Virus record (IMG/VR): IMGVR_UViG_3300009103_002144
Coordinates: 32,001 to 96,000 of that record
Origin: a virus
Strand: one strand, 5' to 3'
Length of the DNA stretch: 64,000 nucleotides
Shown here: piece after piece, positions 1 to 64,000 of the stretch
How positions within the stretch are numbered: position 1 is the stretch's first letter
Layout: each line of letters starts with the position of its first letter
Translations under genes and position numbers: made by a program
Notes under the pieces: generated by a model
Database searches by the model: none
What the model saw: the letters and a program-made list of their open reading frames with translations, nothing else
What the model was told of the DNA's origin: nothing

Positions 1-2
1 GC

Positions 3-3000
3 TAATGCTATTGTATATGAATCTCTATTCGCACCTTCCGTATTCCGGAATTTTCTATAAAATGTTCTTGTACCGGAATTTATACCACTATAATTTGGAT
101 TACCAGAAGGTGCAAAAGCCAAAGAACCACCATCGGTGGAATTTCTAAAGTCTCCACTTAATAATCCTTCATCAGGTGCAACCAACTTATTATTATAGAC
201 CAGCAAGCCATTGGCATGCCCACCCGAACCAGACATATGAATTGAGCTATCCCAATCAAGAGATCCCCCAGTAACATCTGTCTGATTTGCGAAACTTCCA
301 CTTTGTGCTCTATAGGTCTCACCAGTAAACGTTTCATTTGTTACAGTGGCTGTTTCTGTAACGTTCCATAGCAAAAATCCTGAAGCAGAAGTTGAGCCGC
401 CGTCTGTTAAATTTGCCTTCAGCGGATGAGTGACTGTCACAGCTGCCGATACTGACCCATTCAACATAGTCTCATCTGTGATCGTAGCAGAGCCTGTTAA
501 CGAAAGAACCTTTTCAGAATTTTCGCCGGCTCCGGTGTTGATTGTGGGCTTTGCAATATTAGCAATACTGAGATTTGTGGTGGTAAATGTAATCGCATTT
601 GAGTCGTAACATGTCTTATATGCATTGCTCACGTCAACACGATACTCTGCTGTACCAGACCTAAAGAATGAAACTCCTGATAGTTGCTTAAGGCCGCCGG
701 CATCGACTGCTGTAATCTGGTTATTGCTGGCAGCTAATGCACTAGAATTAGAATCATTTACCCACTCAACGTAATTTGTTAATGAAGATGTAATATTGTT
801 TACAACACGCGTAACCCTAGAATAATTCCACCCATTTCGTTGGTCCCCAGTTCCTACCTGCCAATCACCTGTTCGATGTTTGAATGTATTGAATGAAGAC
901 CCATCCTGTTGTTTTGCTGATCCTGTCTGAGAAAGATTGATAAACCCAGAGCCATTAGACCCAGTACTAATAAATGTACCGCTTCCAGGGTTACCACTAC
1001 CCACAGAAGTGCTAGATAAAGAAGCTGTATGGATAACTGTACCGTTAACTTCAAGTTGTATTATACCTACATCTGCATCACCAAATGAATATTGAGGATA
1101 ATTGAGCTGATTATTGGCATAACGATTTTCTGGAACGTCGGAATTTAGAGTACCATCCATTACTGTGGCACCGGTAAAAATTGCTCTCCTTAGATTGCCG
1201 CTATTTGTCGCAACTTCGTATAGCCCATTTACATCAACTGCTATTCCGTAACCCGCTGATGAGCCAACGTCAGTATATCCAGAAGCTGCTGCACTTGAAC
1301 CGAAAGAAAGATATGCAGCTGTACCTGTATCGCTTGAGTCAACATTATCGAGAGCAGGAGCGGGTGATGGAGCAAGATCAAGTAAAACTTCGTTGAACCT
1401 ATCTACAGCTGTTCCAATAGCCGTACCATAAGCAAAGTCTGTAAATAAGCCGTCCCCATAAGTGCCATCTTCGGCAATCCCAATGACAGGTTTAATCGTA
1501 ACTTGTCCGCCACCATCATTCGTCACTAAGCTTGAAGTAAATACGAACTTTGAGACTCCAGAGACGGTATCACTGCCAGCTTGGGAAACGCTTACGGTAC
1601 CTCCTCCAGTATTCGAAGAAGATATCACCAGTTGCCCAGATGACGATGTAGTGACACTAACACTTCCCGTCCCTATAAGATATGGTGTAGAACCGTCGCT
1701 AAGCATCTGAAGGGAGCCTGTTAACCCTGTCTTGAATATTGCACTACTCTCAACGCCCAATGTTCCTGTCACGCCTACATTTCCGCTAAACTGAGAGCCG
1801 GTTAATGTCGCGACGATCGAATCTTTAACAGAAAATACATCGCTAGTAAGTTTCAGTCCTGTTCCAGCTGTGTAGGTACGACCTTGACTTGCGCTAACAA
1901 TAACTTGGCCACTTGACGCAGTGGATACACTCACTGCACCTGTGCCTATGAGATATCTCGTGGAGCCATTGCTTAGCATCTGAAGGGAGCCTGTTAACCC
2001 TGTCCGGAATACCGCGTTACCCTCTACCTCTAAAGACCCAGTAACACCAATATTTCCACTAAACTGGGAGCCGGTTAGAGTTGCGACAATCGAATCTTTA
2101 ACGGAAAATACATCTTCCGATAGCCTTATACCGGTACCAGGAGAATAAATCTTTCCAGCACTAGAGCTAACCACTACCTGACCGGCTGAGGAGGTTGAAA
2201 CATTCACTGATCCGGTTCCAACTATGTACCGAGTTGTACCGTCGTTAAGCATTTGGAGAGAACCTGTAAATGCAGGTGCTGTTACGGCTCCACTAAAAAC
2301 CGACCCTGTAAGTGTGGCAACAATGGAGTCAAGAATATCTAGAGTATATGCGCCAGCTGCGCCACCATCGGTTCCTTTTAAGCCAGTCCCAGGTGTCATT
2401 ACCCGCTCTGCTGTTAGAGAGCCCGTTGGAGTAAGAACTAAATACTCTGCCCTTTTATCGCTGTTACCTCCACCGGGCGAACCTCCAGCAATAGTATATG
2501 ATATTAACACGCTACCGTTTGATTGGGTAACTATCTCAATTTGGTTTCCAGCCCTTAGATATGATGATCCATCTATGAGTTTCGTCAAAGACCCAGATAG
2601 ATTTAGTGCGGTAGTCTTGCCGGCAAGAGATGTCCACCCACGAAAAATTGAATTCTTCTCAACTTCCAAAGATCCTGTTATGCCAATATCACCACTAAAT
2701 TGTGAGCCAGTCAAGCAAGCCACAACTGAATTATCGATAATAACATTTTGAGCCGCTGAACCATCAAACGTAAATGCCTTGATTCCGACCCCTTGTGATA
2801 GAGAATTTGGGACTTTCTGTACGTTCAGATTTCCAGACCCATCAGTACTGATTGTATTACTATCAATCTTGATCGCAATTTCAGCAGGGTTGGTATTTCC
2901 GTTGAATGTTATGTCAATTCCTGTTCCCTCATTCATTATAGCAGTACGATCAACTAAATCGACCAGCGTTCCCACGAGCTGTTTCGTGATTGTAGTTCCA

Positions 3001-4391
3001 CCATTTGACAAAATTGCATACGATGCTCTATCACCCGATTGTGCTAAACTAGTAGAATCTATTGCAACTGTCGCATTTCCAGTTCCATCATAAGAGAACG
3101 TACCAATACCAGAACCCTGACTAAGTGTACCACCGGTGCCAAGAGAGGAAGCAATCGTGATTTGTCCTGTCGTAGGTGTATCATAAGATATTGTAACATT
3201 GCTACCAGCGACAAGGTACGGTACTCCACTGGAGACCTCATCATGAACTGCTAGAATTGTACCAAATGTATTTGTTCCTGTGAATGTATTGTTCCCGGAA
3301 AATGTGTTTGTACCCGTAAAGGTATCATTACCAGAGTGAGTATCATTACCAGAAAACGTATTGTTCCCCACAAAAGCGTTACTAGATGCTAGCATCGGGA
3401 CTGTGGTTGTGTCGATACCAATCGTGGCTGTGCCAGAACCATCATATGAAAAATTCGCAATACCAGTTGTTTCTGAAAGTGCGTTGGGAACCTTTGCGAC
3501 GCTTATACCACTCCCACCAACGCTTAACGTTGTACCATCTAAGTTTATTGAAATCCCAGCTACGGCGAGATCTAAACTAGCATCAGCTAGCTTAATTTTT
3601 AGTGCATCACTACTGACCTCTAATCCGCCTCCAGAACCCGTCGCAACAAGGATCCTATCTGTAGTCGAACCGTCCCACGTGCTATTTCCAGACTGTAGTT
3701 GTAGAGGTGCGCCTATCGTTAATGCGCTCACAGAGCCGCCACCACCAAGAGCTAGAAGCGTTGCAACAGTACATTTTCTCGGAAAACCTGATACCCCACT
3801 CGTTACGTCTCCAAACATTATTAGATCAGATGTTGTCGGAGTGACACTGGACAGATTATCAAAATCGACCCTTATTCCAGCTGATGAGATTACGTTGACA
3901 CCTCCGTTACTAACAAAATCCGGTGTCAGTGTTACAGCGGCAGAACCGTCATATGTAGTTCCTGAGTCTAATTGCAATCCATTTCCAATTGTCAACGGAT
4001 TGTTAGAAAATCCAGATGCGCCGATCGTAATCTGTCCATCTGAGCCCGTGGCAATAGTGATATTTGACCCTTCTTTTAGATATGAAGAGCCATCTGCTAA
4101 GTTTGTCAGAGAACCTGTCAGGGCAATCGATTTCACAAGCTGTGTGTTAATCGTGGGTGCGCCGAGTGACTCGCTTGCAGTAACATACGTATTACTAGCG
4201 ACAAATGATGAAGCGTTAATATTACCGTATACGATCAGTGACTTGTCGAATTCAGTATCTGCGGATGACTCGCCAGGAAGGCCAACTTGAAATGCTTGAG
4301 GCGTGATGATCTTAACGATGTCATCATTACGTTGCGATCGTATTACAAGAAAATCAGTTTTTCTTATGTCTGTTCTGTCTTGATCGGCCAT
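3..4391 (-). CDS. Large Gly/Ser/Thr-rich tail fibre / virion structural protein, 3'-partial (>1463 aa); absent from the ORF track because it runs off the window
   Basis: ATG at 4391 (MADQDRTDIRKTDFLVIRSQRNDDIVKIITPQAFQVG...), 23 nt after the stop of the upstream gene. My manual translation stays open in one frame to position 3 (...RTFYRKFRNTEGANRDSYTIAL). Contains hexapeptide and 91-aa internal repeats typical of fibres. Confidence 0.85.
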   Translation of the reverse strand, partial: MADQDRTDIRKTDFLVIRSQRNDDIVKIITPQAFQVGLPGESSADTEFDKSLIVYGNINASSFVASNTYVTASESLGAPTINTQLVKSIALTGSLTNLADGSSYLKEGSNITIATGSDGQITIGASGFSNNPLTIGNGLQLDSGTTYDGSAAVTLTPDFVSNGGVNVISSAGIRVDFDNLSSVTPTTSDLIMFGDVTSGVSGFPRKCTVATLLALGGGGSVSALTIGAPLQLQSGNSTWDGSTTDRILVATGSGGGLEVSSDALKIKLADASLDLAVAGISINLDGTTLSVGGSGISVAKVPNALSETTGIANFSYDGSGTATIGIDTTTVPMLASSNAFVGNNTFSGNDTHSGNDTFTGTNTFSGNNTFTGTNTFGTILAVHDEVSSGVPYLVAGSNVTISYDTPTTGQITIASSLGTGGTLSQGSGIGTFSYDGTGNATVAIDSTSLAQSGDRASYAILSNGGTTITKQLVGTLVDLVDRTAIMNEGTGIDITFNGNTNPAEIAIKIDSNTISTDGSGNLNVQKVPNSLSQGVGIKAFTFDGSAAQNVIIDNSVVACLTGSQFSGDIGITGSLEVEKNSIFRGWTSLAGKTTALNLSGSLTKLIDGSSYLRAGNQIEIVTQSNGSVLISYTIAGGSPGGGNSDKRAEYLVLTPTGSLTAERVMTPGTGLKGTDGGAAGAYTLDILDSIVATLTGSVFSGAVTAPAFTGSLQMLNDGTTRYIVGTGSVNVSTSSAGQVVVSSSAGKIYSPGTGIRLSEDVFSVKDSIVATLTGSQFSGNIGVTGSLEVEGNAVFRTGLTGSLQMLSNGSTRYLIGTGAVSVSTASSGQVIVSASQGRTYTAGTGLKLTSDVFSVKDSIVATLTGSQFSGNVGVTGTLGVESSAIFKTGLTGSLQMLSDGSTPYLIGTGSVSVTTSSSGQLVISSSNTGGGTVSVSQAGSDTVSGVSKFVFTSSLVTNDGGGQVTIKPVIGIAEDGTYGDGLFTDFAYGTAIGTAVDRFNEVLLDLAPSPAPALDNVDSSDTGTAAYLSFGSSAAASGYTDVGSSAGYGIAVDVNGLYEVATNSGNLRRAIFTGATVMDGTLNSDVPENRYANNQLNYPQYSFGDADVGIIQLEVNGTVIHTASLSSTSVGSGNPGSGTFISTGSNGSGFINLSQTGSAKQQDGSSFNTFKHRTGDWQVGTGDQRNGWNYSRVTRVVNNITSSLTNYVEWVNDSNSSALAASNNQITAVDAGGLKQLSGVSFFRSGTAEYRVDVSNAYKTCYDSNAITFTTTNLSIANIAKPTINTGAGENSEKVLSLTGSATITDETMLNGSVSAAVTVTHPLKANLTDGGSTSASGFLLWNVTETATVTNETFTGETYRAQSGSFANQTDVTGGSLDWDSSIHMSGSGGHANGLLVYNNKLVAPDEGLLSGDFRNSTDGGSLAFAPSGNPNYSGINSGTRTFYRKFRNTEGANRDSYTIAL
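1620..2340 (-). repeat. Intragenic tandem repeat, 273-bp (91-aa) period, about 2.6 copies
   Basis: Equivalent positions at 1708, 1981 and 2254 (tgaagggagcctgttaaccctgtc at 1708 and 1981). Protein unit: DSIVATLTGSQFSG...TGLTGSLQML.DG.T.Y..GTG.V.V.T.S.GQ. Confidence 0.9.
3261..3381 (-). repeat. 18-bp (hexapeptide) tandem repeat G-x-[N/D]-T-[F/H]-[S/T], about 6-7 copies
   Basis: Translates as SNAFV GNNTFS GNDTHS GNDTFT GTNTFS GNNTFT GTNTFG. Confidence 0.9.
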
Positions 4392-4414
4392 TCATCTCTC
4401 GCCACCCTCTTGAA

Positions 4415-7400
4415 TCAGCCCAGTGAGCTAAGGAACGGCGAGGCCGTAAATGATTGTACAAGAGGACTAATAGTTACTGTCTGTCTACTAAATAGGAAGG
4501 TCCGTGATGTTTCACCCTCTTTGTAAGGAACAGAAGATGTCATTTCGCTACTAACGTTCAAGCAAGACGTCTCCCTGGGGTCGCTAAGTGGGAGCCCATC
4601 CCCGTCTACGAAAATACATGATACGGCCGGTTCTTGCAAGCCTGCTGGAGTGTGTTCGTCTCCAGTATCATAAAATCTCGAGTACTGCCTCTGCTCAAGC
4701 ATATCCCTGAATTGTCCGAACCTATCATACCTAAACACTGCAGAAGTTGACTGCTTTCTAAAATTAATAAGGCCGTACTTCCATCCCGATGGATGATCCA
4801 ATTGTGCTTTTGGAGCCCAGTTGGTGAAACCAATCTGTGTTGTGTCTGTGTTTGGAAACAGTCGGCCGACTGTTGGAAGCGGACGATCACCCCACTCTGT
4901 TTTCCAGAAACCAAATATAGAAGCCATGACAATGTTTAGCTGACCAGCTGGATTATCAACTTTTTTCGCGCCGGACCATGCCTGAGTGTTGCCCTTGGGC
5001 TTTGCCCAGCTTATTGCCTCAAACATACGATCATTGACCCCATCCGCTATTCTGATTGATGTTACGAGAGCCTGAGAGCCTGTAGGGAACGTTCGACCGG
5101 AATTTGATAATTTCGCCAATGCACTCTTCCAAGCCAGCGCGTTCTGATAGTTGTCTTTTGGAACAAATACAGACGCTCGTGAACCAGATGTATTCAGCCC
5201 TTCGGTCGTTACGATTGCTCTTTTAAGTGTACTATACCTTTCCTCGAATGGAAATGATGGTAAATAATAGGGGTTTGGCCACATTGGACGTTCGTCGAGC
5301 TCCTCGTTAGGAGTCGCCTCCGTGCCTCCATTCCAGGGTGTGGACCAAGTGTAGACCCATGATGTAGTACCAAGATTAAACGAGAGAGTTTTATCCGTTT
5401 GGGCCGAATCGAAGGCTTCGGGAGAGGGTCCCGAGATTTGAGGCCCGGATACACCCCCTGACATCAATAAGTCTATATCCCACATCCGGGATGGGTTGGG
5501 AGGGAATGAATCATAGTAATATTCACTATCATCAGACAATCGAACAAAGCGCTGGATCGACCCAGAAATTCCCATGCTTATCGAAGTTGAAGGAGCCTTT
5601 GGCCAGTATGGTGTAGTGCCGGCATCTCCGGCGATTCCATCAGCATCAGGTAGACCAAGGCCGAACCATGTCTTTTGATTATCCCTGGCATTAGGTCTAT
5701 AAACACGTCTGGTATATTCTCCATATACAGAATAGGGACCACCAAGCGGTACGTAAGATGGTGAAAGGCGCGAAAAGGGAGATCGAATTAGAAGATTAAT
5801 GCCTTCCGTAAATTGGGGAAGTGCCATATCATATCTATTTCTCTGAGTATATTGGATATTACCCGTAATATGATGTGCAATATAGCTTCCTGTGTAAGCA
5901 TACGTTGGCTCAATCTGGAACTGGTCAGTTACAGGGGCGCCCATAATAGCTTGATGTACAACATTTGTACGCTGGGGTGGGACCGTTGAATCAGGTGGTA
6001 GGTGCTTTTTATTTCTAAGAAGAGTACCATAAAGAACGAGCTTAGCATTTCGTGACTTCTTCAGTGTAAATGAACTCCTTGGCTCATAAACAGTCTCCAT
6101 ATTTGCGTTATTTATGCTTACCTTCTTGGCATTACGTGTTATTACCTTGTTGGGTCCACGACGAAGGTGATACCCACCTTGACCACGAGAATCTACTTTT
6201 TCAGATCGGGCGGAGTCTAGAGCATAGTTCCACTCAGGATTGTAAGCAGATCCAGTTGGTATCCCTTGTCTATCATAAACCCCATCCCTCCAAGGACCGT
6301 ATGGGTTAACGTTCGGGTTCATAGGTATTGTATTATTTCCACGATTGCCGCCCTGGAGAGACGGCTGGAACCCCAATACAATCTCATCACCGGGCATCAA
6401 GAGATATAGGCTTGTCTTTGGTTTGTCTAAGTAAAGTGACGCGGAGGTAATAGGCGCATACGCACGGCTCCATTCAACTGGGGATAGGCCAAGCTCCTTT
6501 TGTTGTTGCTCTTGATTGTAGGAGCCCACTCCCACCTGATTAACTCTACCAGCCAATACCCCTTCAGCTTCAACCATTCCAAATGGATTGTTCCAGTTCG
6601 CATTCGCGCTATACCCAGCTCTGAATAGTCCAGGTCCCGGGGCCCACTGTGGTACGTTGGACTCAAGCATCTCGCGGCGGGTTCCAGATATTTGGTAAGT
6701 CGTTATTGGCCTATTTGCAGCCATTGCAGCCACGTAGCGTCTACCTGATGTTAATTGTGGAGGGTTACCAACCAGATGTTGCCACTCGCTCGCTTGAGTG
6801 TCACCAATATAGCCACCCTCAATAGCATAAGCACGCCACCAAATTCTATCATTCGCAAACCGAGAATTCTCCCCATGCTCTCTTGTCGTATGATTCACCT
6901 CATAGTCGGCTGCGCCCGCCATGGCTCCTGTGCCAACCAGATACTGCCTCTTTGCTGGGGCAGTGTGAACGAATAAAGCAGAGGAATCGCCAGCTGATAT
7001 AGGCTGTGATTTAATATCTGAAACGATCCTAAATTTTCCAGCGTTTAATAGTCTGCGCTCTTTGAACGTTGCACGAAGCTTATGGTCCCCGTTAAATCGA
7101 CCAGCCAGATCTCCGGGTGGGAATACTGTACTTGCAGTTAGAATTGTGAAACCTGCCTCGCCGCCATTAACGTCTGTCCGAGAGTGCTTCATTTTCCAAG
7201 TAACTTCAATATCAAGATCTCTAGAAAGACCTGCATCTAACCAATTAGATAATTTGACGGGAGCACTGGAAGTTATATATCTATCTGTTCGGCGATAGGC
7301 AGGGACGTTGATATCGCACCATCCTCCAATACCGCCACGAGCCCAGTTGCGCCCAGGATTGTGGAACGACCCAAAGATGGCTAAATCAGGATGTGTTCCA

Positions 7401-10400
7401 CTTGGCACCGGGGTCGTAGGTGAACTAATAAGACTAAATCCTGATCTTGTGATAGCTGTCCCATGCCAGGGTTGAGACGCTGAGGAAACCATGGACCCAA
7501 TATAGTCTGATCCTGTAGGAGAGTGGCCGCCTACTGCATACCAGGGATATGTCAGCATTGTTGATGGGCGGCCTTGGACTGCCAGGGTTGTCCAGTCACC
7601 GTTTGTTTCTCCCTTTCTATACCTTGGTCCAGAGACCAATCCAATGGGGGCAGAATCCATTGCAGAATTGTAATGCGTTCCGCACTGATAGCGCCAATCA
7701 ATTTGCATGTAGTTTAATTTTCCACCACACCACGAACCAGATTGAACCTCCCCATCGGATTGAACATTCGGTAAAGAAATTGGTACACTTGCCGGGGGTA
7801 CTCCCTTCATATACTTAACATCGTTACCGCCAGTCTTACCGGCGTTAGTCTGGCTATTTCCAATCAAAGGCATTGGGAAGCCTTGCCACCTGCCTCCACC
7901 GCCATTGGTCATCAAGTTGGTTGAGGTATCGACCACCCGGTCTGCGAAACCGCAATAGACAGGATTTTCAAACCATTGCTCCCACCTAAATTGCCTCATA
8001 AAAGGCTTGCCCGTTTTGTAGGGAGTAATATACGCATCGCTACTTACGCCAGCATCACCGACCGCGTCATATTCACTAAATCTCCAAAAAAGACCGTTAC
8101 CTGAACCAGCACCAGGATCCAAGTATAGCGGATTGCTCAAGGTGCCGGGCATATTCGTTCCACGACTTGACCACATCCCAGAAATCCCGTACTCCAGCGT
8201 TGGTCCGGGGGTGGGAAAGTTTGTGGATCCATATTGCGTTTTAGCTTGGTCAGAGCTTGTAGTGTAATATTGCGATTCAGGTGTCGAAGAGCCATTGGTG
8301 CTATTGTAGAGTAGCGTTTGGCTACCCCACGCAGATCGAGCACCAGGGCCCACAATCTTGTAATATGCGTCCAGTTGGGTCGACCCCACTTGAGCCCACC
8401 CAACATTCGTCGCACCCAGCTTTATGGCTTGAGAGTAAAATGACCTTGAAACCGGAAGTAAGTGTCCGTTAATATCAATTCCGGATGGGGCGTTTGTGGC
8501 GACATGGGAGACGGGCTGGCTTCCCTCTGCTAGTGAGGGACTTACGTAATAATTCTCTGGAGGGATAATCTCACCAGGTATTACTGCTTCAGCCGCAGCA
8601 TAGCCATAGTGGGTCATCTGTGCATACGTTATCAACTCCCTATTTGTTGTACGTGCTGATGAAGTAAATTCATTTAAGGTCTCTTCTATACGGATGCGCG
8701 ATCGGCGCCCCATGATTGGTGTGAATGAGGCCGCGTTCCCACCAACCCATCCGCCACCAAGACCATCTGCTGCAGCAGCTGCGAGGACGGCACTTTGATG
8801 GGACTGCTGCGGAAGATAACGGCCGGGAAGACCTGTAAGCGCTGAGGTGCCTCCATTGAGATGGTTGTAATTACCTACTACTGTAGATTTTGTTTCACCC
8901 TGGAGTCTCTCAAAACTATTCTTTTCTGGAGCTGTTATTATATCAAACTCACCCCCCACAAATCGATTCTTTCCCTTCTTCTGGTGAAGTAAAAAGAAAG
9001 TATCACACCGCCAGAATGGGGCACCCCCAGTAGCTTTCGGCATATAGTCGTCGGGATATTTCGTGGTGAAGGGGGTGCCGTCGTTGCGAATACCAGCCGT
9101 CCTCGTCATTATTCCACCAGATGTTATCGCAAATGAATCAATAAAACTTACATAATTTCTGGACTCAAAGTTCTTTTTGTTCCATCTTTGAAAATGGTCG
9201 GTAACTCGAGGATCAGATCCAGAAGAATAGTAATTCTGTGCATGGCCCGGATGGGGAGTATATGAACCAGTCACTAAGCCAGATATTCCCCCAAAAAGGA
9301 GCTTCACTGCGCCACCAGTGACGACACCATCACGTCGACCCTTATTTGCTGGGCCGTAGGCGGGCTGCGGTGCTCTTTCTATCTGAGGAAGAAAAACACC
9401 TGCAGGTATGTTATAGTATTGAGTTAATGTTGGTCTTGAGCTGTGATATCCAGTAACACTTGCAAGAAAATCAGGGTTCCCGATGGCTGCTGTATGCGCG
9501 TTCGATTCATTGTACCAACCCCTCCATTGTTGATGACCAATCCCAGAATATGTTCCTGGGTCATTTGATGTATCCTGGATAGCAAATAATCTATCAATGC
9601 TAATAGGGAAGCCGTGACCGTAGGTCGTACTACCAACAAGGCCTTTATTTACCTGAGCCTCGTTCCAGATGAATTCTTTGTAAAAATTAGATGCGGAGCT
9701 ACCAGCTTTTGCAACGTCCGGAGCTTCATTTTCATAAACGTCAAAAAACTCTGCGTATGCTGGTCTCGTACTACCTCCAACAAATGTTGGAAATGGACTC
9801 ATATGCGCTTGAGCCGTGAGCTGTGCGAGTGGAGTAAAGCCGAATTGTGCCGAGTCAGCAAGGCCGAGCGTCTCTTGGGCGGCGCCATACCTGGGCCACT
9901 GGTTTGAGATCTGTAGAACATTCGGGGTCACCACATTGTACCAACCCGGCGGGTCCGGGGCTGGCCAGTTGATGCTGGTCGAGTTTCCGAGCTCGAAACT
10001 TTCGTAAGACCTGTAGAACATGGAGGCTCCAGGAACTCCAGCCTTCGTTTTTGTGACCCCATGGTTCGCCCCAAATTTGAACTTGTACCATTGAGTGGCC
10101 TGTTTCCACCGCCCAGGTGTCTTAATATGTGTAGCAATCGAACCTGGTCCGGCTTCCTCGACCTCTGCATCAAATTCAACAGATATCTTTTCTAGCAAAA
10201 ATGGCTCGTTAATATAGTCGGCGATATTTATCGTCTGAGTCGACTCTGCAACATATTGATCAGTGTGTGGAAACCCATACATCGATGTAGGCCGACCACG
10301 AGTAGAAAGATCCATTAGCGCATTGGCGCCCTCATCAGAAAAAATGCTGAAGCCGGAAGTTCCGGCAAACCCAATAGAGCAAGAATTAAGCAAAAATGAT

Positions 10401-12262
10401 CTAGCATCTTTCCAAAAACTGTTGTATGCTGGACTGGCTGTCGAGGGACCATTTTCTCCCCATAACTGATCCGCAGCCCTAATGTTGGAACCCGACACTC
10501 CGGGCATAAACTTTCTGTCCCACCGCTTTTCGGCCACGTTGTAGTATGCCATTGATGCAATTCTACCCTGCAAAGCGTCAACACCCATCACAGCATCTTC
10601 AATAGTCGGTATTGGAATCTCGATTGTTATTGCATCACCAAGCCGCTGATCTAGTCCTGGATAGACATCTGGACGAACCGCAATTTCATCAATAACGCTA
10701 GAGTCAGCTGATGCTTGAGCATCATTAAACGGAGATATCGCACCGCCCAACGCATCCAAGACAGTATTCGCCATGGTGTTGGATGGAAAAGTTCCTGAAG
10801 CGATTTGTACCTTATTTAATAATAGCGTCTCTTTGTGCGCAGCATGAGGTACTACCGTACCAGTCGCGAGGAGTCTAAACTCGAATGGTGTATCGTGAAT
10901 ATCTCTAAACTGGCCATCTTTTAGCGGTATCCGGTTCGCGGCGCGGTACTGCCCATCCAGACTCGCTGAATATGGAAAATACGAAGCATTATAGAATATC
11001 CCGCCCGAACCAGAATATAGCCGAGCTGGAAGCATCTCAGGATAGACCATTAGTTCCTGTAACGTTCCTGAAATAAAGGACCCGAAGTTTAGCTCATTCT
11101 CAGAATTATACGGCGATATCGAAACTTCTTTCTCTGGCATTATGAAGGGTGATGCCGGGTATGAATCCATCGTATCAAAAATCTGCTGGACTCTCTTGAC
11201 CGGGCGACTATCAATTCCTGATTTATATTGTCTCTCGGCGAGGTGCGCTTTTGCTATAGCATCCATATCGTCCGGAGACAACACTCCTCTCCAGGCAGCA
11301 AATTCTGCGACATGAACCCCCTCTATAAAATCCGAAGCCCTATAATCGGCATTAACACCGCCGGTGGACTCTCCATAACCCATATAAACTCGAGGAACAC
11401 CCACCAAAGTCTTTAATGCGTAACCGCTGGAATCGTGGCTATGAGCGGAGTGGAGCAAATGACCCGAAACCATATCATAAACGCGGAGCTCATAGTCAAA
11501 CGAAGTGCCCACAACATTTTGGATACCAATAAAGACTGTACACCACTGTCCGTGCTTGATCTTGCTCGGACTTGGAAGGCCCTGGCTCTTATATCCAGAT
11601 ACTCCCCGAACATACACATTAAAGTCAACATCCCCATCAGAACCATCGGCGGTTAGCGTTAACGCAGCATTGGGTCCGGTAGCGTCTGTAATCTGCCAGA
11701 CTGATTTCTTGACCACAGTCGTACCAGCTACGTTGGGTTCGACCATGATCCTGAACATGAATGTAGACTCTGAAGCGATCTTAGTCTCGTTCGGCAACTT
11801 CACATCACAAAATGCAGAGGCATCTTTTAGCCCTACAAAAGTCCACCCTGGTTGATACATAAGTCCGAAAGAAACTGCTCGCTGTGTATATTCAGCGATC
11901 ATCTTTGTAGTGGAACCCGCAAAATTTGTATGCGAAAGAACAGTTCCTTGAAACGATCCGCTCTTATAAAGCTCTCTATTTGTCAATTCCCCAACGCCAT
12001 CTATACTTTTGTGGTCGTCGTCTGGAATTCCTCGTTGAAAACTCCACACATGTGCTGTATTCACCCCATCTATAAAGTGAGTAAGACTGTCTCTGGACTG
12101 GAATTTGTTGAATCTAACATTTGAAACAATTTTGGGAGGAATAGTCGGGGTTTGGCCAGCTGCATTCGAGCCGGACATAGAAAGCTTTAAAACCCCCTTC
12201 CCAGGAGCTCCTGTGACATCACCTGCTAAATCAGGTACAAATATTTTTCCTACATTCTTCAT
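4415..12262 (-). CDS. Very large virion structural protein (2615 aa); N-terminal LamG/concanavalin-A-like segment
   Basis: Long ORF coupled to the baseplate operon. KIKHGQWCTVFI...GVHVAEFAAWRGVLSPDDMDAIA resembles a LamG-like domain end. The rest is Gly/Pro/Trp/Tyr-rich with no enzyme motifs recognised. Confidence 0.7.
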   Translation of the reverse strand: MKNVGKIFVPDLAGDVTGAPGKGVLKLSMSGSNAAGQTPTIPPKIVSNVRFNKFQSRDSLTHFIDGVNTAHVWSFQRGIPDDDHKSIDGVGELTNRELYKSGSFQGTVLSHTNFAGSTTKMIAEYTQRAVSFGLMYQPGWTFVGLKDASAFCDVKLPNETKIASESTFMFRIMVEPNVAGTTVVKKSVWQITDATGPNAALTLTADGSDGDVDFNVYVRGVSGYKSQGLPSPSKIKHGQWCTVFIGIQNVVGTSFDYELRVYDMVSGHLLHSAHSHDSSGYALKTLVGVPRVYMGYGESTGGVNADYRASDFIEGVHVAEFAAWRGVLSPDDMDAIAKAHLAERQYKSGIDSRPVKRVQQIFDTMDSYPASPFIMPEKEVSISPYNSENELNFGSFISGTLQELMVYPEMLPARLYSGSGGIFYNASYFPYSASLDGQYRAANRIPLKDGQFRDIHDTPFEFRLLATGTVVPHAAHKETLLLNKVQIASGTFPSNTMANTVLDALGGAISPFNDAQASADSSVIDEIAVRPDVYPGLDQRLGDAITIEIPIPTIEDAVMGVDALQGRIASMAYYNVAEKRWDRKFMPGVSGSNIRAADQLWGENGPSTASPAYNSFWKDARSFLLNSCSIGFAGTSGFSIFSDEGANALMDLSTRGRPTSMYGFPHTDQYVAESTQTINIADYINEPFLLEKISVEFDAEVEEAGPGSIATHIKTPGRWKQATQWYKFKFGANHGVTKTKAGVPGASMFYRSYESFELGNSTSINWPAPDPPGWYNVVTPNVLQISNQWPRYGAAQETLGLADSAQFGFTPLAQLTAQAHMSPFPTFVGGSTRPAYAEFFDVYENEAPDVAKAGSSASNFYKEFIWNEAQVNKGLVGSTTYGHGFPISIDRLFAIQDTSNDPGTYSGIGHQQWRGWYNESNAHTAAIGNPDFLASVTGYHSSRPTLTQYYNIPAGVFLPQIERAPQPAYGPANKGRRDGVVTGGAVKLLFGGISGLVTGSYTPHPGHAQNYYSSGSDPRVTDHFQRWNKKNFESRNYVSFIDSFAITSGGIMTRTAGIRNDGTPFTTKYPDDYMPKATGGAPFWRCDTFFLLHQKKGKNRFVGGEFDIITAPEKNSFERLQGETKSTVVGNYNHLNGGTSALTGLPGRYLPQQSHQSAVLAAAAADGLGGGWVGGNAASFTPIMGRRSRIRIEETLNEFTSSARTTNRELITYAQMTHYGYAAAEAVIPGEIIPPENYYVSPSLAEGSQPVSHVATNAPSGIDINGHLLPVSRSFYSQAIKLGATNVGWAQVGSTQLDAYYKIVGPGARSAWGSQTLLYNSTNGSSTPESQYYTTSSDQAKTQYGSTNFPTPGPTLEYGISGMWSSRGTNMPGTLSNPLYLDPGAGSGNGLFWRFSEYDAVGDAGVSSDAYITPYKTGKPFMRQFRWEQWFENPVYCGFADRVVDTSTNLMTNGGGGRWQGFPMPLIGNSQTNAGKTGGNDVKYMKGVPPASVPISLPNVQSDGEVQSGSWCGGKLNYMQIDWRYQCGTHYNSAMDSAPIGLVSGPRYRKGETNGDWTTLAVQGRPSTMLTYPWYAVGGHSPTGSDYIGSMVSSASQPWHGTAITRSGFSLISSPTTPVPSGTHPDLAIFGSFHNPGRNWARGGIGGWCDINVPAYRRTDRYITSSAPVKLSNWLDAGLSRDLDIEVTWKMKHSRTDVNGGEAGFTILTASTVFPPGDLAGRFNGDHKLRATFKERRLLNAGKFRIVSDIKSQPISAGDSSALFVHTAPAKRQYLVGTGAMAGAADYEVNHTTREHGENSRFANDRIWWRAYAIEGGYIGDTQASEWQHLVGNPPQLTSGRRYVAAMAANRPITTYQISGTRREMLESNVPQWAPGPGLFRAGYSANANWNNPFGMVEAEGVLAGRVNQVGVGSYNQEQQQKELGLSPVEWSRAYAPITSASLYLDKPKTSLYLLMPGDEIVLGFQPSLQGGNRGNNTIPMNPNVNPYGPWRDGVYDRQGIPTGSAYNPEWNYALDSARSEKVDSRGQGGYHLRRGPNKVITRNAKKVSINNANMETVYEPRSSFTLKKSRNAKLVLYGTLLRNKKHLPPDSTVPPQRTNVVHQAIMGAPVTDQFQIEPTYAYTGSYIAHHITGNIQYTQRNRYDMALPQFTEGINLLIRSPFSRLSPSYVPLGGPYSVYGEYTRRVYRPNARDNQKTWFGLGLPDADGIAGDAGTTPYWPKAPSTSISMGISGSIQRFVRLSDDSEYYYDSFPPNPSRMWDIDLLMSGGVSGPQISGPSPEAFDSAQTDKTLSFNLGTTSWVYTWSTPWNGGTEATPNEELDERPMWPNPYYLPSFPFEERYSTLKRAIVTTEGLNTSGSRASVFVPKDNYQNALAWKSALAKLSNSGRTFPTGSQALVTSIRIADGVNDRMFEAISWAKPKGNTQAWSGAKKVDNPAGQLNIVMASIFGFWKTEWGDRPLPTVGRLFPNTDTTQIGFTNWAPKAQLDHPSGWKYGLINFRKQSTSAVFRYDRFGQFRDMLEQRQYSRFYDTGDEHTPAGLQEPAVSCIFVDGDGLPLSDPRETSCLNVSSEMTSSVPYKEGETSRTFLFSRQTVTISPLVQSFTASPFLSSLG

Positions 12263-14275
12263 CTACCAATCACCGTATACAATTGAACCAGCTTTCTTGT
12301 CAAAGTAAAATCCATGAGTAGCTGTTTTCTGCTCAGGATTCGTTAGCGCGCCACAAGACGAGCTATTAAGAAGTTTTAGAGCGTTTACCGTACTTCCCGG
12401 TCGTTCCACTCGACCATCCCGTAATGCCCCATAAATCTTGGCACTATAAATATTCTTGACTTCCGTGGCGGAGAGAGCTTTATCCCACAACGCAGCGTCT
12501 GCTAGATAGCAGGGTTTACTGTTGGCACCCAACACACCATCCCAGTTCGCTCCGGTATCGTTGAAGTAGCCACCAATTGTCGCGCGCTGTGCGAACGAGG
12601 TTTCGATACCGCCGACCTCCGTGTTTGGGACATTGGGAATCTCTATACACGGAGTTAGGTTTGATTGGGCGCCGGCTACCAAAGTCCCATCATAATAAAT
12701 TGACCAAGGATCATTCGACCCATCACACTTTGTCGCGTCGAAGACGGCAACAAAGTGGTGGAAGGTATTTTTCGAAATAGTGCCAGCAATGCTAGTGTAT
12801 AAATTATCGGTATCGGAACCCACAGACCCCTTCCGGATTGCCTTTATATAGTCATTTCCACCACTCGCCTCAATCCAAAAATTGATGAATGGTACGAAAT
12901 CACCGCTGGGACCGCCGAAGACATTAAAGAGGGTACCCATCTCCCCCGCGCTAGGATTATTCACATTAGCACCAGCGTTACCAATCTGGACCCAGCAAGC
13001 ATATGTAAATGACTTTGCCGTGCCAGCAGTAAAGTTACCACCAATGAGATCGTTCAATGATCCCGACGTTAAACCGAATATATCCAGCTGACAAGATCCA
13101 TCAAATAGAGCAGAGCCCTTCTGGATAAACGCACTTGGTGCGTTGGTATTGGGTTCCATAGCGTTCATGCCAAGAAATGTACTACGTGCAAGTGACGAGC
13201 TCAACACACTTGAATTGGGGATCTCATACCAGGAGGCAAAGACACCCCCATATCCACCAGTGCCGATCGGCGGGGAGCCGGGCCATGCTGACTTATCTCG
13301 ATAGGCGCCGGTCGCACTCTTTGCTATATCGTCTAGAGTAAACCGCCACCAACCTATCAAGTCATCTCCACTCGTATAGTATTGACCTGGAATTGATTGC
13401 CATCTAGCATTGAGATCATACTGCACGAGCGGGGATGGCGTATTTGGCTGCTGGGCGTAAATTTTTGAATATATAATTTCGTGAACGTCTGTCGAGATAT
13501 AGGGGCTGATATCTTCTCGTACGAGACCCTGATATCCCTGTAAAGGCTGAGCTGAATATGGGTCGGTCCAGGATGCGGATACAGCCGTAAAAGACATTCT
13601 TGAAGCAACGGGAATATCTCTTGCATGAAATGCCGCCATCTGACTTGGTCCATCAAAAAAAGGAGTCAAAGGGGGCGCAGACTGATACCAGGTGTCTGTT
13701 ATCTCAGTACTCCCAAATGATGTCTCTGAAAATGATCCTACAACGGCCCCACGAGGTCCACGACCTTCATGCTTTAAGTCAATATAGCCTAAAATTTCTC
13801 GTCTTATGTCAAATACTTCTATCACTCCATCAAATTCATGATCAGGAAGAATTCCCGCATTCCATAAGTTGGCTGGCCACATGGTGTGGCCTGGATCTTG
13901 AAGATACGATACAGGATCAAAACCGCTGATATCTGCAAATGGTTCGCCCCGTTGAGTTGTTGGGGCCTGTCCAAAGGTCATTCTCTCAAGATCGAATCCA
14001 ATTCTTGTAGAGATTACAGAGCCACTAACTCCCCGCATATCAGCTGTATCATTATTTATGACTAATGAATCATCAAACTCATTTTCAGAAAGTGGTGAGG
14101 AGCCCTTATACAGCTTTGTTCGTGCCCCCGAGCCGATACGAGGTAAAAGACTTCCGAAATAGGCAGCATCTGTATTTGCATAAATTCCCTGATAAGAGTA
14201 TATAATGGACCCAGAAGGTGAGGCTGTTGAGCCCCTCGTCCGGCTACCGCTCAAAACTCTTTGTGTCGTTCCCAT
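12263..14275 (-). CDS. Virion protein with LamG (concanavalin-A-like lectin/glucanase) domain
   Basis: LIGWWRF...FTYACWVQ...FHHFVAVFD...IYYDGTLV...LADAALWDKALSATEVKNIY matches the Laminin_G_3 pattern. Confidence 0.8.
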   Translation of the reverse strand: MGTTQRVLSGSRTRGSTASPSGSIIYSYQGIYANTDAAYFGSLLPRIGSGARTKLYKGSSPLSENEFDDSLVINNDTADMRGVSGSVISTRIGFDLERMTFGQAPTTQRGEPFADISGFDPVSYLQDPGHTMWPANLWNAGILPDHEFDGVIEVFDIRREILGYIDLKHEGRGPRGAVVGSFSETSFGSTEITDTWYQSAPPLTPFFDGPSQMAAFHARDIPVASRMSFTAVSASWTDPYSAQPLQGYQGLVREDISPYISTDVHEIIYSKIYAQQPNTPSPLVQYDLNARWQSIPGQYYTSGDDLIGWWRFTLDDIAKSATGAYRDKSAWPGSPPIGTGGYGGVFASWYEIPNSSVLSSSLARSTFLGMNAMEPNTNAPSAFIQKGSALFDGSCQLDIFGLTSGSLNDLIGGNFTAGTAKSFTYACWVQIGNAGANVNNPSAGEMGTLFNVFGGPSGDFVPFINFWIEASGGNDYIKAIRKGSVGSDTDNLYTSIAGTISKNTFHHFVAVFDATKCDGSNDPWSIYYDGTLVAGAQSNLTPCIEIPNVPNTEVGGIETSFAQRATIGGYFNDTGANWDGVLGANSKPCYLADAALWDKALSATEVKNIYSAKIYGALRDGRVERPGSTVNALKLLNSSSCGALTNPEQKTATHGFYFDKKAGSIVYGDW

Positions 14276-17200
14276 TATATCTTCCTAACCTGCGCTATCA
14301 ATTGTCTCAAAAGAATTATTCCTTTTAGATTTCTTCTTGTGCTTTCACCAAGATAAACATCACCATATTGATGAGCAACCTTTGCACGCTCAAGTGCGTG
14401 GCTCTCCAGGATGAAATTAAATCCAAGGTAATTCGTTTTTCGAGGTATTAGATTCTCAATCATAACATCGAACGAATCATCTAGCCAGCGGAAAAAATCA
14501 AAGAAGTTCTTATAGTTTACTGTATCTGTAAGTCTATTGAAATAAACTTTCCGAAGATCAGCAAGCCCAGGGTATTCTTCTGCAAACATTAGTTCTGGAG
14601 CACCGAGAATATTATCTAATGAATCAAGGGTCGCAAAAATCTGCATTATATCTTCATTCAGTGCTTGCATAACAGAGAACTCTATAGCAAATCGGGCATC
14701 GTCTTTTGGCTCATAAGCTCGAGGCATTTCATATATTGGTGCCGGTCGGCCTCCTATCTCAAAAAGATTCTTACCCTCTGTAAATCCTGCGATTCTTACC
14801 TTGTTCTCTTGTGTAAGTTCATCGTAATATGCAGATAGAGCACTAAAATCAAACCTTTCAGGAACCAGCACTCCCTTTGATACTTCAAACCCTCTTAATA
14901 TTGCGCCATACTCTGATGCTGTTACGAACAAAGACCCACCAGCCATACCTGCCTCAACTGTCATTCCGCCAATATAGGGAACTGCGGATCTGTTCAATTT
15001 AGACTGTTGCGAGAAATCTATTAATTGTAGCGTACCATTAGATAAAGACTCTGTTACAGGTTGATCGCAAGAAATGTTAAGTCGTAACCTATTGAAAGAC
15101 CCTGTCGCACTCTGTGCAAACGAAAAATTCTTTAGTGGGTCTTCAACGCCCACGGACTTGAAATTTCGGACGTGCTCTTTGACTTCATCCTTCGTTAATG
15201 CTTTCGAGAAAAACCTTAGATGACTAACCTTACCAGAAAAGTTAGTTGTTCGAGGAGCAGATGCTGATACTTCTGTGTGGTTATTTAAGAAACCAATTGA
15301 CGAATCTATCCCCAGAGATTGAGAACCAATCGTTATAAATGAGCCGGACGTATTCTCAGTTGTGATTCTTTGAAATAAGTTTTTATTGGGGTCATCGGCC
15401 TCGGCCCACATAGAAGAAGTGGTATAAAATTCTCTAATTGTTCCGTTCTCTTGTCTAGCAACATTCAAGAAATAGCTAGAAGATACTGCATTACCAATTT
15501 CATCACACCGCTTTCGGCCGGCTGACACATACCACTTGTCACCCGAAAATACGTTTACTCCGCTTAGAGTAAGTTCGATCAATGGAGCAGCTTGTTCATC
15601 ACCCGCTTTCCAGCCCGGGCGAGCAAATAACTTTATATTATAGTCTGACGGATTCGCAACCACGTTAAGCAAAAGAGGTTGTTCTGATGCTGCGGCTGTC
15701 CCTTCTGTTCTAGAGCCTGCGCCAGTTGTGTGGAGCCTGAATAAGCTCTGTGATTTTCTCCATTCTATTGTTGGGACAAACTTAAATCTGCCCTCTACAG
15801 TCCAGCTACCGGAAGTTAATAAGCCGTCATTCTTACCATCTGATATACCCCAGGGGAAGTAAGGTTTTATAGCATGACCCTCAATCCATACTTGTGTATT
15901 TTCGTCCACGAAGGTTGAGCTAGCTGATAATGGTGGCCACCCAAACTCGACCCTAGAAGAAGAGAGATACGTAGATATGAGATTTGAGCGATTACCATAA
16001 AACCCTTGTGCTTGAAGACTCCCAATTTTTCCAGCCAAACTACCAGAGAAATTAGCCATGCTCGAAATCTCAGTTATATTTTGTCTTGAGCTGCCAAGAC
16101 GAAACTCTGGTGATCCACCATATTCAATAAATCGAAACATTCTGTTGGGATCTATACCTGATGCTCTAAACAGTGACTTGATGGCATGTGTTGTTCCTTT
16201 TGACGAAAATATATCTCTTAAATTAATCAACACCCTTCGCCACATTTCATTTTGAACATTCAAAAGATTTCCAACGGGATTATCTCCGGCAACATCTTCT
16301 CCTTCAAAAAGTTGGCTATGTGTAGCATTTCTGTACATGTTCGGAAGCTTAAATCCGTAATAATCCGCCAAGAATGGTAAGAATTGGTCTGCTATAGATT
16401 CATGACGATCATAATCAATGTGAACAAGATTACTAACATGATCCAGCATCTGCTTTAGCTCATCGAACTCTCTAGCCCACATAAACAACATTGATGAAAT
16501 AATCTGGGGTTGACCCATACGAGCACCACCAGGAGCAGAGTTGCTAGCTGGCTGATCAGCTGCTCCCTGAATTCCCTCAAGAAGTGTTCCACTCGCGTCA
16601 CCACCTACGCTATAATCAGACTGTGCTGCCATTTCCATATAGTGCGCAGGAACCAATTTCGTAATCGTGTTCGGATTATTCGCATCATATTGTGATGCGC
16701 TCATCAGAAGACCTTCATTCATCGTAATAACTGACGGATATGATGGAAATAACACCGGACTTATTACGGCGTTTTCGAACCTCTGGATTGAAGGATAAAA
16801 CTTTTCAGACCGAACGTAAGTTTCGTAATTTGTGATTCTAGAGTGGAGCGAATTTCCGCTGTGGTCTAAGACAACATCTTTATTGGTATAAGATCCTGTC
16901 GGTTCATTAAAGCGCATATTCAATAAAAGAGAATCATCATCAGCAAAAACGATTCGAGGGTTATTATATTTTAGCTGCCTTCTGGTCCTGCACTTATCCC
17001 ACACACGGAACTTATTCAAAGATCCGCTCAAAGTCTTATCAGGTGTGAAGATAACTTGCTCATTTTCAGTAGTGATCTGTGATCCTGTACCGATAAGCAA
17101 AGAATTTCCCTGTGTATTTATCATCCCAAAATTAAATCGAGGGGATTGAGCAACTACTTTACTACCGCTTGTTATCTCTAATCTTTGGATGTCAGAGTTA

Positions 17201-17952
17201 CGATTATACCCAAAAGAAAGATTGTAGAACTTCCCTTTTTCAATCTCATACTCCGCTGTTTGATAATTACTGCCGCTCACCACAGCAAACCCAATACTGG
17301 CCTCTTGTATAGACGTCGACTCCATGAGGTAAGCGCCGTATCCTACACCAGCATCGGAAAAATGATGAAAAATGAATTGGTTATCATTCACCTGGGTAGG
17401 GAGTGCAAGATCAAGTTCAACGAATATACTGCTATTTCTTGGGTTCAGAACAGTCAAGCCGGAATTATTCTTTGATAGTGATGGAAAAAGAACACCTGCT
17501 TTATCTATAACTTCGATATACGGACCTGGCCCAGAACCTACTGTTGCATTACTACCGCTAAAGGACAGATACCCTCTATAGCTTGGATATCTATCCACGA
17601 TATGCTTTTCCCAGCCCGTTAACTGGTCAAGCCAATCGTTATACTCTTTCTTTGTACCATCAAAAGGAAATCGATTGATGATCTTTTCAAACAAGATATT
17701 AACATTTGCTTCAGCAGAGCAAAAGAAGGTGTGGTTTTCCCACTTTGACCAATCTGTTGGTAATTGCTGCGTTGACTTAAGTGGCGAACCGGGAGGGTCA
17801 TAACGAAATGAACCAGTTGGAGACATTGGTTCCTGTGAGCCAGACAACGAATCTTGTGTCTGACCTCTTAAAACACCGGAAGAATTTGTGTATCTTCGAA
17901 TAACATTAGGTGTAAATAATCTTTGACCTTCGAAGACTCTCTTTTTAGCCAT
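14275..17952 (-). CDS. Baseplate wedge protein (T4 gp7 / P2 gpI-like core) with two LamG-like domains
   Basis: FLPFLADYYGFKL...SKGTTHAIKSLFRASGI is a gpI/gp7-like core. LSGSLNKFRVWDKCRT and FSGKVSHLRFFSKALTKDEVKEH are LamG-like ends. Lies downstream of the gp6-like gene. Confidence 0.7.
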   Translation of the reverse strand: MAKKRVFEGQRLFTPNVIRRYTNSSGVLRGQTQDSLSGSQEPMSPTGSFRYDPPGSPLKSTQQLPTDWSKWENHTFFCSAEANVNILFEKIINRFPFDGTKKEYNDWLDQLTGWEKHIVDRYPSYRGYLSFSGSNATVGSGPGPYIEVIDKAGVLFPSLSKNNSGLTVLNPRNSSIFVELDLALPTQVNDNQFIFHHFSDAGVGYGAYLMESTSIQEASIGFAVVSGSNYQTAEYEIEKGKFYNLSFGYNRNSDIQRLEITSGSKVVAQSPRFNFGMINTQGNSLLIGTGSQITTENEQVIFTPDKTLSGSLNKFRVWDKCRTRRQLKYNNPRIVFADDDSLLLNMRFNEPTGSYTNKDVVLDHSGNSLHSRITNYETYVRSEKFYPSIQRFENAVISPVLFPSYPSVITMNEGLLMSASQYDANNPNTITKLVPAHYMEMAAQSDYSVGGDASGTLLEGIQGAADQPASNSAPGGARMGQPQIISSMLFMWAREFDELKQMLDHVSNLVHIDYDRHESIADQFLPFLADYYGFKLPNMYRNATHSQLFEGEDVAGDNPVGNLLNVQNEMWRRVLINLRDIFSSKGTTHAIKSLFRASGIDPNRMFRFIEYGGSPEFRLGSSRQNITEISSMANFSGSLAGKIGSLQAQGFYGNRSNLISTYLSSSRVEFGWPPLSASSTFVDENTQVWIEGHAIKPYFPWGISDGKNDGLLTSGSWTVEGRFKFVPTIEWRKSQSLFRLHTTGAGSRTEGTAAASEQPLLLNVVANPSDYNIKLFARPGWKAGDEQAAPLIELTLSGVNVFSGDKWYVSAGRKRCDEIGNAVSSSYFLNVARQENGTIREFYTTSSMWAEADDPNKNLFQRITTENTSGSFITIGSQSLGIDSSIGFLNNHTEVSASAPRTTNFSGKVSHLRFFSKALTKDEVKEHVRNFKSVGVEDPLKNFSFAQSATGSFNRLRLNISCDQPVTESLSNGTLQLIDFSQQSKLNRSAVPYIGGMTVEAGMAGGSLFVTASEYGAILRGFEVSKGVLVPERFDFSALSAYYDELTQENKVRIAGFTEGKNLFEIGGRPAPIYEMPRAYEPKDDARFAIEFSVMQALNEDIMQIFATLDSLDNILGAPELMFAEEYPGLADLRKVYFNRLTDTVNYKNFFDFFRWLDDSFDVMIENLIPRKTNYLGFNFILESHALERAKVAHQYGDVYLGESTRRNLKGIILLRQLIAQVRKI

Positions 17953-19508
17953 TACGAAACAACCCTAAAATTAATTTCTGGTACCTTCACAAGCCTCTCG
18001 AGGCCTCTATCGACGAGCAATAGGTCAACGGTCAGCTGCCTATTTGCGGGAAGGCCAGAGGTCCTAAATTGCATATACATACCTGAACCATCTGTCGATA
18101 CGCGGGTGCTCTGGTATGTCTTATCAAAATCAATGATAACAGTACCGGTCTGTACATCTTTTATCCTATAATACGCTTCATCTATGATAATCGTTTCTAG
18201 CTTTCGAGGAAGCTTATAAGCTTTTTTATTCGAATCAGCGTCCAAATCTTCTACGAAAAACCTAATCGTTGCCTCAACATTCTGTTCATATTCAGGCTGC
18301 GCTCCCACAGGAGTAAAGAGAAGTCTTCTATTTGAAAATCCGCCGACAACGCGCTCTGGTTTTTTGACAGTAATCGAGCCAGTATAAAATCCTACGGTCT
18401 TATCCATAGAAGACCAGATCTCTTGTAATTTTAGCTCGTTATTATGCTTAAGTGTTTGAAAGAAATTCGAATCGAATTGTGATAAGTTGAATGTGCCAGA
18501 ATATACTCCCGTCATTCCCTGACCTGTCGTACTACCGGTATGCTGAGAAGCTGTAACATAGATATTCGCCTCTCTAGCAGTATCGCCTGAAGACGAAACA
18601 AATCTTAAAAGAATACAATCCTGACCCTGAAGCTTTGTTAGCGATGACCCACTAACCAGCGCCGCTGGACGACCAGCTGTGAGGTTTCGTAAGAATAAGC
18701 TTGACGATACGTTAAAAAGAAGACCTTTGTGTTTATCCTGAATACTATCGTCCCAAGTAAACACAAGTCGAGGTGTTATCAGCGGATCTCTTGCATGACG
18801 GGAAGCAAATCGTTTTACGAACCGAGTTTTTCTATCACTTTCATAAGTACCACTGTACGTTATTCGAAATCCATGATTTTGTACGATATTTGCTATTGAT
18901 GCAGAAACAACTTTCGTAACATTAAGAGATAATTTTCCGGGACCCTCCCTAAAATACTGGGTTGAACCAAAATCAATCGTCTCGCTACCTATTGCACCGC
19001 TGATCATATAATCTATATCTTCATCCCCCATAAAGCCTCGAGCACCTGACCCAGAAGTGTTCCATAACATTACTGATGTGGGAGAATAAGAAGCGGTGAT
19101 AAAGTTCGCGGCGTCGATATCACTAAACTGTGCTACATTTCTACCAGAGCCCTCGCTCCAAGATCTAGAAAGTGGAAACGCTACAATCTTAAAGTCCTCT
19201 GGGACTGGGGCACCGAGAACCGCTTCGAATAATTCAAGCTTTACCTGAAATGATGGATGATTGATATCAAGAGAAGAAGATGTAAGATCAGATACTTCGT
19301 TATAATCAAATTTTATCAGGATCCGAGAAAGCTCATCAACAGAAGAAGTTATTCTGGTGGATGCTGAAATATATGATGACTCATCCCACAGCTTAAATAA
19401 ATCAAGTGTACCAGCTCTACCAACGTTGGCGTCAGTGGCCTTGAACTTGTTGTCTATTACCTTATTTGTAATGTACGTGTCTGCGCTAGCTGTCAGGATA
19501 TAAAACAT
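17952..19508 (-). CDS. Virion structural protein with DNRLRE/CBM96-like beta-sandwich domain
   Basis: ASADTYI...SRILIKFD...LSRSWSEGSG...LNVTKVV...NHGFRI...FASRH...PRLVFTWDD follows the DNRLRE-domain pattern. Located inside the baseplate operon. Confidence 0.6.
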   Translation of the reverse strand: MFYILTASADTYITNKVIDNKFKATDANVGRAGTLDLFKLWDESSYISASTRITSSVDELSRILIKFDYNEVSDLTSSSLDINHPSFQVKLELFEAVLGAPVPEDFKIVAFPLSRSWSEGSGRNVAQFSDIDAANFITASYSPTSVMLWNTSGSGARGFMGDEDIDYMISGAIGSETIDFGSTQYFREGPGKLSLNVTKVVSASIANIVQNHGFRITYSGTYESDRKTRFVKRFASRHARDPLITPRLVFTWDDSIQDKHKGLLFNVSSSLFLRNLTAGRPAALVSGSSLTKLQGQDCILLRFVSSSGDTAREANIYVTASQHTGSTTGQGMTGVYSGTFNLSQFDSNFFQTLKHNNELKLQEIWSSMDKTVGFYTGSITVKKPERVVGGFSNRRLLFTPVGAQPEYEQNVEATIRFFVEDLDADSNKKAYKLPRKLETIIIDEAYYRIKDVQTGTVIIDFDKTYQSTRVSTDGSGMYMQFRTSGLPANRQLTVDLLLVDRGLERLVKVPEINFRVVS

Positions 19509-19514
19509 TTTTTA

Positions 19515-21359
19515 CTATCTCACTGTTACTACGATGTCTTTGTTAGGATATTTCAATTCAAAAATACTTCCAGGTGGGCCTACGACCATCTGTTGGTATG
19601 TGTTGCCATCAACACTAAATGATATGTCACTGTAAGTTCTTTCCTGAACAACGCCCGTTAAGTTTACGAGCTTAATATCGACCATCGACATTACCCCCTC
19701 ACTGTTTAGTACAGAATTGATTATATCTGCATAAGCGATAGGCATATCAATTTGCATGTTGTCTGTCTTAAGAAGTTGTGTTAATCGATTTATTATCGTC
19801 TGTGCGACCTGAGACTTATTCGAGTCAGGGTGAGCAACGATATCCACATTTACTGCAAAATTTATTATTCTTGCATCTAGAATATCATAAGCATCACTAA
19901 CCGCCCTAAACTCATTCAAATAAATCCTAAGATTTTTCTTCAATGTATCTGACGACATTTTTAACTTCTTCCGCTTATCACGAGAAACAATGAAGATCAA
20001 TGAGGCAAGAGAATTAATGGGATTGGGTCGGATACCCACTCTGTACACTCTTCCGAACTGATTAGGTAATGTGTAAACCCTAGCAATCAAGTCTTCCTTA
20101 GTAATTATTCGTGATTGCGCTGCGCGACTTGATGGGATCAATGCTCTAAGCTCGCTAATAGTCGGAGCGCGGTCGCCATCAAGAGCCGGTAAAGCATTTG
20201 AACAATCAACAGACCCTCTCACTTGAGATGCCTCAGCGGCACTGGCGGTGGATGAAAATTTTAGAAAAAGAGTCGTTATTGTCCTTATTGTCTCGGATCC
20301 GACGTTATGCTTCAGGCCGCCGCCGGCGCGATAAGTGATGGTAAGCACAGTGTTTCTTGGAGATATACCCAGGGTTTGTGTTTGAAGCATTGAGTTTGGG
20401 TCGATCGTAAAACGTGAAAACGTCGTTTTTCCATATAAGGGTAATGCCAATTCAGAGGGATCTGGAATAATGTCATTATCTAACGTCTTTGCATTTCCGG
20501 CGCCGAATCTAATAGTTGTTAATTTGGTGTTGTAATCGTAGTTCTTTATGAATCGATACGGCGCTGGTATAACTTCAAGATTATAGCCAACGCTCTCGCT
20601 GTCTTCTGAAAGATTAATTATCTTCCTAAAAACGGTATCTTGTGAAAGCGATTCTACCTCGTAATACACATTACCATCGCTATCCTTTACACTAACAATA
20701 TCTGTAACGTTTTCATCTGGAAGAGTTAACGTTCGAAATGGCTTATGGATGTTCGGTATTTTTGTCTTCCACTCTTTTCTTACACCAGACAAACATAAGC
20801 CATCTCGCATCACCACGTAATTAGTGGGAGTACCATCCTCCGCAGTTTCAACAACCACTGATTCATAAAGATAATTTCCGTCTTTGTCTTTTTCAGCAAA
20901 ATCTAAGTCTTGTAGAAGGTTGAATGGAATACCATCATTAGACGTAAAGATGGATAGGGCTCCCACTGTTGGAAGTAATGAAGATTTCGGAGTTGTTATC
21001 CCATTTACTGTTTCACCCGGAATCTGAAAATATACTTTTACCATGACAACAGAGGGAGTGGCGCCGTGAACTTTCACACCGGCATTGCGCAAATGCTTTT
21101 GGATATTTTTTACTTCAATAGCAGAAGACCAGTTAAGCTCGTTGAACTGGTGGTCCATATAAAAGGACATCGTATCGCCAACAAACGCAGCCATATCCAG
21201 TAAAAGCCCTCCAAGACTAGCTTCGGAAAAATCTTGTATCTTATCTGAGAAATATAACTTTGCATGTTGATACAAAGAATTGCGAAAAGACTCAAAGTCT
21301 TTTGCCAAGTAATTTCTTTTATTTTCATTTTTTAGACTTCGCTTTACATTTATGGCCAT
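19515..21359 (-). CDS. Baseplate wedge subunit (T4 gp6 / baseplate J-like)
   Basis: KDFESFRNSL...QDFSEASLGGLLLDMAAFVGDTMSFYMDHQFNE; IRFGAG; ITYRAGGG...NV; AQSRIITKEDL. Directly follows the gp25-like gene. Confidence 0.9.
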   Translation of the reverse strand: MAINVKRSLKNENKRNYLAKDFESFRNSLYQHAKLYFSDKIQDFSEASLGGLLLDMAAFVGDTMSFYMDHQFNELNWSSAIEVKNIQKHLRNAGVKVHGATPSVVMVKVYFQIPGETVNGITTPKSSLLPTVGALSIFTSNDGIPFNLLQDLDFAEKDKDGNYLYESVVVETAEDGTPTNYVVMRDGLCLSGVRKEWKTKIPNIHKPFRTLTLPDENVTDIVSVKDSDGNVYYEVESLSQDTVFRKIINLSEDSESVGYNLEVIPAPYRFIKNYDYNTKLTTIRFGAGNAKTLDNDIIPDPSELALPLYGKTTFSRFTIDPNSMLQTQTLGISPRNTVLTITYRAGGGLKHNVGSETIRTITTLFLKFSSTASAAEASQVRGSVDCSNALPALDGDRAPTISELRALIPSSRAAQSRIITKEDLIARVYTLPNQFGRVYRVGIRPNPINSLASLIFIVSRDKRKKLKMSSDTLKKNLRIYLNEFRAVSDAYDILDARIINFAVNVDIVAHPDSNKSQVAQTIINRLTQLLKTDNMQIDMPIAYADIINSVLNSEGVMSMVDIKLVNLTGVVQERTYSDISFSVDGNTYQQMVVGPPGSIFELKYPNKDIVVTVR

Positions 21360-21362
21360 CTT

Positions 21363-21860
21363 TTATCCTGCACTGTATATTAGTATCTCCATACCTCTTT
21401 CTTTCATTCGGATGCGTGGAACACTATAGGTTAATTTTACGCCTACTTTTGCGACCTGCTTATTATCAAAAAGTTCAACTACCGGTTCGAACGTAGCTAA
21501 TGCAACAAACGGCATCCACCGATTAACTGCTAATGTTATTCTTCTCATCGCTTCATTCGCCCCGGAGTCAGACTGCATCTCGAAAGCTAATTCCATTAAA
21601 TTAGCACCAAAATGGGGAAAGCCCAACCTCTCACCATGATTTGTTAAAATCAAATTAATAAGATTATCATGTATCTGATCTGCGAAGGATGTGTTCATTT
21701 TAAGAAACCCTTCGCCTGATTCTGCAACGGTAACCGGAGTCTTAATTCCTACCGGTGGAGCAGCCGTACGACGTGCATCAATCTCAGCCTGACGTTCATA
21801 TTCAGTGCCTACAGACCTAAAATCGTATTTTTTAACGTTCGCTCTTCTAGTTACAGCCAT
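21363..21860 (-). CDS. Baseplate wedge / sheath initiator (GPW/gp25 family)
   Basis: QIHDNLINLILTNHGERLGFPHFGANL...AVNRWMPFV signature. Confidence 0.9.
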   Translation of the reverse strand: MAVTRRANVKKYDFRSVGTEYERQAEIDARRTAAPPVGIKTPVTVAESGEGFLKMNTSFADQIHDNLINLILTNHGERLGFPHFGANLMELAFEMQSDSGANEAMRRITLAVNRWMPFVALATFEPVVELFDNKQVAKVGVKLTYSVPRIRMKERGMEILIYSAG

Positions 21861-21875
21861 GATAAACCACCCATA

Positions 21876-21883
21876 CTAAATAT
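21876..21883 (-). promoter_or_regulatory. Candidate late promoter core ATATTTAG upstream of the baseplate operon
   Basis: The 8-mer lies 15 nt before the gp25-like ATG. The same 8-mer lies 14 nt before the first gene of the tail-fibre operon (58011-58018). Confidence 0.55.
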
Positions 21884-21927
21884 TTGCCCGCAAAAATAGT
21901 GATGAGCTAAGTCACACATAGCCGCAT

Positions 21928-22215
21928 CTATAACAGCGTGCCGGTACCCGAACCCATACCCGCTCCAGCAACTGGACACGCACCAGCGGGTGCAAGCGGC
22001 GCCGCAATACCGGCAAGTACTGTTATTACGGTCGTTTGTACAACCGCTGAGGTCGTATACGAATGTATGGCCATGCCCAAAGCATCGCCAAGAGCCTTGT
22101 TAATGTCAGATGGTGATGTACCAGACTCGGCCGCCTCTGGAATACTTTTTCTCGCGTCCTCTAAAGCTAACCAAATATCTAATTGTAATAATGGTAACGC
22201 TGCTGATAATGGCAT
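21928..22215 (-). CDS. Small structural protein, possible spike-tip protein
   Basis: GGAGG RBS. Lies between the gp5-like and gp25-like genes. C-terminus is small-residue-rich (AAPLAPAGACPVAGAGMGSGTGTLL). Confidence 0.55.
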   Translation of the reverse strand: MPLSAALPLLQLDIWLALEDARKSIPEAAESGTSPSDINKALGDALGMAIHSYTTSAVVQTTVITVLAGIAAPLAPAGACPVAGAGMGSGTGTLL

Positions 22216-22224
22216 AATTCCTCC

Positions 22225-24096
22225 TTATTCTCCAAAAATTCTTTCCGATTGGATGCTCGGTATTTGACCCTTCCGGGAATCCATGTTGGCTTTTAGCGCT
22301 GCGGCGGCAGAATTAATTTCTGGTGATGGTGCACCGTAACCGGGCGTAGTGTGTATTGAAAGATCGCTACAAAATGTCTGAATATCTGACATAGTGGCCG
22401 AAAGGAGCTCATATAATTGTTGGTACATAACGTATGGCTGAGAGCTTCCATCGCCAGGACCACTATTATCTGAGCCTGCACCACCGTCATCGGGGTGTCT
22501 CCCTAAAAAGATTTTCGAGCCGCTTATCTGTATTGTTCCATCTGCCAAAATGTATATACACGCCATATCTTCATCAGGGATCCCCTGCTTGATAATACGG
22601 ATAGAGCCATTGATCTCTGGGGAGCCATCCACAGGATCATCTGCCTCAAGTTTTCTAGCGATAATTCGAATCTCATCAGCTTTCGTAACAACACTAGATG
22701 GAAAATCTTTGGTTGCGCCAATAGTAAGTTCTGTGTCTTCTGGACCAATAAGCGTTGGGAGCGTTTTACCTGGATTATCTATATTGAATAAAGGGTCTGG
22801 CTCCCCGGAGTGACTAATCCAAACACGGGCAGCATCATAAGCAAAATCCGGGTCGCCCTCAGGTGGAGCATCTAATCGATTTAAGTCGGCCTGTTCATTT
22901 GCTTGAGGATTCTTATTTGTTTCAATCCACTTCTCTCTTCCTGGGCCCAGGTGCTCTGGAATCGGGGTGTTCTCTATACAGCGAGGAGCAGTCAAAATAG
23001 GCGGTAATAATTCTGTTTTAGACCTGAATCTCCAGTCATGACGACCCCTTCCAGCCACCAAATCAATAGCGCCCCAGGGATATTCTTTTCGCTCTTCTAT
23101 CTTATCTTCATCAAATGTAGCATTTGAGTAGTCGGAGTCCCATGCTAAATCAAGGCGTTCTCTGCCGATATGTCGGCCCCACCCACGTTGTTCTCCTAAA
23201 CAAATTAATGTATTATTTGATCCTTGAAGAACCATGTCACCTGGACGCTTCGTAAATCGTGGTACATGTTGACGGTGAAACTGGTCATACGCGATAGCTA
23301 CGTTTACCAGGTCTTCATACGCTAGCTCTTCCTTAAGGGTATATGCATCTTCTTTTCCAGTACCATTTGGGAATCCGAATAGCCTATCATCCATCCCATC
23401 CCCGTCTTTGTCTTCACTTTCTAAAGGACTTATTACCTGTCCTTCCTCTGTCTGCTCGGTACCAGGGTTTACAATTGATGTCCCATCATCGGGCACTTCT
23501 TCAGTTTCCTGTGCGTTTTCAGCTAACTCTTTCGATGTTGGTTGTGCCAGACTTCCAACAAGCTTCCTATCGGCATGAGTAAAGTTAATGTCATCTACAT
23601 GTGACGGCTCTGGAATTCGGCACATCCAATATCGAATTTTTGTGGGAGTATCGGGCGAATCGACTACTACCCAAACCTGCTCTCCAGGCTTTACTGGAAA
23701 ACAAAGGTGGGGCGGGAAAAATGGATAGCACAACACACCTTGTCCACCAATTGCTTCTCCCTCAGGTATAGACTCTTCATTTTCTTCCGCTTCTCTTGCC
23801 TCTTCTTCTGTGGGCTGTTCAGTGGCATCTGCTGCCTTCTTATCTGCTCCCCCCGTTACAACACGAGCGATAATCGAGTTTCTTGGTGCGGTTGCAAGCA
23901 TATCGGGCGAATCAATAAGAGCCTTCATTTCTTCAAGATCTTCTTCTGGAAATACACTCAAATCATAAAGCACTTCAACCACAACTGCTCTTGTAAAGAT
24001 CTGCGTTGGATTCGCAGTTGCATTCGCATCAGCTGGAGCTGATGCGGTTGGATTCGCTTGTTGTGCTACTGCATCTGTACCTGATCCGCGAGCCAT
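22225..24096 (-). CDS. Baseplate hub / central spike protein (gp5/VgrG-like)
   Basis: CYPFFPPHLCFPVKPGEQVWVV (OB-fold-like), PGDMVLQGSNNTLICLG and IYILADGTIQISGSKIFLG (beta-helix-like). Position upstream of gp25/gp6. Confidence 0.65.
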   Translation of the reverse strand: MARGSGTDAVAQQANPTASAPADANATANPTQIFTRAVVVEVLYDLSVFPEEDLEEMKALIDSPDMLATAPRNSIIARVVTGGADKKAADATEQPTEEEAREAEENEESIPEGEAIGGQGVLCYPFFPPHLCFPVKPGEQVWVVVDSPDTPTKIRYWMCRIPEPSHVDDINFTHADRKLVGSLAQPTSKELAENAQETEEVPDDGTSIVNPGTEQTEEGQVISPLESEDKDGDGMDDRLFGFPNGTGKEDAYTLKEELAYEDLVNVAIAYDQFHRQHVPRFTKRPGDMVLQGSNNTLICLGEQRGWGRHIGRERLDLAWDSDYSNATFDEDKIEERKEYPWGAIDLVAGRGRHDWRFRSKTELLPPILTAPRCIENTPIPEHLGPGREKWIETNKNPQANEQADLNRLDAPPEGDPDFAYDAARVWISHSGEPDPLFNIDNPGKTLPTLIGPEDTELTIGATKDFPSSVVTKADEIRIIARKLEADDPVDGSPEINGSIRIIKQGIPDEDMACIYILADGTIQISGSKIFLGRHPDDGGAGSDNSGPGDGSSQPYVMYQQLYELLSATMSDIQTFCSDLSIHTTPGYGAPSPEINSAAAALKANMDSRKGQIPSIQSERIFGE

Positions 24097-24467
24097 TATT
24101 CACCCTTTTGAATCTGAGAGAATAAGTCATCTGCATTTATCGCAGCATGATCGCTCTCAGACTTTGATATTAGATCCGCTAATTTTAGCAACTGATCATT
24201 TGACTTATTCATTCTCTCAAGATATTTCGTCAATGTCGATCCCAGAGTTGCATGCTCTGTTGTACCCTGACTCATTGTAGTGTAAGCTTCCACAAAAAGA
24301 ATATGTGCATTTTGTCTATCGAGCGTGGCATTCTCATAGATTTCTTTCCATAAAATCTTTTTCTTTGCATCAGCATGTTCTATCTTTGATAGCATATCAG
24401 AGAATTCTTCTATTTTTTTCTCTATACTTTCAAAATCTTTTGCAGCTTCTTCGATCTTACTACTCAT
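24096..24467 (-). CDS. Hypothetical helical protein
   Basis: GGGAG RBS; TAATG coupling to the next gene; coiled-coil-like composition. Confidence 0.7.
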   Translation of the reverse strand: MSSKIEEAAKDFESIEKKIEEFSDMLSKIEHADAKKKILWKEIYENATLDRQNAHILFVEAYTTMSQGTTEHATLGSTLTKYLERMNKSNDQLLKLADLISKSESDHAAINADDLFSQIQKGE

Positions 24468-24476
24468 AATATCTCC

Positions 24477-25202
24477 CTACAATAAGTCTACTATCCTGTC
24501 ATCGTGAACGATTTCTTTGTAATGTTTTCTTATTTTTGACATTGAAACAGAGAGTTGTTTTGAAGTTAACCCTGATATTTCTCTAACATACACATAGATC
24601 GCTCGCTTATTCAAGAAGTCAAGATTATCGATATTCTCAAAAACGGTGCGAATCGCTTTTGCGCAAAGCACCTCGTTTGGTTTTTTAACACGACCATCTA
24701 TTTCATCAATTACGTCCATTATTCTATCACGAAGTTCAGCTTTTTCCAAAATGTCCTGTGGTGACGGAGCAACTTTGCTATTTGCAATTTTGGCTTTATC
24801 TCTAGAATTTAATATTGACAGATCGCTCATCGATACATGACGCTGATTATTTTTCTTAGCATTCCGACACCTGATTATCAACCAATTCTTTGCTACAACA
24901 TTGAAATATGAAAACGCTTTGGTACCCCTGGATGGATCCCACTTATGAATTGTCTCATATAAAAATGCGACACAGTCACCTTTCATGGATGCAGTACTTT
25001 CATAAGGGGAATTAAAGCCGTATACGTAAATAAGACTTTCCGACAATTGCTCAAAAGCAGGCATGATCTCGTGACGATATATCTTCTCTTTTTCAGACGA
25101 ATCTTCCGACTGTTGATAAGCTTCTATTGATGCCTGTGTATTTTTGTTAAAATACATGTTGCGCTTTTTGCCAGGATTTCTCCGGATCTTTCTTTTGGCC
25201 AT
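24477..25202 (-). CDS. Phage RNA polymerase sigma-factor-like protein (probable late sigma)
   Basis: Region-2-like YETIHKWDPSRGTKAFSYFNVVAKNWLI; basic N-terminus; degenerate C-terminal HTH-like REISGLTSKQLSVSMSKIRK. Confidence 0.7.
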   Translation of the reverse strand: MAKRKIRRNPGKKRNMYFNKNTQASIEAYQQSEDSSEKEKIYRHEIMPAFEQLSESLIYVYGFNSPYESTASMKGDCVAFLYETIHKWDPSRGTKAFSYFNVVAKNWLIIRCRNAKKNNQRHVSMSDLSILNSRDKAKIANSKVAPSPQDILEKAELRDRIMDVIDEIDGRVKKPNEVLCAKAIRTVFENIDNLDFLNKRAIYVYVREISGLTSKQLSVSMSKIRKHYKEIVHDDRIVDLL

Positions 25203-25511
25203 TTATTGTTCCTCTTCTACTTCTTCAATGATGCCACCAGTCAAAAGATTTGCAACAGCCAAAATTTGGTCTCTTGACCTTTTGATATCTTTATGAACAG
25301 TCCTTATTTGAGGACTGTCATCAAAAAGCGGAATCTCCAAAACTTTAGATATAGATTCATATCTTTCATCAAGAACATCCAGACACTCCTCGACAGCATC
25401 CTCTACCTTCAAAATGGTAACACCAAACTTATATACATAAAATGCGAGTACGCATGTACTCGCAAAAAACAAGCAAGATGATATCGCTAAAAATGTCTCA
25501 AGACCTGTCAA
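25203..25511 (-). CDS. Small membrane-anchored protein
   Basis: N-terminal hydrophobic helix (FLAISSCLFFASTCVLAFYVY) followed by a coiled-coil-like region. Confidence 0.65.
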   Translation of the reverse strand: MTGLETFLAISSCLFFASTCVLAFYVYKFGVTILKVEDAVEECLDVLDERYESISKVLEIPLFDDSPQIRTVHKDIKRSRDQILAVANLLTGGIIEEVEEEQ

Positions 25512-26676
25512 TTAAGCTCCCAAGCTTTTCATCATAAATCGAAAAAATATTCTTTAAAGAATATTTTTCTGTTATCGTCGGAGCAGCGGTTTGTGCCCAG
25601 TCAGTGGGGGGCCCAGGAGACTTCCTGAACTTGGTTAATCGAGACTTAAAATGAACCTCTTTAACATTTGCCCAATGGGCGTCTTGCATAAAAATTTGGT
25701 TATCAATCTTCTGAGGTGGGACAGGCACAAGATCATAATCTAAAGAAAGAAACTTTACTCCCTTCATAAAATCTAAATGACCCGACCAATTGGTGGCAAT
25801 AACAGGGAGACCACATACAGCGGCATCTAATATCGGTAAGCCCCATCCTTCTCCCCGAGTTGGCGCAACTAAAGCCTTTACACTTTCATGCTGATATAAC
25901 GATGAAATTTCGCTTTCATCCATCAAGCCGTGAGCAAGATAAAACCGCGGGTAAGGACCTGAACGTACTTGACTTATCAATTCTCTTAAGACCATCGTAG
26001 ACTGCTCACGATCTTTAACGCTAAGTCGTCCAGTGTTCGTCTTTACAATAATTCCAACATCCGGATCATTTGAAAATAGCTCTGACAACCACCTTATATT
26101 ATAAAATGTATTCTTTCGGTCAGTTTCAGGATCTTGTCCGGTAATCTGCCCGAATATAAGAAGGTTGAACTTAGTTGGTATCTGATCCATGTCAGAAGAT
26201 AGTTTCTCCGCCCTGGGTGTGTGACTTAAATTACATGTAAATGCTTCAGGAATTGAAGAAATCTTATCAGGAGATAATCCCGAGTCTATGAAAATTTTTC
26301 TTGTAAACTCACTTGGGACAACTATGTGGTCCATTCTATTACAAGCATCAATCCACGCAGGATTGCAGATCGTCGTTTCTACTCCTGCAGTTATTCCCAC
26401 ATTAATTCTCGCCAAAGAAGGATCCCATTCATTCGGTAGCTGAATCTGTAGAGATATATCAACAGGAGTATTTTCTGGGAACGGTGTTGTAGCCTGCATT
26501 ATACGACCTACTAAACCACTCTGGAGATCTGGATTGACGTAATACGGATTACAACCCCAGGGTAAGACGTGCGTATTAATTCTCCAACCCTTTGATTCAG
26601 CCCACTGAAAAACTTGTCGTGAGTGCTCTCCATAACCGCTAATTGAAAGAAGCGGACCCCTCAAAATAACATTCAT
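25498..26676 (-). CDS. Glycosyltransferase, GT-B fold (GT4-like)
   Basis: SGYGEHSR; PTRGEGWGLPILDAAVCGLPVIATNWSGHLDF donor-binding motif. Confidence 0.9.
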   Translation of the reverse strand: MNVILRGPLLSISGYGEHSRQVFQWAESKGWRINTHVLPWGCNPYYVNPDLQSGLVGRIMQATTPFPENTPVDISLQIQLPNEWDPSLARINVGITAGVETTICNPAWIDACNRMDHIVVPSEFTRKIFIDSGLSPDKISSIPEAFTCNLSHTPRAEKLSSDMDQIPTKFNLLIFGQITGQDPETDRKNTFYNIRWLSELFSNDPDVGIIVKTNTGRLSVKDREQSTMVLRELISQVRSGPYPRFYLAHGLMDESEISSLYQHESVKALVAPTRGEGWGLPILDAAVCGLPVIATNWSGHLDFMKGVKFLSLDYDLVPVPPQKIDNQIFMQDAHWANVKEVHFKSRLTKFRKSPGPPTDWAQTAAPTITEKYSLKNIFSIYDEKLGSLIDRS

Positions 26677-26680
26677 ACCT

Positions 26681-27934
26681 TCATAACTCCCTTATCTCGA
26701 ATCTATTTACCATTCTTTTGCCGCTCTGCCAATCTTCAACAAGCTTTATTAGCGAATTGTGCCACAGATTGACCGTAGTCTCTAAAGCGAATTCGCTTGC
26801 CACATAATCACTCACTTTCTTACTAAGCGCTTCCTTTTCCTCTTTCGAGAGAGAATAAATCTTAAAAATCGCTTCAGCAGTGTCTTCTACAGAAACATAA
26901 TCTTCGTAAATATATGGAACATTTTGTGAGCCCACCAGCGCCTTTAGCGAAATATCTAAAGCAACACCATTTTCAGACCCGTCTCTATGATCTATAACCT
27001 GTCTAGTTAATCCACCAGTTTTTGCAGCAACAATTGGGGTTCCAGTCTGCATTGCCTCAAGCGTTCCAAGACCAAAACCTTCTGCAAATGAGATATTTAT
27101 GCAACAATCAGAAACATTATGAAGAATGTTCATCTGCTCGAACTCTATTCTTTCCCTTGAAAATGTGACTCGGTCTAGAATCCCGAACATTTTTGCAACC
27201 TCAACCAAGTTTGGTCCTTCTGCATCAAATGGGTCAGTATGCATTAGCAGCATTACTTCTTCGCGATTATCGAGTCTATCCAAAAACAATTTCCAGGCCC
27301 ATAATACATCTGCTGGGCGCTTCCTTTTTGCATTCCTGTTAACCCAAAAAGCGGTAAAGCAATTCTTGTTGTGAAACCCTAGAATCTTTTCTTTCCACTG
27401 AGCTATCTGATTTTCGGGGAGTTGGTAAAATACCTCTTTTGGTAAAGCATGCGGAATGAAGTTGGTCCGTTCCGGAAAGTTCTCTTTAACAAGTCCATAC
27501 GTCATATATGAGTGACAATTTATTAGGTCAGTTGACGCATAGTAAGAGCTGTTAAACTCTGGTGTTGGCTCATTGTCCCACACATGCCAATAAGCGATTG
27601 GGCATATTTGGTGAATTTCTTCTTCCATTTCCCAAAGCCACGTAAAAAATCGAGGATCAGTAAAGATAAACAATATATCGGGCTTTTCGGTGGCTAACGC
27701 GAGACGAAGCATATCAGGATTACCAAAGCCATCAATCGGCTTGATAATAAAGTCTGGATTTACTTGCACAACGTTATAATCATTATGCTTTAAGGCAGCT
27801 CCAAACTGCCTAAAGCTCCAGCAGCCCTTTGCAATAAGGCCCTCGATTAAAAATCTTGATTGACACCCAACCCCCGACGTGCTAAGCGCATGATCGGAAA
27901 GCATCAATATCTTATACTTCTTTTGTTCTGTCAT
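26681..27934 (-). CDS. Glycosyltransferase family 4
   Basis: NRNAKRKRP; SFAEGFGLGTLEAMQTGTPIVA (E-X7-E). Confidence 0.92.
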   Translation of the reverse strand: MTEQKKYKILMLSDHALSTSGVGCQSRFLIEGLIAKGCWSFRQFGAALKHNDYNVVQVNPDFIIKPIDGFGNPDMLRLALATEKPDILFIFTDPRFFTWLWEMEEEIHQICPIAYWHVWDNEPTPEFNSSYYASTDLINCHSYMTYGLVKENFPERTNFIPHALPKEVFYQLPENQIAQWKEKILGFHNKNCFTAFWVNRNAKRKRPADVLWAWKLFLDRLDNREEVMLLMHTDPFDAEGPNLVEVAKMFGILDRVTFSRERIEFEQMNILHNVSDCCINISFAEGFGLGTLEAMQTGTPIVAAKTGGLTRQVIDHRDGSENGVALDISLKALVGSQNVPYIYEDYVSVEDTAEAIFKIYSLSKEEKEALSKKVSDYVASEFALETTVNLWHNSLIKLVEDWQSGKRMVNRFEIREL

Positions 27935-27952
27935 CTAATCCTCATCTACGTG

Positions 27953-27974
27953 GATAATCATATCACAGATTATC
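27953..27974. promoter_or_regulatory. Intergenic inverted repeat GATAATC-N8-GATTATC overlapping a possible extended -10 (TGATATGAT, minus strand)
   Basis: Seen directly in the 50-bp gap upstream of the GT4 pair. Confidence 0.35.
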
Positions 27975-27984
27975 ATAAAGTATA

Positions 27985-28860
27985 TCAGCCTGGACAATGA
28001 GATGTATTCTTAAATTCGCAAAATCTACACGACTGTCTATTTTTAAGATAAATGCCCCTCCGTACGGTCTTTACCATACTTCGTAAAATCGACAGGGCAT
28101 TTTCTTCTGCCTTCGGACCAACGGAGACCTTAACTAATTCACAAGAGTCACCGGGCGTACCGCCACGCTTAAGTAATACAAACCCACACTTCACTTCTTT
28201 TATGTCTTTACCATTCTTGTTTTTCCAAAATGACTTGTATAAAGCGATCTGAGCCCAAGTTAATATATCTCTTTTCTTACTTGCGAACCACCCCTTGTCC
28301 CCAGCTGTTTTCCAATCAATAACGTAATAGTATTCTTTGCCACGAATTTTGACTTTAAGTAATGCATCGATGAAACCCTTAAAGAAGATATCATAGCCAG
28401 GAAAATATTCGTATAATTGCTCTTCAGCTGATATTACCTCATAATCGCCGAATTCTTCTGTCAAAAATAACGGCAGATCTGTCAAGGACGTATCGGCCCA
28501 CTTCAACCATGACCCTAGATAATCATGCCCTTTCGGTTTCCAACCCTGCGACTTTCGATGATCCGCTTGAGCTTGAATCCATTCCTCCGAATCAAAGCCG
28601 TGAATATCCCACTCACTTTTTATCTTCTCAAGGACTGCCTGTTTATCCATTACACCCGTCTTAAGGAAATTTTCAATACCATCATGAAGAGCAGAACCGT
28701 ACGACAGGTAGGGTGATGGCTCATCTTTTGCAACTTTATCGATATATACAAGACGATGGTGATAGGGACACTCTTTCCATAATCGAATTTCCGAAAATGA
28801 AACGTGCGGTTTTCCTGTTGGGAAACTAATATCTTCTGGACTTGGAATATTCATATTCAC
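27985..28860 (-). CDS. PD-(D/E)XK exonuclease, Cas4/RecB-like, with a four-Cys cluster
   Basis: [12 protein letters not shown]; FKGFIDALL; VIDWKT; QIALY; C-terminal [12 protein letters not shown]. Confidence 0.88.
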
Positions 28861-29894
28861 CCCTTAAACTTCATCTTCATCCCAGGAATCCATGCTTCTG
28901 GTTCCGGAGATCTACCTAATACCTGTAGCTCGGTTGTCGCGACTTTGAAATCATGAGCGTGCATTAAGCTGGCAAGATTAGAAAACTTTGTCTTAGGTTC
29001 CCACCCAAGCTTTTCTTTTGCTTTTGTTGGGTCTCCTAAAAGTATGGGCACCTCGTGAGGGCGGAATAGTCTCTCATCTATCTCTACATTTTCGTCAATT
29101 GATAGACCAGCAATGGAGAATACTTCTTCTAGCCACTCTTGAACCGAATGTGTCTCTCCGGTTGCTATGACATAATCATCTGGTTTTTTTTGTTGGAGCA
29201 TTAGCCACATCGCCTCTACATAATCACCTGCAAATCCCCAGTCTCTCTTTGCGGAAAGGTTCCCAAGAAATAACTTCTCTTGCAGCCCAAGCTTTATTCT
29301 AGCAGCAGCAAGTGTGATCTTTCGTGTGACAAACGTTTCACCCCGACGAGGAGATTCGTGATTGAACAAAATGCCGCTTGAAATGTGCATGTCATAAGAC
29401 TCACGATAATTTCTACACAGGTTATGAGCAAATACTTTAGCACAAGCATAAGGACTAGCAGGCATCAAAATTGTATTTTCGTCTTGAGGATAATTGGGGT
29501 TATCACCGTACATCTCTGATGAGGATGCTTGATAAATCCTTATATCTTTGTTAACAAAACGAACAGCTTCAAGAATCCTTAGCGTACCCATGGCTATAGT
29601 ATCAACTGTTTCTATCGGTACATCAAATGAAACTCGAACATGGGACTGCGCTGCGAGGTTATAAAACTCTTCTGGCTCATACTGCTCAAGCAACCTATAG
29701 AGGGTTGAGGGGTCATGTAAAGAATAATATTCAAGACAAAACATGGGGTTGTTATAAATGTGATCCAAACGGTCAGTAGAGATCAAGCTTGTTCTTCTCT
29801 TAAGACCAACTACTCGATACCCTTTGCTCAATAGCAACTCAGCAAGATACGATCCATCTTGGCCAGTTATTCCTGTTACTAAAGCAGTTTTCAT
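28857..29894 (-). CDS. gmd: GDP-mannose 4,6-dehydratase
   Basis: [19 protein letters not shown]; [13 protein letters not shown]; [10 protein letters not shown]; SPYACAK; [20 protein letters not shown]; RDWG. Confidence 0.97.
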
Positions 29895-30820
29895 TCCATT
29901 CCTCTTACGTTAGGATAATTCTCGATGAACCATTTACACGTCTTTTCTAGCCCATCCTCAAATGTAGTATATTGAGATCGATCCCATCCAGTTGACACAA
30001 GCTTATCATTACTGCTTGGCTTCCTAAATTGGCCGGATGGCTTTGACTTATCCCAAAAAACAGGACCATCATATTCTAGATTTTGGCAAACGAGCTCAAC
30101 TACAGACGCAATACTTCTTTCCTCTGTTATACCAATATTAACAGGATCGGGATCATTGTACTCGTCTAGCAGGTAGAGTAAGATCTTCGAGAGATCCGGG
30201 GCATAGGTGAACTCCCTAAGAGCTGATCCATCGCTCCAAAAAGCAGGGGTGTTCCCAGTCTTTTTCGCTTCCCAAACTTTTCTGATTATTGCGGGAATAA
30301 CATGCCCATTTTCTAAATCGAAGTTATCATGAGGACCATACAGATTGTTCGGCACAGCGCAGATGAAGTTACACCCATATTGCTGACGAAGTGCTCTAGA
30401 TTGTACATCCAGCATTCTCTTTGAGTACGCATAGCCAAAGTTGCTAGAGTGCGGGGCACCGTTATGAATTTGGTCTTCAGTTAGCGGGTAATTTACTTGG
30501 TCCGGATAAACGCAGGTAGACAAAAGCGACACAACTTTTGTTACTCCGAATTTTTTTGAAGCCTGGAGTACGTTTGTATTCATTCTAATATTATCAGAAA
30601 AGAAGTCTGCTACAAAGTCAGTATTTCCTTTGACACCCCCAACTCTTGCCGCGAGATGGATTACAGCATCAGGAGTGTAATTCATTATCATTACTTGCGT
30701 ATCATGCCACGAGCGAAGATCGTGATGTTTAGAGCTCATAAGAATAATCTCATGATCTGTCTCCACATCTTGAAATCCGGAACCGACCATTCCGGTCCCA
30801 CCTGTAATCAATACTCTCAT
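29891..30820 (-). CDS. fcl: GDP-L-fucose synthase (epimerase/reductase)
   Basis: GGTGMVG; [12 protein letters not shown]; LSTCVYP; YAYSKR; [11 protein letters not shown]...HVIPAII; REF. Adjacent to gmd. Confidence 0.92.
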
Positions 30821-31476
30821 ATTTCCATAACCTCGTAATAATGACCAATCAAAAACTTATTACCCTTGCTTAATGACTTTAGTTTATGAGAAGAATTATA
30901 ATGCTCAGGGAGCATCACCCTAAAATCAAAGCTCACCCGCGTAACTCCGGTTCTATTTGGGAGATTTCCATGGATACATTGATTACCATTAAATTTTACA
31001 ACCTGACCTGGTTCAAGCTCAAACTGTCTAAAATCCATTTTTCCTGGTCTACTCTCGGCGATCGTCGTATTACTTTCGAACATGCGGGTTAGCGCAAGAA
31101 TAAAATTCATTTCACCAGACGGATGATTATAGTCACCATCTTTGTGCCAGCCACCCACCGCAACATTATCTGGTAAATGAACACGAAATGATGGCCATTT
31201 TTGATATATTAACTTGTCATTGGCACCCACGATGGGCGCTACAAAATCTTTTATAAAAGCCTTATAAGAACTTAAAAATTCTGGCCAGCCTGAGCGCATC
31301 TTATCATAAAAAACTCTATGAAACCTTGTGTCTGAATCGGATCCGGGCTCACTGAAAAACTCATATTGCTTATCTAAATCTAAGTGAAGATTATTCAGGT
31401 CTTTTCTTCCAAAGAGATCTTGAAATAACGAGACAAACTTATACTTTTCTATATCATAATCATAATACTTTTCCAT
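30817..31476 (-). CDS. StrG-like 2OG-Fe(II) oxygenase-fold protein
   Basis: YQKWPSFRVHLP...WHKDGDYNHP (HxD)...IHGNLPNRTGVTRVSFDFR (distal His, RxS). Start moved to ATG 31476 (GAGG RBS). Confidence 0.75.
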   Translation of the reverse strand: MEKYYDYDIEKYKFVSLFQDLFGRKDLNNLHLDLDKQYEFFSEPGSDSDTRFHRVFYDKMRSGWPEFLSSYKAFIKDFVAPIVGANDKLIYQKWPSFRVHLPDNVAVGGWHKDGDYNHPSGEMNFILALTRMFESNTTIAESRPGKMDFRQFELEPGQVVKFNGNQCIHGNLPNRTGVTRVSFDFRVMLPEHYNSSHKLKSLSKGNKFLIGHYYEVMEI

Positions 31477-32302
31477 GTATTTCCTCAATAGAAGCAATTA
31501 CGTCTCGTATCCCTTCTTCTAATGTTAATTTTGGCTTCCAGTATTGTAGGATATATTCATCTGGAGGGACATCAACAAGCTTTTGCACTGTATCCTCTTT
31601 GGTACCAGGAATGACAGGAACATTTCCGCATATTGAAGAGACAATGTTCGCTATCTCTCTTATACTCGTCCACTCAAAATTTGTCACATCCAAAGACTGA
31701 CCTGCAAAACGTGATGGGTCTTTACTTATCATGTACAGCGCCCTTGAGCAGTCTTCAGCATGCAAAAATTGTCTGGTCTCCTCTCCGTTTGTAAGCATCT
31801 CTATCTTACCTTCTTGTTGGGCCTTCAAAGCGAAGTCTGTTATTACGTGCGCTTTTTGTAAATCTCTTTCAGGACCATATACATTCCAAAATCGGGTGAT
31901 CGTTCCACCCATTGAAATTGTAAGTCGTTCACCAATAAATTTCAAACCACCATACGTTGAGTGCTTCATGTCTGCCATTTGACTTGAAGCAAAAAGGAAC
32001 GGCTTTGAATGCCGCTCAATGCAGCTAAACGTATTTGTCATTAGCTGAAGGTTGTTCATCATGAACCAGCTCTTATCCTGGTTCTGCTCAAGATACCGAG
32101 AGCCCCCAACATCATAAGCAAGAAAATAAATAAAGTCAGCCTTTGATACGGCTTCTTCCAAAAACCCATTGTTATAGATTCTTAGATCTTCTCCTTCTGA
32201 ATCTACTATATCAAAAGTATCAACCTCATCCCCTTGTGCCCTTATGAAATCGCACAAAGGGTCCCCAATCTGACCCGCTGAACCAAGAACAAGATGCCTC
32301 AT
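31460..32302 (-). CDS. NAD-dependent nucleotide-sugar epimerase/dehydratase (extended SDR)
   Basis: LVLGSAGQIG; FASS; YGGLK (YxxxK); RFWNVYG; RQFLHAED. Start 32302 from the ATGA overlap. Confidence 0.88.
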   Translation of the reverse strand: MRHLVLGSAGQIGDPLCDFIRAQGDEVDTFDIVDSEGEDLRIYNNGFLEEAVSKADFIYFLAYDVGGSRYLEQNQDKSWFMMNNLQLMTNTFSCIERHSKPFLFASSQMADMKHSTYGGLKFIGERLTISMGGTITRFWNVYGPERDLQKAHVITDFALKAQQEGKIEMLTNGEETRQFLHAEDCSRALYMISKDPSRFAGQSLDVTNFEWTSIREIANIVSSICGNVPVIPGTKEDTVQKLVDVPPDEYILQYWKPKLTLEEGIRDVIASIEEIHGKVL

Positions 32303-33201
32303 TTTGATAAAAGCTCCTTTACCCATGACGCTGCGTCAATTGTTGGCGCCCAATTTAACGCTTCACAAACAAGAGATGTATTAGCCATTGTATTTCGTGC
32401 ATCGCCAGGGCGTTCCGGTAAATGTACATGTTCACTAGAGATAAGGTTTGCAATCTCCATTACACTAACCATCGATCCATGACCGACATTGTACACCTTG
32501 GCATTAAATCTATCAGACCGAAATGCAGCGTTAACGTTGGCTTTCGCAACATCTTTAACGTAAACAAAATCTCTTTTTTGATGTCCGTCGCCAACAATCG
32601 TCAATGACTCTTTATTTCTTAATTGTCTAAGAAATATGGCGATTACAGGTGCGTACTGTCCTCTCTCTGGCATTCTTTCGCCAAAGACATTAAAATATCT
32701 TAGGCAAACGGTATCAAGGTCGAAAACCCTAGAATAATGTTCACAAAGAGACTCGCCATGTAGCTTACTGAGTGCGTACGGATTTAGACAGTCAGGTTTT
32801 CTATCTTCGCTATACGGTATTTCTTGATCACCGTACACAGATGAGGAAGAAGAGAATATCACTCGCTTTATGTTATACTTTCTTGAAAGCTCAAGAATGT
32901 TTAGAAGACCAGTATAGTTTTCCCATAAAGTGGGTGGGGGATTTTCCATTGCTGGTACAATTTTTGTTTTCGCAGCAAGGTGAAAAACGTAATCAAAGTT
33001 GTGATTCTTAAAAATGCTATTCATTTTTTCCACGTCAATTACGTTCTCACGATAATTTACACATGAATCATTCCAATGAAAAACGTCGGATGCTTGGCCG
33101 CTCTCATCATCCACAACAACAACTTCATGCCCTAGCGAAAGTAGCTCATCTACAACATGACTCCCAATGAAGCCTGCACCGCCCGTAACTAGTGATCTCA
33201 C
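32299..33201 (-). CDS. NAD-dependent nucleotide-sugar 4-epimerase/dehydratase (extended SDR)
   Basis: LVTGGAGFIGSH; FSSSSSVYG; PYALSK; LRYFNVFG; GDGHQKRDFVYVKDVA. Confidence 0.92.
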   Translation of the reverse strand: MRSLVTGGAGFIGSHVVDELLSLGHEVVVVDDESGQASDVFHWNDSCVNYRENVIDVEKMNSIFKNHNFDYVFHLAAKTKIVPAMENPPPTLWENYTGLLNILELSRKYNIKRVIFSSSSSVYGDQEIPYSEDRKPDCLNPYALSKLHGESLCEHYSRVFDLDTVCLRYFNVFGERMPERGQYAPVIAIFLRQLRNKESLTIVGDGHQKRDFVYVKDVAKANVNAAFRSDRFNAKVYNVGHGSMVSVMEIANLISSEHVHLPERPGDARNTMANTSLVCEALNWAPTIDAASWVKELLSK

Positions 33202-33237
33202 AGTATCTCCCGTATTATTCTATAAAATTAAAGTACG

Positions 33238-34182
33238 TCATAAACGAACAACTCTAACACCATCATAGTCTACATTAACTTTAATCGCTTCTGGAGGGAT
33301 TTTCATGGGTTTATCCTTATGCTTAAAGAATAGAAAGAACCCGCCATTACCAGCGCCACAAAGCTTGTGGCACAAAACGCTGTTAGACGATGTTAGCTCA
33401 TCATCGATTAATTTCACCTTGTTATTCTTAAGGATCATCTTTGATGAAGACTTTTTCATTTCCCAACCGTCTTTCATTATTCTAGAGAACAAAGAAATAT
33501 CCTCATTACGAATTGCCATCGTCATTTCATTCACCAGATCAATCAACTCAGTTGTTGGGGGTACCTTTATCGTCTTTAGAACCTTTGTCGAAGACCTACT
33601 GACACCGGTGGGGTGCAAATATATTTCTAAATTATCGAATATTCCAGTGTTAAGATTCTCTAGTCTTGGTGGTCCTACATTACTAAATTGGAGATATTTC
33701 AGACCGGGTAATCCACAGCCAAAAGTATCTTGCCAACCCAATAGTGGGTTGAAAATTCTTTCAAGCTCTAAGGCTTCATGACAAATCCTATATTGCGTGG
33801 CTGGTAAACCTTGAAGCTCTCTAATAGCTGCAATTATTGAAATCATATAAGAAGAAGATGATGCCAATCCAGACCCAGAAGAATATACATCGGTCGTTAG
33901 AGTTGTAGTACAAGGAGGCGTCCCAAAATGATTGAACGCTTCTCTTACCACATCGTTTTTAATCTCGTTTATAGAGCCGACTTCTTCGCGCTGAGAATAA
34001 CCAACAATGTAGCGATTCTCTATAGCATTGAAGCCTCGTACATCTTTAGACAAAGTAGCGTATGTATAAAGATTAACGCTAAAATTAACGACTGCGCCGG
34101 CGCCATGCGTGTCAATATAGGCCTGCAAATCTGATGATCCACCGACCAAGCCAATTCTTAATGGGCACTTCGCTACAATCAT
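33238..34182 (-). CDS. hddA: GHMP sugar kinase, D-glycero-D-manno-heptose-7-phosphate kinase-like
   Basis: CPLRIGLVGGSSD; GSGLASSSS; GWQD; KLCGAGNGGF. Confidence 0.8.
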   Translation of the reverse strand: MIVAKCPLRIGLVGGSSDLQAYIDTHGAGAVVNFSVNLYTYATLSKDVRGFNAIENRYIVGYSQREEVGSINEIKNDVVREAFNHFGTPPCTTTLTTDVYSSGSGLASSSSYMISIIAAIRELQGLPATQYRICHEALELERIFNPLLGWQDTFGCGLPGLKYLQFSNVGPPRLENLNTGIFDNLEIYLHPTGVSRSSTKVLKTIKVPPTTELIDLVNEMTMAIRNEDISLFSRIMKDGWEMKKSSSKMILKNNKVKLIDDELTSSNSVLCHKLCGAGNGGFFLFFKHKDKPMKIPPEAIKVNVDYDGVRVVRL

Positions 34183-34190
34183 ATATCACA

Positions 34191-35288
34191 CTAATCTATA
34201 GAATCATATATGTTTACATAAGAATCTACAACAGATTGTAGCGAAAAAGTATCATCGTATCTTTTTCTTGCAATTTGTGAAAGCCTATCACGAACTCCTG
34301 AGTCGTATAAGGAATCTATAGCAGCCGTATATTCTTCAAGCGATGAACAAATATATCCTGCGTCCCTTACTTGGTCTCTATGTCCCATTGATGGAGCAAT
34401 ATGACCGATAACTGGTATAGCATGATAAAGTGCCTCTATTATCGAACTTGAGCATTGCTCACCGTCGCTTCGAGCGTGAGTATATACATCAACCGTATTT
34501 AAGAATTGATGTACACGTAAAACATCTCCGGTAGGAGGAAGAAAAAATGCATTCTGGATATTAAGTTGTGTAGCATGCTGCTTGTAATATTCAGAGCCTC
34601 CCAAAACAACAAGACAAGTGTTCTTTTTTGAAGCACTAGAAAAGTGCCAGCCCGCCATCAGTACTTGAGAAAATATCCCGTTATCAGCCCTTTGATGCAT
34701 TCCGTAAACTACTGCATCATCAGGTATTCCAAGCTCTTTTCTTAAGTCACCCACAACGGAGGGCATTTCAATTGCGGGGGGAATAACGACTGCTTTATCA
34801 GGTTCTCCTCCTGCGCGGTTCCACCGCTGATGCTGCTCTTCTGCAACAAGTACAACCTTCCTTACGTTATCTTTCTTTTCAGCCATATCTGGCAAATGGA
34901 TGCTGTCCACAATGGGGGTGTTATTGATAAGCGTAAAGGGATATTCTGGATGTCCGGAACGACCGGTTTGAATTATATCAAAATCATTTTCATCAAAAAC
35001 ATCCCACAAATTGGTATCGACCCATTCATGTGTAGAAGTAGTGACATCCTTCCAGCCGACATTAAACTTAACAAGTTTCACATCTGATTCTTGCATATAC
35101 TTTAACCGAAAAGGGTCTGTATCTAGATGCTTAAAATCACTACCAATATATGGCGCGGCGTCGCAATAAAAGTACGTTACCTCAAACTTCTCTTTGGGAA
35201 GATTAACTGCCAATGTTTGAAGATGCTTTTCAGTACCGCCAGAACACATTCCCCCAAATTTAATAAATGCTATTTTCTTCTTTTTCAT
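34191..35288 (-). CDS. Glycosyltransferase family 4-like
   Basis: GGTEK N-terminal motif; DVYTHARSDGEQCSSSIIEAL (E-X7-E); FSLQSVVDSYVNIY C-terminus. Confidence 0.85.
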   Translation of the reverse strand: MKKKKIAFIKFGGMCSGGTEKHLQTLAVNLPKEKFEVTYFYCDAAPYIGSDFKHLDTDPFRLKYMQESDVKLVKFNVGWKDVTTSTHEWVDTNLWDVFDENDFDIIQTGRSGHPEYPFTLINNTPIVDSIHLPDMAEKKDNVRKVVLVAEEQHQRWNRAGGEPDKAVVIPPAIEMPSVVGDLRKELGIPDDAVVYGMHQRADNGIFSQVLMAGWHFSSASKKNTCLVVLGGSEYYKQHATQLNIQNAFFLPPTGDVLRVHQFLNTVDVYTHARSDGEQCSSSIIEALYHAIPVIGHIAPSMGHRDQVRDAGYICSSLEEYTAAIDSLYDSGVRDRLSQIARKRYDDTFSLQSVVDSYVNIYDSID

Positions 35289-35289
35289 T

Positions 35290-36198
35290 CTACTCTTTTC
35301 GATAACATATTAAGTTTCTTGGAAACCACCAGGGAATCCATACATTGTCCCAATGCGCATTTACGAGCTTATCAGTAGAAGAATGAAGTGCATCAAACTC
35401 TGTTTGCCAATTCGGCGCTTCTTTTACCGTGGGTACTTTATCTGTCGTAAGTCTCCTCAGCTCTAATGGGGCATCTTTTACAGCACGAGCTTCAGCGACC
35501 CAGTGTATAATATTTTCTTCTAGCTGTAAATTTCTTTTATACCCAGCATCTTGAAGCTTTTCAACCCAATATTCTGCGGGTTGCTCATTCACATGTCCCT
35601 CACCTCCCTGACCAGGGGCAGCAGCAGTCATAATGATATTCGATGCGCCGTGCTTCGTTAAGACATCTACGTAATTTCCCACAAATAACTGCTCAATATG
35701 CTCTGCAACTTCAATGCTTATTACCAGATCAACCGAATGAGTGGGTTGGTACTTTTTTCTTAAATCAAAATGTTCTACATTGGCTGGGTCAATCATCATA
35801 TGATCAAAGGCAAATTTTGATCCCTCAAGACCCTTCACTTTTACACCGGCTTCTTCAAAACACTTAAGCCAATGTCCTGTTGCACATCCGACATCTAGAA
35901 CACTTTTACATTTTAGCTCTTCGACTATTCGAGGAACAAGCCATTTTGCCATAGGAAAACTATCAGCAATATTATCTTTAAAGAAATTTTCGTTATAAAT
36001 CGCCCCTAAGTCAATCATACGCTGGGTTAACGTTCGTCCAGATGGATCTTCTAAAATGTAGAAATCAAAATCTTCTAGATTGTATTGTTCCAATTTGTTT
36101 ATATCAAAATTCTCGTCCTTAAAAATTCGAAGAAATTTCTCCGGATGCAATTGGTAATATTCGCGTAATAGCTGCGCCATTTCTTCATTTGAGCTCAT
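35290..36198 (-). CDS. Class I SAM-dependent methyltransferase (probable glycan O-methyltransferase)
   Basis: VLDVGCATG; DLVISIEVAEHI; AAAPGQGGEGHVNEQPAEYW. Confidence 0.85.
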   Translation of the reverse strand: MSSNEEMAQLLREYYQLHPEKFLRIFKDENFDINKLEQYNLEDFDFYILEDPSGRTLTQRMIDLGAIYNENFFKDNIADSFPMAKWLVPRIVEELKCKSVLDVGCATGHWLKCFEEAGVKVKGLEGSKFAFDHMMIDPANVEHFDLRKKYQPTHSVDLVISIEVAEHIEQLFVGNYVDVLTKHGASNIIMTAAAPGQGGEGHVNEQPAEYWVEKLQDAGYKRNLQLEENIIHWVAEARAVKDAPLELRRLTTDKVPTVKEAPNWQTEFDALHSSTDKLVNAHWDNVWIPWWFPRNLICYRKE

Positions 36199-37106
36199 CT
36201 CGGCTCCTGCCCTGTTTCAGTAATATAGCGATCTCTTAATTGCGGAATATGCCAGATATCGAGATCATGAAAATATTTCGCTCCATAATCATCAAAATAC
36301 TTCATCAGGCCAGGTAACAAGTCTTTTCGCATAAACCACTTTTCGTCCCATAATGGATCGAAATTCGGGACAGCGGGAACAGGGACTCCCTCATACCACT
36401 CGGGCGGCATCTCAACAACTCCCACGTTATTCGTAAGTAAAGTAATGGCATATTTTCCACGAATTGCAGCGGCATGACCCGGTTTTTGAACAAGCTCCCC
36501 GCATTGACACCACGCTTGTTTAAGCAAAAAGTTGTTTAATGCCGCAAATTGGTAATGCATGACTGCACCTTGTTGGGTGGGTAACCTCAACCACGTACCA
36601 TCATTGGATCCGAGAGTCCGTCCTTCAGCCATATAGTTGTAATCATAATCAAGACTTGGGTCATCACAAACGACAAAATCCTTGTAGTTATTACTCCAGA
36701 CCGTATTGTCATGTCGAAAATGCTTATAGCTTTGCCAGAGCGCAAGCCAGTGCATTGCTAACTTTTGGCCTGGTCTTAATTGCGATATAATATCTCTAGC
36801 ACCTGAAACGAAGTTAGTCGTAAATGTTTCATCAGCATCTAGACAAAGAAAGTGTGTACCGCCTGCTTCACGTGCATACCGAAAGAGATGACTTCGAATT
36901 AATCCACAGGGCCAACCACCCTTAAGTTTTTCAGTGTCTTCATATCCCTTGATTGTTGCACCTGCTTCTTCTAGAATCTTTCTGCTATTATCTGTTGATC
37001 CGTCATCGATTACAATGAGCTCGTCTACAATCGGCATAACATTCGATAAAAATGTTGGTAGAATCCACTCTTCATTTTTTACTGGTAAAATCCCGACTAT
37101 CTTCAT
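36195..37106 (-). CDS. Glycosyltransferase family 2-like
   Basis: PVKNEE; IVIDDGSTDNS; LCLDADE. Confidence 0.88.
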   Translation of the reverse strand: MKIVGILPVKNEEWILPTFLSNVMPIVDELIVIDDGSTDNSRKILEEAGATIKGYEDTEKLKGGWPCGLIRSHLFRYAREAGGTHFLCLDADETFTTNFVSGARDIISQLRPGQKLAMHWLALWQSYKHFRHDNTVWSNNYKDFVVCDDPSLDYDYNYMAEGRTLGSNDGTWLRLPTQQGAVMHYQFAALNNFLLKQAWCQCGELVQKPGHAAAIRGKYAITLLTNNVGVVEMPPEWYEGVPVPAVPNFDPLWDEKWFMRKDLLPGLMKYFDDYGAKYFHDLDIWHIPQLRDRYITETGQEPR

Positions 37107-37807
37107 TTTTGCCTCCTATAAATAAAGGCGCCAAACCCAGATGGATTGTGACAAAGTACTGTTAAATCATGCTTTTCACCTTCCCACTCTTCGTAAAAGC
37201 GATATTTCGTTCTATGATATTGAGGATTAGAATGAGAACGTTCATCTTGAATATCGTCTACAAGAATTATCGCTTCATCAGCAAGAAGCGGCTCATAAAC
37301 TTCAAACTCTTTCTGCACTTGTTCATAAACATGTATGGTGTCGCAGAATAGTAAGCTAATCTTGGTCTTAATGAAGCTGTCAACAGCATCAATAACATCT
37401 GGATGAAGACAATCCCCATGAATTGCCAAAAATGAACCTTCATCCTGTCTTTGGTTTCCCATATCACCCGGAATAAATCTTAAATCAACCACCGTGTCTA
37501 TTGTTACAAATGACTGAGAAGATCTCATGGCATCAAGTATTGCAAGCGTAGATAATCCTTCCCTATTGCCAAGTTCACAAATAGAAGCATTGTCTGAAAG
37601 TCTAGAAACGATGTTGTGTAAAAGAGCAAAATATCCATGACAACGAACTTGTTCTGAATTTAAGAAAATTAACTCATTGTTCATATACGTGGAAAACTCA
37701 TTATCTTCATTCACGAATATAGACCATCCAGGATTATTCCACTTTATTACAGGATTTTTTTCTGTGGCTTCTATTGCTGACTGTAGTACTTCACTTATAT
37801 CTGTCAT
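37103..37807 (-). CDS. Class I SAM-dependent methyltransferase (Methyltransf_24/CmcI-like)
   Basis: ICELGNREGLST; LLFCDTIHVYEQV...LLADEAIILVDD. Confidence 0.75.
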   Translation of the reverse strand: MTDISEVLQSAIEATEKNPVIKWNNPGWSIFVNEDNEFSTYMNNELIFLNSEQVRCHGYFALLHNIVSRLSDNASICELGNREGLSTLAILDAMRSSQSFVTIDTVVDLRFIPGDMGNQRQDEGSFLAIHGDCLHPDVIDAVDSFIKTKISLLFCDTIHVYEQVQKEFEVYEPLLADEAIILVDDIQDERSHSNPQYHRTKYRFYEEWEGEKHDLTVLCHNPSGFGAFIYRRQK

Positions 37808-38643
37808 TTTGATCCATTTTCCATAATAAAATCAGAAAAATTTGGAATCATTTCTCCGACTGGCTTCTTCTCATCATACCAAGACAAATTCTTGATATCA
37901 TATTTCTCAGTTGCTTCTGATACGTATCTCTGATCTATCTTATCAAGAATTCCGTATCTCATTTCTATAACAGTTCGCTCAAGGGGTTGCTTATTATCTG
38001 GACGTGTACTTGCACCCTGGCCTTCATCAAGGTATGCGCCTAAAATTTCATTAACGGTACCCACCAGCGTATTGGCTGCTAATCTAATAGATAGATCAAA
38101 ATCCGCCCCAGACACGAGCTGCTCATCGAACATCCCGCAACGGTCTTTAAGCTGTTTTCTCCACATTAAGAATGGACCGGTGACCATACCTCTTGTTAAT
38201 TCATGGTGCGGGGAACAATATGCAGAATGATCTACAAGCCTCCCGGCACCTGATCCGAATGTGTTAACAATTACAAAATTTCCGTGAACTACTCCGTGAC
38301 AAGGATGACAATCCAAAAAATCTGCTTGCAGTTGTAAAGAATTTGGCACCCGTAAATCATCAATATTCCAAATTGCGACATAATCACCATTGGCCAGATT
38401 CCAGCAATCGTTCATAGATCGAGCTATATTATCAACATGCTCTTTGACGTTATGCACAAAAACACCGGGATATTCCTTTTGGAACTTTTTAACTAAATCA
38501 ATCTCCCACTGCTCCGGAGCATTGTGGTCTAAGACAATCTCAACTTCAGCAAGATTGATCATAGAAGTTACGTTACTAAGAAATCCCTCTAAATATTTTC
38601 CACCCTTATAACACGGGGTTATTGAACTAATCTTTTTTGTCAT
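37804..38643 (-). CDS. Glycosyltransferase family 2
   Basis: ITPCYKG; ANGDYVAIWNIDD; FDEQLVSGADFDLSIR. Confidence 0.85.
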   Translation of the reverse strand: MTKKISSITPCYKGGKYLEGFLSNVTSMINLAEVEIVLDHNAPEQWEIDLVKKFQKEYPGVFVHNVKEHVDNIARSMNDCWNLANGDYVAIWNIDDLRVPNSLQLQADFLDCHPCHGVVHGNFVIVNTFGSGAGRLVDHSAYCSPHHELTRGMVTGPFLMWRKQLKDRCGMFDEQLVSGADFDLSIRLAANTLVGTVNEILGAYLDEGQGASTRPDNKQPLERTVIEMRYGILDKIDQRYVSEATEKYDIKNLSWYDEKKPVGEMIPNFSDFIMENGSK

Positions 38644-39508
38644 CTGTGCTCTCTAAAATATCTAGAAATTTTTGAGCGCAGATTTCTAATGTTAAATTCT
38701 CTTGCACATACGCTCTTGGATCGAAAGAATCCAGGTTCTCCAAGAAGTATGTGAATGATTCATAGATTTCTTCTCTAGTAGCGCCTTCTTTGACTTTCAC
38801 ACCACAACGTTCATCAAAATAAGGGACAGCAGAAGCCGGACACTCAATACCATCATCTCGATCATCCCATACTTCTTTTTCAAAAACAAAGCACGGCAGG
38901 CCTGAGGCGAGGATTTGCTGATATGCAATTCCCTGGCTCTCTGTTCTTGTCACAAGTATAGCAAACCTACATTTGTTCACAGCATCATGTAGAGCTGACT
39001 CGTCATAGTTACCGTAAGATAAACACCCAAATACTAGACCCTTATCTATACAAAGCTCAGCGGCAACAGTCTTGTCTTCCTCCTCCATGTGCTTGAAATA
39101 GATAAGGCAGTCACCAAACTTTTCTTTATCGGTGGTGTCTGGCCAATCCTCAGTGTCAATACCAACTGGCCATACATGAATACTCTTGTCTTTCATAAAA
39201 TCGAATGTAAAGTACAGATCTTTAACCCATTGAGAAGGAACGAGAAAATCTTGATATTGCTTGGCAATACTTTCAATAGGAATCTCCCACATATTTGGGC
39301 CAACAACATGAAAATCTTTACCATCCAAGCCAGCTCCTTCCCACGCATCAGGATTTGAAAGACAAGCACAGCGATCAAATTTCTCAGCAATCACAATCGG
39401 ATAGTCTTGAACCTCCACATCTAGAGCCTCAAGACCTTTTCGTAAATTTTTATACACCATACCAGGGCCGCGGATAGTACGGTTATCTGTTAAAAGTCTA
39501 ATCTTCAT
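38627..39508 (-). CDS. Glycosyltransferase, GT-B fold
   Basis: LVPSQWV; WPVGIDT; TESQGIAYQQILASGLPCFV. Confidence 0.78.
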   Translation of the reverse strand: MKIRLLTDNRTIRGPGMVYKNLRKGLEALDVEVQDYPIVIAEKFDRCACLSNPDAWEGAGLDGKDFHVVGPNMWEIPIESIAKQYQDFLVPSQWVKDLYFTFDFMKDKSIHVWPVGIDTEDWPDTTDKEKFGDCLIYFKHMEEEDKTVAAELCIDKGLVFGCLSYGNYDESALHDAVNKCRFAILVTRTESQGIAYQQILASGLPCFVFEKEVWDDRDDGIECPASAVPYFDERCGVKVKEGATREEIYESFTYFLENLDSFDPRAYVQENLTLEICAQKFLDILESTDDKKD

Positions 39509-40389
39509 TCTTTCACCTTCGATGTGTCATTAGAATTAACAGGAGTTGAAGATCCAGCTCCCTTTCTATATTTTTCATCAAACTTACGTATCTGTCCAAT
39601 GATACCCCAGTGTGTGGGCATTTTATCAACGTCACAAGACACATGCATTGCATCAACCACCTGCTTCGCAAGCTGTTGTCTGGCTTCTGTTATGCTCTTT
39701 GTCCGAATGGTACCCTTTTCTATGCCGCCATCTTCATGACTTATATCATCGACGGTGGACGTGCTAGGATCGCCATGAAGTCGATAGTGTAGTAATACTT
39801 GAGGGAGGTTCACCATTATCATCTCATGCTCTTTGCACCGTTGCCAGAAATCATAATCTTCAATGACGAAGTTAGAAGTATTAAAGAACCCAACTCCTCG
39901 TAAGTGAATATTCTTTTTGTACACGGCTGATGGGAATGGAATCGGGTTTTTCCCCCTCGAAAAACAATCATATATCTTATCATGAGAATATGGATTTCGA
40001 GGAGCTTCACAAACTAATGCTCCAATGTAATCTAATTGAGTTCCAATAATGTCAACAAGCGGATTCTGTTCTATGAATGCCGCCTGGTGCTCTAGCTTTG
40101 TCGGAAGCCACACATCGTCTGCATCAATCGGGGCGACCCACTCTCTTCTAGGGTCAGCATAGCAGACCGCAAAATTTAATGCATTTGATTTATTTGCATG
40201 ATAAAGCTGGTATACCCTAAACCGTTTATCATTCGAAGTCAAATATGTGGCAATATCAGCAGATTTGTCTGTACAACCATTACAAATGATTAAGCATTCA
40301 AAGTCTTTATACGTCTGATCCATAATGGACTTGATCGCTTCTCCCAACCATTTCTCGCCGTTATAAACGGGCAAAACAACGCTAAACAT
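39505..40389 (-). CDS. Glycosyltransferase family 2
   Basis: SVVLPVYNGEKWL; IDADDVWLPTKLEHQ; EDYDFW; LLHYRLH. Confidence 0.92.
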   Translation of the reverse strand: MFSVVLPVYNGEKWLGEAIKSIMDQTYKDFECLIICNGCTDKSADIATYLTSNDKRFRVYQLYHANKSNALNFAVCYADPRREWVAPIDADDVWLPTKLEHQAAFIEQNPLVDIIGTQLDYIGALVCEAPRNPYSHDKIYDCFSRGKNPIPFPSAVYKKNIHLRGVGFFNTSNFVIEDYDFWQRCKEHEMIMVNLPQVLLHYRLHGDPSTSTVDDISHEDGGIEKGTIRTKSITEARQQLAKQVVDAMHVSCDVDKMPTHWGIIGQIRKFDEKYRKGAGSSTPVNSNDTSKVKE

Positions 40390-40702
40390 CTTTTATTCCT
40401 ACGCTCCTCATCCATGACTCTGCATTAACTGCTTTATCATCTACCAATAAATCATAATGTGGTTTCCTATTCATGATTAATTCATGATAACGAAGGCCCC
40501 ACTTCTTCAATTGAGATACTGTTAAGTCAGTGTGGTCTATCCCGGAATTACATCCTCTTGCAGTAAAAAACTTTATGGTATGTCCTGCGTCATATAATTC
40601 GTTAATCTTTTCTATCATTGCTGAAAATGGTTCTGCATTTTCATACTTGCTATTTTTTTCTAAAGTACATATCGTACCGTCAATGTCAAAACAATAAATC
40701 AC
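40382..40702 (-). CDS. Small capless HAD-superfamily phosphatase (possible sugar-bisphosphate phosphatase)
   Basis: FDIDGT (DxDGT); FTARG; KP; VDDK. GTG start at 40702 with AGGA RBS. Confidence 0.82.
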   Translation of the reverse strand: MIYCFDIDGTICTLEKNSKYENAEPFSAMIEKINELYDAGHTIKFFTARGCNSGIDHTDLTVSQLKKWGLRYHELIMNRKPHYDLLVDDKAVNAESWMRSVGIKDV

Positions 40703-40710
40703 GTTTAATC

Positions 40711-41211
40711 CTAAACAGGCGTATGAAGAAACACCTGGTGTACACATTCAACCACACCGTAAGAGTGCGAATCAACATGCATGTCAAGCTCAGCGTAGGT
40801 TGAATATTTACTCCGCATTTGATTATCATGATCAAAGCCAGTAATAATCACAAAGGGTATTCCGTTTTGTGAACAATAATGACAGCAATTAACCACATTC
40901 ATTGAATTACCAGAAGAAGAAATCAATATTACTAGAGTCGTATCCGTTACAAAATCTTGAAGAAACCTTTTGTAGGCTTCATCCATTCCAAAATCATTAA
41001 TGTAGCAAGTAAGTCTTGAAGCATCAGAAAAAGCATACGCTTTTTTTCCCAAAAGCTTTGTATAATCTTGCGCAATATGAGAACAAATTGCATTGCTACC
41101 ACCATTACCGATCATGATTACTTCAGTATAAGCGGAAAGAAGTTGCTTCAATCTATCTACTAAACTTTCGTCTATCTCATCGATCGCTTTTTGTACATCA
41201 ATTAGCTTCAT
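40711..41211 (-). CDS. gmhA: SIS-domain phosphoheptose isomerase-like protein
   Basis: IGNGGSNAICSHIAQD; ND; ISSSGNSMNVV; ITGF; YGVVECVH. Confidence 0.82.
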   Translation of the reverse strand: MKLIDVQKAIDEIDESLVDRLKQLLSAYTEVIMIGNGGSNAICSHIAQDYTKLLGKKAYAFSDASRLTCYINDFGMDEAYKRFLQDFVTDTTLVILISSSGNSMNVVNCCHYCSQNGIPFVIITGFDHDNQMRSKYSTYAELDMHVDSHSYGVVECVHQVFLHTPV

Positions 41212-41839
41212 CTTTTCTCACATAAAGTGCATCGCCCCAGCCGTGTTTTGTCATCTCTGTCATGGTTCTTTCAAAACCATACTGTGACAGAAATTCATCA
41301 AGCTCTGATATAAGCGCGCAGTCCTCATAGAGGTGCTTTTCATTAACCTCAAGATAAACATAATCCAAATACTTTAATTGTTCATACATCCCATTAAGAG
41401 CAAGAAGCTCGGCACCTTGAATATCGATATTCGCAAAGTTAAACAATGATCGATCAAAGCCCTTCTTGTCCATCATTGTATCAACGCGGAAGGCCCATGT
41501 TTGTACTTTCATGATATACTGAACATTCGGATGTTCTTTTGAATGTTCATCAAATTCTAAAAGAGAAGAAGACTCACCGTTATTTGCGATATTAAGCTCA
41601 ACCAATTTATCATCTTCATTGCAGGCTGCTCCAAAAACAACTGTTGAACCGAAATCATTGATTGTTCTATTTATCAAATGTGGGGCAATACCGATATTCG
41701 CCTCAACCCATATTATCCTATGAATTCCACAAGACTTATATCCCTCTAACTCTTCCGCCACATGCGCGCCAAGATGTAAAACACCGGTAACGGGGGTTTC
41801 ATCAAATAGCGGTTTCAGTTGCTCAAATTTTATTAACAT
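41198..41839 (-). CDS. FkbM-family methyltransferase
   Basis: VLHLGAHVAEE; VEAN; SSSLL; NIDIQGAELLALNG; YLEV; WGDALY. Confidence 0.9.
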   Translation of the reverse strand: MLIKFEQLKPLFDETPVTGVLHLGAHVAEELEGYKSCGIHRIIWVEANIGIAPHLINRTINDFGSTVVFGAACNEDDKLVELNIANNGESSSLLEFDEHSKEHPNVQYIMKVQTWAFRVDTMMDKKGFDRSLFNFANIDIQGAELLALNGMYEQLKYLDYVYLEVNEKHLYEDCALISELDEFLSQYGFERTMTEMTKHGWGDALYVRKDEAN

Positions 41840-42571
41840 CTAGTCTCCACGCTCAAGAAGAGCTCTTATCTGCATTCGCGCATTATTTTTCACATCGACA
41901 AGATCTTTGTGCAGAGCCTGCTTCTTCGAGCTATTAAAATTAGAGGCCTCATGAATTCTGTGGTCTACTAGGGCCTCGTCCAGATTAGCGAACTTTAATC
42001 CCGCAAAAACACAGCGAGACCACAGGTCATAATCTTCTACCGCATTTAGCGGGTCATAAAATCCAACAACATCAGTATGAATTGATTTTCTATATATTAC
42101 GCTACTATTACAGATTGGATTTTCTTTACGATGCAAAATAGAATGGTATATTTCAGAGTTTGTCGATGGTAAAACTGGGGCTCCGGTCTTTAAATTTTCA
42201 GACTCATCGATGTAACGCATTTGCGTTCCAATGATATCAACATCTTCGGTTATACGAGCAACTTGCTTTTCTAGTTTGGTAGAATGCCATAAATCATCAG
42301 CATCACAGATAGCTATCCACTCGCCAGTTGCATTAGCTATAGCATAATTTAGCGCGAGGCTTTTACCTTTTGTTGGAAAAAACATATTTTTCACCCCACT
42401 CTCAAGCTGGGCAACCATCGAATCAACCATAAGATGGCTGGAATCGGAAGAGCCATTATCAACAAAAACTAATTCAACTGCTGAATATGTCTGTTCAAAT
42501 AAAGACTCAATAGTTCGAAGAATATACTTTTCAGCATCTCTGTAGGGGATTATAACTGAAACTGTGGTCAT
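41840..42571 (-). CDS. Glycosyltransferase family 2
   Basis: SVIIPY; VDNGSSD; CDADDLWHSTKLEKQ; EDYDLW. Confidence 0.92.
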   Translation of the reverse strand: MTTVSVIIPYRDAEKYILRTIESLFEQTYSAVELVFVDNGSSDSSHLMVDSMVAQLESGVKNMFFPTKGKSLALNYAIANATGEWIAICDADDLWHSTKLEKQVARITEDVDIIGTQMRYIDESENLKTGAPVLPSTNSEIYHSILHRKENPICNSSVIYRKSIHTDVVGFYDPLNAVEDYDLWSRCVFAGLKFANLDEALVDHRIHEASNFNSSKKQALHKDLVDVKNNARMQIRALLERGD

Positions 42572-43323
42572 GAACGTACCTCAGCATGATTTTTATCTAA
42601 AGCTACAATCTTAGCAGGATAACCAACTTCTTGGGGGTTGTTATATTCTGCAAAACAATAAGACGGAGTCATAATCTTTAGATAACGAAGGTTCTCGGGT
42701 CTAGTCACATATTCGTTTAAGTGAGATTCATCATGCCAAACCGCGACTATTCCTCTAGAATTATCATCATCAATATTCGTAGATATCTCTTTCGACATTC
42801 GAATGAACGCCTCATAAGCTCCACCGTTAAATCCACCCGCTACATAGCATGGTCGATAGCGATGGGGAGAGATAAATGCTTTTGATTGTTGTCTAGACTC
42901 TGGTGTGCCCAGTGGGTGCTGGGGTGTTTTTCCAAGATAAAACCCGGGGTGGGCGGTGGCTACAAGACCGTATGTCTTTTGGGGCATCACTTCTTTTCCC
43001 ACTTCTTGTACTACAAGCATATCAGCGTCAGAATAAAAAAGGTACTCCGGCCTCTCTAAATTTAAGCTCTCCAATCTATCGTCCAATGTAGCAAAGTGAC
43101 GATAACGATAAAGCGTATCTCCAGGGAATCCCATTCTTTCGATATGAAAGATTTGATGACTTAATCTTGTCTCGGGAATGTATTTCTGTGCACCTTCAAT
43201 ATCATCAGTAAAAAGATAACATATTATCTCTTCATCTCTTAGAAAATTTTGAGCTATTGAAGAATAAAGCCCGGTCAAAAACTGGGTATATTTTCCGGTA
43301 GCGATTGTTAGAATGCCGATCAT
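42568..43323 (-). CDS. Glycosyltransferase family 6 (ABO / alpha-1,3-Gal(NAc) transferase-like)
   Basis: IGILTIATGKY; FTD; DADM; AHPGFY; YVAGGFNGG; AVWHDESHLN; LDKNHAEVR. Confidence 0.92.
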   Translation of the reverse strand: MIGILTIATGKYTQFLTGLYSSIAQNFLRDEEIICYLFTDDIEGAQKYIPETRLSHQIFHIERMGFPGDTLYRYRHFATLDDRLESLNLERPEYLFYSDADMLVVQEVGKEVMPQKTYGLVATAHPGFYLGKTPQHPLGTPESRQQSKAFISPHRYRPCYVAGGFNGGAYEAFIRMSKEISTNIDDDNSRGIVAVWHDESHLNEYVTRPENLRYLKIMTPSYCFAEYNNPQEVGYPAKIVALDKNHAEVRS

Positions 43324-44183
43324 TTTCGTTCCCTAAATGGTAAATCTACAACAAAATGCGCAGCATTTGGAATGTATTTAGATAATTTTGAGACGTCAAT
43401 CTCAAGCCCCTCATTCCATTTCTTAAGTAAATGCTCTGAAGATATTTCACCGCTTCGGTTTTTGTGCGTATCCTGTACTCGATTCAAGGGGTTATTAAAC
43501 AGAGAAGACTCAGTATAGCATACGCACATATCAGGAATCGCAAAAGTAAACTGTAAAGTTTGCATCGCTTCTTCGAAAGAATTCGGAGCCGTAAATTCTA
43601 AATGCTGGATCCAGCTAAGTAATTGATTTGTTCTGAATACATTACCGTCTACAGAAAACGGATAATTCCAGTCATATTGTGAATTTCTCCAGCTCCATAG
43701 AAAGTGGTTATTCTGAACGCTACCATCAGGAATTGGTTGGGTTCTATTAATTGGATAGCAGTAATTAAGGTGCATCCCCATCCGAAGGGAATATGTCAAT
43801 ATTTGTGGATTATTCATTAGAATATTCGCGCATGTATCAGTATCGAACGGTCGTCGAAACACAATATCATCGACCAGAAACAGACACAACGGACCAGCAT
43901 TTTTTAGAAACGTTAGCACCTGACCTTTGAAGTCATTATCTTCATAAAAATGAATACCGTTGGTCTTCGATTTTACTTCTTCTAAAGCCGGTAAATATTC
44001 ATCATCATAGCTATATAAAACAGTAATATCACGAATGGGATTTACATACTTCATCGATCGTAATAACGCGAACAATTGTAAGGGCCGATTTCTAGAAAAA
44101 ATACAAATACTAGTTTGCCCAGACCATCGGCAAGAGTGAACTAAAGAATGTGAATGTGCCGAATGGTCATGATCATGAGGCAT
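43320..44183 (-). CDS. Putative GT-A-fold glycosyltransferase with His-rich N-terminus
   Basis: IFSRNRPLQL..LL.S; LFLVDDIVF; YPFSVDG. Located inside the glycan locus; TAATG-coupled start. Confidence 0.6.
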   Translation of the reverse strand: MPHDHDHSAHSHSLVHSCRWSGQTSICIFSRNRPLQLFALLRSMKYVNPIRDITVLYSYDDEYLPALEEVKSKTNGIHFYEDNDFKGQVLTFLKNAGPLCLFLVDDIVFRRPFDTDTCANILMNNPQILTYSLRMGMHLNYCYPINRTQPIPDGSVQNNHFLWSWRNSQYDWNYPFSVDGNVFRTNQLLSWIQHLEFTAPNSFEEAMQTLQFTFAIPDMCVCYTESSLFNNPLNRVQDTHKNRSGEISSEHLLKKWNEGLEIDVSKLSKYIPNAAHFVVDLPFRERK

Positions 44184-45088
44184 TATCTAATCCCCTCCAC
44201 CACTTCAAGAATTCTATTACAACGATTCACGAATGTGTGTTCTTTTCTTACAAGCTCTATAATACTATTTTCAAATTCTAAATTGCGATTCTTCAAATAC
44301 TCGTTTGTTTTAATTGCGATTTGTTCGCAATCTTCTTCATAAAAGTCTTCACCACAAATCTCTTTAACCACAGGACTATTACAAAATGTCGGTTGCCCAT
44401 AAGAGATGTTCTTAAAAAGCCGGCATGGAACATATCGGTTCTCTTTTTGCCAGCCAGCCACTATTGCTGGAGCCTGATTCGATGAGCGTATTAGCTTTAT
44501 CATATTCTCTCGATCGACACCTCGATGAGCATGAACCGGGATACCCATCCTTGAGTGCATTGCCTGAGCATATTCTTGTAGTTGTTGTAGATTTCCCATT
44601 GGACCATCTGTTACAGACCCAACCCAATTTACAGCCATATTAACTTCTGGTGCAGGAACAGGATCATATATCATTTCTTCCGGAAGCAAATCAGTCGCCC
44701 AGGGCTGGTAAAGACATTTGTCATTTTCTTGCCAGTATGTAAAAGCGCTTAAACGTTCAGCTGCTCTTTCGGGAAGCAAAGTATCCTTAGTATATACCTG
44801 GAGGTTTATGTAATTATCATTTTGTCTAAATCGGATATCGTCGACGTTGTGTAAAACGTAAAAGCTGTCTTTGTTAATACTCAAAGTCTTACAATCAATC
44901 CCACATGCGATTACCAAAGAATTCTTAAGAAACGAATTCTCAACTTTTTCAGCGGTATTTTCAATCCAAACTGTCTCAAGGCCGAGTGACTCAAACGCCT
45001 TAAAAAAACAATCATGAATGTAGCTATGCGTATGAGAATGAAGTGGTAATCCCCATATAATAATTTTATCAAAAGAGCTACTTGTCAT
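44183..45088 (-). CDS. Putative GT-B-fold glycosyltransferase (Glyco_trans_1_2/CgeB-like C-terminus)
   Basis: QPWATD; WVGS; YVPCRLFKNISYG; VRKEHTFVNRCNRIL. Confidence 0.65.
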   Translation of the reverse strand: MTSSSFDKIIIWGLPLHSHTHSYIHDCFFKAFESLGLETVWIENTAEKVENSFLKNSLVIACGIDCKTLSINKDSFYVLHNVDDIRFRQNDNYINLQVYTKDTLLPERAAERLSAFTYWQENDKCLYQPWATDLLPEEMIYDPVPAPEVNMAVNWVGSVTDGPMGNLQQLQEYAQAMHSRMGIPVHAHRGVDRENMIKLIRSSNQAPAIVAGWQKENRYVPCRLFKNISYGQPTFCNSPVVKEICGEDFYEEDCEQIAIKTNEYLKNRNLEFENSIIELVRKEHTFVNRCNRILEVVEGIR

Positions 45089-45863
45089 TCTTTATATTCT
45101 CCATTATTTGTTCGTATTGCCACTCTGCCATTACAGGCGGCCTTTCACCCGCTATTAAGCCCATCGTTTTATAGAGGTGATAATACATGTCAGATATCAA
45201 TATGACAATATTCGGATTATAGTCTTCTCTAACTGTTTGTGTGTAATCGATCAATACCTCATTGATGTTAGCAAATTTTGCAAATGGCATCATTCTACAC
45301 CAAAGCTCAAAATCTTCTGCAAGGTGCCATAGATCTGAATAACCGCCAACGCGCAGCATCACCCGACGTCTAACCACGACAGAGGGATGACATATCGGAT
45401 TTTGACCGATCATGAGCATTTGCTTCATGCTATTATCTTCTACGGCATAATTTACTTTCTTTCCAAACGTCCCTATTTCCTCGACCCTACCATCGGGATC
45501 TAATGTTCTTATTTGAGTCCCGATTATATCTAAGTGAGGTTGCTCTTCGAATAGCTTCATTTGCTTTTCAAGCTTATCAGGATACCAATAGTCATCATCA
45601 TCTTGACGAGCTATAAATTCGCAATCAGAATTGTATATTCCATAATTTAAAGCAGGAACTAAGCCCTGCTCTTTGCAATGTACTATTCTTACATTCGCAG
45701 TATCAGCAAATTTGTGAGCAATATCACAACTAGAATCCGTGCTATTGTTATCGACTATTAGTGTTTCGAAATCTCGATACGTCTGGTCGGCTATGGATTT
45801 AAGTGAGGCTGCTAACGTTTTCTCCCCATTATAGACGGGTAGAATAATTGAGACTTTTGGCAT
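45078..45863 (-). CDS. Glycosyltransferase family 2
   Basis: SIILPVYNGE; VDNNSTD; ARQDDDDYWYPDKLEKQ; CHPSV; EDFELW. Confidence 0.92.
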   Translation of the reverse strand: MPKVSIILPVYNGEKTLAASLKSIADQTYRDFETLIVDNNSTDSSCDIAHKFADTANVRIVHCKEQGLVPALNYGIYNSDCEFIARQDDDDYWYPDKLEKQMKLFEEQPHLDIIGTQIRTLDPDGRVEEIGTFGKKVNYAVEDNSMKQMLMIGQNPICHPSVVVRRRVMLRVGGYSDLWHLAEDFELWCRMMPFAKFANINEVLIDYTQTVREDYNPNIVILISDMYYHLYKTMGLIAGERPPVMAEWQYEQIMENIKNDK

Positions 45864-45865
45864 CT

Positions 45866-47806
45866 TTATTTCTCATTTGACTTTTCATATGTAATAAATG
45901 TAGAAGGATGCCCTCGTTGTACAGAGATATGCGGAACTTTTTGTGAAAAATCTACCTTATTGTGAAAAATCCAACCTCCCAATTCATCGGCCAGTTTTCC
46001 CGACAATTCAACGATTTCTGATTCTGTTACTTCTGCCCACGGCTTATCAAACATCACATTATTTTCAGCTGTATCTTCTGTATCTAATCGATACATACTC
46101 TTCCAGAACTTGCCCCAATGAAGTCTATATTGTCCTATCTTATTCGCGATATTATACCACGAATAGTGGTGGACGCCTGGTAAAGACTCAATTGCTCTAT
46201 TGAACCACTCTTCATATTGCTTTCTTGCTTGCTCATTTCCAGCCAAGCCAGCCAATCTAACGCTATGGACAGACTGATCATAAAAGCCAGCATGAGGTAA
46301 TACTTCCCCAGTCTCCTTGTCGATATAGTCACAGCTGTCTGTCCCCGGGGAGGCATACTCAAAGCCGGCTTCATCAACATTCAAAAGCGCTTTTGGGATT
46401 CCCTGAGTAATGCTCGGAATATTTCTACTTAAGCGCCACTTCCAGGGATTTATATCCATCCGAACTTTTTCTGAAGACCCCCAATATTCAATGACCGGTA
46501 GTGACACTATGTTCGCATACCTTGGAAAATTCCTTAGAAGATTTCTAATTTTCTGATAATCATCTTCATGAACGACTTCATCTGCATCCATTTGCCAACA
46601 ATATTCTGATGTACATAAATCTCTAGCAGCTGCTTTTAATTTTCCATCTGACTCGTATGCAAAGCTTGGACTTTCCGGATCCACAATATTCTGGTGCACC
46701 TTTAATCGTCCATCGCCTTGTGCAGAAGCCATGAATTGCAGCTCTTCCCAGGTACCATCAGTTGAACCGCCGTCTAGTACAATAACTTCGTCACAAAATC
46801 CAAGCATTGAGCTTACAGTGGCTTTCCAAGGATACTTCATTTGAGAAGCATTACGTAGGGTAGTGTATCCACTCAGGGTTGGAGTATAATTCATAATCTG
46901 CTTTATTGCGACCCAGAATCGATCTCTAGCTGCATAGAGATATGAGAGCATCGTTAACTCATCCCCAGCGAACCACTCTTCATCTTTGTGCTGGACATTT
47001 TCATTAAGCGCCAACTTGCAACCAAGCGCCCGGGCCTCGATAACCATTCTCGGACATGTGTCCCCACCTTTTGGAAGATAAACAAAACCTTCGGAAGCAG
47101 CTAGCTTTGCTAAGAGCTGTTCGTGTGGCATACCCCACACAATTTCATAATCCAAATTATTCTTCTTACAGTGCTCTTCAGCATTATCTGCACCCTTTAT
47201 CCATGAATCAGAACCGAGGATAATCCATCCCTTGCGGTCTTCTTCGTTTGTCGTTTCTGCCAACAGGTTAATAGTCTGGAAAAACCGATCATCAAAAACA
47301 CTGCTTAAAACACACCTAGCATTTTCTTCTAAAAACGGAAATCTTTCTAGATACCTCTTTTCTTGAGCCTCACTCATCCACCAAATAGTTTTAGCTGCAT
47401 GAAAGAAAGCTGATATCATTTTTCCATGTAGCTGCTCAGAACAATCACAAGGTGAACCAGTTTCATGCTCATGTTTTTCTATCGATCGATACTGACAAAA
47501 CTTATAATCATACTCTAGAATGGAGTACTGAATATTACCAATTATGGAAGGGATTAGGTCAGGTTTAAGAGATGAAAAATTCCCAAAGACCCAGTGCTTT
47601 TCAACACCATCTCTGAGAAGATCCATAGTGACTTTATTTGCATGTAGCTTCTGAATATTCAAATCAGTAGCTGAGGTGATCAAAGCTTCGGTGGTCATTT
47701 CAGCTCCACCAGCATAATCTTCAACAAAAAAATCTGCTACAAATATAACATCCGCAGCTGGGTCTAGTTGGACCGCCTGCGGAGTATCAAAGGGACTACC
47801 AAACAT
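45866..47806 (-). CDS. Two-domain glycosyltransferase fusion (N-terminal GT-B-like + C-terminal GT2-like)
   Basis: N-half: GGAE...KG...DTCPRMVIEARALGC. C-half: DEVIVLDGGSTDGT...WQMDADE...HHYSW. AGGAG RBS 7 nt before ATG 47806. Confidence 0.82.
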   Translation of the reverse strand: MFGSPFDTPQAVQLDPAADVIFVADFFVEDYAGGAEMTTEALITSATDLNIQKLHANKVTMDLLRDGVEKHWVFGNFSSLKPDLIPSIIGNIQYSILEYDYKFCQYRSIEKHEHETGSPCDCSEQLHGKMISAFFHAAKTIWWMSEAQEKRYLERFPFLEENARCVLSSVFDDRFFQTINLLAETTNEEDRKGWIILGSDSWIKGADNAEEHCKKNNLDYEIVWGMPHEQLLAKLAASEGFVYLPKGGDTCPRMVIEARALGCKLALNENVQHKDEEWFAGDELTMLSYLYAARDRFWVAIKQIMNYTPTLSGYTTLRNASQMKYPWKATVSSMLGFCDEVIVLDGGSTDGTWEELQFMASAQGDGRLKVHQNIVDPESPSFAYESDGKLKAAARDLCTSEYCWQMDADEVVHEDDYQKIRNLLRNFPRYANIVSLPVIEYWGSSEKVRMDINPWKWRLSRNIPSITQGIPKALLNVDEAGFEYASPGTDSCDYIDKETGEVLPHAGFYDQSVHSVRLAGLAGNEQARKQYEEWFNRAIESLPGVHHYSWYNIANKIGQYRLHWGKFWKSMYRLDTEDTAENNVMFDKPWAEVTESEIVELSGKLADELGGWIFHNKVDFSQKVPHISVQRGHPSTFITYEKSNEK

Positions 47807-47827
47807 CAAAACACTCCTGCTGATGCA

Positions 47828-47855
47828 ATAATAAGCCCTCTTGATCGACTGTAAA
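47828..47855 (-). promoter_or_regulatory. Sigma70-like promoter for the glycan locus (TTTACA-N16-TATTAT)
   Basis: -35-like box at 47850-47855 and -10-like box at 47828-47833, upstream of the RBS of the first GT gene. Confidence 0.45.
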
Positions 47856-47990
47856 GAAAGAAAAATCAGTTTTTTTAGTGTACAAATTTTACAGCGACTG
47901 TATATTAATTCTGAATTCAGTTCTTCAGTAACTAATCAAATATTCTAACTTATCTAATTTATAGATTTATTAATTAAATTAATTCAGTAA
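47856..47990. other. Very AT-rich non-coding segment with short palindromes
   Basis: Part of the longest intergenic gap in the window. Contains CTGAATTCAG, TTAATTAA, TACAG-CGA-CTGTA and three TTCAGT copies. Confidence 0.6.
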
Positions 47991-50900
47991 TTATGGAGTT
48001 GTTGATTCTTTCAGTACGTAGACTATCTGAAAAGTGATATAGTTTGTCGACGTTGTCGATGTACCGTTCTCATCATAAAAAGTACTGTTTCCAGCTGTAA
48101 AGGTCATCCATAGCCTGTCACCTGCCTCGAAAGAGCATGAGCTAGCTCCAAAATCAAACGTCGTCGGTTTTCCGGCTCTCGAAGTGCTGAAATTCGTATT
48201 GTAGCTCATCGCAGCGGTATCAGAATCGACCGCGGTTAGGCCTGAAAGATCTGATATCGCTCCGTCATCAACTTTGTACCACTTGATGGTACTATTGATC
48301 AATGCAAATCCCTTCCCAATATTATAATCTGGGAGCGCTTCTACGAATTCAATATATCCATCACATGGTGCAATCCAGGAATACCGCCACTGTGTGGGAT
48401 GAGTTAGGCCGGAGCGGGTCGAATCGCCATCATCCGGCGAAGCCTTCACAACCATCTCGGTTGTATTATCGGCGTCAGACAGAAACATTCTCCATTGCAT
48501 ATAGTTTCTATGACCATCAATATCGATTGGCTTATCCGAACTCCCGGAAGATATCAAAGCGGTAGCAAGTACGCTGGTGGTAGCTGGCTCTATAACTACT
48601 CCACCGTCTGACCCAATTCTCATCCGCTTTGTACCAGAAGTAGCACCATCAGCAGTTGTATAAAAATCGATTTGTCCAGGCTGACTTACACCGTCAGTCC
48701 AGGTTCCTGTTCCAACTTCTCCAATAATTGCCGCAGCTATACCATAATCCACAGTATCAAACCCATGTGGCACAGAACCGGTTGCAGCCAAAAACCTGAT
48801 TTCTCCAAGGTTTTCTCCGTTAGCGAGAGTGCCATCACTAGCGTATTTTCTCATATTAAATTCTGGACCTGAGTTTTGAAGGGTCGCTCTACTGGTTATG
48901 TTCAATTGAGGAATCACACCGTTCCCGGTAGCCATAATGCTAACAGGATTTGTTGAATTGCTGTTTATGTTCGACCCACTAAAGCTTAAGACCTCCCCTC
49001 CACCTGCAGCGATTGGAGAATATAACTTATCGGCTCTAATACTCTTGAATGCTTTATCTGAAAATTGACCAGTTATTGTAGCGCGAGATCCAGCTGTTGC
49101 AGATGCCGCCCAGGACTGACCGGTCGCTATTTTAAAGCCAGCGTCAGAATAGGATGAGTAAGTTAAGACATCGCCGGCACCTGCACCTAGATGAGTCACA
49201 AAAACGTCTTTATAGCTAATTGGATTTTTTATCCAGAGGGCTGATGTAAAATCAGTGTCATATTCCAGAGTGATGTCTGTACTAGGGTCAAAGTATGCAC
49301 CGCCAGAATATTGAGCGTAATTAAGCGGCTCGACAATAATCTTAGTCCCATCCGTGTAATAGTAGGGACTGGAGTTTTTGCCAGTTATTTTTACCGTAAC
49401 AAGCATCTGCATCCCGAATTCATTGAGGTCGATTTCTCTCCCACTGAAGCTAACTAAGAAAGTCGCACATTGAGTATCCTGATGTGTAACCACACCAATC
49501 GAATCTGCTATTTTTAACCAGTAACCGTTTCCTGACACACCGGTGATATTGACTTGTGTACTAAGCGGCTTCTCGAAGCCTTTTTGGGCGTTCGCAATTC
49601 CATTAATTTGTAGTGTACCCGCAAGAGTAGTATTACCCGAACCGTCAAATGTTACGCAAGTATTGCCCCCACTGTCGCCGATATCATTACCTCTAATGAT
49701 CAGATCTCCATCAACATCAAGCTTAGCAGCTGGTGTTGGAGTCCCAATGGAAACGTTTCCACTGTCAAGAGTAAAGACAGTTGTTCCGCCGGAGTCTTGA
49801 ACTGTTCCGGCATCGACTCGAAGGGGAGCAGCTACTCGACAAGAAAGGGGGGTCATGAACAGGGCCAGCGCACCGTTTTGGTAGATCCTTTGTCCTTCAA
49901 TATCAATTCTGCCAGTAAATCGTACCGATGATGAGCTAATTCTCATCCTACGTACAGGACTAGTTTCTGCATTTCCCCTGGTATAGAAATCCATCCATGT
50001 TTCAGATAAATTTGTATCATCATGATTAGCCGAAGCAACACCTTCGATGTAAGCCCCCACCTGCTTTGTTCTTTCTGCGTATGTGGAAAAATTCGCATCC
50101 GAGCTCCACCAAGCGATTCTGCCGAGGTGATCACCGGCCATAATAGAACCTTTCGGTGAGGCGCTGCTTCCACCCATCGCGCTTGCATATGAGACAAGGT
50201 TAAGCGTTGGTTGTTGCTCTTGGCCTGCGTAATAGCCACTGCCGGCGATTGGCGATCCATTATATAGCGAGACGAGAGTTAAGGATCCAGAGGGTATATC
50301 TCCCTTATCAATCTCCCAATAGTATTGTTGAGTATTTTTGGGAAAGGCTCCAGCATAGGTGCCACTTACCAATATAGTTCCACCTTGATCATCGATTCTT
50401 AACCTGGTCCGGACCTGGTCTCCTTGAGCTATTTCAGCAGCAGATGTGTTGGCATCCAAAGAGTAAAGACTAACAGTAAAGTTCGATTTATGTGTTGACG
50501 ACCCATTGTTATTATACGCTTTGCTAAACCCAACCCGGCCGCTATATAGCTCTGTACTCTTATGAAATGAAGTATCGAAAGTTATTTGCGCCGCATTTTC
50601 CGCGCTTGTATTACTGTTATTTCGAAGAAATAATACCGATTTTGATACGTCAAAGGCGTCAACTGCTATCGAGGTGTTATTTTTATTTTCAATGTGCAAC
50701 GACGCAGTTGGAATATAACTCCCCCATTCGTTGCTAGAATTTTCAGCACTGGGAATAGTATTAGGCGCCCCAATTCCAATTTTCGTATTTTGCCCACCTG
50801 CCATAATGGTGAGTGCTCTATTTTTGAGGAGATGATTCGGCGCTGAAAGACCTCTTGCTCCATTTGCGATTGCCCAACTATTCATCCGTGCATTAGTACC

Positions 50901-52040
50901 ATATCTTTTCGGACTAACGCCCATATTCCAATTTCCGCCCGATCCGGCGGTTGGCGGGGACGTTCCAGCATTCGTATCATTGCTATGCTGGAATGAAATC
51001 ATTGGATAGTGGTTGCCATTGAATGAACCGTTATTTGGCCCAACTGCATTTATTTTTAACCATGAAGGAGCAGTTAGTTGAGACCCAGAGATAATAACAG
51101 ACCCATCGCCATCATCACCACCTGAATCTGGTTGACCGCCACCCCCTAATCGAACTGGTAAAGCGGCAGAACCAGCATCAGGTAAAACAAGCTTACCCTG
51201 GTTTTGGGCTTGGTCTCTACGTCGAAAAGAAAATCTTGACTTATTGGAGGCGCCATGATCGACATACAGTCCAGGGCTTGCAGTCTCACGAGCATCACCG
51301 TCCTGAGTGAACTCATAGCCGGATACGGCACCATCTTTTGAGTCCATAGCCATATAGGCATTACCTTCAGGACTAGAAACTCTAAATTGTTGATATGGTA
51401 CACCGCCAGCGGATGATTGATTGTTAGGCCAAGTATTTGTACCGTCAGTCCATTCCCCGGGATGCCCAACTTGTAGATACCCAACACTGGCACTACCATA
51501 AACGACGAGATCTTTGTCAATACCAACCGAACCAGCAGCTGTATTCATTCTTGCTTGCCACCCAGGGCTAGCGGTCCCGGCTGCTGATGAAGCTGAAATG
51601 ATCATCCTTGGAAATGCTATACCTTGATTTGTGGAATTATCTTCAGTATGAAAACTCAGTTCGGTTCGTCTATTTTCATTTGTAGCCCATGTACCCTTTG
51701 CCGTCGCTCTTATTTCTGCACCGACACCTGGGTTGGTGTCTTCACCACGCCAGACTATTGTTCCAAGTCTATCGCCAGACTGGATATTACTATTCAAATT
51801 CGAAAAAGTGGCAGATGCTTGTCCAGTAGCGTCTCCAATCCCTAGAGGGTTTGATCCAGTAATTGAAACCCCGCCTTGAATGTCAGCTGTTCCTGTTAAA
51901 ATTAGCGCCCGCAGCTGGCTGTCAGTGCGTCCTACTGAGCTGGAGAGAATTCCGCTTGTCTTGATATCGCCTTTTGAATTAAGCGACCCGGTTACGTGAG
52001 TTTGGTTTGACCCAGTAAAATGAAGAGAAAAAATCGCCAT
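47991..52040 (-). CDS. Tail fibre protein (1349 aa) with three copies of an internal module
   Basis: G[DE].LG.I.[WF]...[GA]A.I.[AG]...[LMI].F[HY]T...RM.I occurs three times. GNVSIGTPTPAAKLDVDGD is a typical fibre-shaft motif. Confidence 0.8.
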   Translation of the reverse strand: MAIFSLHFTGSNQTHVTGSLNSKGDIKTSGILSSSVGRTDSQLRALILTGTADIQGGVSITGSNPLGIGDATGQASATFSNLNSNIQSGDRLGTIVWRGEDTNPGVGAEIRATAKGTWATNENRRTELSFHTEDNSTNQGIAFPRMIISASSAAGTASPGWQARMNTAAGSVGIDKDLVVYGSASVGYLQVGHPGEWTDGTNTWPNNQSSAGGVPYQQFRVSSPEGNAYMAMDSKDGAVSGYEFTQDGDARETASPGLYVDHGASNKSRFSFRRRDQAQNQGKLVLPDAGSAALPVRLGGGGQPDSGGDDGDGSVIISGSQLTAPSWLKINAVGPNNGSFNGNHYPMISFQHSNDTNAGTSPPTAGSGGNWNMGVSPKRYGTNARMNSWAIANGARGLSAPNHLLKNRALTIMAGGQNTKIGIGAPNTIPSAENSSNEWGSYIPTASLHIENKNNTSIAVDAFDVSKSVLFLRNNSNTSAENAAQITFDTSFHKSTELYSGRVGFSKAYNNNGSSTHKSNFTVSLYSLDANTSAAEIAQGDQVRTRLRIDDQGGTILVSGTYAGAFPKNTQQYYWEIDKGDIPSGSLTLVSLYNGSPIAGSGYYAGQEQQPTLNLVSYASAMGGSSASPKGSIMAGDHLGRIAWWSSDANFSTYAERTKQVGAYIEGVASANHDDTNLSETWMDFYTRGNAETSPVRRMRISSSSVRFTGRIDIEGQRIYQNGALALFMTPLSCRVAAPLRVDAGTVQDSGGTTVFTLDSGNVSIGTPTPAAKLDVDGDLIIRGNDIGDSGGNTCVTFDGSGNTTLAGTLQINGIANAQKGFEKPLSTQVNITGVSGNGYWLKIADSIGVVTHQDTQCATFLVSFSGREIDLNEFGMQMLVTVKITGKNSSPYYYTDGTKIIVEPLNYAQYSGGAYFDPSTDITLEYDTDFTSALWIKNPISYKDVFVTHLGAGAGDVLTYSSYSDAGFKIATGQSWAASATAGSRATITGQFSDKAFKSIRADKLYSPIAAGGGEVLSFSGSNINSNSTNPVSIMATGNGVIPQLNITSRATLQNSGPEFNMRKYASDGTLANGENLGEIRFLAATGSVPHGFDTVDYGIAAAIIGEVGTGTWTDGVSQPGQIDFYTTADGATSGTKRMRIGSDGGVVIEPATTSVLATALISSGSSDKPIDIDGHRNYMQWRMFLSDADNTTEMVVKASPDDGDSTRSGLTHPTQWRYSWIAPCDGYIEFVEALPDYNIGKGFALINSTIKWYKVDDGAISDLSGLTAVDSDTAAMSYNTNFSTSRAGKPTTFDFGASSCSFEAGDRLWMTFTAGNSTFYDENGTSTTSTNYITFQIVYVLKESTTP

Positions 52041-55000
52041 TATTCATCATCCTCCAAGGGTGTAAGCCCCATCTTGTATTTTTTTCCTGTTATGTTGTTC
52101 ACAACAACTAGCATGTCTCTTTCCTCGTATATTGTCCAGTCACCCCGATTGTTTTTCAGATGAAGGTCACCAGTATAGACATTCGCCCATCGAGCAGTAG
52201 AACTTCCGAGGTTATATTCGCTATCAAATCCAGGAAGAAGACTTCCGGATACTGCTAGATTTCCTTCGAACCCGCTTCCTGTTGAGGTATTACCGCTCGA
52301 GCCCATTGAAAAACTTATACGCCCGCTTGCAGTGCGATTCGCAATATGTAATATTTTCGGACCAGGTTGAGAACCAGCTGTATTAGTATATTGAATGAAT
52401 GTGCTAGCTTCATTTGGATCCCAAAAAAGCTTTCTACTATTTCCTGCATTGGTTTGAATGGAAATATTTTTGTTGCTATTGATTATCATTGACATATCAG
52501 CAACAGCGCTACCACCAACGCCGAACCCAAGTTGCCCGGCACTTCCTGTTACAAAAACCCCGCCGTATGTAAAGAATCCGTTTGAGTCGGCGATAGGAGC
52601 TATCTTTATTTGTCCGACCTTTGCAGACCCAACAACATCAAGAAGAATATCATCACCTGTTACAGCAGCATTATGAAGCCAAATTGCTCCGTTATCTACA
52701 GTCACTTCTCGACCAAGACCTGCACCCTCAACCCCGGCATCATTTGTATCGTAAGCTTTATTAAGGCTTCCACCGAAGCTAGTATTATCACTCGTAAGCG
52801 TTCCTGAAATGTGTACATCACCGCCAAATAGCGATATCGATCTTCTGTTTAATTGATTTGCGATGTCTGCCGGCGCTCGAGTTCGCATTCCAATAGCACC
52901 ACTAACGAAGAAGAAGACATCAGAGTTTCCTGCGCCTGAATCATTACTGCTAACCAGGTTGGTCGGCCGTGGATTATTGTCTGAATATCCGTCAAATCCA
53001 CTATCGAATGAGAATGATCCGGTGGTCATTCCATAATTTGGTACATTCAACGCAGTCCTTGTTACACTAAAGAGGTCATCACTGACTGCTAAGCTTGCTA
53101 GCTGTGTTAGTGACTTAGCGGTTCCCAATGAATTGTCTCGGAACATTAAGTTGGTACCAGATTTCTGGATGTAATGATTTGCATCGTAGAATCGAAGATA
53201 AGCAGAGGTGGATGTTAATGTAAGATTCGACAACTCAATGCTTCCCGCACCTAAAGCGCCAGAAACGTAAACATCGCCACCAAACAATGCAGTTGCTCTT
53301 GTAGCGGCCGCCGTATCGCCAGCTTGATACTTGCTACCGGTAGACCCACTAAAGAATAGTAGAACATCATCGCCGTTTGCAGGATCAATATTCGGATTAG
53401 AATCGCTAAATGTATTATGAAGCATTACTCGTCCGGTATTATCATGTCCTATAACGGTGATCGCTGGTGAAGTTGTCGGAGCATTACTGTATATCTTTGT
53501 GTCAACAGCGACCTGGCCACCATTTATATTCAGTGTCTTTATTGATGACTGACCATCTGCATTCAATATTTCGGTTCCAGAAGAGATTAATTTTATTCTT
53601 CTATCTTGGAATCTAATAGCTGTTTGAGGCGCACCACCTACGCTATTCTCTTGTCCGTCATGATAAATGTATTCTCCAAGCGCCATGCTTCCTGATATGA
53701 CAACATCGCCGGTAAATAAGGACGTTCCACGATTGTGCTTAAGTGGTAGATTACCTGCTGAACCAGAAAAGATCAAGGTGACATCTTCATTCTTATCCGT
53801 GAACATTCCGTTATCGAGTTCACCAGCGCTATAGCCTAATGATGCATATCCGGTATCCGGAGCAATATTGGGGGCAGATGAAGTAAAGATAAGGACGGCG
53901 CCGGTACCTGCGCCTTGTGCTGTGTTTGCCTCGGCAGCAAAAATCTCAACAGATTGTCCCATCCCAGTTGTTTTAACTGTTATTTCTTTCGACGTGCCGT
54001 AAGAAAGATTTCCGTTGGATGTTTGTCCACTACCATTGATGTACTTGTTGTCGCTCGCAAAATAGATGTTTTGTCCATCTGTAAATTTGAGGCCCTGCAT
54101 AGAGCCCATTAAATCAAGCTCAAGTTTGTTTCCAGTTAATGTCCATCGTACAGGGTTTGCAACGGCTTCATTAAAGTAAAGGTGCTGAGCGCTAGATAGA
54201 TCCATTGAATAAAATGATGCAGACATCTGAAGCGTCTGACCATTAGCTTTCATCAAGAGCCCATTCGGATTCGTTCCATCGCCTTGCCTAACTAGAAGAT
54301 TATCTGAACCCAATTCTATTGTTGGAGCATTAGACAACCTGAGACCTGTCGCGAGATTGAGGTCTAGCCTATTATTCGATGTGCCTTGCGCGGATTGAAA
54401 GAATACATTATCGTTAACATCAAGATAGATTTTCTGTGCTGTGCCAGATACACCCGTAGAATTAAAGGAATAACTAGACCCACTGAATACCATCGGCCCG
54501 AGCGCTCCACCACCGCTAAGAGTGCCTGCATGTAGTGTAAGTTGTCCAGCACTTCCCGTATTACCCACTTTAACGTTATACGTCGAAGCACCTGGAACTT
54601 GGGATGCTGTGACTGTCATTCCGGCAGCTGTTCTAAACCCAGCAGCTCTGAGATCAATTGGAACAGTTCCACCAAGATTTTCATCCACGCCTGGATGGGC
54701 GTGCATCGCCATCCGGCCTACTAAGAATGTATCAATTCCATGTCCGGAACCATAAGTCTGTGTATCTCTCCCGAATACAAGCGCAGGAACAAACGTACCA
54801 ACGCCATGTCCATAATCAGACTTCATCCATTCAACTCTAGACCCGGATGATATCGCTATTCCTCCACCTGAATTTCTTTGTACACTTCCAGAGTTTATTT
54901 CCAGTACAGGATCTGAAAGAGATGCAGTAATAACATGACCCTTAATAAAGTCCCCATGAACCGTGAGGTTACCCCATACATCTGCATTACCGGGGTTGCC

Positions 55001-57283
55001 AGATGTTCCAACATGAAGATCTTTCCCGGTTGTAACTAGAGATGCATTTCCGCCAAGAAAGACGGGGATATTTGTCGAATCTGTCGCTAATTGAACACCA
55101 TGCACAGTTGAATCAGCATTGATATATACCCCAGCGTTCCCCGCTCCTTTCGCACCGATTTTAACCTCAGACCCGCTGAATATCAATTGCGACGTCGCAT
55201 GGATCGATGCACCGGCGTCGGAGGTTGCAATAAGACCTGTGAGGCCAGCATTTATATCAATCACAGTCGCGTTTAATTCGACTTCCGTTGTCGCTGCGCC
55301 AACCTGAATCTTGGATGTGTTTGCACTCGTGCCTATGGAGATATTGTTACCTGTTGGTCCGGCATCGATAAGAACGCTATTACTACCGGTCATAATCAGT
55401 AAGCCATCAGCATTAAGCGTTAAGGAGGCTTTGCTACTTCCTGTTCCCACCGTTTTTATGGTGTGAGCGCCTTGGTTTCCAGAGCCGCTCATCTGTAGAT
55501 AATTATTTTGGTAACCACTTGCCCCTGAACCACTCGATGCTAGCGTTACTGTATATCCACCTTTCCCAGCAGTGTCTTCGGGATCGACAGAATGATGTTC
55601 AATTACAAAGATCTTCTCTGTCGATTCAGTCTTTCCAGTGTTGAAGCGGTTCCACCCCCGGTTCCATACAGATACGTCACCACCGCGAGAGGTGATATTG
55701 ATAACTCCATCTGTGTCATTTGCATCGTACCCGGCGGTGATATTGATGTCATCGGTTGCTCTCAGCTGAATGTTGTCTTCTGACGTCAGATACATGTCTC
55801 CGAGACCGGCACCTATCTTTATTCCACTACTAGGCTTGGACGCTGTTATAATCAGCGTATGGGAACCAGGATAATCGTATTTATTTTTGGGACCAGCACC
55901 GGATGCGGCTTCTTGGTAGAAGATAGCTGTATCACCGCCGCCTTTTGTTCCACCACCATAAAAACTAATCCCAAGCTCCTGGCCAAATTCACCTTGGGTT
56001 GGTGAGCTTTCCTTTCCTGGAATGTAAATTCCACTTGAAGCCGTCACTTCCCCATATTCGAATTCAAAATGTACGGGATAGGTGTTTGTTCCCTGAAATC
56101 TTAGTCTGGCATTATCATCGGCCCCTGGGGTACGGGGTTGATGTCGAATTCGTAACCGAACATCGCGTGAATCAAAATAAAAGTCCCTGAACGGATCAAG
56201 TGCTATATCACCAGAACCAGATATCGTAAAAACGCTCTTGTCTGGATTGTCCTTGGAGAATCCGCCCGCTCTTCCAGCATGTAGCCCATCACCCGCAACC
56301 AGGAACCGGAAACCACCCTTTTTTAATCCAGCATCAATAGAGCTTGAGTTAATAAAATCAGAATACCAGTGTGACGGTACAGGTTTCCCCCCGATATTTG
56401 TATCGGCAGATCCTGAAATGCTCCACCGATCTTGTTGAACATAAGTTGGGACCATGGGGGGCCCAACTGCTGCGGGCTTGTAGGAAGCAGTAGTTGCATG
56501 CCCGAAGCTAGGGCCTTCCTGAAAGGCGGGCCCGCCTGCGGTGCCGCCGGGAGTATTTGTGGGGTGGTGCCAGCTGGCAGAGTTGTTAAGGATTATATCT
56601 TCACTTGGATCATAAAATCCCGATCCATCACCGGAGAGATTTCCAGAAATATGAACATCGCCTTCGAATAATGCGATACCACCGGTCTGCATTCCTCTTC
56701 CACCGACTGAACCCGAGAATACTACGAAAGCATCTTTATTTTTTGTTAAGTTATTTACCTTGCCTGCCCAGTCTGTCATCCTAAATGAAACTCTAGGTGG
56801 GATGATCGAGTTTCCCTTCTGGATTACTAATGCATCCTGGGTCTCACCACCATACAGCGTTGGAGAAGAGAATAAGTTTCCAGATAGAAACGTATTATCA
56901 AACACCTGGAAATCACCATCGACAGTCTTATCAACGTTAATAACTTGTCGTTTACCGAAAAGCGTTCCACTGATTATGACATCTCCCATAAAGAGTACAG
57001 CGCTTCCTCCCGGACTAACAACTGGTTTGTCAATGTGTTCACCGGTGTTTGCAGTACCAGAGAATACCAACCATGGCTCATTCCCAAACTCTTCGAACAT
57101 GCCGGCGTCTACCATGGTACCACCATGGTCCTGTGCATTACTAGCAGACATAATAACCATTCCTAAGTGTGGATGGTATTTCAAGTTGCTTTCTTGCTCA
57201 CTCCCGCCAACGGTCGGCCAAGCTGTACCTGAAGCAATTATTGTGTGAAATCGTATTTGATCTGCTCTAAAATCCTTAGCCAT
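52040..57283 (-). CDS. Long tail fibre protein (1747 aa) with five internal repeats
   Basis: Five copies of [FV]SG[STA]...LF.GDV.[IV]SG. The C-terminus YNLGSSTARWANVYTGDLHLKN...WTIYEE...NNITGKKYK resembles a fibre terminal module of aquatic phages. Confidence 0.82.
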   Translation of the reverse strand: MAKDFRADQIRFHTIIASGTAWPTVGGSEQESNLKYHPHLGMVIMSASNAQDHGGTMVDAGMFEEFGNEPWLVFSGTANTGEHIDKPVVSPGGSAVLFMGDVIISGTLFGKRQVINVDKTVDGDFQVFDNTFLSGNLFSSPTLYGGETQDALVIQKGNSIIPPRVSFRMTDWAGKVNNLTKNKDAFVVFSGSVGGRGMQTGGIALFEGDVHISGNLSGDGSGFYDPSEDIILNNSASWHHPTNTPGGTAGGPAFQEGPSFGHATTASYKPAAVGPPMVPTYVQQDRWSISGSADTNIGGKPVPSHWYSDFINSSSIDAGLKKGGFRFLVAGDGLHAGRAGGFSKDNPDKSVFTISGSGDIALDPFRDFYFDSRDVRLRIRHQPRTPGADDNARLRFQGTNTYPVHFEFEYGEVTASSGIYIPGKESSPTQGEFGQELGISFYGGGTKGGGDTAIFYQEAASGAGPKNKYDYPGSHTLIITASKPSSGIKIGAGLGDMYLTSEDNIQLRATDDINITAGYDANDTDGVINITSRGGDVSVWNRGWNRFNTGKTESTEKIFVIEHHSVDPEDTAGKGGYTVTLASSGSGASGYQNNYLQMSGSGNQGAHTIKTVGTGSSKASLTLNADGLLIMTGSNSVLIDAGPTGNNISIGTSANTSKIQVGAATTEVELNATVIDINAGLTGLIATSDAGASIHATSQLIFSGSEVKIGAKGAGNAGVYINADSTVHGVQLATDSTNIPVFLGGNASLVTTGKDLHVGTSGNPGNADVWGNLTVHGDFIKGHVITASLSDPVLEINSGSVQRNSGGGIAISSGSRVEWMKSDYGHGVGTFVPALVFGRDTQTYGSGHGIDTFLVGRMAMHAHPGVDENLGGTVPIDLRAAGFRTAAGMTVTASQVPGASTYNVKVGNTGSAGQLTLHAGTLSGGGALGPMVFSGSSYSFNSTGVSGTAQKIYLDVNDNVFFQSAQGTSNNRLDLNLATGLRLSNAPTIELGSDNLLVRQGDGTNPNGLLMKANGQTLQMSASFYSMDLSSAQHLYFNEAVANPVRWTLTGNKLELDLMGSMQGLKFTDGQNIYFASDNKYINGSGQTSNGNLSYGTSKEITVKTTGMGQSVEIFAAEANTAQGAGTGAVLIFTSSAPNIAPDTGYASLGYSAGELDNGMFTDKNEDVTLIFSGSAGNLPLKHNRGTSLFTGDVVISGSMALGEYIYHDGQENSVGGAPQTAIRFQDRRIKLISSGTEILNADGQSSIKTLNINGGQVAVDTKIYSNAPTTSPAITVIGHDNTGRVMLHNTFSDSNPNIDPANGDDVLLFFSGSTGSKYQAGDTAAATRATALFGGDVYVSGALGAGSIELSNLTLTSTSAYLRFYDANHYIQKSGTNLMFRDNSLGTAKSLTQLASLAVSDDLFSVTRTALNVPNYGMTTGSFSFDSGFDGYSDNNPRPTNLVSSNDSGAGNSDVFFFVSGAIGMRTRAPADIANQLNRRSISLFGGDVHISGTLTSDNTSFGGSLNKAYDTNDAGVEGAGLGREVTVDNGAIWLHNAAVTGDDILLDVVGSAKVGQIKIAPIADSNGFFTYGGVFVTGSAGQLGFGVGGSAVADMSMIINSNKNISIQTNAGNSRKLFWDPNEASTFIQYTNTAGSQPGPKILHIANRTASGRISFSMGSSGNTSTGSGFEGNLAVSGSLLPGFDSEYNLGSSTARWANVYTGDLHLKNNRGDWTIYEERDMLVVVNNITGKKYKMGLTPLEDDE

Positions 57284-57292
57284 TTTTTCCTC

Positions 57293-57634
57293 TTATGCCC
57301 ACGTAGAAAGAGCTTGATAGTTTATCGTAAGTGAACCGCTTATGAACGCTGATGAAGAAGCCATCCACTTCCACTGCTCTAAGGTGGGATCCCACACTAT
57401 CGAGGTGGTAAAAGTATTTACGTTTGCAACTTCTCCTGTGGGGGTAAGTATTACGGTTGGTTTCGCGCGTTCTGGATGTTGTGAATTATCTAAATATTGA
57501 GTGGCGGAGTCTGATGCTTGAGATATGGTGATCTGTCCCCATGAAATCCCAGCCTCAGAATTCCTAAAGTAGGTATATGTCGATGGGGGTGATGAGCCAC
57601 TTAGTATTTTATCTCTATAAGGCCAAGATGCCAT
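57293..57634 (-). CDS. Small beta-rich virion / fibre-associated protein
   Basis: Start reassigned to ATG 57634 (TAATG overlap with the upstream stop). PTVILTP...NVN...SSS...G...YQA pattern is shared with the upstream gene. Confidence 0.65.
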   Translation of the reverse strand: MASWPYRDKILSGSSPPSTYTYFRNSEAGISWGQITISQASDSATQYLDNSQHPERAKPTVILTPTGEVANVNTFTTSIVWDPTLEQWKWMASSSAFISGSLTINYQALSTWA

Positions 57635-57996
57635 TACGTCCCCGCCTTCACTGATTGAATCAAAACAGTGCCTGTCCATTTTGTACTAGCTGCAATCGTA
57701 ACAGAGGCCTTTTTACTACCTGGGGCAGCAATGCCACCAATCTCAATTTTAGTTAGATAAATGTTGAGGTCACTATCGTTAGAGTCTCCAAGTGGTGTTG
57801 CAGTTATGACAGGTGTCGAGTCATAATTCTCTTTTAGTGTAAACGTGACAGATTCTTCGTCTACAAACTTAACTTCCCACGTCTCGATGATTAGCGGTCC
57901 GTCTCCCATATAGGAATTTACGGGTAACTTGCGAAACCGAGGGTATACTTTTCGATATCGATTTTTATCAATCTTCTTTAGCTTTGTACTTCCCAT
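57634..57996 (-). CDS. Small beta-rich virion / fibre-associated protein with basic N-terminus
   Basis: GAGGTG RBS; first gene of the fibre operon; VTFTLKENYDSTPVITATP...LNIY...AST...G...IQS. Confidence 0.7.
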   Translation of the reverse strand: MGSTKLKKIDKNRYRKVYPRFRKLPVNSYMGDGPLIIETWEVKFVDEESVTFTLKENYDSTPVITATPLGDSNDSDLNIYLTKIEIGGIAAPGSKKASVTIAASTKWTGTVLIQSVKAGT

Positions 57997-58010
57997 CAGA
58001 CACCTCTTCT

Positions 58011-58018
58011 CTAAATAT
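58011..58018 (-). promoter_or_regulatory. Candidate late promoter core ATATTTAG upstream of the tail-fibre operon
   Basis: Same 8-mer and nearly the same spacing as at 21876-21883, in a gap of only 34 bp. Confidence 0.55.
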
Positions 58019-58030
58019 GCACGGGAAGAG

Positions 58031-59341
58031 TTAAAGAATTAAAGAAGCTAGAGAAGCTATGTCTGATCTCTGTCCCTTTTCGAGCTGTACATGTGCTGTA
58101 GAATTTTTATCCCTGAATTTGTGGACTACAATGGATAGACCGTTACTTAGCTTGTTGATATATGGAGTGTCAATTTGGTCTGTATCACCAAGTAGCACAA
58201 TCTTTGATCCCTTTCCAATTCTAGTGATAATCGTTTTCAATTCATGTACTGTTGCATTTTGCGCTTCATCAACAATGACGTAGGAATCGTTAAATGTTCT
58301 TCCCCGAATATATGCCAATGGTGCAACCTCTAATTCACCTTTATCTCTCATCATTTCAAAGTACGTAAAGTTCTTATCACTTAACATTGTTCTGAAGTTG
58401 TCAGTGATTGGTGCAAGCCACGGCTGCATCTTGTCATCCATATCCCCAGGTAAGTATCCAAGATCCCTTCCAACCGGCTGTATGGATCTGGAAACTACTA
58501 TTCTTTTCCACCTACCCTGCTGTACTCCGTCGATACCAGCCATTAGTGCTAAAAATGTTTTTCCAGACCCAGCAAGACCGGTTAGGGTTACGAGTTCTAT
58601 ATCATCACGCATCAAAGCTTCGACAGCAAAAGCTTGCTCTTTATTTTTCGCCTCGAAATTACTCATAAGTTGTCCTGGCTTTTTTACCAGCGGATAAAGA
58701 TGATCATCTCTATGTATTGCCAATGCTGAGCCCGTTTTATCACCGGTTGTCATAACAACGAATTCGTTCGGTAAGAGATCATGATCGGAGAGTCGAAACT
58801 TTCCATCTCTATAAAAAGCATCAATGTTTTCTTTCGCTTCGTAAACCTCTCTGTGCCCCCTGTATTCTACGTTCGAGCTCTCGAGGTGGTCTTTATAGTA
58901 ATCCTCGGCTCGTATACCTAGAGCGTCACATTTCACCCTTAGATTGATGTCTTTCGTTATAACCACAACCGGCCCACCATCACGATCTCTCTCAGACATG
59001 CATGTAGCCAATATTTTATTATCACCACTGTCTTTAGCTAGCCCTCGCGGTAGCTTAGATAAGTCCTCATCAATTGTGATCTTAATCGTTTGTCCATCCG
59101 ACAAAGAGGTCGGAATAGCAACACCAACGTCAAGTCTCCCACTTCCTCGAAGCTCATCTAAAAAACGATTGATGTATCTAGCAGCTTCACCAATCACCCC
59201 TGGTTTTTCTTTGAATCGATCAATTTCATCCATCACCTGCAGGGGTAAAATAACATCATTTCCTGGGAATGAATGAATAGCAGACTTATCATACAGAAGT
59301 ACGCTTGTGTCTAAAATAAATCGCTTTCTTTTGTTTTCCAA
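58031..59341 (-). CDS. phoH: PIN-domain PhoH-family ATPase (PhoH2/YlaK type)
   Basis: PIN motifs FILDTSVLL, DNKIL, ITKDINLRVK; Walker A GLAGSGKT; RGRTF; IVDEAQN; GDTDQID. TTG start with AGGAG RBS. Confidence 0.93.
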   Translation of the reverse strand: MENKRKRFILDTSVLLYDKSAIHSFPGNDVILPLQVMDEIDRFKEKPGVIGEAARYINRFLDELRGSGRLDVGVAIPTSLSDGQTIKITIDEDLSKLPRGLAKDSGDNKILATCMSERDRDGGPVVVITKDINLRVKCDALGIRAEDYYKDHLESSNVEYRGHREVYEAKENIDAFYRDGKFRLSDHDLLPNEFVVMTTGDKTGSALAIHRDDHLYPLVKKPGQLMSNFEAKNKEQAFAVEALMRDDIELVTLTGLAGSGKTFLALMAGIDGVQQGRWKRIVVSRSIQPVGRDLGYLPGDMDDKMQPWLAPITDNFRTMLSDKNFTYFEMMRDKGELEVAPLAYIRGRTFNDSYVIVDEAQNATVHELKTIITRIGKGSKIVLLGDTDQIDTPYINKLSNGLSIVVHKFRDKNSTAHVQLEKGQRSDIASLASLIL

Positions 59342-59351
59342 AATTTTCTCC

Positions 59352-59381
59352 TTGAAAAATTAGCTGGTTCTCTCTTAAAAT
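59352..59381 (+). promoter_or_regulatory. Sigma70-like promoter (TTGAAA-N18-TAAAAT) for the single plus-strand gene
   Basis: Located in the 78-bp divergent gap, upstream of a GAGG RBS and ATG 59420. Confidence 0.4.
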
Positions 59382-59419
59382 ACTGACATAAGCCTGTAAA
59401 GCGCTTAGAGGAATATTGA

Positions 59420-59728
59420 ATGAATAAAGAAAAAACACCCAAAATAAAAAAGCCGAGAGCAAAGGGCTCTGACATAATTGAGGGTTTAACATGCTTCAAA
59501 GCGCACTCAGACATGGGTGTCGAGTGTAGGAAGACTGATTGTCGATATTGGCAAAAGATGAAAGAAAAGAAACATTGCAACTGTGTTGTGCTAGCTGCCA
59601 ACGACGGACCCATGACATTACAGGAAGTTGGTGACATATTCAGCGTAACCCGCATGAGGATATGTCAAATAGAGAAACTAGCAAAACGTTTCTTAAAATC
59701 ATCGTCTCCAAAAATATTATCTGATTGA
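59420..59728 (+). CDS. Stand-alone sigma-70 region-4 HTH protein with Cys/His-rich N-terminal part
   Basis: MTLQEVGDIFSVTRMRICQIEKLA closely matches RpoD region 4.2 (TLEEVG..F.VTRERIRQIE.KA). Preceded by C...H...C....C...HCNC. Confidence 0.85.
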   Translation: MNKEKTPKIKKPRAKGSDIIEGLTCFKAHSDMGVECRKTDCRYWQKMKEKKHCNCVVLAANDGPMTLQEVGDIFSVTRMRICQIEKLAKRFLKSSSPKILSD

Positions 59729-59756
59729 CCACACTATTAACTATTCATTTCAAAAC

Positions 59757-59785
59757 AAAAAAAGGAGAGCTTTCGCTCTCCTTTT
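59757..59785 (-). terminator. Intrinsic terminator, probably bidirectional
   Basis: Minus strand reads AAAAGGAGAGC-GAAA-GCTCTCC-TTTTTTT; the plus strand has a T4 tail. Lies between convergent genes. Confidence 0.9.
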
Positions 59786-59811
59786 GGGTTCATTCGAATG
59801 ATAGGGAATGA

Positions 59812-60006
59812 CTACTTGGCTTTTTCAACCTCTAAGGTTAATTTAACCAAACTTGCTGAAGCATCCTTGAGTCTACGAAGTCCACGTCTGGCTCTTACAC
59901 CAGCCGACTTATTTCCGTGTGCGTTCTTGTGCACGTCTAACTCTAAAGATGCTACTAGCTCCTTCAGGCTTTCCCAATTTTCGAGAATTGTGTTTGAATC
60001 ACTCAT
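59812..60006 (-). CDS. Histone H1-like nucleoid protein, Hc1 family (64 aa)
   Basis: LELDVHKNAHGNKSAGVRARRGL..LK matches the GNKAAGxRAR signature of the Chlamydia Hc1 N-domain and Bacteroidota homologues. Start 60006 with GGGAG RBS. Confidence 0.85.
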   Translation of the reverse strand: MSDSNTILENWESLKELVASLELDVHKNAHGNKSAGVRARRGLRRLKDASASLVKLTLEVEKAK

Positions 60007-60247
60007 TGTTTTCTCCCGGGTGAAGAATCTTTGGGCGCTCTTCATCCTCTTCTTTTGTTATTGCCCTATTGATTGCAAGCATCATCTCCCTATCTTCTAG
60101 CTCGAGTGCAAGCAAATTGATTATATTTCTAATTTGTTCTTGATTAACACCGAATCTCAAAATTTCTTGTGTGATATCTCTGGACTTCTTGGTATCTAAA
60201 AGCCAATCGGTGTCTTCTTTGTCTAACTTTTCTGCTGTTTCATTCAT
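59999..60247 (-). CDS. Hypothetical protein
   Basis: Overlaps both neighbours (translational coupling); AGGA RBS. Confidence 0.7.
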   Translation of the reverse strand: MNETAEKLDKEDTDWLLDTKKSRDITQEILRFGVNQEQIRNIINLLALELEDREMMLAINRAITKEEDEERPKILHPGENNE

Positions 60248-60708
60248 CCTATTGTCTCATCAATCTGGTATGGCTCAATTATAAATTTACCTAATCCTTG
60301 GTAGTGTAAAACCTTGCCCATTTTTTTGTTCTCTATGATTTCAGAAGTTAGTGTGATAAATTCCCCAGCTCTTTCATTGTCTATTATGAATTTAGCATGC
60401 TCATAATCGGGCAGCGTTTTTTCATGCGACTTAAGGACCGCAGTAACCCCCTCAGGAAGCATTAAAGATATATCTTCGATTGTCATCGCAACTCTAGAGA
60501 GCTCTTTACCATTTATTATTTTAGATTGACAAAGCCCAATGATATTATGAGCGACACCACAGTTATTACAGTTCACTATTTTTTTAGTAATTTCATCTTT
60601 ATCATTGATTACCGAGAATACTATAAATTTATGCAACGGCGCGTTTTCTCGATTTTTGAGAGTCGGTAAAATACAGCGACACTCTATGAGATGCTTAACG
60701 CCTTGCAT
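60244..60708 (-). CDS. Hypothetical protein with putative Zn-binding motif
   Basis: HLIECRC...H...CNNCGVAH. Confidence 0.7.
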   Translation of the reverse strand: MQGVKHLIECRCILPTLKNRENAPLHKFIVFSVINDKDEITKKIVNCNNCGVAHNIIGLCQSKIINGKELSRVAMTIEDISLMLPEGVTAVLKSHEKTLPDYEHAKFIIDNERAGEFITLTSEIIENKKMGKVLHYQGLGKFIIEPYQIDETIG

Positions 60709-60710
60709 AT

Positions 60711-60944
60711 CTAGAGCTTCTTTGATGCTAGTACTTTGAACGCTGAATCTTTTAGAATTGGCTCAAGTACAGAAATAAGAGAGTTAGCTTGGTCCCTACT
60801 TAAACGATTATTTTCAGCAGTGGGGGGGCTAGACATTTCTACAATACTTCCTTGTACAGAATCATTCTGGTACGTCAATATCTCCATGACTAAATCGCGA
60901 ACTTGTCTTGAAGTCCATTTTTGTGCACTTTTTCTTGTGGGCAT
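60711..60944 (-). CDS. Hypothetical protein
   Basis: Strong AGGAGG RBS and an upstream TATAAT. Confidence 0.7.
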   Translation of the reverse strand: MPTRKSAQKWTSRQVRDLVMEILTYQNDSVQGSIVEMSSPPTAENNRLSRDQANSLISVLEPILKDSAFKVLASKKL

Positions 60945-60964
60945 TTTCCATCCTCCTGGGGTTA

Positions 60965-60994
60965 ATTATAACCACTATCATGAGTAGTAAACAA
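60965..60994 (-). promoter_or_regulatory. Sigma70-like promoter (perfect TATAAT at 60965-60970) for the four-gene operon ending in Hc1
   Basis: Minus strand TTGTTTACT...TATAAT in a 50-bp gap; the operon ends at the 59757-59785 terminator. Confidence 0.5.
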
Positions 60995-61471
60995 TCATTT
61001 CGCAAAAGCGTCTGCTAGCGAAGAAGAAGCCCAAGCATTGGGCTTTACAACTGCATTATACCCAAATGAATTTACCCATGAAACGGCATTTGTTAAAACT
61101 CTTGAAGACGCAAACCTCTTATCGGGATTGATGTCAAGGTGTACGCTTATATTTTTGTCTGGAAATTCTCGCTGAACTCTGTGAGCAATATCTAAAGCTA
61201 ATTCTGCTTCTTTCATAAGTCTAAACGGGATTGAAGAGAATGCTTCATCAGTGCTTCTTTTTCTGTGGAAATAAAACGTTCCGCCACGCCTTTGTACATA
61301 ACCAGCAATTACTATTGCAAAGATATAGATGCCACCAACCTTATGGGAATCGCATCCTACATGAATTTCATAAAGATTATTTCCCTTAATTTTCTCTATT
61401 ATATCGCTAAATGATGTCGGCTCGGAGTCTGCATCGTGCCAATTGATCGTCGATGTTCTCCACTTCGTCAT
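60995..61471 (-). CDS. RNase H-like YkuK/DUF458 family protein
   Basis: IHVGCDSH; RLMKEAELAL; VHLDINP; KPNAWASSSLAD. Confidence 0.85.
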   Translation of the reverse strand: MTKWRTSTINWHDADSEPTSFSDIIEKIKGNNLYEIHVGCDSHKVGGIYIFAIVIAGYVQRRGGTFYFHRKRSTDEAFSSIPFRLMKEAELALDIAHRVQREFPDKNISVHLDINPDKRFASSRVLTNAVSWVNSFGYNAVVKPNAWASSSLADAFAK

Positions 61472-61472
61472 A

Positions 61473-62792
61473 TTAGTCCAGCTTGATAATGGCCATAATT
61501 TTATTTATGGCTTGAACATCTGATATCGCCCTCCTTACACAAATTTCAGCGACCTGCTTAGGTAATAGTCGCGGGATATATATCGACGGAGAATATCCAA
61601 TCCGACCATAGATTGTATCTAAGGAAACGACACCCTCTCTTCCTGCGCATGATAATAACTGAAATAAACCTCCAGCTCGATCTTGCAAGATCCCTAGCTC
61701 TGCTCTAGTGCAGTTAATCTTCACCACAGCTTTTCTTGTCGATAGTCTTGATAAGCGCTTCCGCAAAATGCTCTTAACGTCGTCAACTTTCTCTTTACCC
61801 AGATTGTTCTGTATGTCTTTTTGAAGAATTCTTATTGCATCAAAATTATGCTTCGTAGTCTTTATAGAAAGCTCATTCTTCTTGTCAGAATATATTACTG
61901 AATTCGGAACCATTTCGCTAAAATCTAGTCCACTCAATAACAGTCCGGTGTCTTTTGATACTGGAAACGTTTTTGAAATTTCGCACATATCTTTGACTTG
62001 ATTGATATTATCTAAATCTTTATTCAGGATGAGTGGAAGCACTTTAATAAGGTCTTTCTCCCAATTAACTCGAAGAGTATTCGCAACATCATCAGAGTAA
62101 TTGCTTGCAATAATAACAGCTGGAATGCTTTGCTCGTATGAGTACGTGAGGAGATGATGAATTTCACTAACTTCAAGAATCGCACCATCAACAATAATGA
62201 CTAAGCATCTATTGAATTCTATCGTACTAAGATCTTCTGAATCAAAAAATGAGTGAGTTGTACATGAGAATTTTGAACTACAATCTATTTCCACCCGATT
62301 TACGGCATCAGTTTTTTCAACCACAATTGAGCCTAATGCCCCGGCTTCCTGCACGGCGCTTAAGAACAGTGGCTTATTTTTGATGGTTGGCTCATCGTGG
62401 ATTGTCTTCTCCCATTCAGAGATAACAACCTCTGAATTTACCCTCTTAGCCTGTCCTACATCTTTTAATAATTCTCTAAAATCGGCACTTTCTTTACTCT
62501 TCAATAAGTGTTCTACAATCAGAAGGTAAAGTGGTATCCCTATAGAACATCTTGCGTTGATATTATATACGCTATTGAGTATTAAATTTCGATATGCTGG
62601 TTCTGAATTGTTTAGCCCAATTAAAAGTGCACGAAAAGAATCATTCCACCCAATGGTGTGAAGACTGTCATCTAATAATATCGACAATGAAAGACTGTCA
62701 ACTTCTTGAACAGCTTGGGAGATATCTTTTCTTAAAGAATTCTTACACCCTTGAATCTCATCCCTGCATATTACATCATTCTTTGCAGACAT
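61473..62792 (-). CDS. Divergent GroEL/Cpn60-like protein lacking the ATP-binding motif
   Basis: Apical-domain-like IIVDGAILEVSEIHHLL...PAVIIASNYSDDVANTLRVN and LRKRLSRLS (cf. GroEL LQERVAKL). No GDGTTT. Confidence 0.65.
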   Translation of the reverse strand: MSAKNDVICRDEIQGCKNSLRKDISQAVQEVDSLSLSILLDDSLHTIGWNDSFRALLIGLNNSEPAYRNLILNSVYNINARCSIGIPLYLLIVEHLLKSKESADFRELLKDVGQAKRVNSEVVISEWEKTIHDEPTIKNKPLFLSAVQEAGALGSIVVEKTDAVNRVEIDCSSKFSCTTHSFFDSEDLSTIEFNRCLVIIVDGAILEVSEIHHLLTYSYEQSIPAVIIASNYSDDVANTLRVNWEKDLIKVLPLILNKDLDNINQVKDMCEISKTFPVSKDTGLLLSGLDFSEMVPNSVIYSDKKNELSIKTTKHNFDAIRILQKDIQNNLGKEKVDDVKSILRKRLSRLSTRKAVVKINCTRAELGILQDRAGGLFQLLSCAGREGVVSLDTIYGRIGYSPSIYIPRLLPKQVAEICVRRAISDVQAINKIMAIIKLD

Positions 62793-62803
62793 GCCGGCTC
62801 CGG

Positions 62804-63073
62804 TTAGTGAAGGGTGCTATTCGTCTTCTTCTTACCGGCACCGAAAAGGCTCCCTAGTGCTTCGCCTAATTCACCCGCTTGTTCATTTAGCTGTTGAATC
62901 GCTTGTTTTTTCGCCTCTTCAACCTTCTGTTTCTCACTCCATTCCAGGGAGAAGCGAATCATCCCACCCAATACTGCTAGTCCAAAAATACAGCTTGCTG
63001 CCAAAACGTTATGCCACAACATTGCGGCTGCAAACAAGACCATCATTTCAGACATCCCGAATCTTATATTCAT
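62804..63073 (-). CDS. Small membrane protein (two hydrophobic segments, charged C-tail)
   Basis: AGGAG RBS before ATG 63073; hydrophobic N-terminal half. Confidence 0.7.
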   Translation of the reverse strand: MNIRFGMSEMMVLFAAAMLWHNVLAASCIFGLAVLGGMIRFSLEWSEKQKVEEAKKQAIQQLNEQAGELGEALGSLFGAGKKKTNSTLH

Positions 63074-63133
63074 TTTTGCTCCTATAAGCAAACTAATTTG
63101 CTAAAACTATTGTAATGGAAAGATGGATTTAGT

Positions 63134-63598
63134 TCAAATATTTTCCCGCGATATCCCGAGATCAACTAGTCTTTCTGTTTCTTTTTCGTCTAAAAAGGTT
63201 AGTCGCTTAGAGTCGAATCCATATTTTATGAAGATCTCCTCCCCCTTTTTTATGTCTCTTTTCGCGTAATATAGTATTGCTCTTTCGGAGCCCTCCCTGA
63301 ATTTCCAAAATGCGTTTGGATAGGAGCTGTGATTGTATATACCACCATATCCCATAGCTAAAGCATGAGTACCATCAGGAACCTTAAATACATACGATTT
63401 TAGAAGGTGCTCTTTTCCATACATTTCGAGCCAATCAGCTAAGAGCGCAGGAGTAAAACAAAGATAGGGTGAAGCTTCGAAACAAGTATGTAGCGGAATA
63501 TCTTTAGTTGCAAATACACCAAGACCATCCACCGTGGACTCTTTTACCACCACGTTATCAATAAAGTAGCCCTTTATAAATTCTCTTTCTCGAAACAC
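63134..63598 (-). CDS. SET-domain protein-lysine methyltransferase
   Basis: ESTVDGLGVFATKDI; GGIYNHSSYPNA (NHS); AKRDIKKGEEIFIKYG. GTG start just after the PrkA stop. Confidence 0.92.
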   Translation of the reverse strand: MFREREFIKGYFIDNVVVKESTVDGLGVFATKDIPLHTCFEASPYLCFTPALLADWLEMYGKEHLLKSYVFKVPDGTHALAMGYGGIYNHSSYPNAFWKFREGSERAILYYAKRDIKKGEEIFIKYGFDSKRLTFLDEKETERLVDLGISRENI

Positions 63599-63599
63599 A

Positions 63600-64000
63600 C
63601 TAGCTATCTCTCCAGAGATTATTACTTGCGTATACCAACACTTCTTCTGCTGATTCGGGAGTATAGCCGTATTCGTCGATAAGCGTCTGAACCATGCTTG
63701 AGTATTTAACCTTCTGCTCATCATCTCGCGTCTTAGACTTAGTAACGATTCTAGCTAAGTCTTTTACAGAACTAATCAGGTAAGTTTCGATCGCTTCCTT
63801 AAGGGGCTCATACGATGTGTAGTCCACAATCTCGCCTCTGCGCATTTTTGCGAACATATACGCTGTAACGTCAGCTCGAAACCCCTCTCGCCCGGATTGG
63901 CTTACGCCAATAGAGCCCTCAATTGATCTCATAAACTCTTCATCAGGCTTCATCTCTTCTTTGGTCACCCTGTCTTTTAGCTTGCACTTCGTTGTAAATG
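63600..64000 (-). CDS. prkA: PrkA/YeaG-family AAA+ serine kinase, C-terminal part (5'-partial)
   Basis: KLKDRVTKEEMKPDEEFMRSIE..IG......FR...Y.PLKEAIE...LIDEYGY...SAEEVL.Y matches the PrkA C-terminus. The frame is open to the window edge. Confidence 0.88.
   Translation of the reverse strand, partial: FTTKCKLKDRVTKEEMKPDEEFMRSIEGSIGVSQSGREGFRADVTAYMFAKMRRGEIVDYTSYEPLKEAIETYLISSVKDLARIVTKSKTRDDEQKVKYSSMVQTLIDEYGYTPESAEEVLVYASNNLWRDS

Follow-up and report, generated by a model that had tools for sequence, protein, structure and literature searches.

A hydroxyl-pair motif in exposed virion proteins and a candidate phage-encoded O-glycosylation system in aquatic myoviruses

What does a long glycan-building locus do among the tail genes of a phage, and why do the proteins encoded around it carry so many copies of one short, hydroxyl-rich motif? 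The question is raised by a stretch of 64,000 nucleotides (hereafter the window; positions 32,001 to 96,000) from a large, uncultured marine phage (IMG/VR virus record IMGVR_UViG_3300009103_002144), in which every gene lies on the minus strand (Table 1). A first-pass annotation had read the motif, [S/T]-[G/A/S]-[S/T] after a hydrophobic residue, as a sequon for a phage-made glycan coat. To our knowledge, glycosylation of virions by phage enzymes has been shown only in mycobacteriophages, and we know of no acceptor motif for it; a literature search yielded no report of the motif or of glycosylated virions in the clade considered here.

Most of the large proteins of the window belong to no family in PHROGs or Pfam, the 2615-aa protein among them, and searches of cultured phages with the baseplate region and the 518-aa protein (megablast, tblastn) returned no match. 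The T4-type late promoter TATAAATA, searched for on the gene strand, was not found. The 518-aa protein, which has more than 1286 homologues, is predicted to consist, from N to C terminus, of a CBM/DNRLRE-like jelly roll, Ig-like β sandwiches and a C-terminal domain free of motif sites (AF2 model with a pLDDT of 78.5 and with fold matches); its gene adjoins that of the 1225-aa protein, an arrangement conserved in 71 related loci. The 102-aa protein is likewise conserved in its place, flanked by the GT4 pair on one side and baseplate genes on the other, with a homologue in 33 related loci. The 2161-aa fibre-like protein has a module in common with a 730-aa protein encoded upstream of the window.

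Table 1. Features of the window, with positions counted from its first nucleotide.
Feature	Position	Strand	Remarks
Fibre-like protein, N-terminal 1463 of 2161 aa	3..4391	-	Gene continues past the window start; motif-enriched
2615-aa virion-type protein	4415..12262	-	Moderate motif enrichment
670-aa LamG protein	12263..14275	-	Laminin_G_3 PF13385, E 4.7e-7; weak enrichment
1225-aa large baseplate-module protein	14275..17952	-	Strong enrichment
518-aa protein	17952..19508	-	Directly after the wedge gene; highest motif density
gp6-like baseplate wedge, 614 aa	19515..21359	-	phrog_219; unenriched, internal negative control
gp25-like baseplate protein	21363..21860	-	PF04965, E 2.5e-5, under the curated cut-off; 0 sites
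623-aa conserved baseplate-module protein	22225..24096	-	Enrichment not significant
102-aa protein	25203..25511	-	Single N-terminal hydrophobic span, KD19 average 2.04
GT4 glycosyltransferase, 392 family	25498..26676	-	Pfam GT1/GT4
GT4 glycosyltransferase, 417 family	26681..27934	-	Pfam; most conserved gene of the module
PD-(D/E)XK nuclease-family protein	27985..28860	-	PF12705, E 5.8e-20
Sugar-nucleotide genes	28857..34182	-	Profile searches
Variable glycan-building block	34191..47809	-	Profile searches
1349-aa fibre-like protein	47991..52040	-	Weak enrichment; no family found
1747-aa fibre-like protein	52040..57283	-	Strong enrichment
Two small ORFs, 128 and 120 aa	57293..57996	-	4 and 2 sites

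The excess of motif sites in the large virion proteins survives comparison with composition-preserving shuffles, which were scored also for the four-residue form that includes the preceding hydrophobic residue. In the 518-aa protein, the earlier count by hand proved exact, with 16 non-overlapping [ST][GAS][ST] sites of which 13 stand behind F, I, L, V, M, Y or W; the four-residue form is expected there 1.5 times (z 9.8). Comparable excesses were found in the 1747-aa protein (24 four-residue sites against 5.4, z 8.1; 40 sites against 17.6, z 6.2), where FSGS and GDVxISGxL contexts recur, in the 1225-aa protein (11 four-residue sites against 2.4, z 5.8; 20 against 6.7, z 5.6) and in the part of the 2161-aa protein that lies in the window (23 four-residue sites against 9.4, z 4.7), the complete protein having 31 against 12.6. 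The signal is lower for the 2615-aa protein (31 [ST][GAS][ST] sites against 18.0, z 3.4; 14 against 5.7 in the four-residue form, z 3.6), the 670-aa LamG protein (11 against 5.7, z 2.5) and the 1349-aa protein (25 against 16.6, z 2.4), and the 128- and 120-aa ORFs, with few sites each, reach z values of 1.7 and 1.4 (2 four-residue sites against 0.3 in the latter). The contrast with the inner baseplate proteins also holds on recounting: the gp6-like wedge, credited earlier with one cluster, has 1 site where 2.8 are expected, and the gp25-like protein has none. The 623-aa protein has 4 sites, not about 3, against 1.9 expected (z 1.6), and its description as gp5-like found no backing in family searches, which assigned it to no family.

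Over the entire 109-kb contig, enrichment is confined to large virion-type proteins; no enzyme is enriched, and the shuffles revealed no avoidance of the motif in the phage's own cytoplasmic enzymes. The carriers had been called apparently unrelated, and the enriched proteins are indeed mostly without BLAST relationship to one another and represent several unrelated folds. Internal repeats were considered as the origin of the sites and set aside, as BLAST detects no self-repeats, the 1747-aa protein included.

An unbiased scan of tripeptides in about ten large virion proteins narrows the motif. TGS (53 occurrences against 12.5 expected, z 12.6) and SGS (62 against 16.4, z 11.9) are the two outliers among all tripeptides, and TGT, NGS, SGD and, more generally, N/D-G-S are unenriched. 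The same specificity was found in Microcystis phage Mel-JY01, Rhodothermus phage RM378 and Flavobacterium phage immuto. A generic glycine turn would predict an excess of N/D-G-S, S-G-D and T-G-T, and it was rejected as the cause. The motif of the first-pass annotation is thus real but was drawn too broadly, since its third position is essentially restricted to Ser, and it is better written as hydrophobic(-3..-1)-[S/T]-[G>A,S]-S-hydrophobic(+3), in surroundings depleted of charged residues. Across more than 100 homologues of the 518-aa protein, down to 40% identity, the positions of the sites are conserved; the third residue is nearly always Ser, and it is retained through switches between TCN and AGY codons. 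What is selected appears, from these alignments, to be two paired hydroxyl groups, one on S/T at position 0 and one on S at +2. In the AF2 model of the 518-aa protein, the predicted sites occupy mixed secondary structure, with many at strand ends or in hairpins and others in mid-strand, in a helix and in loops. In sheath proteins they mostly fall outside the conserved inner core, and overall they are restricted to proteins of the periphery and, within the sheaths, to outer, non-core parts.

The partner of the motif emerges from comparisons between phages. The first-pass annotation had paired the motif with the glycosyltransferase locus, and especially with its GT4 pair; of that locus the adjacent GT4 pair is conserved, while the remainder of its 22 kb varies between relatives. 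Five phages that encode the pair were compared, namely this contig, a complete 284-kb relative (G002), immuto, Mel-JY01 and RM378, together with eight unrelated controls including T4, KVP40, a cyanophage, a pelagiphage, phiKZ, RSL1 and PAU. All five pair-positive phages display the excess, with observed-to-expected ratios for [ST]GS of 2.0-3.4 and 2-9 ORFs at z>3.5, and none of the eight controls does: no ORF passes, the ratio lies between 0.8 and 1.8 in the seven controls scanned whole, and in two structural regions of T4 7-8 sites were seen against about 13 expected. The motif is therefore not a general property of phage fibres, and its predicted co-occurrence with glycosyltransferase genes in relatives is borne out for the GT4 pair.

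A natural control is offered by LR756508, a close relative of Mel-JY01 and immuto (44, 42 and 54% identity to Mel-JY01 in the wedge, the sheath and a head-type protein, respectively), which has kept the 417-family GT4 and lacks the 392-family one: the HMM of the 392 family matches in G002, immuto, Mel-JY01 and RM378 (p014), and not in LR756508. Orthologues of the 1225-aa protein are enriched in G002, Mel-JY01 and immuto, whereas that of LR756508 is not. In its tail orthologues, about 1200 residues of which align to the Mel-JY01 protein at 27-29% identity, the shared sites have been replaced. Equal enrichment in relatives deprived of the enzymes would have spoken against the sequon, and enrichment is absent from this relative, which is missing part of the system. 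It is the one in-clade negative genome; a search with its wedge for further in-clade relatives returned only the three already known. The contrast of five with nine genomes gives a Fisher p of about 5e-4, a naive value that ignores kinship, the pair-positive phages representing a few lineages (this one, the immuto/Mel-JY01 group and RM378).

The first alternative is that the motif belongs to the structural grammar of the clade's β-rich outer proteins, in which a strand would end in, or run through, a small-residue S-G-S element inherited with the proteins, the GT4 genes co-occurring by phylogenetic hitch-hiking. The hydrophobic residues enriched at -3 to -1 and at +3 and the depletion of charged ones fit a β-strand/turn element, many sites of the AF2 model lie at strand ends or in hairpins, and the sites are conserved in position as core residues are, a structural role being expected to produce very strong positional conservation just as a sequon would. 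Homologous families also account for many of the enriched proteins in immuto, Mel-JY01 and this lineage, and in one immuto spike YadA-head-like SHAEG repeats generate such tripeptides. We nevertheless consider this explanation unlikely. The usual turn formers Asn and Asp are not enriched beside Gly, sites occur in mid-strand, helix and loops as well, and unrelated, lineage-specific proteins are enriched in the same way. Moreover, the fibre and Ig-like proteins of T4, KVP40, the cyanophage, the pelagiphage, phiKZ, RSL1 and PAU are negative, and the LR756508 orthologues have lost their sites while still aligning with the Mel-JY01 protein.

Both members of the pair match Pfam PF00534 and PF13692 and are, on profiles and model, GT4 glycosyltransferases (GT-B, retaining). 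The E-x7-E/D pair is kept in both, with E285 and E293 invariant in the 417 family and, in the 392 family, an invariant E276 followed eight residues further by E or D. The AF2 model of the 392 family (pLDDT 92.5) has a predicted GT-B fold whose top 50 matches are GT4 structures; the best match in the PDB is chlorovirus B736L (3oy2), and SdgB is also among the matches. For the 417 family, sequence matches in the PDB are Tll1590 and, second-best, B736L. The 417 family is virus-specific, its nearest Atlas clusters being 87-100% viral, and it retains 55-68% identity among relatives, compared with 38-42% for structural proteins. Two annotated ORFs make up the 417-family gene of Mel-JY01, a phage in which the motif excess is nonetheless present. 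The pair as such is better conserved than the structural proteins; its synteny with the baseplate genes holds in all 32 related loci that have enough flank, and the PD-(D/E)XK gene always adjoins it, in relatives, immuto and Mel-JY01 alike.

The rest of the 22-kb locus differs from one relative to the next, only the GT4 pair being shared. The sugar-nucleotide genes encode a GDP-mannose 4,6-dehydratase (446 bits against a cut-off of 415), a GDP-fucose-synthase-like protein, a 226-aa ORF, two SDR epimerase/reductases and an HddA-like GHMP kinase, those other than gmd scoring under their equivalog cut-offs. The variable block, whose genes mostly have no homologue at the equivalent position in relatives, comprises a third GT4, six GT2 enzymes (one of them, of 647 aa, has an additional N-terminal region), a GT6, four methyltransferases, a GmhA-like SIS protein, an HAD phosphatase and further ORFs, all predicted to be soluble. 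Of the 13 soluble GT-like genes counted earlier, none has a convincing membrane span, as claimed, but only 10-11 are demonstrable glycosyltransferases by Pfam: three GT4, six GT2, one GT6 and one weak GT1-like match, the other two being ORFs without assignment. Searches of the locus and of the complete relative yielded no flippase, polymerase, oligosaccharyltransferase, initiating phosphoglycosyltransferase or ligase. The contig encodes no protein with at least three hydrophobic spans, and the relative only four small ORFs (111-224 aa) of this kind; these small ORFs aside, there is no polytopic membrane protein, and hence no phage flippase, polymerase or oligosaccharyltransferase. Phage seroconversion or O-antigen modification of the GtrABC or Wzx/Wzy-dependent type was rejected, as its membrane components, among them a bactoprenol-linked glycosyltransferase with transmembrane spans, were not found.

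The same gene content bears on a second alternative, in which the locus, GT4 pair included, would remodel an envelope glycan of the host (LPS, capsule or S-layer) through host lipid carriers and exporters, perhaps for superinfection exclusion or release, the motif having another cause. The set of GMD, fucose-synthase-like and heptose-pathway-like genes, GT2/GT4 enzymes and methyltransferases resembles that of O-antigen or capsule loci, and it is hypervariable between relatives as surface-polysaccharide loci are. The GT2 and GT4 enzymes of cell-surface polysaccharides are likewise soluble, normally peripheral proteins that use host lipid carriers and exporters, so the absent membrane genes are compatible with a host-envelope target. 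This alternative is nonetheless rather doubtful, more so than an inherited structural element. Neither the locus nor the complete relative supplies the initiating phosphoglycosyltransferase, flippase, polymerase or ligase, in this lineage the locus sits among the late virion genes, sharing their strand and with genes that overlap, and the GT4 families are phage-specific. Above all, the motif excess and its joint loss with the 392-family GT4 are left unexplained.

Two further possibilities separate the motif from the sugars more completely. The motif might be the target of some other modification or recognition, such as Ser phosphorylation or binding of an assembly chaperone, with an indirect link to the GT4 genes; a hydroxyl pair whose Ser is kept across codon-family switches would suit such a role, but no co-varying candidate enzyme has been shown, whereas the 392-family GT4 does co-vary with the motif, and the proposal seems improbable. 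The least probable of all is glycosylation of phage DNA by the PD-(D/E)XK-GT4-GT4 module, which would yield hypermodified bases as T4 glucosyltransferases do. It might be imagined from the nuclease-family gene that always stands beside the pair and from the DNA-glycosylating phage GT-B enzymes cited in PMC12619734. Against it, a ThyA-type dCMP/dUMP hydroxymethylase (PF00303) is absent from G002, Mel-JY01 and RM378 and present in immuto only, 22 kb of genes for building oligosaccharides is far more than base modification calls for, and the motif would be unrelated, its data unexplained.

Because the excess is found, among the phages tested, only in those with the GT4 pair, the motif probably marks the sites at which a phage-made sugar coat is attached. 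The sequon of the first-pass annotation thus keeps the support of the enrichment and of co-occurrence with the pair, as a correlation. That this phage glycosylates its own exposed virion proteins through the GT4 pair at the motif is a reading to which we assign a probability of about one half. Glycosylation would take place in the host cytoplasm late in infection, where the soluble pair would start a glycan on one of the hydroxyls of hydrophobic-[S/T]-[G/A/S]-S-hydrophobic acceptors located on β strands, at strand ends and in tight turns, in proteins of the outer tail, sheath, baseplate periphery and fibres. Lineage-variable neighboring genes would then supply and add the remaining sugars, with a GDP-6-deoxyhexose (fucose-type) pathway and a partial heptose pathway as sources, and GT2, GT6 and further GT4 enzymes and O-methyltransferases for the additions. 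The action of the pair on protein, the role of the motif as acceptor and the identity of the modified residue are inferred, as is what the glycan consists of and whether it serves shielding, stability or host binding. Nearly as probable is a wider reading, in which this applies to a broad clade of aquatic myoviruses, with Bacteroidota, cyanobacteria, Rhodothermus and unknown marine hosts, which would O-glycosylate exposed tail, sheath, baseplate-periphery and fibre proteins at the sequon hydrophobic-[S/T]-[G/A/S]-S. The phage-specific pair would work in the cytoplasm and start the glycans on proteins already folded or in the course of folding, and hypervariable cassettes would extend them, endowing each lineage with a glycan of its own in a phage counterpart of O-antigen diversity.

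If glycosylation at the motif is confirmed, glycosylated virion proteins could be predicted from sequence in many uncultured marine jumbo phages, and large phage glycan loci devoid of export machinery would be explained. It would be relevant to recognition of the host, to the stability of particles and to their resistance to proteases and grazers at sea, and might provide a compact cytoplasmic O-glycosylation tag for glyco-engineering. Since pair and motif are present together in the cultured phages immuto, Mel-JY01 and RM378, the idea is directly testable.

Several known systems resemble the proposed one in part. The AAH/TibC enzymes (BAHT), which heptosylate the passenger domains of autotransporters, O-glycosylate Ser in the cytoplasm, in a strand-short loop-strand element of β-rich surface proteins, and the locus described here has heptose-pathway-like genes. 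BAHTs are, however, GT9-like, iron-containing dodecamers that use ADP-heptose, and the comparison with them drawn earlier does not extend to the enzymes, as no Glyco_transf_9 match was obtained among the 29 window proteins scanned with Pfam. GtfA/GtfB and SdgA/SdgB are cytoplasmic GT4 O-GlcNAc transferases that act on serine-rich-repeat adhesins and on Ser-Asp repeat proteins, respectively. As proposed here, they are paired, soluble GT4s that O-glycosylate Ser within short Ser-small-Ser stretches of proteins still on the way to their final location. Their substrates are long, disordered, low-complexity repeats, in contrast with the single motifs in folded domains found here. The suggested likeness to GtfA/GtfB does not hold for the enzymes themselves: GtfB lacks catalytic activity and GtfA contains a DUF1975 insertion, whereas both phage GT4s keep E-x7-E/D and DUF1975 was not found in the pair. 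The chloroviruses PBCV-1 and NY-2A and giant viruses also encode a cytosolic glycosylation machinery with non-canonical acceptor sites, but their hosts are eukaryotic and identity to B736L is only about 14%; in PBCV-1 the glycans are N-linked on the capsid protein.

Among phages, the moraphages are large phages from aquatic metagenomes that encode, besides a histone H1/Hc1-like protein, four core glycosyltransferase orthogroups (PMC12619734); the same paper considers virion glycosylation as one possible role of phage glycosyltransferases in general, and describes no motif, sequon or link between a GT pair and virion proteins. Another parallel is with mycobacteriophages, whose phage-encoded glycosyltransferases glycosylate virions (Freeman et al., 2023, as cited in PMC12619734). 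There, too, soluble enzymes encoded by the phage are proposed to modify its own structural proteins with sugars within the host cell; the glycans are placed at the C termini of capsid and tail-tube subunits, with no short sequon described. Here, by contrast, the candidate [S/T]-G-S sites, recognized from sequence, are dispersed through folded proteins of the outer tail, baseplate and fibres, a GT4 pair represents the conserved enzymes, and the hosts are marine or aquatic Gram-negative bacteria and cyanobacteria.

The recurrent hydrophobic-[S/T]-[G/A/S]-[S/T] motif, proposed in the first-pass annotation as a virion O-glycosylation sequon, represents a real excess, in a narrower form than was noted. 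The hand count for the 518-aa protein was exact (16 sites, of which 13 follow a hydrophobic residue), and the enrichment of the four-residue form (a hydrophobic residue plus [ST][GAS][ST]; z per protein) survived comparison with composition-preserving shuffles in five large proteins, those of 518 aa (z 9.8), 1747 aa (8.1), 1225 aa (5.8), 2161 aa (4.7, for the 1463-aa part in the window) and 2615 aa (3.6). Enrichment was only weak in the proteins of 670 and 1349 aa. Across the whole contig, the shuffle scan added large proteins of 863, 447 and 730 aa, encoded upstream of the window, and found no enriched enzyme. BLAST indicated that the enriched proteins are mostly unrelated to each other and detected no internal repeats in them. 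When all tripeptides were scanned without a prior motif, TGS (53 vs 12.5 expected) and SGS (62 vs 16.4) were the outliers, followed by FSG, VSG, TAS, SAS and SGT; no excess was found for TGT, NGS, DGS, SGD or NGN. The flanks of [S/T]-G-S are rich in hydrophobic residues at -3 (Leu), -2, -1 and +3 and depleted of charged ones. Because the tripeptide scan and the flank composition single out hydrophobic-[S/T]-[G>A,S]-S-hydrophobic, the form first noted is too wide. The 1747-aa protein contains at least five copies of a loose unit in which L-F-x-G-D-V-x-I-S-G-x-L comes 20-30 residues after hydrophobic-hydrophobic-F-S-G-S; BLAST detects no repeats there, and the 730- and 2161-aa proteins and a fibre of the related phage G002 share the unit.

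Marine metagenomes contain more than 1286 homologues of the 518-aa protein, among which the motif excess is kept down to 40% identity; hydrophobic-motif sites average 10.6 per protein. Several sites recur at the same place in 113-117 of 117 sequences; position 0 is T/S, +1 is G/A/S, and +2 is S with hardly an exception. Switches between TCN and AGY codons are commoner at conserved motif serines than at other conserved serines, a pattern that fits what long-term selection for a hydroxyl would produce. In the AF2 model (pLDDT 78.5), which comprises a CBM/DNRLRE-like jelly roll and then Ig-like sandwiches, sites occur in one helix and in loops as well as at the ends and in the middle of strands and in hairpins, and the C-terminal 135 residues are free of them.

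All genes of the window are on the minus strand. In transcription order, from high to low coordinates, two small ORFs are followed by the fibre-like 1747- and 1349-aa proteins, a 22-kb sugar-gene block, a small membrane-anchored protein with conserved 241-, 123- and 623-aa proteins, gp25-like and gp6-like baseplate proteins, and lastly the 518-, 1225-, 670- (LamG) and 2615-aa proteins and the start of the 2161-aa protein. The window covers bases 32001-96000 of the 109-kb contig, for which CheckV estimates a completeness of about 23%; the complete genome of G002 measures 284 kb.

Coordinates of features in the window and in related phages
Feature	Source	Coordinates	Strand	Remarks
PIN domain fused to PhoH-like ATPase, 436 aa	window	58031-59341	-	PhoH-like parts also in all control phages of one comparison (S-PM2, HTVC008M, Ma-LMM01, KVP40)
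1747-aa protein	window	52040-57283	-	
Sugar-gene block	window	47809-25498	-	
647-aa protein	window	45866-47809	-	GT2 domain from about residue 340 only; N-terminal half without family; 52% identical copy in G002, among the few extension genes conserved there
GT6 (ABO-type)	window	42568-43323	-	PF03414, E 4.6e-27; GDP-fucose-type pathway in same locus; G002 copy 33% identical
102-aa protein	window	25203-25511	-	single N-terminal hydrophobic span
Two tandem tail-sheath paralogues, 1175 and 1049 aa	G002 (L156)	65116-71822		long non-core N-terminal extension in both, holding most motif sites
417-family GT4	Mel-JY01 (PP395634)	83441-84932		annotated as two ORFs (198- and 313-aa open frames)
1228-aa protein with 392-family-like domain	Mel-JY01 (PP395634)	4747-8430		HMM E 4e-24; adjoins a collagen-like (S-G-T)n fibre gene and a strongly motif-rich 508-aa protein

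The proposed partnership of the motif with a glycosyltransferase locus holds for an adjacent pair of GT4 genes, of 417 and 392 aa, but not for the rest of the locus, whose sugar genes are mostly missing or different in relatives. A single gene order, PD-(D/E)XK, GT4(417), GT4(392), 102 aa, 241 aa, 123 aa, 623 aa, gp25-like, gp6-like, 518, 1225, was found in all 32 of the related IMG/VR loci that had sufficient flanking sequence, and GT4(417) is 55-68% identical in relatives, vs 38-42% for structural proteins. The 102-aa gene, which overlaps the end of the 392-family gene, is conserved in 33 related loci and encodes the sole membrane-type protein near the glycan locus. In two cultured phages, Flavobacterium phage immuto and Microcystis phage Mel-JY01, the PD-(D/E)XK-GT4-GT4 trio is not near the baseplate genes but stands at the head of another, shorter glycan cassette, which in immuto encodes aminotransferases, GT2, a methyltransferase and a 'pilin glycosylation protein' that resembles acetyltransferases. 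In Rhodothermus phage RM378, the pair corresponds to p013 and p014. Both families keep the E-x7-E/D motif. The 392-family model (pLDDT 92.5) has a GT-B fold, with chlorovirus B736L as its best solved-structure match and the protein O-GlcNAc transferase SdgB also among the matches, and in the ESM Atlas the 417 family is all but confined to viruses.

Co-occurrence was assessed by scanning whole genomes (ORFs of at least 300 aa, per-protein shuffles; for T4, just the 64 kb of its two structural regions), an ORF being counted as enriched at z>3.5 with at least 4 sites. In phages with both GT4s, observed/expected [ST]GS ratios were 3.42 for this contig (8 ORFs passing), 1.99 for G002 (5), 2.78 for immuto (6), 2.75 for Mel-JY01 (9) and 2.93 for RM378 (2), and TGS and/or SGS ranked within the top 10 of all tripeptides. 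With neither GT4, ratios were 0.8-1.8 in KVP40, S-PM2, HTVC008M, Ma-LMM01, phiKZ, RSL1 and PAU and about 0.6-0.7 in T4 (7-8 vs about 13 expected), and no ORF passed. A naive Fisher test, uncorrected for phylogeny, gives p about 5e-4 (5/5 vs 0/9). Some of the enriched proteins belong to families common to these phages, and others are lineage-specific singletons; enrichment extends to the sheath proteins of immuto, G002 and Mel-JY01, in which the conserved core region holds only a minority of the sites.

LR756508, an uncultured phage of 484 kb, is closely related to Mel-JY01 and immuto (44%, 42% and 54% identity to Mel-JY01 for wedge, sheath and head-type protein). It retains PD-(D/E)XK, GMD/fucose-synthase genes and the GT4 of the 417 family (L210-L234; 303.7-306.7 kb and 320-322 kb). 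Neither a tblastn-type search nor an HMM scan of every ORF of at least 100 aa detected a 392-family GT4 in it, and the motif is not in excess in its genome, where the [ST]GS ratio is 1.53, the four-residue form gives 1.13 and no ORF passes. Observed vs expected [ST]GS counts in the 1225-family protein are 11 vs 1.5 in Mel-JY01, 5 vs 1.3 in immuto and 2 vs 0.8 in LR756508; those of the protein after the wedge are 4 vs 0.4, 3 vs 0.5 and 0 vs 0.2, and those of the sheath are 4 vs 0.9 in Mel-JY01 and 0 vs 0.6 in LR756508. In a five-way alignment, most site columns common to the pair-positive phages hold other residues in LR756508, although its protein still aligns with that of Mel-JY01 over about 1200 residues (29% identity). 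Enrichment is thus not equal in a relative without part of the system. This comparison, which the first-pass annotation had named as one that could refute its reading, speaks for that reading, but involves one lineage only.

On this correlative evidence, O-glycosylation of the virion at the motif by the phage GT4s is the best available explanation, with a probability of roughly 0.5; another modification of the same motif hydroxyls has a low probability. That the motif is purely structural, as its hydrophobic flanks and the positional conservation of its sites might suggest, appears unlikely, given that N/D-G is not enriched, that the sites sit in varied structural contexts, that the control phages are negative and that the sites have decayed in LR756508.

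By Pfam and NCBIfam, the sugar block encodes three GT4, six GT2 and one GT6 glycosyltransferases, a true GDP-mannose 4,6-dehydratase, which scores 446 bits against a cut-off of 415, one GDP-fucose-synthase-like protein plus two other SDR enzymes, an HddA-like GHMP kinase, a GmhA-like SIS protein, a HAD phosphatase, four methyltransferases and a PD-(D/E)XK nuclease-family protein, none with a convincing membrane span. Such soluble glycosyltransferases could use host carriers, so that the locus might target the host envelope, but this seems somewhat less likely still: neither the locus nor the complete relative G002 encodes an initiating transferase, flippase, polymerase or ligase, and the motif would be left unexplained. 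Glycosylation of DNA, to which the adjacent nuclease gene is the only pointer, is highly improbable, as G002, Mel-JY01 and RM378 encode no ThyA-type hydroxymethylase.

The lineage of the contig may correspond to the 'moraphages', characterized by an Hc1-like histone and core GT orthogroups, for which no motif is described (PMC12619734). Membership of the GT4 pair in the GtfA/GtfB family was ruled out, since DUF1975 is missing and both partners keep the catalytic motif, as was membership in the BAHT family, GT9 being absent. Among known systems, virion glycosylation in mycobacteriophages, cited in PMC12619734, is the nearest functional precedent; its sites are C-terminal, and no sequon is described for it. 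In mechanism, the nearest counterparts are GtfA/GtfB and SdgA/SdgB, which are cytoplasmic GT4 enzymes that O-glycosylate proteins, and the BAHT heptosyltransferases.
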